In this document: piece by piece, positions 1 through 43,959 of the stretch
Numbering within the stretch: position 1 is the stretch's first letter
Layout of the letters: the number at the start of each line of letters is the position of its first letter
DNA from: Abditibacteriaceae bacterium
GTDB lineage: Bacteria; Armatimonadota; Abditibacteriia; Abditibacteriales; Abditibacteriaceae
Assembly: GCA_031425655.1 (NCBI GenBank)
Contig: JANPJS010000298.1
Coordinates: forward strand, 1-43,959
Direction of reading: 5' to 3'
DNA length: 43,959 bases
Notes under the pieces: generated by a model
What the model was told of the DNA's origin: nothing
What the model saw: only the letters and a program-made list of their open reading frames with translations
Database searches by the model: none
Program-made: the position numbers and the translations under genes

Positions 1-91
1 TTTTCGACTGTCGTTCAATACTTTTGTTTGATTTTATTCGCTACTTGTGTCAATTGCGTTTGTGGTAAAGGCAACTATAAAGGGTATATAA

Positions 92-421
92 ATGTGGTTT
101 CTCAACATTGAAGGGAATAAGGTGGCAAAAAGGGAAGCATCCAATTTGTTTGAGCCATTTCCGGTTGTCTCTAATACGACAATTCAAAAAATAGCGTTGG
201 ATATGAAAGGCCAACTCTGGATAGTTCTTGATGCAGACGCTAAACACAGTCTTGTTATTTGGAATTTGACAAAAGAATCTCCTGAAACCGTTATTCCTTG
301 GCAGACAGGTAATATAGAGATGGGCGCCGTTTCTAATATCGTCATTGCAGGCATCGCGGGCCAAACCAAAATCAGCACCTTAAGTTATGGCGTGGCACCG
401 CAAGCCGCGCCGGGAAGATAG
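92..421 (+). CDS. Hypothetical protein, possibly a fragment of a beta-propeller-like protein
   Basis: 109-aa ORF in AT-rich DNA. IQKIALDMKGQLWI resembles a propeller blade. The last ~25 codons run into GC-richer sequence next to the 21-bp array. Confidence 0.35.
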   Translation: MWFLNIEGNKVAKREASNLFEPFPVVSNTTIQKIALDMKGQLWIVLDADAKHSLVIWNLTKESPETVIPWQTGNIEMGAVSNIVIAGIAGQTKISTLSYGVAPQAAPGR

Positions 422-435
422 GACGCGCGCCGATA

Positions 436-647
436 ATTTAAGCGTTCGTGCCGAAGATTACGTCGTGCCGCCGGAAAATTAAGTCGTGTAGAGCGTCGGC
501 TAAGTCTCTTTTTAGTTCCACTCAATCGAATAGGGCGTTGCCTAAGCCGATAAAATCGAAAACTAAGACCAAAGTAGCGCCCGCAAATCCCATAAAGGTG
601 TTTGTTAAGATGAATAAGCTGTAAACTAAGCCTCTGGCGCCCCAAAT
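436..647. repeat. Degenerate 21-bp-periodic tandem array (~9-10 units), consensus about TAAGNCN-N7-YG-N4-C
   Basis: TAAG at 480, 501, 543, 564, 606 and 627, all in exact 21-nt phase. Variants at 459 (TACG), 522 (TCAA) and 585 (AAAT). CG/TG at unit positions 15-16 in six units. Confidence 0.75.
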
Positions 648-670
648 TTCATCGCAGAGGAGAAAACAAA

Positions 671-1381
671 ATGGCCGATACGATAAACAACGACGCGACG
701 ACCGCACCAGACGGTAACGCACCAAAAACTCCGAAGCAGCGCGCGGCGCAGGATAAACAGCTTGTCAACACGGCGGTTGCCGCCGGGCAAATGCTCGATA
801 AGGCCATTGGCACGCCTGAAATCGCAGCCGCCTTAGCGCAGAACGGCTATCCTCTGGCCGCGCTAAACGCCGGACGCAGCCTCGCCTCGCAGGTGCAAAC
901 TACCATTCAAGCGCGTCAAGACACCGACGCCGCGCAGGACGCCGCTGCTACCGCCAAAAGCGCCAAAACCAAGCAGGTGCGCGCTGATTTCGCCAGCTTT
1001 CGCAAGCGCGGAGCGGCACTTTTCAAGAGCAGCGCCGAGCGCACCGCGTTGGGCTTGTCCGGCCCGGTTCCCGGCGATCAGCAGTTGTTTCTCAGCTTCG
1101 TGCGCGCCGCTTATGCCGCCGCGCAAAACGCGCCTTACGCCGCCACGCTGGCTCAATATGGTTTCAGTAGCGCCGCCATCACCGCACGCCTTGCTGACAT
1201 TGACGAATTGGATCGCTTGACAAGCGAACACGATTTGGCGCAAGGTGCCGGCACTTCGGCCACCAAAACGCGCGATACCGCTTATGCCGCCTTGACCGCG
1301 TGGCTCAATCAATTCAAACCGATTGCTTCCGATGTTTTGTCCGCCGTGCCGGGCGCCAAAGCGCAGCTTGGTCTTAAATGA
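671..1381 (+). CDS. Ala-rich, predicted alpha-helical hypothetical protein with two internal ~100-aa repeats
   Basis: 236-aa ORF with GAGGAG RBS. Repeats AAALAQNGYPLAAL...FRKRGAALF..ALGL and AATLAQYGFSSAAI...FKPIASDVL..QLGL. Followed by a terminator. Confidence 0.85.
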   Translation: MADTINNDATTAPDGNAPKTPKQRAAQDKQLVNTAVAAGQMLDKAIGTPEIAAALAQNGYPLAALNAGRSLASQVQTTIQARQDTDAAQDAAATAKSAKTKQVRADFASFRKRGAALFKSSAERTALGLSGPVPGDQQLFLSFVRAAYAAAQNAPYAATLAQYGFSSAAITARLADIDELDRLTSEHDLAQGAGTSATKTRDTAYAALTAWLNQFKPIASDVLSAVPGAKAQLGLK

Positions 1382-1415
1382 TAGGGGCAAGGCTCTGGGT
1401 TCGTTGTAGCCCCGC

Positions 1416-1450
1416 AAAAAAACGAGGCGCGAAATTCGCGCCTCGTTTTT
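1416..1450. terminator. Bidirectional intrinsic terminator
   Basis: AAAAAAACGAGGCGCGAAATTCGCGCCTCGTTTTT, a GC-rich stem with A- and T-tracts, between convergent genes. Confidence 0.85.
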
Positions 1451-1477
1451 GTTTGGCTGACGGGATTACTTTGCGGT

Positions 1478-4400
1478 TCAAGGCGTGATTGTCCAATCGC
1501 CGAGATCGTCCCAACCATCGGATAGGGCGCCCACATCGCGCACGAAGAGATACAGGTTTTGCGTGCCGACGAAATTAACCGTCGGCGTGAGTTGCCATGT
1601 AACGGCCAGAGCGTTTCCGCTTATCGTGACGGTTGTCGCGGCGCAGTTGAGGCTGGCTTTTGAGGTCGTAATGATGTGGTTGGAGCCGGGCGCGAAGCCG
1701 CCTATCCAGCCGCTGTCCGTATCGTTGCGCAGATAAAGCAGGTTGCTTCGCACGTTGTAATAGCAGCGCAGCGCACTTCCCGTGCTGGTGCTCGGCCCGA
1801 TATGGAAATACACGATATCAAGGTTGCGAGCGCCGTTCGGGTCACTGAAATTGGTGGTGATACTGCGCGCAAGGCCTTGTTTCGTGCTGCCGGAAGCGGG
1901 AGCCACGCTGACGTTCAGCGGCGCCAAATTGCCGTTAATCTGCCATGCGCCTAACATCGTGTAGCCGTCGCTTTGGCCCTTGCTGTCTTTGGCATACAGG
2001 TAAAGATTCTGAGTCGAACCCGCCAAACTGCTATTGGGCGTGATGCTCCAACGCACGATCACTTGATTTTCAAACTTTTCGGCGCTCGTTTGCGCGCAAT
2101 TGAGGCTGCCCTGACTGTTGCTGATGCTATTGCTCGAACCCGGCGCGAAGCCGCCCAGCCACGTCGTGCCGGCGTCGTCGCGCACATACAGTTTGTTGGT
2201 TGTCGCCGCATAATAGCATTGCAAAGCGTTTTTGGCATTCAAATCGTCGCCGATGTGAAACAGAACGGCGTTGATATCGGCGGCGCCGTCGGCATCGGAA
2301 GCCGTCGTGGTGAAAAGGCGCGCGGTTCCAGGATTACTCGCGCCGCTGCTTGGCGTAACGCTTTCGACCGAAGGCGCTGCGTTGCTTTGCAGAATCCAGG
2401 CTAAACGAAACGCTTGCGTTTCGCCGTTTTTGCCGTCCACCGCGATGCGGTAAGTCACGCCCGCTGTCACGGGAAATTCGATGCGGCTGGCAATTCCGCC
2501 GCCCACGTCGTCGTTTTCCGCCAGCGAAGTCAGTCCGGTCAGCGCCGCGCCGCTATAAGCCGCGATCACGGTGTCCAAAACGCTGCCGCTTGTCGTCAGA
2601 GTTAATTGTCCGCTCGCGGGCGCCGTCCAGCGGAACCAGAGCGAAGCACCCAAAGTGCCGGCGTGCGCCGGTTCGCCGTTTTGCGGTGTCGCCGCATAAT
2701 TGAACCCGGAAACCGTGCCTTCAGCGCCGGAAAGCGCACGCGCCGTGGCAAAATGGTCGTTGCCATACCACGTCAGGATTGAAGCGCCGCTCGCGGATTG
2801 GAAACCGTCTATGGCGATGTGATAAATCGTGCCCGCAGTCGCCGTAAAGCCCAGTGCGCTTTGCACCGACGCGCCATCGTCGTTGGAAACCACTTGGCTG
2901 AGGCTGCCCAGCGCCGTGCCGGTGTAAACCGCGAGAAGAGTGTCGAAATCGCTGCCCGCCGTGGTGAAAATAAAGCGTCCGTTGGACGGCGCCGTCCAGC
3001 GATACCAGATCGAGTGCGAGGCCGGATTTCCGGCGTGTTCCGGCTCGCCGTTTTCGGCTGTAGCCGTCGTGGTATTGCCCGCCGCGCTGCCGTAAGCGCC
3101 GCTGATAGCCTGCGCGTTGGCAAACGCATCGTTGGCTGGTGGCGGCGGTGCGGTGCGGAAGCTCCATGTGTAATCGTCCGCCGGTGTGCCCTGACTTGTG
3201 CCGTTCACGTTGCCGTCTAAGGTGCGATTCGTGGTGTCGGCGGCAGAGCCTAAAATCTTCGCAGTGACAAGGGTGTCCGCCGCGAAATTGGCTGACGGCG
3301 TGAAAGTCATCGTTTTGTTGCCGTCACTCCAAGCGAAGCTGCCGGCAACGCTCGGAGTGATGCGAAAAGCGCTTTGTGCGCCGGCTTTTTGCATCGCGCG
3401 CGTGAACGAAACACGCAGCGCCGGGCGCATAGGCTGGCCCGTGCCGGTCGGCGAAACTTCGGCGACGACGGGCAACGCGGTTGGGCCGGACAACGCCAGC
3501 GAACGCGCCAAATTGAGGCGCCCGCCGCTGACGACCTTGCCTTGCCATTGCGACAAGCGATCTACGCCCGCCAACAGCACTTTTTTCAAATCCGCAACGC
3601 TCATCGCATTGTAATATCCGGCCAACAGCGCCGCCGCGCCCGCAACGTGCGGCGTTGACATCGAAGTGCCGCTCAGCGTCGAATAAGTGCCGGTTCCGGG
3701 CACCGTGCTGAGAATGCCGACGCCCGGCGCGGCAAGATCAACCGAAGTCGCGCCGTAATTGGAAAAGCCCGCTTTGTCGTCGCTGGAATTGGAAGCGGCA
3801 ACTGTAATGATGCTCGGCGAAGTGTAATTGGCGGGATAATTGGGCACCGCGTCGTTGTCGGAGCCTTCGTTTGAAGCGGCCACAGCATTCAAAATGCCGG
3901 CGTTGCCCGCCGCGTCCATGGCGTCTTTGAGCGCCTGCGAATTATCGGCGCCGCCCCAACTGTTGTTGGTGACGCGAATGTTCACGCCTCTTTGCTTCAT
4001 CGCCACGACATATTGAAAGCAGGTAATAACGTCTTCCAAAGTGCCGTCGCCGCCGCTGTCCAGAAACTTCAAGGCCATGATCTTGACGTTCCAGTTGACT
4101 CCGGCCACGCCTTTGGCGTTGTTGCCGATGCCGCCGATGGTGCCGGCGCAGTGCGTGCCGTGATGGTTGTCGTCGAAGGGATTTGAGTCGCCGTTCACGG
4201 CATCTATGCCGTAAACGTCGTCCGTGTAGCCGTTGGCGTCGTCGTCCACGCCGTTTTTCTCTTTGCCGCTGCCGCTTTCGCCGGGATTGCGCCACATATT
4301 CGCGGTCAGGTCTTCGTGGTTATAGGCCACGCCGGTATCAATGACCGCCACAACCGTGGAAGCGCTGCCCGTTGTCGTATCCCAAGCCGTCGGCGCGCTG

Positions 4401-4795
4401 ATTTTCGTCATGCCGTAAAGACTGCCGTAGCTGGCATCGTTGGGCACGGTGCTGGCGCGATAAACGTAATTCGGCGAGGCCGCGATCACGCCCGGCTGCT
4501 TTTGGTAAAACGCTATGGCCTGAGCCACGCTCAAGTCTTTGGGAAGCTTAACTTTCTGCCAGCCGATGAAACCGAACGTTTTCACGGTGCGGGCGCCAAG
4601 ATTGACGTTGGTTTTATGCGCCGAAAGCGAAGCCGGCCCGGCCCCGAATTTCACCAGCAACTCGCCGGATTTGTAGCGCGAAGCCCGCACGTCGGGCCGA
4701 CTTTTGGCTTTTAGCGCCGACGAATCGCCGGGCTGCGCCACTGCCACGGGCGCGCACAACAATAGAGCGGCTAAAAGATATATGGCTAATTTCAT
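1478..4795 (-). CDS. Secreted S8 (subtilisin-like) serine protease with an Ig-like (Big_5-like) domain, two PPC-like repeats and two C-terminal ~150-aa repeats
   Basis: Signal peptide MKLAIYLLAALLLCAPVAVA. Catalytic motifs VAVIDTG, HHGTHCAG and SGTSMSTPHVAG. ND(A/H)FA..A..LSG repeats. ATG at 4795 preferred; TTG at 4807 is an alternative. Confidence 0.93.
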   Translation of the reverse strand: MKLAIYLLAALLLCAPVAVAQPGDSSALKAKSRPDVRASRYKSGELLVKFGAGPASLSAHKTNVNLGARTVKTFGFIGWQKVKLPKDLSVAQAIAFYQKQPGVIAASPNYVYRASTVPNDASYGSLYGMTKISAPTAWDTTTGSASTVVAVIDTGVAYNHEDLTANMWRNPGESGSGKEKNGVDDDANGYTDDVYGIDAVNGDSNPFDDNHHGTHCAGTIGGIGNNAKGVAGVNWNVKIMALKFLDSGGDGTLEDVITCFQYVVAMKQRGVNIRVTNNSWGGADNSQALKDAMDAAGNAGILNAVAASNEGSDNDAVPNYPANYTSPSIITVAASNSSDDKAGFSNYGATSVDLAAPGVGILSTVPGTGTYSTLSGTSMSTPHVAGAAALLAGYYNAMSVADLKKVLLAGVDRLSQWQGKVVSGGRLNLARSLALSGPTALPVVAEVSPTGTGQPMRPALRVSFTRAMQKAGAQSAFRITPSVAGSFAWSDGNKTMTFTPSANFAADTLVTAKILGSAADTTNRTLDGNVNGTSQGTPADDYTWSFRTAPPPPANDAFANAQAISGAYGSAAGNTTTATAENGEPEHAGNPASHSIWYRWTAPSNGRFIFTTAGSDFDTLLAVYTGTALGSLSQVVSNDDGASVQSALGFTATAGTIYHIAIDGFQSASGASILTWYGNDHFATARALSGAEGTVSGFNYAATPQNGEPAHAGTLGASLWFRWTAPASGQLTLTTSGSVLDTVIAAYSGAALTGLTSLAENDDVGGGIASRIEFPVTAGVTYRIAVDGKNGETQAFRLAWILQSNAAPSVESVTPSSGASNPGTARLFTTTASDADGAADINAVLFHIGDDLNAKNALQCYYAATTNKLYVRDDAGTTWLGGFAPGSSNSISNSQGSLNCAQTSAEKFENQVIVRWSITPNSSLAGSTQNLYLYAKDSKGQSDGYTMLGAWQINGNLAPLNVSVAPASGSTKQGLARSITTNFSDPNGARNLDIVYFHIGPSTSTGSALRCYYNVRSNLLYLRNDTDSGWIGGFAPGSNHIITTSKASLNCAATTVTISGNALAVTWQLTPTVNFVGTQNLYLFVRDVGALSDGWDDLGDWTITP

Positions 4796-4834
4796 CAATT
4801 TTCTCAAAGATTTGCGCCGAAGCCGTTGAATGAC

Positions 4835-4993
4835 TCAAAGCAAGGCGCGAAATTGCTGCTCCGTCAACCCGGCTCCGCGCACAATAATGCCCATAGTTAT
4901 GGCATTGACGGGATTATGGCGCGGAATTGTCACCGTATGCGAGCCATCCGACATAATTATGTGACCGCTTTCCCGCACAATCCGAAATCCTAA
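4835..4993 (-). pseudogene. hicA: N-terminally truncated HicA-family toxin
   Basis: Manual translation LGFRIVRESGHIIMSDGSHTVTIPRHNPVNAITMGIIVRGAGLTEQQFRALL*. No start codon before an upstream in-frame stop, and no hicB in the window. Confidence 0.8.
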
Positions 4994-5102
4994 GATCGGG
5001 ACACTTTCAGGCGATGAGTAAAAAGAAGAGGCCCGTCATTCTGAGCTTGCGAAGAATCTCTGCGTATGAGCAACCATCACGCAGAGATTCTTCGCAAGCT
5101 CA

Positions 5103-5270
5103 GAGGGTGTAAACAAAGTCGTGGATTGTGTCATTCCGAGCGCAGCCGAGGAATCTTTTAGCACGGCAGCCGCGAGATTTCTCCACCCTGCCCAGAGGGC
5201 GCCCGCTCGTTCCTCGCTGCGGTCGAAATGACACTCTCGCGGAACTTTCCAGCACTTTGTTTACACCCTC
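5103..5270. mobile_element. 168-bp MITE with IS5-family (IS1031-group-like) ends
   Basis: Perfect 17-bp terminal inverted repeats GAGGGTGTAAACAAAGT (5103-5119) and ACTTTGTTTACACCCTC (5254-5270). Flanked by a 3-bp TCA duplication (5100-5102, 5271-5273). Confidence 0.8.
5187..5205 (+). repeat. GCCCAGAGGGC hairpin module, copy 1
   Basis: CCTGCCCAGAGGGCGCCCG inside a GTCATT-type REP within the MITE. Confidence 0.9.
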
Positions 5271-5329
5271 TCAGAATGACAGCGCTTCTTGAATTTGCCT
5301 GCCCAACACACTCCACTGCGTAAGGTGAA

Positions 5330-6445
5330 TTATAAGCTCGCGCGGTATTTTTCGTAATCGCCGGTGTAATATTCGACGCGCACTTTTTTGAATTCCTTCG
5401 TCGAAAACAGCAAAGCGCGGTCGGTGATGCCGGTTTCGCGTTCGATGGCGTCCACGATTTCGAGACAATCGCCTTTTTTGCGGCCATGAACCATCGTGAA
5501 AATCGAATACGGCCAATCGGGATAAGTCGGGCGCTGATAACAATGCGAAACCGCAGAAAACGCCGCCATTTTGGCCCCGACTTCGGCGCAGCGCTCTTCG
5601 GGCACTTCCCAGACGGCCATGGCGTTGGAAATGTAGCCGGCATCGCGGTGATGCATGACGGCGGAAAAACGCCGTAATAGCTTCGCTTCCTGCAATCGCG
5701 CAGCGCTCATGAAAAGCTGTCCGGTCGTGATGCCCAACTCCTCGGCCCACGCATCGAAAGGACGCGCTTCCAAAGCCAAATCTTTTTGCAGAATGCGCAC
5801 GAGTTCCTGATCTTCGGGCGACGGCGTCGGGAAAACCTCTATTTTGCTCCACGAGTGCTTGACTTCGCTTTTGCGCAGCAAATCGGCTTCGCCGCTCATG
5901 TCCAGCACCACGCCGATTTTGAACAATTTCAAGGTCGGCAGCAGCCACGTTTTTTCGGCGCCGGTCATGGCGTGCAATTCGTCCACGTCGCGCTGCAAAT
6001 CGCCCGACGGCGGAACCGCGACGGTAAACCACAAATTATAAGGATGATTGCGCTCGTAGTTGTGCGACACGCCCGGATGGCGATTGATAATATCAGCCGC
6101 TTCTTGAATCCGTTCGGGCGCCACGCGCATGGCGACCAGAGAAGTGCGATAACCCAGGCGGCGCGAATCGAAAATCGCCGAAATCTGGCGCAGCACATGA
6201 AGTTCTTTGGCTTTGCGCAGGCTGGCCAAAACTTCGTCTTCGCTTTGGCCAAGTTGCTCGCCGATGGCCGCGTAAGGCCGTTCAACAAGCGGGAAATCGC
6301 TCTGAATAATGTTGAGAACAGCGCGATCGTCTTCGGTGATGGCGGCTTTGCGCTCGCGCGCCGAAATGCGCTTTTGCTCGCCGCTTTCAAAAATATCTTC
6401 GGGATTGGTTAAGGTTTCGACGGCGGATTCATTTTCGACAGTCAT
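5330..6445 (-). CDS. ahbAB: Fused siroheme decarboxylase (AhbA-AhbB / NirDL-like, two Lrp/AsnC-like modules)
   Basis: IQSDFPLVERPY, PGVSHNYER..YNLWFT, VSHCYQRPTYPDWPYSIFTMVHG and LFSTKEFKK motifs. Confidence 0.88.
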   Translation of the reverse strand: MTVENESAVETLTNPEDIFESGEQKRISARERKAAITEDDRAVLNIIQSDFPLVERPYAAIGEQLGQSEDEVLASLRKAKELHVLRQISAIFDSRRLGYRTSLVAMRVAPERIQEAADIINRHPGVSHNYERNHPYNLWFTVAVPPSGDLQRDVDELHAMTGAEKTWLLPTLKLFKIGVVLDMSGEADLLRKSEVKHSWSKIEVFPTPSPEDQELVRILQKDLALEARPFDAWAEELGITTGQLFMSAARLQEAKLLRRFSAVMHHRDAGYISNAMAVWEVPEERCAEVGAKMAAFSAVSHCYQRPTYPDWPYSIFTMVHGRKKGDCLEIVDAIERETGITDRALLFSTKEFKKVRVEYYTGDYEKYRASL

Positions 6446-7650
6446 TTTAAAAGTTCCTTTACGGCTTCGGTCATCGCCTCGGCGCCGATGAAAAGCGCGG
6501 TTTCGTCAATGTTGAATTTCGGATGATGGTGCGGATAAACCGCGCCGATGGCTTCGTTGCGCCCGCCCACGAAAAAGTAGCAGCCGGGGACTTGTTGCAA
6601 AACCAGCGACATATCTTCGGCGCCCATCGTCGGCTCAAATTCGACCACGTTTTCGACTCCGACGACGCGCTCAAAAGCCGGACGCACACGTTCGACAATG
6701 GCCGCGTCGTTTACAGTCGCCGGATAGTCGCGCTGATAATTGAATTCACCAGTCGCGCCGAAAACCGGCGGCAATTCTTCGACGATTTCGCGGCAGCGCC
6801 GCTCTAAAAGCGCGCGCACTGTTTCGTCGAAAGTTCGCACCGTGCCTTCGAGATGCGCTTCGCCGGGAATGACGTTGAAGGCGCCGCCCGCGAAAACTTT
6901 GCCGATAGTCACGACGCCGGCATCCAGCGGTTTTACGTTGCGCGAAATCGTGGTTTGCAGCGCCAGCACGACTTGCGCGGCGATGACAATCGGGTCAACG
7001 GTTTGGTGAGGCATCGCGCCGTGTCCGCCTTTACCGATAATGCGCGCCGTAAAATGATCGGTGCTGGCCATGACCGGCCCGCTTTTTACGGCGATCTGTC
7101 CGACTTCGATTTCGCTCCAAATATGCAGCGCAAGCGCGAAATCGGGCTTCGGATCGCACAATAAGCCATCGTCAATCATGCCTTGCGCGCCGCCCAAACC
7201 TTCTTCGGCGGGCTGGAACATGAATTTGATGGTGCCGTGCAAATTGGCCTTGTCCTGCGCCAAAAGCCGCGCGACTGTCAATCCGGTCGCGGTGTGCGCG
7301 TCGTGCCCGCAGGCGTGCATCGTGCCGCTGCTCTGTGATTTCCAGGCCCAGTCGTTTTCTTCGAGAATCGGCAGCGCATCCATGTCGGCGCGCACCAAAA
7401 CGCAAGGCCCGTCAAAACCGCCGCGCAAGATGCCGACGACACCGGTTTTTCCAACGCCTTCTCGCACTTCCAGCCCCAGTTCACGCAACCGCGCCGCCAC
7501 GATGCTCGCCGTTCGCACTTCCTCGAAACCAAGTTCAGGATGCGCGTGAAAATCGCGGCGCAGCGCCACAATGTCCTCGTGCCACGCCAAGCCCAGCGAT
7601 GGCGCAACGGCGTTTTCAGAAAGCGGCGGCAGCGTGAAATTTTGCATCAT
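6442..7650 (-). CDS. M20D-family amidohydrolase
   Basis: RRDFHAHPELGFEE, RADMDALP, MHACGHDAH, FQPAEEG, GGHGAMPH and HHPKF motifs. Start placed at the ATG after an AGGGG RBS. Confidence 0.92.
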   Translation of the reverse strand: MMQNFTLPPLSENAVAPSLGLAWHEDIVALRRDFHAHPELGFEEVRTASIVAARLRELGLEVREGVGKTGVVGILRGGFDGPCVLVRADMDALPILEENDWAWKSQSSGTMHACGHDAHTATGLTVARLLAQDKANLHGTIKFMFQPAEEGLGGAQGMIDDGLLCDPKPDFALALHIWSEIEVGQIAVKSGPVMASTDHFTARIIGKGGHGAMPHQTVDPIVIAAQVVLALQTTISRNVKPLDAGVVTIGKVFAGGAFNVIPGEAHLEGTVRTFDETVRALLERRCREIVEELPPVFGATGEFNYQRDYPATVNDAAIVERVRPAFERVVGVENVVEFEPTMGAEDMSLVLQQVPGCYFFVGGRNEAIGAVYPHHHPKFNIDETALFIGAEAMTEAVKELLK

Positions 7651-7657
7651 TCGCCCC

Positions 7658-7712
7658 TTTTGAATGTTGAATCTTGTGCAATTCAAAATTCAAAATTCTC
7701 AATTCAAAATTC
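7658..7712. repeat. 7-mer (ATTCAAA) tandem/inverted intergenic repeat
   Basis: TTTTGAATGTTGAAT...ATTCAAAATTCAAAATTCTCAATTCAAAATT. Confidence 0.8.
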
Positions 7713-7713
7713 T

Positions 7714-8364
7714 TTAAAAAACGTCGCTGGCGCCGCGAATCAGGCCCATCATTTCCATGCGTGTCGGCAAGTCGAGAAACACGCCGCGCATGGCCGAAGT
7801 CGTCATTTTCGAGTGCTGCTTTTCAACGCCGCGCATCACCATGCACAAATGAATGCCCTCGGCCACAACGCCGACGCCCGCCGGATTCAGGTAGCATTCG
7901 AGAGCATCGGCAACCTGATTTGTCAAGCGTTCCTGCACCTGCAAACGGCGCGCGAACATATCCACAATGCGCGCGATTTTCGAGACGCCGATGATTTTGC
8001 CGTTGGGAATATACGCGACGTGGCACTTGCCGAAAAATGGCACCATATGATGCTCACAGAAGGAATAAAACTCGATGTCGCGCAGAATCACCATCTGGTT
8101 GTTGTCTTCGTGGAACACCGCGTTGTTGACGATTTCTTCCAACGATTGCTGGTAGCCCTGCGTGAAAAACCGCATGGCGGATGCGGCGCGATCCGGGGTT
8201 TTGAGCAGGCCTTCGCGCGCCGGGTCTTCGCCTATGTCTTGAAGAATTTGCCGATACAAATCGGCCATGTTGTCCGTGCCGACAAATTCTTCCTCCATGT
8301 TTTGTCCGGTTGCGCGGTTTGGGTTTTCACCGGACGGCGCTTCAATATCGTGTTCTAAGCTCAT
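7714..8364 (-). CDS. folE: GTP cyclohydrolase I
   Basis: [31 protein letters not shown] and HLCMVMRGV motifs. Confidence 0.97.
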
Positions 8365-9179
8365 GCTTCCACCTCGAAGAAATTTTTCTGTGTTTCGTGC
8401 AGTCCGACGCGCGCCAGACGGTGGCCTTCGTGTTCCAATCGGGCGCGCAAAACATCGAAAATCACGCGCGCGAAATTTTCGCTGGTCGGAATGAGGGTTT
8501 CAAACTCCGGGCAATCTTCGTTGAGATGACGATGGTCGAAGCGCTCGAAAATCTCTTCTTCGACGATGCTGTCCAACGTCCACGGCGCGATTAAGAAGCC
8601 GGTTTGCGCGTCGGGCGTGCCTTCGATTGTCACTTCCAGCCCGTAATTGTGGCCGTGCCCGGCGGGGTTGCTGCATTTGCCGTAAAGCGCCATGTTTTGC
8701 GCATCGTCGAGTTGCGGCGAACACAAACGATGCGCGGCGGCGAATTCGTAACAACGAGTTAATCGCATAAAATCGGGGGTTTTCTCCACGCGCAGACGGC
8801 TCGAAAGTTCCAGCGCCAGCTTGATTAAACGCCCGTTGCTTTGCTGCTTGGGCAGGCGCGTCCACAAAAATTCTACTATGTTTTCGACGGTGGGCCGCGC
8901 GGCGCGGAACTCGTCCAAGTCGCAATCGAGCATCGCGCCATCGAGTGGAGCTATGGCTTCGGCCAGCAGCGGCTTGATGTCGGATAAGTTGGCGATCATG
9001 CCGTCGTTTTCGCCGGGTTCGCCTTCGTAAAACGCGAAAATCATGCAATCGTGCCCGTGCGGGCGCGCCAGATGACGAAAAGTGGCGAGGTTTTTCGCTT
9101 CGTCCCAATCGGGATGGTTCAAGTGGCGCCCAATGGAAAAATAGGCACGCCGCGCCAGTTTGACGCTTTGTTTATTCAT
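8361..9179 (-). CDS. Tandem-domain 6-pyruvoyl/6-carboxy-tetrahydropterin synthase (PTPS/QueD family)
   Basis: C-terminal domain has [25 protein letters not shown] and PTSEN. N-terminal domain is degenerate (RPHGHDC, PTVEN). Overlaps folE. Confidence 0.88.
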
Positions 9180-10035
9180 TTTCGTAAACCTGTCCGAGCG
9201 CGGCGGGCGAGCGCGTTTTTCCGGCGAATCCGGCCAATGTCAGCAGCGTGACAAGGTAGGGTAGGGCTAAAAACAGCGGCGCGTAACCCGAACCAAACGA
9301 GGCTTGCAGCGAAAATTGTGCGCCTTCCGCTGCGCCAAACAGCAACGCCGCGCCGACCGCGCCCAACGGATTCCAGCGTCCGAAAATCACAATCGCCAGT
9401 GCGATGAAGCCGCGCCCCGCCGTCATGTTTTCCGCGAAAGAATGGGTGTGCGACATCGAAAGAAACGCGCCCGCGGCGCCGCACAGCGCGCCGTTGGCCA
9501 AAGTTGCCAACCATCGCACGCCGCGCACATTGACGCCTGCGCTGTCGGCGGCAGCCGGCTGTTCTCCGACCGCGCGCAGTTGCAATCCGGCGCGGGTGCG
9601 GCGCAGCATCCACCACAAAATCAGCGCCAACAACGCTCCGCCAACGGCAAAAGGCATTTCCGGCAGCGCGGGCGCTTCGTAGTTGCCGTGTAATGTAGAT
9701 AATCTTCGGTGAAACACGCCGGTCAGGCCCAACGCGCAAAGATTAAGCCCCGTTCCGGCCACGATGGCGTCGGCGCGCAGAGTGAGCACCAAAAATGCGA
9801 ACAACGCTGCGAAACCGATTCCGGCGCCCATCGCGGCCAATAATCCCAGCGGCGCATGGCCCGAAGCGAACGAAGCCGCCGCTCCGGCCCACGCCCCGCT
9901 TAGCATCATGCCTTCGAGTCCGATGTTCAGCACGCCGGCTCGCTCGCCGATAAGCTCGCCCAACGCCGCCAGCAGCAGCGGCGAGGCGAGCGCCAACGCG
10001 GTGAACAGCCATTGCCACGCGATTTCGGATGTCAT
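9172..10035 (-). CDS. Nucleoside/sugar ABC transporter permease (NupC/YufQ-like)
   Basis: GERAGVLNIGLEG, LRAVGEQP.AADSAG, GRGFIALA and LPY motifs. Start trimmed to ATG 10035, below the REP. Confidence 0.92.
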   Translation of the reverse strand: MTSEIAWQWLFTALALASPLLLAALGELIGERAGVLNIGLEGMMLSGAWAGAAASFASGHAPLGLLAAMGAGIGFAALFAFLVLTLRADAIVAGTGLNLCALGLTGVFHRRLSTLHGNYEAPALPEMPFAVGGALLALILWWMLRRTRAGLQLRAVGEQPAAADSAGVNVRGVRWLATLANGALCGAAGAFLSMSHTHSFAENMTAGRGFIALAIVIFGRWNPLGAVGAALLFGAAEGAQFSLQASFGSGYAPLFLALPYLVTLLTLAGFAGKTRSPAALGQVYENE

Positions 10036-10045
10036 TTGTGAAATC

Positions 10046-10128
10046 TTAAACACAAAGACACGAAGACACAAAGGAAAATCGGTGTTCTTTGTGTCTTCGT
10101 GTCGGGTGCCCTCTGGGCAGGATGTTTA
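10046..10128. repeat. 8-mer-unit inverted repeat (ACAAAGAC family) carrying hairpin module copy 2 (10103-10121, minus strand)
   Basis: TTAAACACAAAGACACGAAGACACAAAG...CTTTGTGTCTTCGTGTC[GGGTGCCCTCTGGGCAGGA]TGTTTAA. Confidence 0.85.
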
Positions 10129-10710
10129 ATCGGCAGAAATGTTTTCCAATTCTCGAACGGTGCATTCGAGTTCGACGAGCAAGGCGCGCAGACCGGGCGG
10201 GTCGGAATCGGTCGTTACGCTGCGATATTTGTCGCACAAAGCGCGGTAATACCAAAGGGTTTCGCGCCCGCCGCTGAAGCGATTCCACAACGCTTCGCCG
10301 TGCGTGCGATAATCGGCCAAAATCGCGCGCGAATTGTGCAATTTATCGGATGACGAAACGAGGCGAACCGATGGCGAAGCCTCGTCTAAATGCGCGATGT
10401 AAATCTCTTTGCGAGCGCGCCACGGCGGTTTGGGAATCGTTTCGGCATCGGTGCAGCCGTCCACGATTTGCGCCACGCGTTCGCCGAAGCGGGCGCGAAT
10501 GTCCTGCCGTCGCGCATCGCCGCCCTGATCCTCGACGGCGTCGTGCAAAAGCGCGGCGATAGCCTCGTCTTCGTCGCCGCCATGCTCCAAAACCAGCGAG
10601 GCCACGCCCATCAAATGCGAAATATAGGGAATCCCGGAGCCTTTGCGGATTTGCGCGGCGTGAATGCGCGTGGCGTAAACGAAAGCGTCTTCAAATCGCT
10701 GGGTCAGCAT
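10126..10710 (-). CDS. HD-domain hydrolase, small alarmone hydrolase/Mesh1-like
   Basis: HAAQIRKGSGIPYISH, AALLHDAVED and DKLHN motifs of the RSH HD_4 family. True start is the ATG at 10710. Confidence 0.88.
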   Translation of the reverse strand: MLTQRFEDAFVYATRIHAAQIRKGSGIPYISHLMGVASLVLEHGGDEDEAIAALLHDAVEDQGGDARRQDIRARFGERVAQIVDGCTDAETIPKPPWRARKEIYIAHLDEASPSVRLVSSSDKLHNSRAILADYRTHGEALWNRFSGGRETLWYYRALCDKYRSVTTDSDPPGLRALLVELECTVRELENISAD

Positions 10711-10712
10711 GA

Positions 10713-11726
10713 TTAATCCTTTGGCCGCAGGCGTGGTAAAAGCGCGGCGCTGCAAACTAAAACTCCGACGATAATTGAGACCGTGACCGAGGGAATGCCC
10801 GCGCTGCGTTCCATCGCGCCGCCGCCCGCGCCCAACATTCCAAAAAGCAGAGCGGCGGGCAGCACGCCCAGCGGATTCAAATCGCCCAGTAGCGCGACGG
10901 CAATCGCGGTGAAGCCGTAGCCGGGCGGCGTTAATCCCAATTGCCTGGTGGCGCCCGCGATTTCCATCGCGCCGCCCAATCCGGCCAACGCGCCGCAGAG
11001 CATCGTCGTCCATTGAATCTGCGCGTCCGTATTGATGCCCGCCGCCCGCGCCGCGATTGGGTTGGTGCCCGCCGCGCGAGCCAAAAAGCCGCGCTCACTG
11101 CGAAACAAAAACCACCAGCAGCCAAACGCGCAAGCGAGAGCTAAAAACAGCCCGGCGTGCAAATTGGAGTCGCGCACAATCGGCGAAAGCTGCGCGGCGG
11201 GCGGCATGACATCGCTTTGCGGCTGCGCTCCGGCACTTTCCAAAAGCCAGCCGCGCGGCTCATTTGGCGCGGCGGGAATTTGCAGCGAAAACTCCACGAT
11301 GCGAATCGCCACATAGTTGAGCATGATGGTCGTGATGATTTCCGGTGCGCCGCGACGCAATTTCATCCAACCCGCGAGGCCAGCCCACGCTCCGCCGGCA
11401 ATCGCGCCGCCGATAAGCACAAAAGGCCACGGCAGATGCGCTTTGGCGCCCAAACCCGCCGCCGCTAACGCGCCCATTAAGAACTGCCCTTCGGCGCCGA
11501 TGTTGAAAAAACCGGCGCGAAACGCCAGCGCCACGCTCAGCCCGGTCATTATCAGCGGGATGGTTTTGGCCAGCGATTCGGTCGCGTTGCGCGGCGTGCC
11601 GATAGCGCCGCGCAGAATCGCCTGCCCCGCCAGAATTGGGTCTTGCCCCGCCAAACGCACTACGAGGGCGCAAACGACAAGAGCGATTATCGGCAGCAAA
11701 ATCAGCGGGAGGATTCGAGAACGCAT
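10713..11726 (-). CDS. Nucleoside/sugar ABC transporter permease (NupB/YufP-like)
   Basis: FNIGAEGQ, EIITTIMLNY and GYGFTAIAVALLG motifs. Start trimmed to ATG 11726. Confidence 0.92.
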   Translation of the reverse strand: MRSRILPLILLPIIALVVCALVVRLAGQDPILAGQAILRGAIGTPRNATESLAKTIPLIMTGLSVALAFRAGFFNIGAEGQFLMGALAAAGLGAKAHLPWPFVLIGGAIAGGAWAGLAGWMKLRRGAPEIITTIMLNYVAIRIVEFSLQIPAAPNEPRGWLLESAGAQPQSDVMPPAAQLSPIVRDSNLHAGLFLALACAFGCWWFLFRSERGFLARAAGTNPIAARAAGINTDAQIQWTTMLCGALAGLGGAMEIAGATRQLGLTPPGYGFTAIAVALLGDLNPLGVLPAALLFGMLGAGGGAMERSAGIPSVTVSIIVGVLVCSAALLPRLRPKD

Positions 11727-11729
11727 GGA

Positions 11730-11804
11730 AGTGACGAGTGACGAGTGACGAGTGACGAGTGACGAATGGTGAGACTCCGCACTCGTCACTCCACACTCGT
11801 CACT
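11730..11804. repeat. 7-mer (GTGACGA) tandem/inverted intergenic repeat
   Basis: (GTGACGA)x5 followed by inverted CTCGTCACT copies. Confidence 0.85.
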
Positions 11805-13278
11805 CCGTTGCGCCTCCCATCAACTTGCCGATTTCATCGCGCGACGTGCCGGCGGGCAGCAGGTTTTCGTCGGGCAATAATCGGCCTTCATAAAGCACGC
11901 CGATGCGGTCGCTGAGGTGCAAAATTTCGTCGAGATCGGTGGAAATGAGCAGAATGGGCGCGCCGGCATCGGCGGCAGCACGCAACTGCTGATGCACGAA
12001 TTGCCCCGCGCCGATGTCAAGCCCGCGCGCCGGGTCAGCAGCCACCACCGCCGATGGCTCGAAGCTCAGCGCCCGCGCGACGACCACTTTTTGTTGATTG
12101 CCGCCCGATAACCGGGCTGCGAGTGCGCGCTCACCAGTTGCGGACGCGCGCACATCGAATTTCACCATTAAATCGCGTGTTAGTTGACGGATGGCAGGCC
12201 AATCGAGGCCAAGCGGCTTGCGAAACCTTGCGCGTGGCCTCGGATGCAGCGCGATGTTTTCGGCCAAATCGAAGGGCAAAATCAAACCGGTGCTTTGCCG
12301 GTCAGCGGGAATCAAACCGAGAACGCCAGTCGCCGCTTTGCCGTTTTCATCCACGCGAAAAGTGCCTGAATCGGGCTTTTGTAGGCCGCTGAGAAGCTCC
12401 ATGAGTTCGCGCTGTCCGTTGCCGTCAACGCCCGCGAGTCCGACGATTTCGCCGCCGTTAATCGTCAGCGAAAACTCGCGCAAGGCGCCGCACGACAGGT
12501 TTTCGATACGAAGCCGTCGCGTGCCGATTGGCGTAACCGGCGCGGTGCGCGGCGATGTTTTATCGAGGTCGCGCCCGACCATCAGCGAGGCGAGTTCGCC
12601 GATGTTGGTCGTTTTCGTTTCTCGTTCGCCGGTGACTTGGCCGTGGCGCAAAACCACGACGCGGTCACATAATTCCATGACTTCATGCAATTTATGCGAA
12701 ACGAAAACCACGCCGCGTCCTTGTTCGCGCAGGCGCCGCACCACGGCGATCAGTTCACCGACTTCGGCGGGCGTGAGATTAGCGGTTGGCTCATCTAAAA
12801 GCAGCAGGCGCGCCTCGCCGTCGCCCGCGAAAAGCGCTTTAAGGATTTCCACGCGCTGCTTTTCGCCGACGCTGAGGTCTTCGATGCGCGCATGGCCGTT
12901 GATTTTCCAGCCCAGCGAAGCCGCCCGTTTTTCCGCCTGTTTCGCCCAAAAATCGGGCTGAAACGCGCCGCGCCCGGCGTGCAAGGCCAGATTTTCGGCG
13001 ACTGTGAAGACCGGCACCAGATGAAAATGCTGATGCACCACACCGATGCCGCGCTGCGTCGCCTCGCGCGGCGATTTGAGGCTCATCGGCGCGCCGTCCC
13101 AAAGTATCTCTCCGCTCGAAGCCGCTAATTCGCCGCCGAGAATTTTCAGCAGCGTGCTTTTGCCGGCTCCGTTTTCGCCGAGCAGCCCGACGATTTCGCC
13201 GCCGCTGACGCCGAAGTTAACGCTGTCCAGCGCGCGAAAATTACCGAATTGCCGAGACAAATTGCGGACTTGGAGCAT
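11800..13278 (-). CDS. Nucleoside/sugar ABC transporter ATPase with two nucleotide-binding domains (NupA/YufO-like)
   Basis: GENGAGKST, LSVGEKQRVEI, LLLLDEPT and LSGGNQQK motifs. Confidence 0.95.
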   Translation of the reverse strand: MLQVRNLSRQFGNFRALDSVNFGVSGGEIVGLLGENGAGKSTLLKILGGELAASSGEILWDGAPMSLKSPREATQRGIGVVHQHFHLVPVFTVAENLALHAGRGAFQPDFWAKQAEKRAASLGWKINGHARIEDLSVGEKQRVEILKALFAGDGEARLLLLDEPTANLTPAEVGELIAVVRRLREQGRGVVFVSHKLHEVMELCDRVVVLRHGQVTGERETKTTNIGELASLMVGRDLDKTSPRTAPVTPIGTRRLRIENLSCGALREFSLTINGGEIVGLAGVDGNGQRELMELLSGLQKPDSGTFRVDENGKAATGVLGLIPADRQSTGLILPFDLAENIALHPRPRARFRKPLGLDWPAIRQLTRDLMVKFDVRASATGERALAARLSGGNQQKVVVARALSFEPSAVVAADPARGLDIGAGQFVHQQLRAAADAGAPILLISTDLDEILHLSDRIGVLYEGRLLPDENLLPAGTSRDEIGKLMGGATE

Positions 13279-13286
13279 AGGACATA

Positions 13287-13353
13287 TCTCTCGCAAAGAC
13301 GCCAAGTCGCAAAATTTTTAAATCTCTTTGCGGCTTGGCGTCTTTGCGAGAGA
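13287..13353. repeat. 8-mer-unit inverted repeat (GCAAAGAC family)
   Basis: TCTCTCGCAAAGACGCCAAGTCGCAAA...TTTGCGGCTTGGCGTCTTTGCGAGAGA. Related copies at 20461 and 43774. Confidence 0.85.
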
Positions 13354-13354
13354 A

Positions 13355-14380
13355 TCAAACATTTCTCTTGATTTTCAGCGTGCCGCTTTTGATTTTCGCT
13401 TGGGCTTCGCTGATTTTCTTCATCAGAGGCGCGGGGATTTTCGATTGGAGCGCGGCGTTCCAATGCACTCCGATGTTGCCGTTGGCGATGTTCAATTCGA
13501 CGAATTCCGGTTTGAAAGTGCCGTCTTTGACGCTCTTGGCGACGGCGACGAAGGCGCGCGGCATCTCGATAACCGCCGAACCGAGGCAAATGCCCGGCGC
13601 AACCGAATTCTGGTCGCGGTTAGAGCCGAAAACCAGCACGCTTTTGGCTTCTTTGGCGGCGTCGAACATCCCTTTTCCGGCTTGGTCGGCGTTGTGGAAA
13701 ATGAAGTCGCACTTTTGCGCGATCAGCGATTTTGCGGCTTCTTTTCCGGCGTTTTGGTCATCGAAGGAGTTCAAATAAACCGTTTTAACCTGCACTTTCG
13801 GGTTGACGGCTTTGGCGCCTTGCTCGAAAGCCAAAAACGTCGAGGTGATAACCGGCAATTTCATGCCGCCAATGCAGCCGATGACGCCGTTTTTGCTCAT
13901 TCCGCCCGCTGCCATGCCCAGCAAATAGGTCGCTTCTTCGAGTTTTGGCACCAGCGTGGCCACGTTCGGCGCTTTTTTGACGTTGCCGCCCACGACCACG
14001 AATTTCGTGTCGGTAAATTGCGGCGCGAGGGGCAAAACGCGGTCGCCGTATTCATAGCCGTGGCACAAAACCAAGTCGAATTTCTGGTCGCCGAAATCGC
14101 GCAGCGCGGCTTGATGGTCGGCGGTATTTTTCGTGACCTGATGCGCGGTTTTGGCGCCGAATTCTTTTTCGACGGCCTGCAAACCCTCGTAAGCAAGCTG
14201 ATTCCAGCCTGCGTCGTTGATGTCGCCCGGCGTCAGCAGCGCGACTTGTAACGGCTTGGCGTCGCTCGGCGCTGCATCCGTAGCCACGCCGGTATTTTTG
14301 GCTTTTTCCTGTCCGCCGCAACCGGCCAACATCAGTGCGCCCGCCGCGCAGAAAACGAATTTTTTTAACGAAAATTTCAC
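13355..14380 (-). CDS. BMP-family ABC substrate-binding lipoprotein
   Basis: Lipobox LAGC, GDINDAGWNQLAYEG, YLLGMAAG, AFEQGAKAVNP and SFDD motifs. Confidence 0.92.
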   Translation of the reverse strand: MKFSLKKFVFCAAGALMLAGCGGQEKAKNTGVATDAAPSDAKPLQVALLTPGDINDAGWNQLAYEGLQAVEKEFGAKTAHQVTKNTADHQAALRDFGDQKFDLVLCHGYEYGDRVLPLAPQFTDTKFVVVGGNVKKAPNVATLVPKLEEATYLLGMAAGGMSKNGVIGCIGGMKLPVITSTFLAFEQGAKAVNPKVQVKTVYLNSFDDQNAGKEAAKSLIAQKCDFIFHNADQAGKGMFDAAKEAKSVLVFGSNRDQNSVAPGICLGSAVIEMPRAFVAVAKSVKDGTFKPEFVELNIANGNIGVHWNAALQSKIPAPLMKKISEAQAKIKSGTLKIKRNV

Positions 14381-14394
14381 GATTCCCCTTTTTC

Positions 14395-14513
14395 AATGGA
14401 ACACGGATTTACCTGCCCAGAGGGCGCCCGAAACGGCCACAGATTTTCGCGGATTAATTCAAAGAAAAATCCGTGAGAATCCGTGGCCGTTTCCGTGAAA
14501 TGCGTGTTCCATT
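14395..14513. repeat. CACGGATT-family inverted repeat carrying hairpin module copy 3 (14411-14429)
   Basis: AATGGAACACGGATTT[ACCTGCCCAGAGGGCGCCC]GAAACGGCCACAGATT...AATCCGTGGCCGTTTCCGTGAAATGCGTGTTCCATT. Confidence 0.85.
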
Positions 14514-14523
14514 TTAAACAATA

Positions 14524-15789
14524 TCACGACGTTTCTTGCGGCGCGCGGCGGCGAAAGAGATGCCAGCCGAATTCGGCGCGTCCCATCAAACCTTGCGGGC
14601 GCAGCAGCATCAGCACGATGAGAATCAGGCCGTAAATCACGAAGCGCAGCGACGACACGTTAGCTTCGAGCCAGTCGCGGCGAAAGAAAAACAGGAAAAT
14701 CAGCGCGGCGCCCGACAAAAGCGGCCAGAACAGCCAACGCGTCACGCCGGGCAGTGCATTTTGCGCGATGGCCGCGCGATGGCGCGGCAGCGACAGCACA
14801 GCCGCAAAAAACACGACGCCCAACCCGACTCCAAACGCGCCGGAAATGGTTCGCAGCACTTCTTCGAGCACTTTGAGCAGCACCGCCGTAATCGCGCAGC
14901 CGGTTATTGAACCCAATCCGCCCAACACCACCATGACCACGATTTCCACGCTTTTCATGAAATTAAACGTGTTCGGATTGGCGTATTGAATCAGATGTGC
15001 GCCCAACGCGCCTGCGATTCCGGCCCACATCGAAGACACCACGAAGGCCAGCACTTTGACTTGTGTGGTGTTGATTCCCGCCGCTTCGGCGGCGACTTCG
15101 TCTTCGCGCACCGCGCGCATCGAGCGGCCCAGCGACGATTCAGCAAGATTGCGAATCGAAAGCACACACAAAATCACCAACGCGAATGTCCACGCGAAAT
15201 TCGTCCACAACGGAATGTCTTTAAAACCGCGCGCCGCACCTAATTGCACACTTCCTAAAATGCTGTTGAGGCCATCGAAGGGGCGCGGCAGTTGAATGCG
15301 GTCAACCGTCGTCCAAATGACGCGAATAATTTCGCCGAAGCCGAGCGTGACAATCGCCAAATAATCGCCGCGCAATCGCAAACTGGGAAGTCCGACGATC
15401 CATCCGGCGATGCCCGCGAACGTTGCCGCCATCAGCAGCGACAGCACGAAAATCAGCGAAGGTGGCAACGCAAGCCGCTGCGAACCCAAAATCGAAACGT
15501 AGCCGCCGACGTAGGCGCCGACGGCCATAAATCCGGCGTGTCCCAGCGAAAACTGCCCGGTGATGCCGTTAATCAAATTCAAACTCACCGCGAGAATGAT
15601 ATTGATTCCGGCCAAAATGAGGATTTGCAAAAAGTAGTCGTTCAATCGCTGCTCGAAAAGGCGCTGCAAACCGAGCAAAACGCCGAGCGAGGCCACGCAA
15701 GCCAGTAGGCGCAGCGGCAGCGTGCGCGTCCAAAAAAGACGAGCAAAATTGGGCGCGTCGGGAGCAGCTTGAGAAATAGTCGCGGCCAT
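14524..15789 (-). CDS. livM: Branched-chain amino acid ABC permease LivM
   Basis: GQFSLGHAGF, LRLRGDYLAIVTLGFGEII, VVLGGLGS and RPQGLMG motifs. Confidence 0.93.
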   Translation of the reverse strand: MAATISQAAPDAPNFARLFWTRTLPLRLLACVASLGVLLGLQRLFEQRLNDYFLQILILAGINIILAVSLNLINGITGQFSLGHAGFMAVGAYVGGYVSILGSQRLALPPSLIFVLSLLMAATFAGIAGWIVGLPSLRLRGDYLAIVTLGFGEIIRVIWTTVDRIQLPRPFDGLNSILGSVQLGAARGFKDIPLWTNFAWTFALVILCVLSIRNLAESSLGRSMRAVREDEVAAEAAGINTTQVKVLAFVVSSMWAGIAGALGAHLIQYANPNTFNFMKSVEIVVMVVLGGLGSITGCAITAVLLKVLEEVLRTISGAFGVGLGVVFFAAVLSLPRHRAAIAQNALPGVTRWLFWPLLSGAALIFLFFFRRDWLEANVSSLRFVIYGLILIVLMLLRPQGLMGRAEFGWHLFRRRAPQETS

Positions 15790-15796
15790 GCGGCGA

Positions 15797-16726
15797 TTAC
15801 ACTTTTTCGGGCGCGGTGCGACCCAACAATCCGGCAGGCCGCAGCAGCAAAACTAAAATGAGAATGGCGAACGCGATGGCATCGCGGTATTCGGAGTAGC
15901 CTCTGGCGACGACGGCGGTTTCGGCGCCCGACATCAGCAGCCCGCCCAACACCGCGCCGGGAATGCTGCCGATGCCGCCCAATACCGCCGCCACGAACGC
16001 CTTCAAGCCCACCATTAAGCCCATCAGCGGGTCAATCGTCGGCTGGTAAACCGAATTCAAGATGCCGCCCGCCGCCGCCAGCGCTGAGCCAAGCGCGAAA
16101 GTAAACGCGATGACCACATCGGTGTTGATGCCCATCAGCGAAGCGGCGTTGCGGTCGAGCGACACGGCGCGCATTGCTCGTCCCATGCGCGTTTTGGTCA
16201 CGATGAATTGCAATCCGATCATCAGCAAAAACGCCACGCCGATAATCGTCACTTGCACCAAGCTCAAGTTGAAATCGGGCTTGTCAATGAGGTTTGTCGG
16301 CGGAATGAGAGCCGGAAACGGCTGCGGATCAGGCGAAAAAACCGCCTGCGCGCCGTTTTCCAAGACCAGCGACACGCCGATAGCGGTAATCAGCGCGGTC
16401 AATCGCGGCGATTGACGAAGTGGGCGATAAGCAAAGCGTTCGAGCGCCGCTCCGACCAGCGCGCAGGCCAGCATCGCAATGAAAAATACTACTGCGACTT
16501 GCAGCCAGTGCGTGAAATCGTAAACCGGCGCTTCGGCGTCTAATCGCTTGGTTAATCCCAGCCACGCCGCCGAATAAAAGCCGGCGAAAGCGCCCAGCAT
16601 ATAAACGTCGCCGTGCGCGAAATTAATCAGGCGCAGCACGCCGTAAACCATCGTGTAACCGAGCGCGATGAGCGCATAAATCGCGCCCTGCGTTAGTCCA
16701 TTGACGATTTGCTGGAGAATTTCCAT
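15797..16726 (-). CDS. livH: Branched-chain amino acid ABC permease LivH
   Basis: GAIYALIALGYTMVYGVLRLINFAHG and LKAFVAAVLGGIGS motifs. Start trimmed to ATG 16726. Confidence 0.95.
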   Translation of the reverse strand: MEILQQIVNGLTQGAIYALIALGYTMVYGVLRLINFAHGDVYMLGAFAGFYSAAWLGLTKRLDAEAPVYDFTHWLQVAVVFFIAMLACALVGAALERFAYRPLRQSPRLTALITAIGVSLVLENGAQAVFSPDPQPFPALIPPTNLIDKPDFNLSLVQVTIIGVAFLLMIGLQFIVTKTRMGRAMRAVSLDRNAASLMGINTDVVIAFTFALGSALAAAGGILNSVYQPTIDPLMGLMVGLKAFVAAVLGGIGSIPGAVLGGLLMSGAETAVVARGYSEYRDAIAFAILILVLLLRPAGLLGRTAPEKV

Positions 16727-16730
16727 CGGC

Positions 16731-16820
16731 GGGAGCTGGGGGTTAGGGGCTGGGGGCTGGGTCAAGGTGAGAAAACGTGTAACTTTTCTCCCCAGTCCCT
16801 AACCCCCAGTCCCCAGCCCC
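16731..16820. repeat. 7-mer (GGGGCTG-type) tandem/inverted intergenic repeat
   Basis: GGGAGCTGGGGGTTAGGGGCTGGGGGCTGGG...CCCAGTCCCTAACCCCCAGTCCCCAGCCCC. Confidence 0.8.
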
Positions 16821-16824
16821 TGCC

Positions 16825-18060
16825 TTACGGTTTCACCGTCGTAACGTATTTGTAGGATTTGCCGGCGACTTGCAAGATCACGGCGGGCTTGATGGCGTTG
16901 CGGTCGGCGTCGAGCGTGATGTCGCCGGTGACGCCGGGAAAGTTTTTGGTAGCGGCGATAGCATCGCGGATTTTGTCGCGGTCGGTGCCTCCGGCGCTCT
17001 TGATGGCCGCGAAGAGAATTTTTGCGGCATCATAAGCGACGGCGGCCAAAGCGTCGGGCGTTTCGCTGTATTTCTTTTTGAAATCGGCCACGAATTTGAC
17101 CACGCGCGGGTCTTTGCTTTCGGGCGAGTAGTGCGTGGAAAAATAAGCGCCCTGCACCGCGCCTTTGCCGATTTCGGCTAATTTGGGCGAATCCCAGCCG
17201 TCGCCGCCAAGCAGCGGTTGTTTCATGCCCAGCGATTTGGCCTGCAACGCGATGTTGCCGACTTCGGTGTAGTAACCGGGAATGTAGATCACGCCGGGAT
17301 TTTTGCCCTTGATATTGGTCAGTTGCGCGCGAAAATCTTTGTCGCCTTCGCTATACGAGGCTTCGGACACGATTTTGCCGCCCGATTTCGTGAATTCTTC
17401 CTTGAAAAACTTCGCCAGTCCGACGCTGTAATCGTTTTTCACGTCGGTCAGAATGGCGGCGCTGCCGGCTTTCAAAGTTTGCCGCGCGAACTTGGCGCCG
17501 ACTGTGCCTTGAAACGGGTCAATAAAGCAGGTGCGGAAAATGTAGTCGCCGGTTTGCGTGACGGCGGGATTGGTCGAAGTCGGCGAAATCATCGGCACGC
17601 CGGCTTTCTGGCAAATCGGCGCGGCGGCTAAAGAGCGCGAAGAGGCGACTTCTCCGAGGACGGCCAGCACGTTCGATTGCGTGATTAAACGCTTAACGAC
17701 CGTCGCGGCCTGTTCGGGCAAACCCTGATCGTCTAAGGCTTCGATTTTAATTTGCTTGCCGATGACGCCTCCGGCAGCGTTGGCTTCTTCGACCGCCATC
17801 ATGATGCCGTTGTGCGTGCTTTTGCCGAACGTGGCCGTTGTGCCGGTCATCGAGCCGTATTCGCCGATCACGATGTCGCTGCCTTCGTAAGGCTTGGCTT
17901 TGGCGATGTCAACGCTCGATGGCGTGGCGGAGGCGCCCCGGACGGTTCCGAGGTCGCTTTCGGCGGGCGGTTCTTTGCAGCCGGAAAGCAAGGCTGTCGT
18001 GGCTATGGCCGATAAAAGTAAACTGCTGAAAATCGGTGCGGAAATGCCGAGTTTTCGCAT
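16825..18060 (-). CDS. Branched-chain amino acid ABC substrate-binding lipoprotein (LivJ/LivK family)
   Basis: Lipobox LSGC, GEVASS, STNPAVT, FRTCFIDPFQG, DYSVGL and GGDGWD motifs. Confidence 0.93.
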   Translation of the reverse strand: MRKLGISAPIFSSLLLSAIATTALLSGCKEPPAESDLGTVRGASATPSSVDIAKAKPYEGSDIVIGEYGSMTGTTATFGKSTHNGIMMAVEEANAAGGVIGKQIKIEALDDQGLPEQAATVVKRLITQSNVLAVLGEVASSRSLAAAPICQKAGVPMISPTSTNPAVTQTGDYIFRTCFIDPFQGTVGAKFARQTLKAGSAAILTDVKNDYSVGLAKFFKEEFTKSGGKIVSEASYSEGDKDFRAQLTNIKGKNPGVIYIPGYYTEVGNIALQAKSLGMKQPLLGGDGWDSPKLAEIGKGAVQGAYFSTHYSPESKDPRVVKFVADFKKKYSETPDALAAVAYDAAKILFAAIKSAGGTDRDKIRDAIAATKNFPGVTGDITLDADRNAIKPAVILQVAGKSYKYVTTVKP

Positions 18061-18183
18061 GAGAAAAGCGTCTCCTGTCCTTCAAACTGTTTGCCGATTT
18101 TAACACAGGGCCACATGGCACGCTATCCGCGCGCGGGCCAAAACGCTGTTCGCCGCACTCAATTCGCGTATCGGGAAAATTCT

Positions 18184-20457
18184 ATGAAACGCTTGCTTTT
18201 CGCCGTTCTGCTAACCACTTTTCCCGTTTTGGCCGCGCCTACGCCATTTGCAAAAACCGAGAAGCTCGCTTTGCGCGCCGCCACGCCCAATCTCGCCGAA
18301 GTGCCGTGTTATGCCAAGTTTGAATTGAAGTTGGATTTTCGCGCGACCTACGAAAACCCGTTTGATGCCGAGCAAGTGCAAGTCTGGGCCGATTTTACTT
18401 CGCCAAAAGGCCAGGTTCGGCGCGTCAACGGCTTTTTGGGGCAGGAATTTTCGCGCAAATTGGACAATGGCGCCGAAAAAATAGACGTGGCAGGCGAACC
18501 GCTCTGGCTGATTCGCTTCGCCGCCGATGCGCCGGGCCTTTGGAAATATCGTGTCGGTGCCAAAGATCGCAGCGGCGAAACGGCGTTGCCCGAAGTGAGC
18601 TTTCGCGCGTTGCCTTCGGACAATCCCGGTTTCGTGCGGCGCAGCAAAAGCAATCCGCGCGTTTTTCAATTTGACAACGGCAAGCCGTTTTTTGCGGTCG
18701 GCGAAAACATGGGATGGGCCGGCAAGCGCGGCACTTTCGACTTCGACGACTGGCTCGGCGCTTTGGGGAAATCCGGTGGCAACTGGATGCGAATCTGGAT
18801 GAGCAGTTGGAATTGCGCGCTCGAATGGAGCCGCGAATCGAAAGGCGAGTGGCGCAGCGGCGATTATTACGGCGTCGGCGTTTATAGCTTGGGCAACGCT
18901 TGGAAATTAGATAATATTCTCGATTCCGCCGACAAAAACGGCGTATCCACGATGGTTTGTTTCGGCACTTACGGCGAGTTTTCAAGCGGCGGGTTTTTCA
19001 ACGAAGGGCAGTGGAAAGCCAATCCATATAACGTCGCCAACGGCGGGCCGTGCGCCGATCCGAAAGAGTTCTGGACGAACGAAACGGCGCGCAAACTTTA
19101 TCGCCAACGGCTTCGCTACATCGCCGCGCGCTACGGGTGGCGAACCGGCGTGCATTCGTGGGAATTCTGGAACGAAGCCAATCCGCCCGCTGCGTGGGTC
19201 GAAGAAATGGCGCGTTATTTAAAGGGGCAGGGCCAATTCGCGGGCGCTCCTGCCGATGCTTTCGGCCACTTGGTCAGCACGAGTTATGGCAGCGATGAAA
19301 TCTGGAAACTGCCCGAAATTGACTTTACGCAAGACCATCATTATGGAACCGGCAACATCGCCGATCACGCGCCGATTGTGCGTCGTTTTGCTATGGACAA
19401 CGCCAAATATGGGAAGCCGCATTTGATGGCCGAATACGGCATTGACTGGCGCTCCAGCGATGCCAAATACGACGCCGAAGGCAAAGGCATCAACTTCCAC
19501 AACGGCCTGTGGGCGGGGGCACTTTCGGGCGATGGCGGCGGCGCGATGCTGTGGTGGTGGGACAACTATGTGCATCCCAAAAACCTCTACGGCCACTTCA
19601 CGCCGCTACGCCGCTTCACCGACGCGGTTGCGTGGACGGACGGTGCATGGAACCCGCTGGAAATGGATGCGCCAGTCGCGGATGGCCCGGAAACCTTCAC
19701 CGATTTAGTGATTCCCGCGTCGTCGGGCTGGGGCAAAGCCAAACACAGCGAATTTATCGTCACGCCGCTGGGCATCAAAGGCGACGCGCCGGTTACGCAG
19801 CACCTTTATAGTCCCGGCAAAGCCGATTTGCGAACCACGCCGGTTTATCATGTGAATTTCGCGCAGCCGGGCCGCTTTACGGTGCGAGTGGACGAAGTTT
19901 CATCGAAAACCACGCTGCGCTTCGTGTTAGACGGCGTAGTCGCGCGCGATGTGATTCTTGATCCGGCACCGCCGACCGACCCGAAAATCAAGCCGGATTA
20001 CGAGACAACCGAGTTCAAAGCGCAGTGGAACATTCATCAGGCGCGCTTTAACAAGGAATACAGCATCCAGGTGCCCAAAGGCGCGCACGAAATCCATCTG
20101 GAAGCCGCCGACGGCGATTGGCTCAGTCTGACTTCGATTTCGTTGGAGAATTACCGTAGCAGTCGTTCGCCGGATATGCAGCTTTACGCACTGGGCAACG
20201 GCAAAGCGGCGATTTTCTGGGCGCACAACGCGGCGCATAACTGGAAAAACGTAGCGGATAAAAAGAGTATCGCGCCGATTCGCGGCGCGCAAACCGCATT
20301 GCGCGGCCTGCCCGATGGCCGCTACACAATTGAGTGGTGGGACACTTGGAAAGGCGAAATTACAACGCGAACGACGTTAAATTCTCAAGGCGGCGTGCTT
20401 CCGCTGCGCTTACCGGACATCGCCACCGATTTCGCCGCACGCGTGACGCCGGGTTAA
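18184..20457 (+). CDS. Secreted DUF5060-domain clan GH-A (GH5-like) glycoside hydrolase
   Basis: Signal peptide MKRLLFAVLL. YENPFD and W.IRFA..PG.WKY (DUF5060-like). Acid/base motif WEFWNE and nucleophile motif PHLMAEYG. Confidence 0.8.
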   Translation: MKRLLFAVLLTTFPVLAAPTPFAKTEKLALRAATPNLAEVPCYAKFELKLDFRATYENPFDAEQVQVWADFTSPKGQVRRVNGFLGQEFSRKLDNGAEKIDVAGEPLWLIRFAADAPGLWKYRVGAKDRSGETALPEVSFRALPSDNPGFVRRSKSNPRVFQFDNGKPFFAVGENMGWAGKRGTFDFDDWLGALGKSGGNWMRIWMSSWNCALEWSRESKGEWRSGDYYGVGVYSLGNAWKLDNILDSADKNGVSTMVCFGTYGEFSSGGFFNEGQWKANPYNVANGGPCADPKEFWTNETARKLYRQRLRYIAARYGWRTGVHSWEFWNEANPPAAWVEEMARYLKGQGQFAGAPADAFGHLVSTSYGSDEIWKLPEIDFTQDHHYGTGNIADHAPIVRRFAMDNAKYGKPHLMAEYGIDWRSSDAKYDAEGKGINFHNGLWAGALSGDGGGAMLWWWDNYVHPKNLYGHFTPLRRFTDAVAWTDGAWNPLEMDAPVADGPETFTDLVIPASSGWGKAKHSEFIVTPLGIKGDAPVTQHLYSPGKADLRTTPVYHVNFAQPGRFTVRVDEVSSKTTLRFVLDGVVARDVILDPAPPTDPKIKPDYETTEFKAQWNIHQARFNKEYSIQVPKGAHEIHLEAADGDWLSLTSISLENYRSSRSPDMQLYALGNGKAAIFWAHNAAHNWKNVADKKSIAPIRGAQTALRGLPDGRYTIEWWDTWKGEITTRTTLNSQGGVLPLRLPDIATDFAARVTPG

Positions 20458-20460
20458 ATT

Positions 20461-20581
20461 TGTCTCTCGCAAAGACGCAAAGACGCAAAGAAATAAAGAA
20501 AAGCTGATGTTTTTAGGCTGAATTCTCTCATCTTTGACCATCTCTTTTTTTCTTGGCGGCTTTGCGGCTTTGCGAGAGACA
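20461..20581. repeat. 8-mer-unit inverted repeat (GCAAAGAC family) between convergent genes
   Basis: TGTCTCTCGCAAAGACGCAAAGACGCAAAGAAA...TTTCTTGGCGGCTTTGCGGCTTTGCGAGAGACA. Confidence 0.85.
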
Positions 20582-20594
20582 AAAACGAGAAAAA

Positions 20595-21062
20595 TCAGCC
20601 GATTTCTAAGATTTCAAAAACAATCGGGCCGTTCGGGCCTTGAACTTCGACTTTGGAGCCGGCTTTCTGGCCGAGCAGGGCGCTGCCGATGGCTGAATCG
20701 GCGGTCGCGCCGTTGTCTACTTGATCGAGTTCGTCTTCGGAGACGATGGTGTAAACGCGAATGCGATCTTCGCCGCCGCGCCGCACCTTGACCGGCATTC
20801 CGATGATGACTTTGTCCACGGCTTCGCCAGCTTCCAAGACTTGCGCGTCCATCAGGCGGCCTTCGACCAGAGCGATGCGCGCTTCGAGCAAGCCCTGCGC
20901 GTTTTTGGCGTCGTGATAGGCGAAGTTTTCGCGCAAATCGCCTTGCTCGCGCGCTTCCTTGATGTCATTAGAAACAACGGCTCGCTGCTTTTTCAAGTCT
21001 TCGAGTTCGTTGTTCAAGCGGTCGTAGCTTTCGCGTGTCAGAGTCTGTCCGGTTCCGGCCAT
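20595..21062 (-). CDS. greA: Transcription elongation factor GreA
   Basis: LT.E.Y..L..EL, AREQGDLRENFAYHDAK and SAIGSALLG motifs. Confidence 0.93.
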   Translation of the reverse strand: MAGTGQTLTRESYDRLNNELEDLKKQRAVVSNDIKEAREQGDLRENFAYHDAKNAQGLLEARIALVEGRLMDAQVLEAGEAVDKVIIGMPVKVRRGGEDRIRVYTIVSEDELDQVDNGATADSAIGSALLGQKAGSKVEVQGPNGPIVFEILEIG

Positions 21063-21225
21063 GATGAAGTCGTCCTTTAAAGTAATGGGCAGAGTTTAGG
21101 TCAGGCCGCAACAGCGGGGCAAGACGGCGGGAGGCGGCTTTGAGTGGCCGTCGTCTCCCTATACCTCTTGAGAATCCGGTTTATCAGCCGATACACTGAC
21201 CTGTAAAATTAACAGGGAGTTTCTG

Positions 21226-22377
21226 ATGAATTACAAAACTTTCATCACTGTTCTATTCTCAGTAGTTGCGCTTATTGTGACGGCTACCTTTCTCAAATTT
21301 CAATCATCTCGTCCCGCTGCCTCTGAAAGCGTGCGTGCTTCTGAAAAGAGCAAGCGTTCTACAATAAGAGCAAGTAGAGTTGCGCCAACTTTAAAAGAGC
21401 ATAACCTGCACCTTACATTCAGGTTTCGGAAAGTAGATGCCGATCCGGTAGATTTTTCTTCGGACGATCAGTTGCTGGCAATGGCTGGTGGAAGTTACGG
21501 CGGCACTCGGTATCCTGGTGGCACTAATGGTTTTGTGCAGATTTTTAAATTAGCTAACGGCGAGCTAATTCATACTTTGTATGGTCACACCGATGTTGTT
21601 TATTCAGCTATCTTTTCACCTGACAGGAAGGTGCTGGCAAGTGGGAGCCGCGATAAGACATTGAGATTGTGGGACGTGAAAACCGGCAAGTTACAATATG
21701 TTTTAGCAGGGCACAAAGCTGATGTAATTGCACTTGCTTTTTCTTCTGATGGTAAGTTGCTGGCAAGTGGAAGCCGCGATAATACCATTAGATTATGGAA
21801 CGTGAAGACTGGCAAAATGCACCGCTTGTTAGGAAGACATAAGCGTTCGGTCTACTCGGTAGCCTTCTCTCAAGACGGAACAATGTTGGCAAGTGGCAGT
21901 TGGGACGGCGCACTGAAATTGTGGAATTTGAACACAGGGAAGCTTTTATGGACGCAGGTCGAGACCAATCCGCTCTACCAAATCGCGTTTTCCAAGGATG
22001 CTAAAAGTATTCTGGATGTCCTACAAAATTCTACAGTTCACGTCCGGCAGACACGGACAGGACAATTGCAAAAGGCTCTGGCAGATCGCTATGGTTGGTC
22101 GGGTCTTGACCAAGCAAATTTCTCTTCCGATGGACGCTTTTTAGCTCGGCTTGCATCGGTTCCCCTTCTTTTAGGAGGAGGAACTGTAAAAGCCGAAGTT
22201 CAAGTTACCGATACTCAAAATAGCCAAGTGATAGCGAGACTGATCGAATCTAATGGCGAACTTGGCTCACCAGTTCTTTCTCATAATGGCAAACTTCTTG
22301 CTGTGGGCGTTGCGAATTCTACACAGAATGCTGTAAACGTCTATGCGGTTGATCGAGATAGTAGATCCTCGCCATAA
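21226..22377 (+). CDS. WD40-repeat protein with an N-terminal signal/anchor
   Basis: Repeated GH..V..AFS.D..LASGSRD.T.RLW blades. Visibly lower GC than the flanks. Confidence 0.9.
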   Translation: MNYKTFITVLFSVVALIVTATFLKFQSSRPAASESVRASEKSKRSTIRASRVAPTLKEHNLHLTFRFRKVDADPVDFSSDDQLLAMAGGSYGGTRYPGGTNGFVQIFKLANGELIHTLYGHTDVVYSAIFSPDRKVLASGSRDKTLRLWDVKTGKLQYVLAGHKADVIALAFSSDGKLLASGSRDNTIRLWNVKTGKMHRLLGRHKRSVYSVAFSQDGTMLASGSWDGALKLWNLNTGKLLWTQVETNPLYQIAFSKDAKSILDVLQNSTVHVRQTRTGQLQKALADRYGWSGLDQANFSSDGRFLARLASVPLLLGGGTVKAEVQVTDTQNSQVIARLIESNGELGSPVLSHNGKLLAVGVANSTQNAVNVYAVDRDSRSSP

Positions 22378-22463
22378 AGATTAAGAGACGAACAGGAGGC
22401 GAGAAATGCGAATGCGCCGATTCGACGCTTACTGCTAACCGCCGTCTGCCGTCTTGCCTCCGC

Positions 22464-22472
22464 TGCTATACT
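22464..22472 (+). promoter_or_regulatory. Putative extended -10 promoter
   Basis: TGCTATACT about 20 nt upstream of the aminotransferase start, which has a GAGGT RBS. Confidence 0.45.
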
Positions 22473-22491
22473 GACGGTCATCCGAGGTGAG

Positions 22492-23802
22492 ATGGTGTCT
22501 AATCAGAACGGTCACAGTCCCGCAAATATCCAATCGAACGAAGTTTTTCCCGAACTCAAAATTCCGCCGCGCATCCTGATGGGTGCGGGGCCGTCGGCGT
22601 CGTATCCCGAAGCCTTGCGCGCCATGGGCGCCAATACGCTGGGCCATCTTGACCCGGCGTTTCTCGGCATCATGGGCGATGTCGGAAAGATGCTGCGTCA
22701 GGTTTTTCGCACCCAAAACCCGGTTACCGGCGCGGTTTCCGGCACGGGCACGGCGGGCATGGAAGCCGGCTTGTGCAATCTCATCGAACCCGGCGACGAA
22801 GTTTTAATATGCGTTTTCGGCTACTTTTCCGACCGCATGGCGCAAATGGCCCGGCGCATGGGCGCTGAAGTTACCGTCATTAACCAGCCGTGGGGCCGCA
22901 TTTTCGAGCCGGAGCAGGTCGAAACCGCGCTGAAGGGCATGAAAAAGCCCAAAGTCGTGGGAATTGTCCACGCCGAAACCTCGACCGGCATTTTGCAGCC
23001 GATTGAAGAAATTATCGCCATCGCGCATCGCTACGGCGCGCTTGTCGTCGCCGACGCGGTTACGAGTTTGGCCGGTTGCCCGCTGTTGATTGACAAATGG
23101 AACGTGGACGTGTGTTTTTCCGGCACGCAAAAGTGCATTGGTTCGCCGCCCGGTCTGTCGCCGATCACTTTCAGCCCGCGCGCGATGGACACCATTCGCA
23201 ACCGCAAGCGCCCGGTGCAAAGCTGGTATCTCGATATGTCACTCGTTGAAACCTATTGGGGCGATACGGGCGGCGGAGGCCGCGCTTATCATCACACGGC
23301 GCCCTCGAACGCGCTTTTCGGACTTTACGAGGCGCTGCGTTTGGTGCTCGAAGAAGGCTTGGAAAACCGCTGGGAGCGCCATGCGCTGCATTCGCGGGCG
23401 TTGCGCGCCGGACTGGAAAAAATCGGCTTCCAATTCTTCGCGCAAGAAGGCCATCGCCTCAATCAATTGGTGTCAGTTTTCATTCCCGAAGGCATTGACG
23501 ACGTAACCGTGCGCGGCCAATTGCTGCGCGATTACAATATCGAAATCAGCGGCGGATTGGGCGACGGCAAAGGCAAAATCTGGCGCATCGGCGTGATGGG
23601 CTATTCGGCGCAGCGCAGCAACATCGAAGTGCTGCTGACGGCATTGGAATCCATTTTGTCCGATTTGAACTACAAATTTGAACACGGCGCCGCGTTAGAT
23701 GCCGCTCACGCCGTTTATCACGGACACGAAACTGGCAGCGCGAAACTGCCTAATGGAACGGGCGAAACCATCGCCGCTGAAGAAGTCGCGCACAAAGGTT
23801 AG
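22492..23802 (+). CDS. Alanine-glyoxylate/serine-pyruvate aminotransferase (class V PLP)
   Basis: LMGAGPS, GTGTAGME, VHAETSTG, DAVTS, SGTQKC (PLP lysine), YHHTAP and WRIG motifs. Confidence 0.93.
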   Translation: MVSNQNGHSPANIQSNEVFPELKIPPRILMGAGPSASYPEALRAMGANTLGHLDPAFLGIMGDVGKMLRQVFRTQNPVTGAVSGTGTAGMEAGLCNLIEPGDEVLICVFGYFSDRMAQMARRMGAEVTVINQPWGRIFEPEQVETALKGMKKPKVVGIVHAETSTGILQPIEEIIAIAHRYGALVVADAVTSLAGCPLLIDKWNVDVCFSGTQKCIGSPPGLSPITFSPRAMDTIRNRKRPVQSWYLDMSLVETYWGDTGGGGRAYHHTAPSNALFGLYEALRLVLEEGLENRWERHALHSRALRAGLEKIGFQFFAQEGHRLNQLVSVFIPEGIDDVTVRGQLLRDYNIEISGGLGDGKGKIWRIGVMGYSAQRSNIEVLLTALESILSDLNYKFEHGAALDAAHAVYHGHETGSAKLPNGTGETIAAEEVAHKG

Positions 23803-23860
23803 TTTTGAGTTGTAAGTTGCAGTCGGTTAACTCAAAACTCACAATTCAAAACTCAAAACT
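23801..23860. repeat. 7-mer (ACTCAAA) tandem/inverted intergenic repeat
   Basis: AGTTTTGAGTTGTAAGTT...AACTCAAAACTCACAATTCAAAACTCAAAACT. Confidence 0.8.
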
Positions 23861-23861
23861 C

Positions 23862-24278
23862 ATGAATAATGCAATTTCCGGCTGCGGCTTTCATCATGTG
23901 GCGATTCGCACCGCCAATTGGGAAAAATCGCTGCAATTTTACACGCAAGGCCTCGGTTTTAACGTTCGTATCGAATGGGGCGAGGCTCCGCGTCGGGCTG
24001 TCATGCTCGATACCGGCGACGGCAACTATTTAGAGATTTTCGAGCGCGAACCGCTGGCCAACGGCCCGTCCGACGATTCGTCCGCGATTTTGCACTTCGC
24101 TTTGCGCGCCGCCGATGTCGAAGCGGCGACAGAGATTGCTCGCGCTGCCGGCGCCGTCGTGACTTTAGAGCCGAAAGTTCCCGAACCGTTTACCAATCTG
24201 GGACTGAAAACGAAGATTTCTTTCGTCAAAGGGCCGGACGGCGAAATCGTCGAATTCTTTGAAAGCGACTCATTGTAA
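23862..24278 (+). CDS. VOC/glyoxalase family protein
   Basis: FHHVAI, FY..GLG, LEIF, LHFAL and GPDGEIVEF motifs. Start trimmed to ATG 23862. Confidence 0.92.
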   Translation: MNNAISGCGFHHVAIRTANWEKSLQFYTQGLGFNVRIEWGEAPRRAVMLDTGDGNYLEIFEREPLANGPSDDSSAILHFALRAADVEAATEIARAAGAVVTLEPKVPEPFTNLGLKTKISFVKGPDGEIVEFFESDSL

Positions 24279-24309
24279 AGCAAAAGCGCAGTAAAGCAAT
24301 CCCGACGGC

Positions 24310-24339
24310 AAAAGGGCGATCCAACGGGTCGCCCTTTTT
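24310..24339 (+). terminator. Intrinsic terminator
   Basis: AAAAGGGCGATCC-AAC-GGGTCGCCCTTTTT. Confidence 0.75.
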
Positions 24340-24363
24340 GCGTGACGAAACTGAGGTTGAATC

Positions 24364-25419
24364 ATGAAATATCGCATTTATCCCAACACCGATTTGAGCG
24401 TGAGCGAAGTCGGATTTGGTCTGTGGACGCTCTCGACGGGCTGGTGGGGCGAGCACACCGATGAAGAATCCATCGCCATGCTGCGCTTGTCGCGCGATTT
24501 GGGCATCACCTTTTACGACACCGCCGACACTTACGGCAACGGCGCGGGCGAAGAGATTCTGCTCAAGGCGTTCGGGCCGAATCCGAAGGATTTGGTTTAC
24601 GCCACCAAATTCGGCTACGACATTTACAGCGAAGTCGCCGAAGAGCGGCGCGGCCAGCGCGAACTGCCGACCAACTTTTCGCCAGAATTCATGCGTTTCG
24701 CCTGCGAGCAAAGTCTGAAGCGGCTCGGCGTGGACGCGATTCATCTCTGGCAAATTCACAACGCGCGCATGGATTCGGTGCAAAACGACGAGTTATGGGC
24801 GACGTTAGAATCGCTCAAAGATGAAGGCAAGATTCTGCATTACGGCGTGGCGCTCGGCCCGGCCAACGGCTGGCTGACCGAAGGCATCGCCGCCATGCGC
24901 CACCGCGATTTCGCTTCGATTCAAGTGATTTACAACTTGTTGGAGCAGCATCCCGGCGGCGATTTTTTCCCGGATGCCCGCGCCAACGATGTTGGCGTTT
25001 TAGTGCGTGTGCCGCATTCGTCGGGAATGCTCGAAGGCAAATACACGCTCGAAACTACCTTCGCGGCCAACGATCACCGGCGGCATCGCCCGAAATCGTG
25101 GCTGATTAACGGTTTGCAGAAGCTCGAAACGCTGAAATTCCTGACGGAAGGCCGCAATCAGACGCTCGGACAAGCCGCGATCAAGTTCATCTTGGCCGAA
25201 TCGTGCGTGACCAGCATATTGCCCAATATCTACGACGAAGAGCAGCTCCGCGAATTCGCCGCCGCGCCCGATTTGCCGGATTTGACGGCAGACGACTTGG
25301 CGCGGTTGGCTGAACTTGAAGCCGTTAATTTCGGAGTCGAAGAAGAAGAAGGCACGTTTAAGGGCCTGCCGCTGAGCGCGCTCGCGGAATGGGAAGAGCA
25401 ACTCAAAACCGCCGTTTGA
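24364..25419 (+). CDS. Aldo/keto reductase
   Basis: VSEVGFG, YDTADTYG, ATKFG, SLKRLGVD.I..QIH and YNLLEQ motifs. Confidence 0.93.
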   Translation: MKYRIYPNTDLSVSEVGFGLWTLSTGWWGEHTDEESIAMLRLSRDLGITFYDTADTYGNGAGEEILLKAFGPNPKDLVYATKFGYDIYSEVAEERRGQRELPTNFSPEFMRFACEQSLKRLGVDAIHLWQIHNARMDSVQNDELWATLESLKDEGKILHYGVALGPANGWLTEGIAAMRHRDFASIQVIYNLLEQHPGGDFFPDARANDVGVLVRVPHSSGMLEGKYTLETTFAANDHRRHRPKSWLINGLQKLETLKFLTEGRNQTLGQAAIKFILAESCVTSILPNIYDEEQLREFAAAPDLPDLTADDLARLAELEAVNFGVEEEEGTFKGLPLSALAEWEEQLKTAV

Positions 25420-25475
25420 AACGGCGCGATCAAAGCAAATGTGGTGTTCAGTAGTCGAGCCAGAAGCATAACGCC

Positions 25476-25518
25476 GCAGAACCCCCAACCCCCTTACTAA
25501 GGGGGTTGGGGGTTCTGC
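25476..25518. repeat. Perfect 21-bp inverted repeat between convergent genes (REP-like or terminator)
   Basis: GCAGAACCCCCAACCCCCTTA-C-TAAGGGGGTTGGGGGTTCTGC. Confidence 0.85.
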
Positions 25519-25555
25519 CTTCAAGCGCTACCCGGATTAGTTTTCGAGAACCGCG

Positions 25556-27361
25556 TTATTCCTGCTCCACCGAAGGCGCAACGATGAGCGGAGCTGGCGC
25601 CGGATTCGGCGGCGGAGGTGATTTTAGCGGCGCTTTGAAAGGGCTTGGATTCAATTTGTCCATTGCCGATGCCAGTTTGGCGGGGATTTTGTGGTTGTTG
25701 GTCGGGCGCGGCGGGTATTTGTCGCCGATGTCGGCGCCCCAGTCGCGCAGATTTTGCTGTAACTCGATGATGAAATTCGCGTCGGCGGCCAGCGTTTGCG
25801 GCGTTAAATCCTTTTGGGAACACAGCCACGCCGCGGCGCCGACGGCTTCGCCGCAGGCCATCGTGATCGGCAGAACGCGGGCGCTGCCAGCCGCCGCCGA
25901 AGTCGCCGACAGGCTGCGCGAAGCCACGAATACACCGTCAATGCGGGAAGGAATGAGGCAGCCGAGAGGGATGGTATAATTGTGTCTTTGCGGCGCCAGA
26001 CGGTTGAGTTCGCCTTTGATATAGGGATGTGAATCCAAAGGATAACTGGCCAGCGCGATGCGGTCGGGAAAGCGTTTTTCCGTCTTAATGTCCTGCTCCG
26101 TCAACAAATAGCGGCCCTGAATATGGCGCGTTTCGCGGATGTAAAGCTCCGGTGCGATTTCGCTGATTCGGGCGTTCTGGAAGCCCGGCATAGTTTTTCG
26201 CAGATATTCCAAAAAGGCCGGGAGTTCGGCAATCGCTTCTTTTGTAGCAGCAGTGACCGAAGTTGCGCTGAGGCCGTTCACGCCTAAGATATTCAATGTG
26301 TTCAGCACGACGGTGCCGTCGTTCTGGCGTCCGAAGTTGATCGAGAGGAATTCGATATTCGGCCCCAATGGGCGATACGGCTTGACGATATTGCCGCGCT
26401 CCCACAGATAGTTGTCTACCCCGCCGCCCAGACGCTCTTTGATCATAATGCCGCGCGCTGTCGAGACAGGTTTGAGGTCAATGGCGAATTTCACGCGGCG
26501 AGCTTCGCCCGGAGACAGCGGGCGAAGCCGCGTGCCTTTGGTGTATTTTTTTGCTCCCAGCCAGTTAACGCCGGAAACGGAAAACAAAAGGCCCGCCGAC
26601 TGCATGGCGCGGTCGGGATTGGTTTTCTGGCGCCCGATGAAATAGCCGGCGCCGGCGCGGGCCGCGAAACTCGCGTCGTTGGTGGCATCTATGAAGGTTT
26701 TCGCTTTAATCTGATGATCCAAGCCGTCGGTGCCGCGTAAAATCGCGCCGGTCACACGGTTGCCGTCTTTGCGGATGTGCCCAACGCGCGTTTCGACAAA
26801 GGTGTGCAACATTGGCTCGACGGCCACGCTTTCCTCGAAAAGGTGCATGGCCTTGTCCACGTCGAAAGCGATGCCGAGCTGATCGAAAAACTCGGCGAAA
26901 ATTCCCTGCACCACCGGCGAAGTCGAGCCGGGACGCAGCGGCACGTCCCACATATTCATCATCTGGTAAACGATGTCGCCGCCCAGATGAGGCCGTTCTT
27001 CGATTAGCACCACGTTTGCGCCGCGCCGCGCCGCCGCTAAAGCCGCCGCCACACCCGACGGCGTGCCGCCCACCACTAAAACGTCACAGCTCTTGATGCT
27101 TCCGTCGAATGCGTCGAAAACAGGCGGCTGGTTTCGCAAGCGCACCGGAAAATGTGCCGGCAGCGAGCCGTTTGGCCCGGCGGCACGAGCAATACCCCAA
27201 ACCGGGTCGTGCGGCGCCTTTTTTGAACGTTCGGCGGCTGATTCGCGGCGTGAATACGAGGTTCCGATAACGAGCGAAGCGCCCAAAAGCGCAGCGATGA
27301 AACAACGCGAAAACGCGCGGCGCCGGTATGAGGAAGGCTTCGATGAAGGCGGCTTATTCAT
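25556..27361 (-). CDS. FAD-dependent oxidoreductase (FAD_oxidored-like), probably exported, with a Pro-rich tail
   Basis: DVLVVGGTPSGVAAA, FIDAT, LYIRETRHI.G.Y.LT, YPLDSH and GEAVG motifs. N-terminal hydrophobic segment after RRR. Confidence 0.88.
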   Translation of the reverse strand: MNKPPSSKPSSYRRRAFSRCFIAALLGASLVIGTSYSRRESAAERSKKAPHDPVWGIARAAGPNGSLPAHFPVRLRNQPPVFDAFDGSIKSCDVLVVGGTPSGVAAALAAARRGANVVLIEERPHLGGDIVYQMMNMWDVPLRPGSTSPVVQGIFAEFFDQLGIAFDVDKAMHLFEESVAVEPMLHTFVETRVGHIRKDGNRVTGAILRGTDGLDHQIKAKTFIDATNDASFAARAGAGYFIGRQKTNPDRAMQSAGLLFSVSGVNWLGAKKYTKGTRLRPLSPGEARRVKFAIDLKPVSTARGIMIKERLGGGVDNYLWERGNIVKPYRPLGPNIEFLSINFGRQNDGTVVLNTLNILGVNGLSATSVTAATKEAIAELPAFLEYLRKTMPGFQNARISEIAPELYIRETRHIQGRYLLTEQDIKTEKRFPDRIALASYPLDSHPYIKGELNRLAPQRHNYTIPLGCLIPSRIDGVFVASRSLSATSAAAGSARVLPITMACGEAVGAAAWLCSQKDLTPQTLAADANFIIELQQNLRDWGADIGDKYPPRPTNNHKIPAKLASAMDKLNPSPFKAPLKSPPPPNPAPAPLIVAPSVEQE

Positions 27362-27424
27362 AAAAAGGAATCTGTATTGCGGTTCAATAAGACGAAGTTA
27401 CTCACCTGACGCGGTCTCGCCGCT

Positions 27425-27600
27425 TTCAACGGGAAGACGGAAAGAACGGGAAGTTGAAAGAGTTGACGAGGCGAAAAAGCAGCTTGAACACAGCCCGAAT
27501 CCAATATCCAAGCGCAAACCCAACCGATAATGGTGATGTCCGCCCGTCCAAAGCACTCAAATCTCTTCCCGCCTTCCCGTTCTTTCCGCCTTCCCGTTAA
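27425..27600. repeat. ACGGGAAG-family inverted repeat with a ~110-bp spacer
   Basis: TTCAACGGGAAGACGGAAAGAACGGGAAG...CTTCCCGTTCTTTCCGCCTTCCCGTTAA. Confidence 0.8.
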
Positions 27601-27645
27601 AAAATCACGGATGCATAGCGCGGTGCGTAAGGTGAGCAAGTTATT

Positions 27646-28188
27646 TTAGCGAAGAGCGGCGCGCAATGCGTTGCCGCAACGCGCGTTCCACACGGAGAAA
27701 ATAAGCACTATTCCGCCGACGAAGCCGGAAAGATAGCTGACATTGTGCGTCCAGGCGACGGCCACGAAAGGGGCGTGATGCTCCGGCGTGATGGCATCGG
27801 CCCAACCGGGCGCAATAGTTATACGCCCGCTTGAAGCCAATTCATAAGCCAAAAATCCCGCCGAAGCGGCACAAACCGCCATCGTCGCCAGCAAGATGCC
27901 GATGGGACGCACCAACCGCTTCGCTGTCCACGGCGGATAGTCGCCCGTCAGCGAGACAATCGCTAAGGGCACGCCGAGCAGGAAGCCAACCCACCACGTC
28001 GCAATTACGCCCCAGACTAAGCCTTGCACCGTCGGCGAATCGCTGACGACAACCGGCGGATGCGCGACCGTGAAGTATTCGAGGCACAACCGCGCGGTAA
28101 TCTGGTCGTGAATCAAGCCGTAAAACACCGCAGCGCCGATGCAAAGCGCGACGATGCGGAGAAATTCTTTGTCATTCTGCACTGTCAT
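27646..28188 (-). CDS. Hypothetical integral membrane protein (~4 TM)
   Basis: Hydrophobic segments plus conserved-looking YGLIHDQIT..CLEYFTVAH and WGVIATWW. ATGA-coupled to the upstream gene. Confidence 0.8.
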   Translation of the reverse strand: MTVQNDKEFLRIVALCIGAAVFYGLIHDQITARLCLEYFTVAHPPVVVSDSPTVQGLVWGVIATWWVGFLLGVPLAIVSLTGDYPPWTAKRLVRPIGILLATMAVCAASAGFLAYELASSGRITIAPGWADAITPEHHAPFVAVAWTHNVSYLSGFVGGIVLIFSVWNARCGNALRAALR

Positions 28189-31100
28189 GGTGTGAAGCGG
28201 ATTTTATAGGCAAAAGCGCCATCGGTTTTGAAGTGCAAGAAGTTGTCGTTGACTCGATTGATCTTGGTAACCAATAATGGCTCGCCGTTAATACCAACCG
28301 ACGTAATTCCCGAAATACGAGTGCTTTTGGCGCCTAATTGATTCAGTTTTAAGGTGAAATCGAATGGCAGCGAATGAGGCAGTGGCGTCAGCGTCCAAAC
28401 ATTGCCGCTGTGCTGCAAACGAAAGGCGCCATTAGTGGCAACCGGGCCAAAATCAACGATTTTTCCGGCCATGTTCAGCCGCGCTTCGCGTGCGGCAGCG
28501 CCCGCATCCGGGCCTTCGGGCAACCAAACCGCGACGGGCTGGCCGTCTTTGAAAACTACGGTGAGGCGCCCATTTTTGGCGCGCCCGTTGCTGTCATTCG
28601 GGCCGGCTAAGGGCAATCGCGCGCCGCTTTTCGGGTCGTAAAGCCCGACGCGCAAAGCGTAGTTGGCCTCTGTTTTCAACGCTTCGGGCAGCGTGGCTTC
28701 GGCAGTCGCCGCATATTTGCCCGGCTGACCGAGCTTCACCGCATCGAATTGAACATTACCTTGAAAGGCGATGCCTTCGCCCTGCGCCGGTTTTTCCTCC
28801 ACAAAGTGCAAAAACGGGCGATTAGCCGCGCTGGTCGGTTGCAAAACCTCCCACTCGAATTTGAAGCGCACTTTGCGCCCGTCTTGAGTCATGCCCAGCA
28901 CGCGCGGACGCACCGCGCCCCCGTCGCTGGACGGCGGGCGCGCGTCGGCGAAAAGCACGCCCGGCGAGCGCGAAAAGCCGGTAATCACGCCGTCGCGCCG
29001 CGCGATGCTGGCTTCACAATCATCCGTTTCGGCAAAAAAACCATATTGCGGCAAAGGCAGACCGTAAGCTCTCCAATCGGTTGCGCCACGATTGACGCTG
29101 ACTTTGCCGGACGAAAACGCGACGCTTTGGCGATGAATATTGTCGTCGGAAAAATAGAACGATCTTCCATAGTCGAGAAATGTGTGCGAAAGCATTTCAC
29201 CGCGCGCCAATTTCGCGCAAACGTCGTGCAGCAGCCAATACGTCATCACCGCGCGGCGATTGAAGGGGCCGTCGCACATCGGATTACGTCCGCCCAGCAC
29301 CGTTAGCGACAGATAATCATCGCTGCCGTATCCGTGCAGCGCGTTGTCTTGACCGCCGGAATAGCGGTCGCCTAAACCGCCCGCTAAAAGCACGAACGAA
29401 CCGTGCGAAGCCATGTCGTGCCACGGCACGCGCTCGCCGTCGGAGGCCGCGTAATTCCAGCTGAAATAGCTTTTTTGGCGCTCGTTCTGCGTGCCGGGCG
29501 CAAACCAGCCGGAGTGATCCGACTGCGCGCCGTCGAGGTGTCCAATCAGCGCGTCGGTGCCGGCCTCGCTGATTTGCGGCGCGTTATTGCCGAAAATCTC
29601 CCGCGCGCGGTCGAAAGACTCGCCCCATTTTTGCTGCGTCACGGTTTTGGGATAAAAACGTCCCGCGCGGTCATAAAAATCCATCGGCGCGATGGCGGTG
29701 AACACGTCCACGAATAAACCATCAGGCGCGAAACCGCTTTTCATGGCCTTCAAATTGGCTTCCTGCCACGGCGCGAAGGCGGTCGGCAGCCAGCGGTAGC
29801 TTTGCGCTTTGCGACTCTCGTTGAACCACGCTTTTTGCGGCGTGCCGTCGGCGTTGAAAATGATTTTTTCGTAAGAAAAGCCGGTCGCGTCCGGGTAAAA
29901 GTCAATGTAATTGTCGTGCGGCGCGAACAAAATGCCACTCTTTTTGCAGGCCGCGACCATCGCTTTGAAATCGGCAAAGTTGCCGGCAGGCGGATAAATA
30001 TCCGGCAAGCGATAATCGTAACCCCAACGCTGCCAGACGTGCTTGACGAAAATCGCATCCGTCAGGCCGTAAGCGGCGGCTTTTTCGATGTCTTGGGCGG
30101 CCTGTTTGTAATCGCCGCCCCATTGGTCGAGGCACATTTTGCCCTGTAATTTCGCCACGCCGCCCGCCGGTTGGAAACCCGCGATTTGCCGATACACGCG
30201 CGCCGCCGCGAACGCGCCTTTCTCCGATGGCACAAAGCTAAACGTGGCGTCGTGATGCGCGACGAGCGCGCAGCGGCGCGTTGCGGGGTCAACCGAAAAA
30301 GCGTCGGGGAAAATGTCGGTCGCTTGCACAAGCGAGAGGCTGTCATCAAAGTCGGCGCCGACGTGGCGCGTGCTGAGTGTGAAACCGCCCGCACCGATGT
30401 CCAGCCGTCCGGGATTCTCCAAAACATTGCCGAAACCGGCATAAATACGCCGCGCTTTTGCATTGGCCGGGCCGATTTGCAAGCGCGTGAAGCGTGGTTC
30501 GCCTTTCGCATCGCGTTTCACGCCGGGCATAGCGAAGCTGACGCGCAACGCGCCTTTTTCGGCCCAGATGCGAATTTCAACCGGTGCCTGAACGAGGTTG
30601 CCCGCCGCGTTAGTTAATGGTAGCGTTTGGCGAAAAACGCCGCGCCGCGTTTGGGCATCGAAATTTACGTTGCGCTCTGCCAATTCGCCGGGCGCGGTGG
30701 TCCAATTGGCGTTTTGCCCATCAATTTCAACGGTAAAGCCGTCGAAAGTGAGAACGCGATTGTTCTGAACGAAAGCAATTTGCGCGTCCGAAAAGCCTTG
30801 CGGCCCCAGAACGATGGCGGCGCCGGTCGTGCCGGCTTCGCTCTTCAATTGCCACGCCCAATCACCGTCTCGTCCATTAAACGCTGCCAGCGCCGCACTA
30901 AGGGCCAAGACGCGCCGCGCTACTCTGCTTTCTCCGCTTTCCACGATGGTTTGGATGCCGGCGATCAATGTCGGCGTTCCCCAGTAGGCTTGGTCGCAGC
31001 TCGTGTTGTGTTCCAGCCCCGGCCCGGTGAACAAGCGCAGCGCGATGGTTTTTCCCGCGTAGCCCGAAAGATTAACGCGCGCCGTCTCCCACGATTTGGA

Positions 31101-31955
31101 AATGGAAAAGCGCGAAAACAACAGCTTCCAGCCGGTTCCGTCGTCGGCGAAGACGCGAAAATCTACGCCGTCGCTGGGCGGTTCGGTGGGGCCGTTGTCA
31201 CGGATGGCGGTGGCAAATTCCAGCGAAAGCGGCTGCGTATTTGGCAGCGCAACGCGGTAATCGAGAACGGCGTCGCCCCAACCGGCGCGCCACGGCGGAT
31301 GAATGGCTATCGCCCGCCGCCGCCCGCCGCGATCCATGTCTTGAATCACGATGTTGGTGCCGGTCGCCGTGTCCGTGCCCTGCCAGCCGGCGGGCAAAGC
31401 TTGCACGTTGGCGCCTGCGATGGCAAAACCCGGCTGAAAAGTATCGGGCGTATCGAGGCGCAGCGTGCGCGCCAATTGCAGCGTCGGCAGCGTTTTGGGC
31501 GGCGCCGCATTCATGATAGCTTTTTGCGCCACGCCGACGATGAGAATCGCGTGTGGCGCCAATTTGCCCAGTCCTGAAACCGCTTCCGCTTGCGCATGAA
31601 TCGGATAAAGCGCGGCGTAGCTGCCCTTGCCCGCGATAACCGCAACCGCGATGGTTTTCTCGCTTTTGGCGGGCACCGCAAAGCTCCATTTCGCTTCGCG
31701 GGCCGTTTTTTTGTCGGCGCCGACCACGCGCCAATCGTCGGTTACCCACACGCGCAGCGTGCCGAGCAGCGCCGCATCGCCGCTGTTGACGAGCGTAACC
31801 GGCACCGCGACGGGCTTTCCCAATGCCGTCACTTCGCCGGGATCGGCGATTCGCACCGTCAAGGCACCCTTTGTATCTTCGGGCGGCGAAAAAGCGTGGG
31901 CTGACTGGCCTGAAAGCAGGGCTGCGCAAGCGAGAAGAATCTTGAATAAACGCAT
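28185..31955 (-). CDS. Large secreted putative glycoside hydrolase (GH129/GH101/DUF5696-like core) with an NPCBM-like module
   Basis: Signal peptide. IAIHPP...SDGVDFRV module. WQRWGYD, FAPHDNYIDFY, DGLFVDVF and SEAG motifs. Confidence 0.6.
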   Translation of the reverse strand: MRLFKILLACAALLSGQSAHAFSPPEDTKGALTVRIADPGEVTALGKPVAVPVTLVNSGDAALLGTLRVWVTDDWRVVGADKKTAREAKWSFAVPAKSEKTIAVAVIAGKGSYAALYPIHAQAEAVSGLGKLAPHAILIVGVAQKAIMNAAPPKTLPTLQLARTLRLDTPDTFQPGFAIAGANVQALPAGWQGTDTATGTNIVIQDMDRGGRRRAIAIHPPWRAGWGDAVLDYRVALPNTQPLSLEFATAIRDNGPTEPPSDGVDFRVFADDGTGWKLLFSRFSISKSWETARVNLSGYAGKTIALRLFTGPGLEHNTSCDQAYWGTPTLIAGIQTIVESGESRVARRVLALSAALAAFNGRDGDWAWQLKSEAGTTGAAIVLGPQGFSDAQIAFVQNNRVLTFDGFTVEIDGQNANWTTAPGELAERNVNFDAQTRRGVFRQTLPLTNAAGNLVQAPVEIRIWAEKGALRVSFAMPGVKRDAKGEPRFTRLQIGPANAKARRIYAGFGNVLENPGRLDIGAGGFTLSTRHVGADFDDSLSLVQATDIFPDAFSVDPATRRCALVAHHDATFSFVPSEKGAFAAARVYRQIAGFQPAGGVAKLQGKMCLDQWGGDYKQAAQDIEKAAAYGLTDAIFVKHVWQRWGYDYRLPDIYPPAGNFADFKAMVAACKKSGILFAPHDNYIDFYPDATGFSYEKIIFNADGTPQKAWFNESRKAQSYRWLPTAFAPWQEANLKAMKSGFAPDGLFVDVFTAIAPMDFYDRAGRFYPKTVTQQKWGESFDRAREIFGNNAPQISEAGTDALIGHLDGAQSDHSGWFAPGTQNERQKSYFSWNYAASDGERVPWHDMASHGSFVLLAGGLGDRYSGGQDNALHGYGSDDYLSLTVLGGRNPMCDGPFNRRAVMTYWLLHDVCAKLARGEMLSHTFLDYGRSFYFSDDNIHRQSVAFSSGKVSVNRGATDWRAYGLPLPQYGFFAETDDCEASIARRDGVITGFSRSPGVLFADARPPSSDGGAVRPRVLGMTQDGRKVRFKFEWEVLQPTSAANRPFLHFVEEKPAQGEGIAFQGNVQFDAVKLGQPGKYAATAEATLPEALKTEANYALRVGLYDPKSGARLPLAGPNDSNGRAKNGRLTVVFKDGQPVAVWLPEGPDAGAAAREARLNMAGKIVDFGPVATNGAFRLQHSGNVWTLTPLPHSLPFDFTLKLNQLGAKSTRISGITSVGINGEPLLVTKINRVNDNFLHFKTDGAFAYKIRFTP

Positions 31956-31972
31956 TTTTATCTCCGTATGAG

Positions 31973-33154
31973 TCAAGGCACGTTGGCGTGTGGGGCGTAA
32001 TCCTTTACCAACTGCCCAACGATGGCGTCTATCGCGGTCGCTACGCCTTCTCCATCGCAGTTGGTGCTGGCTACGACGGCGAAATCACGGAGCGGCGCCA
32101 GCCACATGACGGTGTAATTCGTGGTATTAGTGCCGTTGTGCGTCAGAACATGGCCGCCGCCCCAATCGCGTGTCACCGCGTTCCAACCCAGCGCGTAATG
32201 GCCGTCGGCTGCAAACGGCGTGTGCAATTTGCGAAAACTCTCGCGCTTCAGCAAAACGTCGCCGCTGCGGTTTCCGCGCAAATGAAAAGCGGCATAACGC
32301 GCCAAGTCGCTGATGCTGCAATGCACGGTGCCGCCGGGGCCGATGGCGGCAGGATTGTCGGCACCGGGGCCGGGCGCTACAGGCACCATTTTGCCTTCGC
32401 GCAAGCTGTGGCCCCAGGGCTGATCGTGTTTGCCGATACTGGCCGGCACGCCAAATCCCGCCGATGTCATCTTCAAAGGCGCGAAAAGTTTCTCACGCAG
32501 AACTTCTTCGTAAGGCTGGTCGAGCTTTTCTTCGATGGCGTGACCCACCAGCGCGTAGCCGGAGTTGGCGTATTCAAAGCGCGTGCCTGTCGCATACGCC
32601 GGGTCGTGTTCGGTGAGTAATTCTTCGGTCAAATAAGCGCGTTGTCGGCGCGGTGGCTCACTCGCTCGTTGCCAGATTCGCGGCCACAATCCCTGAGCAT
32701 TCAAATCGTGTGGCGCGCCGCCGCGATGAGCAAGCAGTTGTTCGAGAGTTGCCGTGCGCCAGCCGTCGCGCATTTGCGGCGCCATTTGGGGAAACGCCTC
32801 GGCTAATGTCAGATTCCAGCGCAGTCTGCCGCTTTCGACTAACATCGCTGTCAATGTGGCGGTCATGCTTTTGGTGCAGGAGCCAATGTGCCACTTGTCG
32901 GCGAGAGTAACTTGCTCCGGCGAGCCGTTGCGACGGAATCCGCTGACTCCGACGGCGACGACGGCCCCGTTTCGCACGACAGCGGCGCCGACAGCGGGCA
33001 GTTTCGCGGCGAGACGTTTAGTTTCGAGGAAGTCGTTCAGGGACACGACATCTGTTTCCAACTTGGTTTCGGGAGCCGCAACAGCGGGAGCCGAGATGAA
33101 GAAAACCGCCAAAGCGAACAAGCCGGAGAGCGCCGAGAAACGGTCAATGAACAT
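31973..33154 (-). CDS. Serine hydrolase, beta-lactamase/class C-like
   Basis: SCTK (SxxK), YAN (YxN), LLAHRGG and HNGT motifs. Signal peptide from ATG 33154. Confidence 0.9.
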   Translation of the reverse strand: MFIDRFSALSGLFALAVFFISAPAVAAPETKLETDVVSLNDFLETKRLAAKLPAVGAAVVRNGAVVAVGVSGFRRNGSPEQVTLADKWHIGSCTKSMTATLTAMLVESGRLRWNLTLAEAFPQMAPQMRDGWRTATLEQLLAHRGGAPHDLNAQGLWPRIWQRASEPPRRQRAYLTEELLTEHDPAYATGTRFEYANSGYALVGHAIEEKLDQPYEEVLREKLFAPLKMTSAGFGVPASIGKHDQPWGHSLREGKMVPVAPGPGADNPAAIGPGGTVHCSISDLARYAAFHLRGNRSGDVLLKRESFRKLHTPFAADGHYALGWNAVTRDWGGGHVLTHNGTNTTNYTVMWLAPLRDFAVVASTNCDGEGVATAIDAIVGQLVKDYAPHANVP

Positions 33155-33200
33155 AGCAACACCCGTGAAATTGGGCGGCAGACAAATCCTCTGGCGCTTT

Positions 33201-34238
33201 TCAAGATTTTGAGACGCCGCGCGCGGTTTTGCCATGCTTCTTAGTTGAATCTTTTTTCAATGCACCCTTTGGCGTTAAATCGGCTGAAGGCACCGGTCCG
33301 CTTGCCGCTGTAACGGATGGCGAAGCGATAAACGGTCGCGGACGCGGCGAAGGCGGCGCGGCGACGCGGCCCGACGAGCGCGCATCGGCAGCGGGCGACG
33401 GATGCCGCACTTGCTGCGTTTTCTCGAATACCCATTGCACCACTTCGGCTGGGTCGTCGGTGATTTGCAGCAGGTCGAGGTCGGCGGGCAAAATCGTGCC
33501 GTGCGGCACCATGACGTTTTGCATCCAGTCAATCAGGCCGCACCAGTAATCTCTGCCGAACAAAATCACCGGGAAGTCTTGCACCACGCGCGTTTGCACC
33601 AATGTCAGCGATTCAAACAATTCGTCCATCGTGCCGAAGCCGCCGGGGAAAATCACGAAGGCCGAAGCATATTTCACGAAGTTGGTCTTGCGACAAAAAA
33701 AGTAATGAAAATGAATGCCCGTTTCGACGTAAGGATTGCTTTTCTGCTCGAAAGGCAGCTCAATGTTGAGTCCGATGGAAATCGTGGGGTCTTGCTTGCG
33801 GCGCCCGACGATGCGTGCGCCTTTGTTGGCCGCTTCCATGATGCCCGGCCCGCCGCCGGTTATCACGCACCAACCGGCTTTAGCGAGGCGCTCGGAAACA
33901 TCCGTCGCGGCCTGATAATAGGGGCTGTCTTCGGGCAAGCGCGCCGAGCCGAAAACCGCGACGGCGGGGCCGACTTTGCTCATGATCTCGAACGAATGGA
34001 CGAACTCGGCCATGATGCGGAAAATCCGCCACGGTTCGCTGCGCGTGAAGTTTTGTTGCACAAAATCCGGCCCCGACGAGTTGAGCAGTTCGAAGTCGTG
34101 CGTGGCCTGCGCCGGTTGCCCGCTGGCCGCCAATGTTTCTTCGATGTCGCTGCCGGGAATGGCGTGTTTTTGTGGTTCGCGTGCCGCCGAGGCCGCCGGT
34201 TTTGAAGCCGATTTCCGCTTGATTTTTTTCGTTGCCAT
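33201..34238 (-). CDS. LOG-family (TIGR00730) nucleotide phosphoribohydrolase with low-complexity termini
   Basis: VFGSAR, TGGGPGIMEA, FFCRK and PGGFGTMDE motifs. Confidence 0.93.
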   Translation of the reverse strand: MATKKIKRKSASKPAASAAREPQKHAIPGSDIEETLAASGQPAQATHDFELLNSSGPDFVQQNFTRSEPWRIFRIMAEFVHSFEIMSKVGPAVAVFGSARLPEDSPYYQAATDVSERLAKAGWCVITGGGPGIMEAANKGARIVGRRKQDPTISIGLNIELPFEQKSNPYVETGIHFHYFFCRKTNFVKYASAFVIFPGGFGTMDELFESLTLVQTRVVQDFPVILFGRDYWCGLIDWMQNVMVPHGTILPADLDLLQITDDPAEVVQWVFEKTQQVRHPSPAADARSSGRVAAPPSPRPRPFIASPSVTAASGPVPSADLTPKGALKKDSTKKHGKTARGVSKS

Positions 34239-34387
34239 AAGGAACCTTTCGGGTCGTGGAGATTGGAGCGTGGCTCATTTTACCTGCTCGCAAGCGTCCC
34301 GTCGTGCCTGAAAGCGGGCAAAAAGGTATAATTTTCGGGGCGAAACCCAACTTTAACTACGGGCCGCTATGCGCCGAGGAGATTGCT

Positions 34388-36394
34388 TTGCTGTCGCGTT
34401 CGATTCCCAATTGCCGTCGTTTTTTCAAATTTTCAATGCTGTTGTTTTGCGCCTTCGCACCCGCTGCGCCTTCGGCGAACGCGGCGGTCGCGGTTGTGGA
34501 CGATTTCGAGGATGGCGTCGCGGGTTGGAGCACCAACGACAAAGTCAAGTTCGATAATCCCTCGCAGCCGGCTTCGCTTGTCAACGTGGTCGCGGTGCCC
34601 GCCGAGCCGGGCGGTGCACGCGGCTCGAAAGGCGCGGCCTTGTTCACTTTCAAAGCCGCCAACGCTTCGTGGGCCTCGGCCTCGTTTAAAGTGGACGGCA
34701 AACAATGGGCGCAAATCGGCGCGCAAAAATTGTCGTTTTGGCTGGGTGCGGGAGGCGAATCGCAAGGCTTCGATGTCGTTTTGCGCGGGCGCTACGGCGG
34801 CCCCGACGGCTCGCCCAAAGAAGAAAAGTTCACGCTGAAAAAGCGCGTTGACCTCGACCGCCGTCCGTGGCGCTTGGTTTCGATTCCTCTTTCGGATTTT
34901 CGCAGTCCAAACGGCGCCGCGCCATCGCGTTTATCCACGGTTTATCTGCTGCAAATCGTGCAAACCGGCGATTGGGATGCGCGCTTTTTCAATCTCGACG
35001 ACATTCGCATCGAAGGCAGCGGTGTCCCGCTTGTGCAAACCGTGAAAGCGCCGGGCGAAGTGGTTCCGCCGCCGGTTGCTCCAACCGCACCACTATCGTC
35101 CGGCGTGACGAATGTCAGCGCCGACTTTTTGAAAAAAGAAGGCCGCGTGCGCAGCGCGGGCAACGTGTCCATCGGCATGACGTGGCCCGACACCAACGGC
35201 ATCGAAGTGCTGCCTTTGGAAAACAAAGCCTACCGCGACACTCTTGCGACCTTGAAACCGCGCATCGTGCGCCTTGATGCCGGCAGCCTCGCGGCGCTGA
35301 TGGATTCGTCCAAACCCTCGTTCGATTTCACCAAGCTCATCACGGCGGCGCGCCAGACACGGGCGTTAGGCTTCGAGCCAATGGTGGCGCTGACCAATCC
35401 CGTCGCGTGGGGTTTGGACGAGCGCGCCTACGCGTCTTTTGCTTCGCAGGCGGCCAAAGCCATCAATACCGGGCCGGTGCCGCCGGTGCGGCTTTTCGAG
35501 GTCGCCGTCGGCGCGCCCGGCAGCGCAGCGGGCGAAGACGACACGCTGGCGCTCAGCTATTACAACAGCGCCTACGATGCGCTGAAAGCGTTTTCCAAAA
35601 ACTTCTGGGTCGGCGGCATCACCAGCAGCGGGGGCCGCGCCGGAACCATGAGCAAACTGCTCGGCGGGGCCAGAGGCCTTGATTTCTTGGCCGTCAGCTT
35701 TTACGGCGCGCCTCATAATTCCGGCACCAACATCCCGACCAGCGACCAGATTTTGCGCAGCGCCGGGACAATAGCGAGCCTGCGCTACGCCGCCGCCCAA
35801 CTCGATAAATCACGCTTCGCCAAAGCGCCGATTTTCGTGACACAGGCCAACCTTTTGGCGCCCGGCAGCGACGGCGACCAGCCCGGCGAGGCGCGCCCGA
35901 CGCAAATCGTGGCCGCCGCGTGGTGGGCCACCTTTATCGGCGCCGGCTCGCGCGTGGCCGACCAAATTTTTCATAACGATTCTTCTAATGCCGCGTGGGG
36001 ACTTTTAGATGGACAAGCCGCGATACCGCGCGCTTATCCGGCCTATTACGCGTTGTGGCTGTGGAACACCTTTTTGCCGACCGGCAGCGAGCGTGTCGCG
36101 GCTACCGCTTCGACGCCGGCTATCGCAGTCACGGCAGTTAACCCGCCGATGGCCAATGGGCAACCGATTCACACTTTGCTGCTAACGAACCTGACGCCTT
36201 TCGAGCAAACCGTGAAAGTCTCCATTCGCGGCTTCCCGGTTTTGCGCGAAGCGCGCGTCCGTGTCTTCGATGATTTAGCCGCCGCGCGGGCGCTCAATAC
36301 GCCGCAGATTTTGCCGAAAAGCCCGTTTCAGACTTTGGTTCTCAAGCCGAACGCCGTCGCGGTTTTGCAGTTCGTCGAGCCGCCGAAAAAATAA
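34388..36394 (+). CDS. Secreted protein with a CBM11-like N-terminal domain, Pro-rich linker and GH39-like barrel, apparently lacking the catalytic Glu residues
   Basis: GAGGAG RBS then TTG at 34388, with TATAAT at 34327. VDDFE...WRLVSIPLSDF...LDDIRI (CBM11-like). FEVAVG and IFVTQAN at the expected catalytic positions. Confidence 0.6.
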   Translation: MLSRSIPNCRRFFKFSMLLFCAFAPAAPSANAAVAVVDDFEDGVAGWSTNDKVKFDNPSQPASLVNVVAVPAEPGGARGSKGAALFTFKAANASWASASFKVDGKQWAQIGAQKLSFWLGAGGESQGFDVVLRGRYGGPDGSPKEEKFTLKKRVDLDRRPWRLVSIPLSDFRSPNGAAPSRLSTVYLLQIVQTGDWDARFFNLDDIRIEGSGVPLVQTVKAPGEVVPPPVAPTAPLSSGVTNVSADFLKKEGRVRSAGNVSIGMTWPDTNGIEVLPLENKAYRDTLATLKPRIVRLDAGSLAALMDSSKPSFDFTKLITAARQTRALGFEPMVALTNPVAWGLDERAYASFASQAAKAINTGPVPPVRLFEVAVGAPGSAAGEDDTLALSYYNSAYDALKAFSKNFWVGGITSSGGRAGTMSKLLGGARGLDFLAVSFYGAPHNSGTNIPTSDQILRSAGTIASLRYAAAQLDKSRFAKAPIFVTQANLLAPGSDGDQPGEARPTQIVAAAWWATFIGAGSRVADQIFHNDSSNAAWGLLDGQAAIPRAYPAYYALWLWNTFLPTGSERVAATASTPAIAVTAVNPPMANGQPIHTLLLTNLTPFEQTVKVSIRGFPVLREARVRVFDDLAAARALNTPQILPKSPFQTLVLKPNAVAVLQFVEPPKK

Positions 36395-36884
36395 ACCGCC
36401 GATGCATCCGCCCAGAGGGCACGCCGATAAACGCCGATGAATAGCGATTAAGGCCGATTAGATGAGATCACGCGGGGCATCATCGGGGCGTCTTATGATG
36501 TGTCGAATGCGCTCGGCAGCGGCTTTCTGGAAAAGGTTTACGAGAACGCATTGTCACATGAACTTCGCAAGCGAGGTTTGGAAGTCAGGCAGCAACAGCC
36601 GATTAACGTTTGGTATGACGGGATTTGCGTGGGCGCTTATGCCGCAGATTTGCTGGTTGAAGGTTGCGTCATCGTCGAATTGAAGGCGATAAAGGCATTG
36701 GACGACGTTCATCTGGCGCCGTGCTTGAACTATTTGAAAGCCACCGAATTGCGCGTTTGCCTGCTTATCAACTTCGGCAGCCCGCGCGTGGACATGAAGC
36801 GCATCGTCCCTATTTTTTGAATGCCGGAAATCTAAAAATATCGGCGTTTATCGGGTGCCCTCTGGGCGGATTTATCGGCGGTTT
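36393..36884. mobile_element. Cassette bounded by ~45-bp inverted repeats (CGCCGATAAA units, hairpin module copies 4 and 5) enclosing a GxxExxY gene
   Basis: Left arm 36393-36438 and right arm 36840-36884 are near-perfect reverse complements. Confidence 0.6.
36437..36820 (+). pseudogene. GxxExxY (PD-(D/E)XK-like) protein with a premature stop
   Basis: MNSD*GRLDEITRGIIGASYDVSNALGSGFLEKVYENAL...ADLLVE..VIVELKA. In-frame TAA at 36449-36451. Conserved AQ...NYL reads AP...NYL. Confidence 0.8.
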
Positions 36885-36890
36885 CGCCCC

Positions 36891-36919
36891 TTGCTGTGAA
36901 GGGCGAAAATTGTTATAAT
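36891..36919 (+). promoter_or_regulatory. Sigma70-type promoter for the gyrB operon
   Basis: TTGCTG-17 bp-TATAAT with an extended TG at 36911-36912. Confidence 0.65.
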
Positions 36920-37055
36920 TTAGAACAGTGAAATCCACTTTTTCCCCGCTTGTTTTCCCCGCGTTCTGGTCGTAGTTTTCCGGTTCTCATCATAGACCGA
37001 ATTGCGTCTGTCGGCGGGAATTTACGAGCAGTTTTACTTGATGTCTGAAGTCTGA

Positions 37056-39271
<2,216 letters not shown>

Positions 39272-39272
<1 letters not shown>

Positions 39273-39592
39273 TGCTCGTTCACAGCGATTATCTGGGTGC
39301 CGATGTAGAACTGAGCGAAGAGCGTGAGGTTCATATCGGCGCCCGGCATCCCGATCTGCCGCCGCGTTATCGCTCGCAAATGCTGGATACCATCGGCGAT
39401 CCAGACGAGATACGCCGCAGTTCGCGGGCTGACAATACCAAGCTGTTTTGTCGCTGGTTCGACGACGTGCGAGGCGGAAAATACGTTGTGGTAGTCGTTG
39501 TGAGCCGCAAGACGCCCAAGCGTCATTGGGTCATCACTTCTTACATGACGCTGCGATTGGCGGAAGGAGAGATCGAATGGAGCCGAAGCTAA
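39272..39592 (+). CDS. Putative BECR/PBECR-fold (RelE/BrnT-like) RNase toxin
   Basis: ER..HI..RHP, DTI.DPDEI..S and VVVVV....WVITSY. TGATG-coupled to gyrB. Overlaps a DUF2283-like gene. Confidence 0.7.
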
Positions 39593-39816
39593 GTTTCAAC
39601 TACGACCGTGAGGCGGACATCCTCTACATTGACGTGCGTCCGCCTTACGCTGACCAGGAATCGCAGGAAATGGGCGATGGCGTGGTGGCGCGTTTGAGTC
39701 CGCAGACTGGCGACGTGGAGAATTTGGAAGTAATGTTCTTTTCCACGCGTCTGCTGCGCTCTGAGCTTTTCGAGTTGCCGATTGCGGCGGATTTCCATTT
39801 GGTGAAAGCGGCGTGA
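39577..39816 (+). CDS. DUF2283-family putative antitoxin
   Basis: MEPKLSFNYDREADILYI...EMGDGVVARL..TGDVENLEV. GGAG RBS upstream. Confidence 0.8.
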   Translation: MEPKLSFNYDREADILYIDVRPPYADQESQEMGDGVVARLSPQTGDVENLEVMFFSTRLLRSELFELPIAADFHLVKAA

Positions 39817-40097
39817 ACGACTTGGAAACATTGCCTTGTAGCGAGTGTGGCGGGACAACGCAGGCCAAAATGGTCTCCCAGCAATTTGAGCGCGAAGGCA
39901 CGGTAGTCGAAGTGTCCGGAGTGCGCGCTTTAGTTTGCCGGAACTGCGGCGAGACCTATTTTTTGCCGGGCGGCGCGCAGTCTGTAGCGCAGGCGGCGAA
40001 TAGCTTGTTTGAAGTAGCGCGGCGCAACCAGCAGCACAAAGGCAAAGTGGCCGGCGAGGTGAAAAGTGTGTCGAAACGTGCCAAAGCTATTGCGTAA
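39813..40097 (+). CDS. YgiT/MqsA-type zinc-finger protein without an HTH
   Basis: CSECGG...V.ALVCRNCGETY. GTGA-coupled to the previous gene. Confidence 0.85.
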   Translation: MNDLETLPCSECGGTTQAKMVSQQFEREGTVVEVSGVRALVCRNCGETYFLPGGAQSVAQAANSLFEVARRNQQHKGKVAGEVKSVSKRAKAIA

Positions 40098-40112
40098 CTA
40101 AGAACTGAATCA

Positions 40113-40448
40113 ATGCTTGTTGTCTGTGATTATCTGAACGGGGTTGTGGAAATGCCGGACGAAAGGTCGTATGAGATTTGCTTTCGTTGGCCTCAGCCGC
40201 GCTGCCACGCAGATGTCATTGACACGATTGTTGATCCTGACGAAGTGCGAATTGATTCGCAGGTTGTTTATGGCGACGGGCATGTTTTGATTGGAAAGAT
40301 TTATCTCTTTTGTCGTTGGTTCGACGAGATAAACGATGGGAGTCATGTCGTAGCCGCTATCTGCGAAGGCGGACTTCATGAATACCGTTATATCAATTCC
40401 TTCCATACCAAAGAGCTGACAACAGGCGAACGCCGATGGAGTCGCTGA
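40113..40448 (+). CDS. Diverged paralog of the 39272-39592 toxin
   Basis: Shares MLV..DYL, DTI.DPDE.R, LFCRWFD and GE..WSR, but lacks the HI..RH histidines. Confidence 0.7.
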   Translation: MLVVCDYLNGVVEMPDERSYEICFRWPQPRCHADVIDTIVDPDEVRIDSQVVYGDGHVLIGKIYLFCRWFDEINDGSHVVAAICEGGLHEYRYINSFHTKELTTGERRWSR

Positions 40449-40526
40449 GAATATCTGAGTTGACGGAGAAAGCGGGAGAATAAACGAGCTTGATTGCCCG
40501 TGAATTATTTCGACGTGAGGTGCCCG

Positions 40527-40793
40527 ATGCGTGCTGTAACGATTGATTGGCCGGATGACGTGGAAGCAGAGTATCAGTTTTCCGATGTCGAACTGGCGCG
40601 GCATATTCGCCTGATGGCGGCGTTGAAAATGTTCGAGCTGGGCGAGATTTCATCGGGGAAAGCCGCAGAGTTCGCCGGTCTGTCGCGCGTCGAGTTTTTC
40701 GATGCCTGCGGACGTTATAAAGTGCCGGCGGCGAATTATGCGGCAGATGCGCTGATAACCGATTTGCAAACGGCGCGCGAGGCCGCGCGGTGA
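40527..40793 (+). CDS. UPF0175-family putative antitoxin
   Basis: RLMAALKMFELGEISSGKAAEFAGLSRVEF motif. GAGG RBS, ATG at 40527. Confidence 0.85.
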   Translation: MRAVTIDWPDDVEAEYQFSDVELARHIRLMAALKMFELGEISSGKAAEFAGLSRVEFFDACGRYKVPAANYAADALITDLQTAREAAR

Positions 40794-41272
40794 TTGTCGC
40801 CGATGCAGGGCCGCTCATCGCTCTGGCGAAGGTTGACGCGCTTGCACTGATCCAATCACTTTTTGAATTTGTCAGCGTGCCTCAATCCGTTTGGGATGAG
40901 GTTATGGCAAAAAGCGGCGTGGAAGTTGAACGCCTGACGGCAGCCTCAGACGACTTTCTGCGTGTTGAACCGAATGTGGTCTTAGCAGAACCGCTTGCGA
41001 AAACCGTGCGGGGCTTGGGTGCCGGGGAACAACAAGCAATCGCGCTGGCGCTGACACAGGCAAGCGTGCTTTTGGCCGATGATTGGAAAGCTCGGCGGGT
41101 GGCTCAGGCTCTTGGAGTCAGTGTAACCGGCACGGCAGGAGTTCTTTTGTTGGCAAAGGAAAAGGGACTGCTTGACAAGGTGCGGCCACATCTTGAGGCA
41201 ATGCGCCGTGCGGGATATTGGCTTTCGGACGATTTTGTCGAAATGGCGGCCCGCCTCGCAGGGGAAAGTTGA
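40790..41272 (+). CDS. DUF3368 / PIN-domain (VapC-like) toxin
   Basis: IVADAGPLIAL, VP.SV..E, LGAGEQQAIALA, LLADD..ARR, GTAGVL and GYWLS motifs. Confidence 0.88.
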   Translation: MIVADAGPLIALAKVDALALIQSLFEFVSVPQSVWDEVMAKSGVEVERLTAASDDFLRVEPNVVLAEPLAKTVRGLGAGEQQAIALALTQASVLLADDWKARRVAQALGVSVTGTAGVLLLAKEKGLLDKVRPHLEAMRRAGYWLSDDFVEMAARLAGES

Positions 41273-41282
41273 AAGGGAAAAT

Positions 41283-43769
41283 ATGAGTTTGATTGCCCGT
41301 GAAGTTATTCCGATGCGCATCGAAGACGAGATGCGCATCAGTTACACGCGTTACGCGATGAGCGTCATCGTGGGACGCGCGCTGCCGGATGCCCGCGATG
41401 GGTTGAAGCCCGTCCATCGTCGCATTTTGTATGCGATGTTCGACCAGAATATGCTGCCCGACCGGCGCCGCGAAAAGTGCGCGTCGGCGGTCGGCGAAGT
41501 GCTGAAAAAGTATCACCCGCACGGCGATATGAGCGTGTATGATGCGCTGGTGCGCATGGCGCAGGATTTTTCGATGCGCTTTCCGCTCGTGGACGGGCAG
41601 GGCAACTTCGGCAGCGTGGACGGCGACAGCGCCGCTGCGTATCGCTACACCGAAGCGCGTCTGGCCTCCCTTGCGATGGAACTGCTGCGCGACATTGACA
41701 TGGACACGGTGGATTTCGTGCCCAATTTCAGCGAAAGCACGACCGAACCCAGCGTCTTGCCGGCGGTTTACCCGAATATGCTGGTCAACGGTAGTTCGGG
41801 CATCGCGGTCGGCATGGCGACGAATATTCCGCCGCATAATCTCGGCGAAGTCTGCGATGCCGTGGCGATTCTCGTCGAGAACCCGAACGCGACTGTCGCC
41901 GATTTGATGGAAGTCTGTCCCGGCCCCGATTTTCCGACGGCGGGCTTGATTTTGGGCAAAAAGGGCATCCATTCGGCGTATCACACCGGGCGAGGCAGCG
42001 TCATCATGCAGGCGCGGGCGACTATCGAGCCGTTCGATAACGGGCGCCAGGCGATTATCGTCACGGAGCTTCCGTATCAGGTTAACAAGGCGACGCTGAT
42101 TGAAAATATCGCCGCGCTGCACCGCGAAAAGAAGGTCGAAGGCATCAGCGAACTGCGCGACGAAAGCGACCGGACGGGAATGCGGATGGTTATCGAACTC
42201 AAGCGCGATGCCAACCCAAACGTGGTGCTGAATTACCTTTACAAGCACACCACGCTGCGCACCAGCTTCGGCATTAATAACTTGTCCATCGTGGACGGGC
42301 AGCCGCGCGTGCTGACACTGAAACAGTGCTTGGAATACTTCATTGCGCACCGTCAGGAAGTCATTCGTCGGCGCAGCAAGTTTCAACTGACCAAAGCCGA
42401 GGCACGGGCGCATATTCTCGAAGGTCTGCGCGCGATTTTGGCCTCGATTGACGACGTGATTGCCCTGATTCGTTCCAGCGACTCGCGCGAACACGCTCGC
42501 ACGCGCTTAATGAACGAAGGCGTGCCGGCTTATCACGACGGCAAAAAAGCCACGACCGGCGATTTAATAACGCTGTCGGAACTGCAAGCCAACGCCGTGT
42601 TGGATATGCGTTTGGGCCAGCTTACGCAGCTCGACCGCATGAAAATTGATGACGAATACGCCGATTTGATTAAAGAAATCGAGCGTCTGCGCGGCATTTT
42701 GGAAAGCGAAGCCAAAGTGCGCCAGATCATCAAGAACGACATGGCGCGCATCAAAAAAGAATACGCCGACGCGCGTCGCACGCAGCTTGTCGAAACCGAA
42801 GCGCAAGACCTCAAACCCGAAGATTTGATTGCCGAGGAAGACGTGGTTGTGACGATCACGCGCGACGGCTACATCAAAAAGCTGCCCAAAGACACTTATC
42901 GGATGCAGGGTCGCGGCGGCAAGGGCATCATCGGCCTGACGAAGAAGGAAGAAGATGCTGTCGAGCATCTTTTCGTTTGCACGACGCACCATTTGCTGCT
43001 GGTTTTCACCAATCGCGGGCGGGTTTTCCAGATCAAAACCTACGAAGTGCCTTCGGCCAGCCGCCAGTCGCGCGGCACGCCGATTGTCAATCTGCTCAAC
43101 GTCGAACGCGGCGAACAAGTGACGGCGGTGCTGAATATCGCGGACTTTTCCGACAGCAAATACTTGTTCATGGTCACGCGCGAAGGCACCGTGAAAAAGA
43201 CGGCTCTGGTTGATTACGCCAACAAGCGTCAGGGCGGACTGATTGCCATCAATTTGGAAGGCAAAGATGAGCTTCGCTTCGTTTTCCAGACCGACGGTCA
43301 CAAGGAAATCATTCTCGCATCGCGTCAGGGCATGAGCATTCGCTTCAACGAAAGCAACGTGCGCTCGACGGGCCGCAACACCATGGGCGTAACCGGAATG
43401 CGTTTCAAGCACAAGAAGGATTACATCGTCGGCGCAGCGGTCGCGGCGCCGCAGGATCACGTTTTGACGATTAGCGAAACCGGATTGGGCAAGCGCAGCT
43501 TGGTCGAAGATTACCGCGTGCAGGCGCGCGGCGGCACCGGCGTGATGACCTTGAAAGTGACGGAAAAAACCGGCGAACTCGTCAACTTGCAACTGGTGAC
43601 CGAAGGCGAAGAATTGATGATTATCACCAAAAAAGGCGTGATAATTCGCCAAAGCATTGATACGATTCGTGAAACCGGACGCATCGCGCAGGGCGTGAAA
43701 CTCATTCGCTTAGGCGAAGGCGATCAAGTCGCCGCCGTCGCCAAGATTCTTCGAGAAGAGGAAGAGTAA
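41283..43769 (+). CDS. gyrA: DNA gyrase subunit A
   Basis: [37 protein letters not shown] (catalytic Tyr), GyrA-box QGRGGKG and beta-pinwheel repeats. Start trimmed to ATG 41283. Confidence 0.96.
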
Positions 43770-43773
43770 TTTT

Positions 43774-43818
43774 TGTCTCTCGTCCTGCCCAGAGGGCACC
43801 CGACGCCAAGTCGCCAAG
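43774..43818. repeat. GCAAAGAC-family repeat arm carrying hairpin module copy 6 (43783-43801)
   Basis: TGTCTCTCG[TCCTGCCCAGAGGGCACCC]GACGCCAAGTCGCCAAG. Confidence 0.85.
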
Positions 43819-43916
43819 AGGAGCCGCAGAATTGTAAGTGTTGTTTGCTTCCCTCAAATTGCCTTTTGGTTATTTTAGAGGCAGTGTGAAAAGTGCCAAC
43901 TGCGGCAAAGGGTTTT

Positions 43917-43942
43917 GTCATTCTGAGCTTGCGAAGAATCTC
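43917..43942. repeat. GTCATT-type REP left arm (continues beyond the window)
   Basis: GTCATTCTGAGCTTGCGAAGAATCTC is identical to 5035-5060. Confidence 0.85.
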
Positions 43943-43959
43943 GGCGTTTTCGCACCCAT

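Follow-up and report, generated by a model that had tools for sequence, protein, structure and literature searches.

Bacterial tandem repeats that keep a constant size of 20–21 nt while varying in sequence have been described by Subirana and Messeguer (2021; PMC8161180); the accessible part of that paper notes that the size equals two helical turns and proposes a protein, unnamed there, that polymerizes on DNA. Direct repeats near a two-turn spacing are also known from the plasmids P1, F, R6K, RK2, and pPS10, whose iterons are 17–22-bp sites for winged-helix Rep proteins in origins that carry DnaA boxes; the text of PMC4980987, as far as it is accessible, describes this binding as cooperative and phase-dependent, with Rep cooperativity lost when sites are shifted by half a turn. 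In the centromere systems parC/ParR, tubC/TubR, and parS/omega, upstream repeats are coated by a cognate protein that represses the promoter, and, in the accessible account, ribbon-helix-helix or winged-helix readers act together with a motor NTPase (PMC5016525). BrickBuilt, a MITE of Porphyromonas gingivalis, carries 19 copies of a 23-nt sequence with a leader, a tail, and inverted ends (PMC4596501).

The array analyzed here lies in a window of 43,959 nt (the whole stretch of DNA under analysis; contig JANPJS010000298.1 of the Abditibacteriaceae bacterium assembly GCA_031425655.1), where degenerate 21-bp units directly precede a gene for a helical protein of the PQLLE family (Table 1). It resembles the repeats of PMC8161180 in length, in being non-coding, and in a sequence that varies between families and species, and by description, rather than by the output of the original detection program, the arrays of the window and of its homologues are constant-size repeats of 20–21 nt. 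The accessible text of PMC8161180 draws no link to a gene, whereas the arrays described here hold a fixed place before one gene family and are more degenerate. The pairing thus names a candidate protein for repeats that are left unexplained in that text.

With the iterons the arrays share direct repetition near two turns and, presumably, cooperative, phase-dependent binding. No winged-helix Rep was matched beside them by Pfam or NCBIfam, and the predicted protein model contains no strands; a DnaA box occurs within 800 nt at 2/71 loci, and a tblastn search of 72,556 plasmids for an iteron-like plasmid location returned no match. The feature common to the partition systems, a repeat array upstream of a gene, is present at the PQLLE loci, where coating by the protein would be the corresponding step. 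However, a motor NTPase (ParA, ParM, or TubZ) was not found among 120 neighboring frames (one frame per side, flanks mostly 1.5 kb), the predicted secondary structure of the protein does not seem to fit a ribbon-helix-helix or winged-helix reader, and, unlike the centromere systems, these cassettes have a long helical bundle as candidate reader and no conserved partner gene, and many of them, with unrelated motifs, can share one genome. The comparison suggests that the cassette works like iteron/Rep or parC/ParR without belonging to either class. BrickBuilt, too, is a tandem repeat of about this size that is scattered through intergenic regions of its genome, but the window array has no full second genome copy and is tied to a gene. 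The parts are individually named, and the pairing of array and PQLLE gene was not found in print by a search of openly accessible article text.

Table 1. Features of the array and its surroundings (window positions)
Feature	Positions	Strand	Basis or remark
Left cassette arm, putative promoter or leader	373..437	+	53/69 bases common to the deleted sister copy on C158
Heptad-bearing open frame, probably arising from the period rather than a gene	385..645	-	Synonymous, Pfam, and NCBIfam tests
Ten degenerate 21-bp units	438..647	.	Core 459-647; non-coding array of putative phased sites
GAGGAG, Shine-Dalgarno-like	657..662	+	Sequence; 9 nt past the last unit
PQLLE-family protein, 236 aa	671..1381	+	NF052641 above cut-off; AlphaFold2 model; profile relatives
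Perfect 16-bp inverted repeat, terminator-like or REP-like	1418..1450	.	Between 671-1381 and the convergent 1109-aa ORF; outside the shared cassette

The original prediction had placed a 21-bp-periodic array at 436–647, and its units and coordinates stand. Identity at lag 21 over this segment is 0.455 (z = 6.2), a value reached in 0/1000 dinucleotide shuffles, and lag 42 is also elevated (z = 5.3), so that the period is significant against shuffled sequence; lags 7, 14, 28, and 35 are at chance level, and a 7-bp period was not found. The same segment is the highest-scoring 210-nt stretch for a 21-bp period within the window. The array may begin at 417 with an eleventh unit, the units at 438 and 417 both holding YG in phase. 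Among the nine units from 459, the predicted consensus elements, TAAG, YG at positions 15–16, and a terminal C, each occur in six; the remaining positions had been taken as unique, which overlooked a C at position 6 in 8/9 units. The units without TAAG (459, 522, and 585) are every third one, but a 63-bp super-period was rejected, as unit identity is flat over distance. Neighboring units have 9.25 of 21 bases in common (44% identity). The last unit ends at 647, with the ribosome-binding site close to the predicted distance of about 10 nt (Table 1) and the ATG at 671. In the left arm no consensus promoter was found, a sigma-70 scan of 1–1600 giving no match, and ECF-like or sigma-54-like matches were likewise not found there.

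The protein matches the NCBIfam model NF052641, “PQLLE family protein”, over residues 38–223 with 104 bits (cut-off 80), as do 24/24 aligned relatives. The protein, first described as uncharacterized and without a named family, thus has a family name; the entry, as seen in the tool output, gives the name without function or mention of DNA. At E ≤ 0.001, 597 relatives were found among 50%-identity representatives. The AlphaFold2 model (117 sequences, pLDDT 95.5) is all helical, with no strands and with long helices at 62–117 and 167–225. It folds as two homologous halves, each comprising a short helix pair and one helix of 56–59 residues, and hhalign of the two halves (98.2%, E = 4e-14) bears out the internal duplication noted originally. 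R82, R111, and R201 are almost invariant, and conserved basic residues recur at i+4/i+7 spacing (R104/R111/R115 and 216/220/224); the net charge of the family has a median of +2, with pI > 8 in 60/117 proteins. Neither Pfam nor PADLOC matched the protein, a sequence-profile search returned no solved relative, and Foldseek gave no match to the model at E ≤ 0.001; the fold-search hits were all generic helical bundles (best Z 10.0), none of them a known DNA-binding protein. At the sensitivity used, searches of plasmids (tblastn, 72,556 sequences), phages, and viral contigs yielded no relatives. DUF6261 (PF19775) was considered as a family assignment and rejected, since Pfam did not match it in the protein, in its 117 relatives, or in the genome; an Atlas feature similarity of 0.87 counts as a lead only.

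The predicted two-part arrangement is conserved across homologues. From 106 loci, 71 with near-full genes were kept (the other 35 being partial, weak, or duplicate), two of them lacking an upstream flank. The 160 nt before the start codon are periodic in 43/66 loci, as are 5/55 regions further upstream and 2/69 downstream. In a scan of up to 1.1 kb, arrays were called upstream in 46/59 loci and downstream in 1/64, with no upstream call in 13/59. The autocorrelation that had been proposed as a check, at periods 7 and 21, gives peaks at 21, 42, and 63 only in 66 pooled upstream regions, and the 3-nt rhythm present in the genes is absent from them. In 50 segmented arrays, 476/502 confidently anchored intervals are 21 bp, a count that leaves out 83 weak intervals and uses a segmentation that penalizes other lengths. 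Adjacent units of the homologue arrays are 56% identical (median), 4–8 bases per unit are conserved, and dyad symmetry is confined to 3/44 arrays. Units of other lengths lie mostly within homopolymer runs; two loci, L017 and L019, hold several 20-bp units each. An origin of the 20-bp units in A-tract twist was rejected, since A-tracts are abundant in 13/17 of them and in 7/7 of the 22-bp units too, versus 156/476 at 21 bp.

The motif differs between lineages and the period remains constant. Motif similarity follows protein identity as long as the latter exceeds about 50% and does not rise above background among more distant proteins, as linkage alone would predict, and proteins 60–70% identical can have unlike motifs. 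The last anchor lies <40 nt from the start codon in 25/49 loci; at L066 and L076, with 25 and about 28 units, the arrays are set back from it by 260–550 nt. At L009, L022, L029, and L005 the repeats continue into the N-terminal coding region of the gene. Arrays of 21-bp units also occur in 8/11 loci of a family that is remotely homologous to PQLLE (hhalign 94.6%) and longer at the C terminus; Pfam gave no label for this C-terminal extension, which may be FN3-like. The array thus travels with the gene for the helical protein across several bacterial groups: the PQLLE profile is found in 9/401 genomes of the window's phylum, in 12/301 genomes of the class of a Verrucomicrobiae genome, and in 9/301 of the class of a Thermoflexales genome, and in all three sets single genomes often have several matches; Atlas taxa suggest a range in Bacteroidota as well.

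One option originally raised was a fast-evolving heptad peptide, encoded by the array (here by the minus-strand ORF of Table 1) and paired with the helical protein. The ORF is open with the heptads as they were listed, only 6.5% of column shuffles keeping it open (P about 0.065), and Leu occupies 8/10 heptads from three different codons. The number 21 is a multiple of 3, some frames are coiled-coil-like, and the entry of repeats into the protein N terminus at a few loci would also suit a coding array. Antisense frames are open in 31/44 arrays versus 25–26 expected (p = 0.01–0.02), an excess that becomes 15/22 versus 12.6 among independent representatives (p about 0.11). Conservation, however, is not at codon level. 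For the ORF itself the synonymous observed/expected ratio is 1.03, differences are spread as 0.33/0.32/0.36 over the codon positions, Pfam and NCBIfam gave no match, and a sister remnant of the array carries a 1-bp indel and an in-frame stop relative to it. In orthologue pairs the genes have a synonymous excess (21:8, 51:19, and 71:25), whereas their arrays, whichever of the six frames is read, have no such excess (best 7:13, 10:34, and 16:28). Column conservation has a codon harmonic of 0.057 in arrays versus 0.151 in coding controls, and the within-array synonymous ratio is 1.06 in open frames, a test whose controls are weak (≥1.5 in only 5/12 coding stretches, with single array frames also at 1.5–2.4). 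Even with the end units trimmed, 10/44 arrays have no open frame among the six, the four closest orthologues have no open frame in common, and the several 20-bp units of L017 and L019 also speak against a coding array. The array is almost certainly not peptide-coding as judged from these tests, which largely refute the peptide reading and leave it highly improbable. The anchors were also considered as conserved stop codons, an idea rejected at 4/22 versus 3.3 expected, which is not above the null.

The closest orthologous arrays differ by whole units (−105, +21, −126, and −84), and orthologue pairs are 82% versus 95% and 57% versus 88% identical in array and gene, respectively; arrays therefore diverge faster than their genes. 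Such divergence is what neutral minisatellite turnover at cassette junctions would give, with the array a functionless by-product, and both the near-perfect, young repeats of some arrays and the non-21 units, whose concentration in homopolymers is what slippage or sequencing error would produce, are in keeping with it. Against it, unit sequences that are unrelated share one length and one position, upstream only, and neutral minisatellites give no reason for 21. We regard neutral turnover as very unlikely.

A structured or variable-spacer RNA array, the second option of the original prediction, found no support: there is no common fold (mean z −0.44 on both strands, 7/44 arrays below −2 on each), the window array has a fold z of +0.54, and Rfam gave no match. 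Type III toxin–antitoxin, CRISPR, and TIGR arrays consist of near-identical structured repeats or repeat–spacer units and have a known effector. Like them, the present array lies directly upstream of a protein gene, but membership in any of these was rejected on the 44% unit identity, the fold score, and the absence of Rfam or PADLOC matches. Many arrays are nonetheless probably transcribed as part of an mRNA leader, and the RNA itself could act, as a 150–350-nt repeat leader bound by the protein in translational autoregulation or ribonucleoprotein assembly. Extended −10 sites of the TGCTATAAC type lie 30–64 nt before six arrays, an ECF-like site occurs in 11/20 loci of one family versus 0.9 expected, mostly at the 5′ edge of the array (the pattern was drawn by eye from the same loci, which makes the test circular), and the sense strand is purine-rich in 16/22 representative arrays. 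Together with the arrays that end near the start codon, these promoter-like sites fit an RNA role as well as a DNA role. The lack of a shared fold speaks against the RNA leader, as does a near-perfect sigma-70 site that separates array from gene in L094, and strict 21-nt spacing would be more expected of a rigid duplex than of single-stranded RNA. The anchor GGTCA, which five related arrays carry on the sense strand, is on the opposite strand in L046, a single case in which whole-array identity barely supports the flip (0.44–0.48 versus 0.40–0.42); occurrence on either strand is compatible with a duplex site. Overall, an RNA function appears unlikely.

Promoter-like sites occur on either side of the arrays, so that the position of the array relative to the promoter is not fixed. 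A general sigma-70 scan found sites upstream in 7/45 and downstream in 1/24 loci at p ≤ 0.05, with no consistent placement. Sigma-54 enhancer arrays accompany a −24/−12 promoter motif, which was found in 0/71 loci within 600 nt upstream (exact pattern). Strict unit length combined with a variable position relative to the promoter would favor duplex DNA, and the upstream linkage (46/59 versus 1/64) counts in favor of sites coated by the cognate protein, as do the arrays of the remotely homologous family and the regularly spaced basic residues. Two conservation patches within the unit are often about 10.5 nt apart (harmonic 0.22 versus a null of 0.10); this harmonic exceeds the 21-nt harmonic in 10/22 representatives only, is absent from the window array, and is not decisive, because a coiled coil, with its 3.5-residue rhythm, would give the same spacing.

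Comparison of close pairs bears on the limits of the unit that is inherited. In several pairs the flanks are different, and homology is confined to a segment that opens at the array or as much as about 100 nt ahead of it and closes at the stop codon; in other pairs synteny is kept on one side of the cassette. A sister copy in the genome of the window (G000:C158:6850-6680, minus strand) lies in another neighborhood and is internally deleted: it retains the counterpart of window 373–441 (53/69), the first 2.5 units (38/48), and, joined to these, the gene's final 16 codons; the deletion took array and gene together. In these alignments the upstream segment, array, and gene behave as one cassette, moved and lost together. 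A profile scan of G000 for the window array found no clear second array, only this 2.5-unit remnant. The neighboring genes of cassettes vary; restriction-modification, small-nuclease, or toxin–antitoxin families account for 13/55 upstream and 2/65 downstream frames, and a position behind restriction and toxin–antitoxin genes hints at an accessory role in defense islands.

One genome can hold several cassettes with unrelated motifs, and in G000 five or more further arrays precede uncharacterized genes, three of them in the remotely homologous family. This weighs on the proposal that the units are DNA sites for a host factor, a nucleoid protein or transcription factor, with the gene merely its target. 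The arrays are non-coding, phased, and beside promoter-like sites, G000 also holds orphan 21-bp arrays that adjoin no helical gene, and the accessible text of PMC8161180 reports its repeats from many bacteria with no gene named, all of which a host factor would accommodate. So would the lack of covariation between protein and motif (Mantel test of N-terminal residues across 22 independent representatives, r = 0.08, p = 0.13; residues 201–236 gave an uncorrected p of 0.03 in one of 7 such tests). One factor would not read all of the unrelated motifs of a genome, however; the pairing is kept in three distant groups, and four orphan arrays match units of two gene-linked arrays of the same genome. 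A host factor as the reader is distinctly unlikely in our view.

Phased binding sites are the best of the three options originally offered, as far as sequence comparison can decide, and the array is most likely a landing strip for the PQLLE protein. The period, the linkage to the gene, evolution as non-coding DNA, a strict unit length with a rapidly changing motif, and the cassette limits are observed; from them we infer binding, the identity of the reader, and repression. In a model to which we give about an even chance, a small mobile cassette would comprise an upstream segment, 6–25 degenerate 21-bp units, and a PQLLE-family gene, the units being double-stranded DNA sites spaced by two turns of B-DNA. 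The elongated helical protein of the cassette would bind cooperatively along a single helical face and so coat the units, and the coat, extending over the promoter or the early transcribed region, would repress the gene. Each protein lineage would recognize its own short word, making the cassettes of one genome independent. Duplex coating has against it a fold without a known DNA-binding match, a protein that is only mildly basic, and the lack of N-terminal covariation with the motif. If the protein does read the array, it would have a DNA-recognition fold unmatched in structure searches, and the cassettes would form a natural set of independent repressor–operator pairs. The dozens of natural protein–array pairs with different motifs make the earlier guess of a polymerizing protein testable.

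A wider reading is possible but doubtful. The PQLLE proteins and their beta-domain-fused homologues, as a widespread superfamily, would be a new, all-long-helix class of sequence-specific nucleic-acid-coating proteins, each with its own rapidly re-programmed two-turn array, that form independent nucleoprotein filaments with a job beyond autoregulation. Such a job could be, for example, sensing DNA attack in defense islands, or anchoring the nucleoid, in which case the protein would also occupy orphan arrays in trans. If true, this filament class would supply the missing reader of the constant-length 21-nt repeats of bacteria.

Other arrays of G000 were noted in passing. Those at C301:2231-3626, C219:7526-8871, and C63:12485-13741 precede longer homologues with the C-terminal extension, and each has one part in inverted orientation; those at C306:40826-41405 and C164:14500-15389 precede two further uncharacterized proteins, the latter with a weak PQLLE score. 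The orphan 21-bp arrays C184:7828-8149, C45:1-151, C222:51519-51652, and C28:23776-23943 have units that match the C301 or C219 arrays, and several adjoin a palindromic element starting with GTAG. Among the homologue loci, one palindromic element lies on both sides of the L085 cassette and upstream of that at L096, a possible route of movement. Further 21-bp arrays, next to which no helical gene was found, lie at C303:16507, C54:22280, C312:57376, C228:15357, C37:28303, C227:16103, and C16:165. Short, near-identical 21-bp repeats at C135:4920-5040 could be true iterons; they precede a 316-aa protein that is presumably a replicative-helicase ATPase. Intergenic 7-bp tandem arrays are numerous in this genome (for example C141:4029-4471, C26:2327-2665, and C234:3395-3786), some of them in inverted pairs.

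Around the cassette in the window, a 109-aa ORF at 92–421 (plus strand), in AT-rich DNA and with no family match, may have been truncated by the cassette, because its last codons lie inside the left arm. The inverted repeat beyond the gene was not called by a terminator scan and has a 27-bp copy on C73, and a 26-bp segment past the stop codon, within 1380–1450, recurs after a gene on C227. The convergent 1109-aa ORF (1478–4807, minus strand) presumably encodes a secreted subtilisin-type protease with added domains, judging from its motifs.

Follow-up and report, generated by a model that had tools for sequence, protein, structure and literature searches.

Six copies of one small hairpin module lie within hairpin repeats of otherwise unrelated types in a 43,959-nt stretch of Abditibacteriaceae DNA (the window), raising the question of what each copy replaced and what placed it there. 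An earlier note, made from the sequence alone, had located all six (cores at 5190, 10108 on the minus strand, 14415, 36410, 36857 on the minus strand, and 43787), and its description of them as intergenic and inside hairpin repeats held for 6/6. With its final G counted in, the module reads N-CCTGCCCARAGGGCRCCCG and is 20 nt long. In the window the core occurs six times against 0.05 expected, with 0/100 shuffles reaching six; it occurs 231 times genome-wide, so the pattern is real and larger than first described. Allowing one mismatch gave no further core copies in the window.

Table 1. Module copies, empty counterparts and an intervening gene in the window
Feature	Position	Strand	Detail
Module, 20 nt, junction base C	5186..5205	+	In 3' arm of GTCATT-type hairpin repeat (~5130-5232); empty candidate CTGCG
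Empty GTCATT-type hairpin repeat	5035..5104	.	CTTGC at 5046-5050
Module, 20 nt, junction base T	10103..10122	-	For CAAAG in ACACAAAG-type repeat
Empty TCTCTCG-CAAAG-ACGCC repeat pair	13287..13353	.	CAAAG at 13294-13298; unfilled counterpart of the 43783 copy
Module, 20 nt, junction base A	14411..14430	+	For CACGG or CACAG in GGAACACGG-type repeat
Irregular short-type module (TCCGCCC...)	36407..36426	+	15 nt inserted before intact CGCCG unit, or module with one extra G
GxxExxY PD-(D/E)XK nuclease gene (PF13366)	36437..36820	+	In-frame stop at codon 5
Module, 19 nt, short type (T-CCGCCC...)	36852..36870	-	For 5 nt in AACCGCCGAT-type repeat
Module, 20 nt, junction base T	43783..43802	+	For CAAAG, after gyrA

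The module belongs to a family of 18–24 nt, N-C(C)(T)-RCCC-loop-GGGY-N-CCCG, with a main form of 20 nt and with NCC and CCCG as its ends. The stem-closing pair is G-C in 263 cases, A-T in 16 and another in 5, a compensatory stem change; decayed copies are present, and rare variants recur in unrelated hosts. A search for other modules by a generic approach returned mainly the same family, plus short GCTTCGC loop variants, and no master copy or template was found outside repeats at up to 3 mismatches. No copy was found nested inside another; the arrangements seen were copies next to each other in neighboring pentamers, and IS insertions. Transcription-strand bias was absent (63 vs 63), and no leading/lagging bias was seen (66 vs 60), GC skew being weak and 20 samples of the single-contig chromosome G011 lacking usable skew. 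The flank is repeated at 213/229 sites in the genome, compared with 33% of random intergenic C sites, and the hosts include heptamer arrays.

Exchange of five bases for the module

The exchange had been described as an 18-19-nt module for 4 nt; the module includes the final G, however, and the loss is 5 nt. Among 194 unique sites examined, 175 have an empty sister copy; an empty length of 5 fits best in 135 of these and another length in the remaining 40/175. When only sites with a near-identical empty sister are considered (≤1 flank mismatch), 5 nt were lost in 108/124, and all 108 pentamers begin with C. The same first base is found at 135/135 sites and at 39/39 independent host positions, in hosts of 35–39% C, and a further tally gave the 5-nt loss with C in 171/173. 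CTTGC, CAACC, CCTCC and CGCCT are examples of pentamers replaced by module-G; CTTGC is the one lost at 13 unique filled sites of the GTCATT-type family. In other genomes, 43/62 empties are 5 nt and 33/43 begin with C, rising to 11/11 among close matches.

The claim that a fixed mini-hairpin is written site-specifically into unrelated repeats, by replacement and with no target duplication, is supported, the replaced pentamer equalling a module end in 0/135 cases. The hosts comprise 39 unrelated positions and at least 65 position-by-variant combinations. Target bases are seldom kept where the module ends (+5 in 6/96 informative sites, +3 in 4/123, +2 in 0/141). Copy 36407 in the window is irregular and fits a 15-nt insertion before an intact CGCCG unit. 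The partner arm of the repeat filled at 10103..10122 is empty (~10053-10057, plus strand). At 5186 the original sequence had been called not visible; a 5-nt empty candidate, CTGCG, does exist elsewhere in the genome but is tied with a 10-nt candidate. A fixed orientation relative to the host arm, also proposed, does not hold, as GTCATT-type repeats are filled both in the tag-read arm and in the complementary arm.

Targets beyond repeats and the junction base

Repeat stems are not the only hosts, contrary to the initial reading: copies lie in frame in Calx-beta and portal genes, and others frameshift transposase genes of the ISAs1 and IS200 types. A 20-mer lengthens its host by 15 nt net and is free of stop codons in every frame. 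The 5-nt rule extends to such non-repeat DNA. At two sites, phage portal orthologues carry either 20 or 5 nt, with the exceptions that the empty allele of one site is GGCAG and that one allele at the other begins with T; in ISAs1, protein motifs fix the loss at 5 nt. Among the matches listed, which comprise contigs only, there was neither filled/empty polymorphism at the three copies covered nor an RNA holder of the module, and the single named plasmid searched had 0 module copies.

The replaced C is afterwards read as T, C, A or G, and the four other bases are lost. Counted per event, the junction base in the source genome is T in 22, C in 14, A in 11 and G in 2 (n=49); elsewhere, among the GTDB matches listed, it is T in 33, A in 16, C in 12 and G in 2 (n=63), 6 probable chance matches among the 80 GTDB loci listed having been removed before counting. 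Junction A was found in 11/24 events after a pyrimidine versus 0/25 after a purine in the source genome (p=9e-5), and in 15/40 versus 1/23 elsewhere among the GTDB matches listed (p=0.005). Because the junction base depends on the preceding base, it is made per event and not inherited. In E. coli, bypass of abasic sites leads predominantly to T and to one-base deletions, all other bases staying below 1% (PMC4167244), so the preference for T fits such bypass, whereas the frequent A and C do not.

The core is abundant in 11/121 genomes of Armatimonadota and 7/121 of Chloroflexota, and the module is present in 9/10 other Abditibacteriaceae genomes. Genus g2 scored 0/11 in the first presence/absence profile, a misleading count because g2 genomes carry a shorter sister form; two entries that are the same genome (G044 and G003) were counted once. 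The same few variants occur in two phyla, a greater uniformity than expected under free copy-of-copy drift.

What moves the module

Among the candidates examined, no mover enzyme was identified, and a Y1/HUH-like enzyme is the best of those tested. We tentatively favor the reading that the module is a tiny mobile element, non-autonomous and akin to the small dispersed repeats (SDRs) of cyanobacterial Nostocaceae, moved by such an enzyme from existing copies. Existing copies would act as donors because rare variants recur in unrelated hosts, no master copy was found and the stem covaries. The folded single strand would be recognized by a small trans-acting strand-transfer enzyme, which would pick a C:G pair, join the hairpin through a link that polymerase cannot read (a lost or modified base) and take out the four bases that follow. 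When the joint is later replicated or repaired, a semi-random base would be fixed there. Landing is mainly in REP-like arms and heptamer arrays, also in genes, and host repeats multiply the module passively. The more specific proposal, that an undescribed enzyme common to Armatimonadota and Chloroflexota attaches the hairpin at C (or the paired G) by a non-standard link and excises the next four bases, is possible but on balance doubtful.

Action by an HUH/RAYT-type enzyme, as the earlier note suggested, is a candidate route, although 0/6 Y1 loci of the source genome hold a core nearby. Y1 genes are found in 22/25 module-rich genomes, three module-rich MAGs lacking them, and in 6/10 module-poor genomes too; in other genomes, a family member lies at 3/24 Y1 loci, where it has inserted into IS ends, an ISAs1 gene or a host repeat. 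IS200/IS605-type HUH strand transfer is not known to delete target bases or to scramble one. Y1 transposases are compatible with the data as a candidate mover. That no enzyme is evident in the window needs qualifying, since the GxxExxY gene sits between two module-bearing repeat arms (36393-36884; copies 36407 and 36852), yet it is probably not the mover and is better seen as a host cassette. GxxExxY genes were rejected as the mover, being found in 3/14 module-rich versus 8/16 module-poor genomes. Also rejected were four-helix-bundle proteins (none in G011, a genome with 37 copies), DUF559 (no match in G017 and G019, only a weak one in G011) and capture by Ku/NHEJ (Ku in 0/21 module-rich genomes).

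It seems to us unlikely that a dedicated writer carries a fixed template of its own, be it RNA, DNA or protein, and acts at C:G pairs wherever mobile or repetitive DNA is exposed, the copies being its products and not donors. It would account for the near-identical 16-nt core in two phyla, in which all four A/G combinations at two positions recur, and for the frequent hits on mobile DNA (REP arms, ISAs1, IS200 and IS605 sequences, phage genes), but phage contigs carrying the module can also account for the cross-phylum identity, and the failure to find a template within 3 mismatches outside repeats, the recurring minor variants and the covarying stem speak against it.

We likewise regard as improbable an RNA intermediate, in which a reverse transcriptase (RT) would copy a short RNA onto a nicked target and, on jumping templates, add a single untemplated base. 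An untemplated, context-dependent junction base with target deletion is typical of target-primed RT reactions, and a target-primed RNA route has reportedly been proposed for SDRs. RVT_1 is found in 14/18 module-rich versus 8/17 module-poor genomes. No RT was found in the source assembly with Pfam or a custom profile, but it has a type XIII retron partner gene 58 bp from a contig end, so the RT of that retron may be unassembled. Against this route, the RTs found are of mixed classes; one genome with the retron RT has 0 copies (G004) and another has 75 copies and no match to that RT (G014); there is no transcription-strand bias; and an untemplated base would not need the replaced base to be C. 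The type XIII retron as template was rejected, the conserved non-coding region upstream of 6 operons having no module match; two module copies lie in variable spacers before the RT gene.

An IS110 element uses the module as its target, with 18/18 junctions (10 left, 8 right) inside it. The assembled parts are the two IS ends and the C-terminal part of its PF02371 recombinase. Insertion divides the module at a CT core, and guides for both halves lie in a non-coding end of the IS. Rfam gave 0 matches for the window and the IS end. As judged from sequence, the element fits the bridge-RNA target layout, with the module as predicted target. It is very improbable that the module was made or left by this element as an excision footprint or self-made landing pad: all the junctions do lie in it, but the split with guides for both halves is the standard layout of IS621-type IS110 elements, described in PMC11208160 as targeting REPs, the junction pattern was found in 1/27 family genomes while the module is in 9/10 other family genomes, and the module's own ends lack a shared core.

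It is hardly credible that the module lacks mobility of its own and that one or a few ancient events were spread by host-repeat amplification and gene conversion. Clonal copies are indeed common in the host families, often with both repeat arms filled, but the number of unrelated host positions and variants and the copies in unique genes oppose it, and the polymorphic phage orthologues, which are non-repeat filled/empty pairs, refute it. A library or assembly artefact, conceivable in a source assembly of 327 contigs, is virtually discounted by the module's recurrence across numerous genomes of independent deposit, in single-contig chromosomes and on phage contigs, by its decayed copies and compensatory changes, by an IS110 with guides for it, and by a public contig that spans 36000-38490 with 0 differences (its run may be the source).

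Comparison with known systems

The scar of the module is unusually informative: the loss is fixed at 5 nt, the first lost base must be C, and that base is scrambled in a way that depends on context. Such a scar narrows down the possible chemistry and could be read directly in an assay. The module gives rise to precise five-residue insertions and to transposase knockouts, crosses phyla, rides phage contigs and has its own RNA-guided parasite in IS110. If found, its enzyme would be a homology-free writer of short sequence, exchanging 5 bases for 20 preferentially in mobile and repetitive DNA and able to add five residues in frame. No paper with any of five motif strings or the concept terms was found in a literature search that lay mostly outside subscription journals.

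DDE-type MITEs differ in having terminal inverted repeats and target duplications, which the module lacks. Like peel-and-paste IS200/IS605 elements and their miniature derivatives, it leaves no target duplication, has a hairpin near its end and selects targets by specific bases; those elements insert beside a fixed 4-5-nt target and are not known to lose bases there, whereas the module costs its target 4 nt and alters the only fixed base. Compared with IS621-type elements, the IS110 here likewise inserts at a CT core of an abundant non-coding repeat with guides for both halves, but its target is a micro-module parasitic on repeats and not the REP itself. REP/REPIN sequences go with RAYT (PMC3116915) and SRM/NTS repeats with Ssn nucleases (PMC11893778). 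The module resembles both as a short hairpin in hundreds of extragenic copies for which a small single-strand enzyme is the probable mover in trans, and its host repeats flank Y1, GxxExxY and DUF559 genes in the gene-between-hairpins layout of REP/REPIN-RAYT; it differs in having no flanked gene of its own and in invading many repeat families and ordinary genes.

The closest likeness, compared by description, is to SDRs: both are structured modules of ~20 nt set precisely inside other repeats. SDR1-8 of Nostocaceae (Elhai et al. 2008, Genome Res 18:1484) are reportedly about 21-27 nt, a range that the module family (18–24 nt) overlaps but mostly lies just below, and are said to be hosted in heptamer arrays, to have covarying stems and, in some cases, to hold nested copies of themselves, which the module does not. 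In papers citing that work (PMC5861425, PMC4390886 and PMC13756078), SDRs are confined to Nostocaceae (PMC5861425), and SDR5, 21 nt long (PMC13756078) and of unknown function as of 2026, is inserted precisely between bases 3 and 4 of HIP1. The module, by contrast, drops four bases and scrambles a C, has one base and not a motif as its target, is itself an IS110 target and occurs in Armatimonadota and Chloroflexota.

Replacement of a C-initial pentamer

The window holds six copies of the 11-mer core of the GCCC-AGA-GGGC-type hairpin module, well above the 0.05 expected by chance, and the genome-wide search proposed in the earlier note returned 231 copies in the whole 5.98-Mb genome. The 19-mer occurs exactly 211 times, and a further 59 copies differ from it at one position and 52 at two. 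Flank conservation defines the module as N-CCTGCCC-ARA-GGGC-R-CCCG, in which N is the junction base, AAA is the second commonest loop genome-wide (67 copies), and the stem-closing pair covaries (G-C 263, A-T 16, other 5). Using our own gene finder, on which the intergenic/genic split rests, we placed 265 of 273 copies in the genome between genes.

To find empty sites, that is, sister sequences without the module, we compared 194 unique 12+12-nt flank pairs with intergenic DNA, allowing 0–12 nt between the flanks. A match was found for 175 pairs, with a best gap of 5 nt in 135; with at most one flank mismatch, the gap was 5 nt at 108 of 124 sites. The replaced pentamer began with C in all 108 close-match cases, and this C was absent after filling in 95 of them; after clustering, the first base was C at all 39 host positions, and none of the remaining pentamer positions was fixed. 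About a dozen 6-nt gaps in C runs, mostly from one host lineage, are compatible with a 5-nt loss in which the junction base is missing. The earlier note had described 4 nt replaced without duplication; replacement stands, the pentamer being duplicated at 0 of 135 sites, but its length is five, and the terminal G belongs to the module because G was written at 89 of 96 sites whose target differed there. The same rule holds for sister forms of 23–24 nt, which have longer loops, wherever there are empty sites to compare. Separately, a second, shorter loop variant, GCTTCGC, takes the place of a small number of bases immediately upstream of the module at many sites in this genome (GGAACACGG-type repeats).

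Outside repeats, the module lies in frame in two Calx-beta genes, adding five residues relative to paralogues; its first base falls on the third position of an Asn codon, where most paralogues have C. An ISAs1 gene of this genome has 19 nt for 5 nt in a named orthologue, a conserved Val codon placing C first on the module strand. An 18-nt form consistent with the replacement rule interrupts an IS200 transposase in another genome (G012), and a near-match lies inside a TyrRS gene. Related contigs differ at two sites of a phage portal gene, some having 20 nt there and others 5 nt. At one site the empty alleles are CGTGA, CGTCG (two types) and TCTTG; the empty allele at the other, GGCAG, is an exception to the C rule if it has not altered since.

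The junction base varied among independent events, both here (T22 C14 A11 G2) and in other genomes (T33 A16 C12 G2), and differed even inside a single variant and single host. Junction A was found in 11 of 24 events after a pyrimidine versus 0 of 25 after a purine in this genome; the corresponding figures in other genomes were 15 of 40 and 1 of 23. We infer that this base is newly made at each event, as by a polymerase passing an unreadable joint. A plain abasic site fits partially, because in E. coli polymerases passing such a site mostly leave T or a one-base deletion, and any other base accounts for less than 1% (PMC4167244).

Hosts, distribution and candidate movers

As the earlier note's reading of copies within repeats suggested, the flank is itself repeated at 213 of 229 copies, versus 33% of random intergenic C sites. 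Hosts include hairpin arms at GxxExxY and DUF559 genes, a Y1-flanking family, GTCATT-type repeats and heptamer arrays, and one host can be struck at several positions. Eight of the nine GxxExxY genes in this genome have their own repeat family; the GxxExxY/DUF559 flanking repeats, also scattered genome-wide, resemble RAYT or Ssn cassettes, and our literature search found no description of this hairpin-flank layout. Copies 36407 and 36852 of the window lie on either side of a GxxExxY gene that has an early stop. A 27-nt inverted pair bracketing the repeat of copy 5186 truncates the adjoining GTCATT repeat and is possibly an inserted miniature element. Enzyme genes with in-frame, module-bearing arrays include aminotransferase-class, glycosyltransferase and methionine-synthase-like genes.

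In GTDB, the 19-mer occurs in at least 87 stretches; among the 80 matches listed, it lies mostly in Abditibacteriaceae, Thermomicrobiales, Chloroflexia and Herpetosiphonaceae, in similar contexts. Of 121 genomes from Armatimonadota, the phylum of this genome's family Abditibacteriaceae, 11 (three families) have at least 15 copies of the 16-nt core, and 7 of 121 Chloroflexota genomes have at least nine. A reversed-core control gave 0–2 copies per genome, and five viral contigs carry the core. Pooled non-self loci gave an empty-like match at 62 of 113 sites, 5 nt in 43 with C first in 33, many of these matches being loose and cross-genome.

No mover was identified among the families compared (Y1, GxxExxY, Ku, RVT_1 and type XIII retron RTs). 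Counts in module-rich versus module-poor genomes, only indicative because the genomes are related and often incomplete, were 22/25 versus 6/10 for Y1, 3/14 versus 8/16 for GxxExxY and 14/18 versus 8/17 for RVT_1; Ku was found in 0 of 21 module-rich genomes, and RVT_1 was not found in this genome's assembly. The retron RTs found were type XIII, and the region conserved upstream in those retrons did not match the module. Type XIII operons, which encode a long repeat protein, a SWIM-BRCT protein and the RT, occur commonly across the phylum (C156 here; loci L254–L259), with the conserved non-coding region preceding the first gene; contig C156 stops before the RT position. Module strand showed no bias relative to transcription or estimated replication direction.

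Features associated with the module and its hosts (C, contigs of this genome, G000)
Feature	Location
GxxExxY genes with own flanking hairpin-repeat family	C215, C45, C54, C228, C298, C143, C260, C126
DUF559 genes with own flanking hairpin-repeat family	C144, C244
In-frame, module-bearing CCCTCAT-type heptamer arrays	C150, C267, C51, C114, C202
AATTCAA and GAGTGAC heptamer tandem arrays, between or overlapping gene ends	window 7673-7712, 11722-11812, 23829-23868
27-nt inverted pair	window 5099-5274
IS110 ends in module, one end	C15, C23, C58, C71, C97, C101, C154, C205, C248, C302
IS110 ends in module, other end	C65, C66, C70, C88, C170, C189, C212, C220
Other element ends breaking module near loop	C138:6796, C63:181, C281:17899, C235:80, C241:24614, C13:12494, C109:21412

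Mobile elements at the module and relation to known repeats

One IS110 element, encoding a PF02371 domain, is represented by ten left ends and eight right ends, all of which break the module at one identical point, in several hosts and with differing junction bases. Its target, in gene orientation, is GGGTGCC-CT-CTGGG, and its non-coding end contains GGGTGCCCT and CCCAGAG; the arrangement of its guide-like segments matches that described for IS621 bridge RNAs (PMC11208160). The IS110-module junction was found in 1 of 27 family genomes, and the element is therefore a visitor for which the module is a safe and plentiful landing site. The AAA loop variant is identical to the IS110 target once the core-adjacent base is taken from the IS donor end and, speculatively, could be a leftover of earlier visits; AAA is also present in Chloroflexota. 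Several other element ends also break the module near its loop, so that its use may extend beyond a single mobile element. An IS605-type element (TnpA and TnpB) at locus L146 (G045:C334) carries a sister module in a hairpin at both ends, with differing loops.

The best-supported reading is that the module is a selfish micro-element. Existing copies would serve as donors, the module would move as a folded single strand, and a trans-acting enzyme would anchor on a C:G pair at the target. The data establish the replacement rule, the spectrum of junction bases, the breadth of occurrence and the targeting by IS110, and from there the identity of the donor, the strandedness and the enzyme are inferred. 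The literature searched yielded no published description of the motif sequences or the concept. The module differs from the small dispersed repeats (SDRs) of cyanobacteria in its host taxon and in lacking self-nesting, a feature of some SDRs; compared by description only, and with no claim of membership, it behaves like them.
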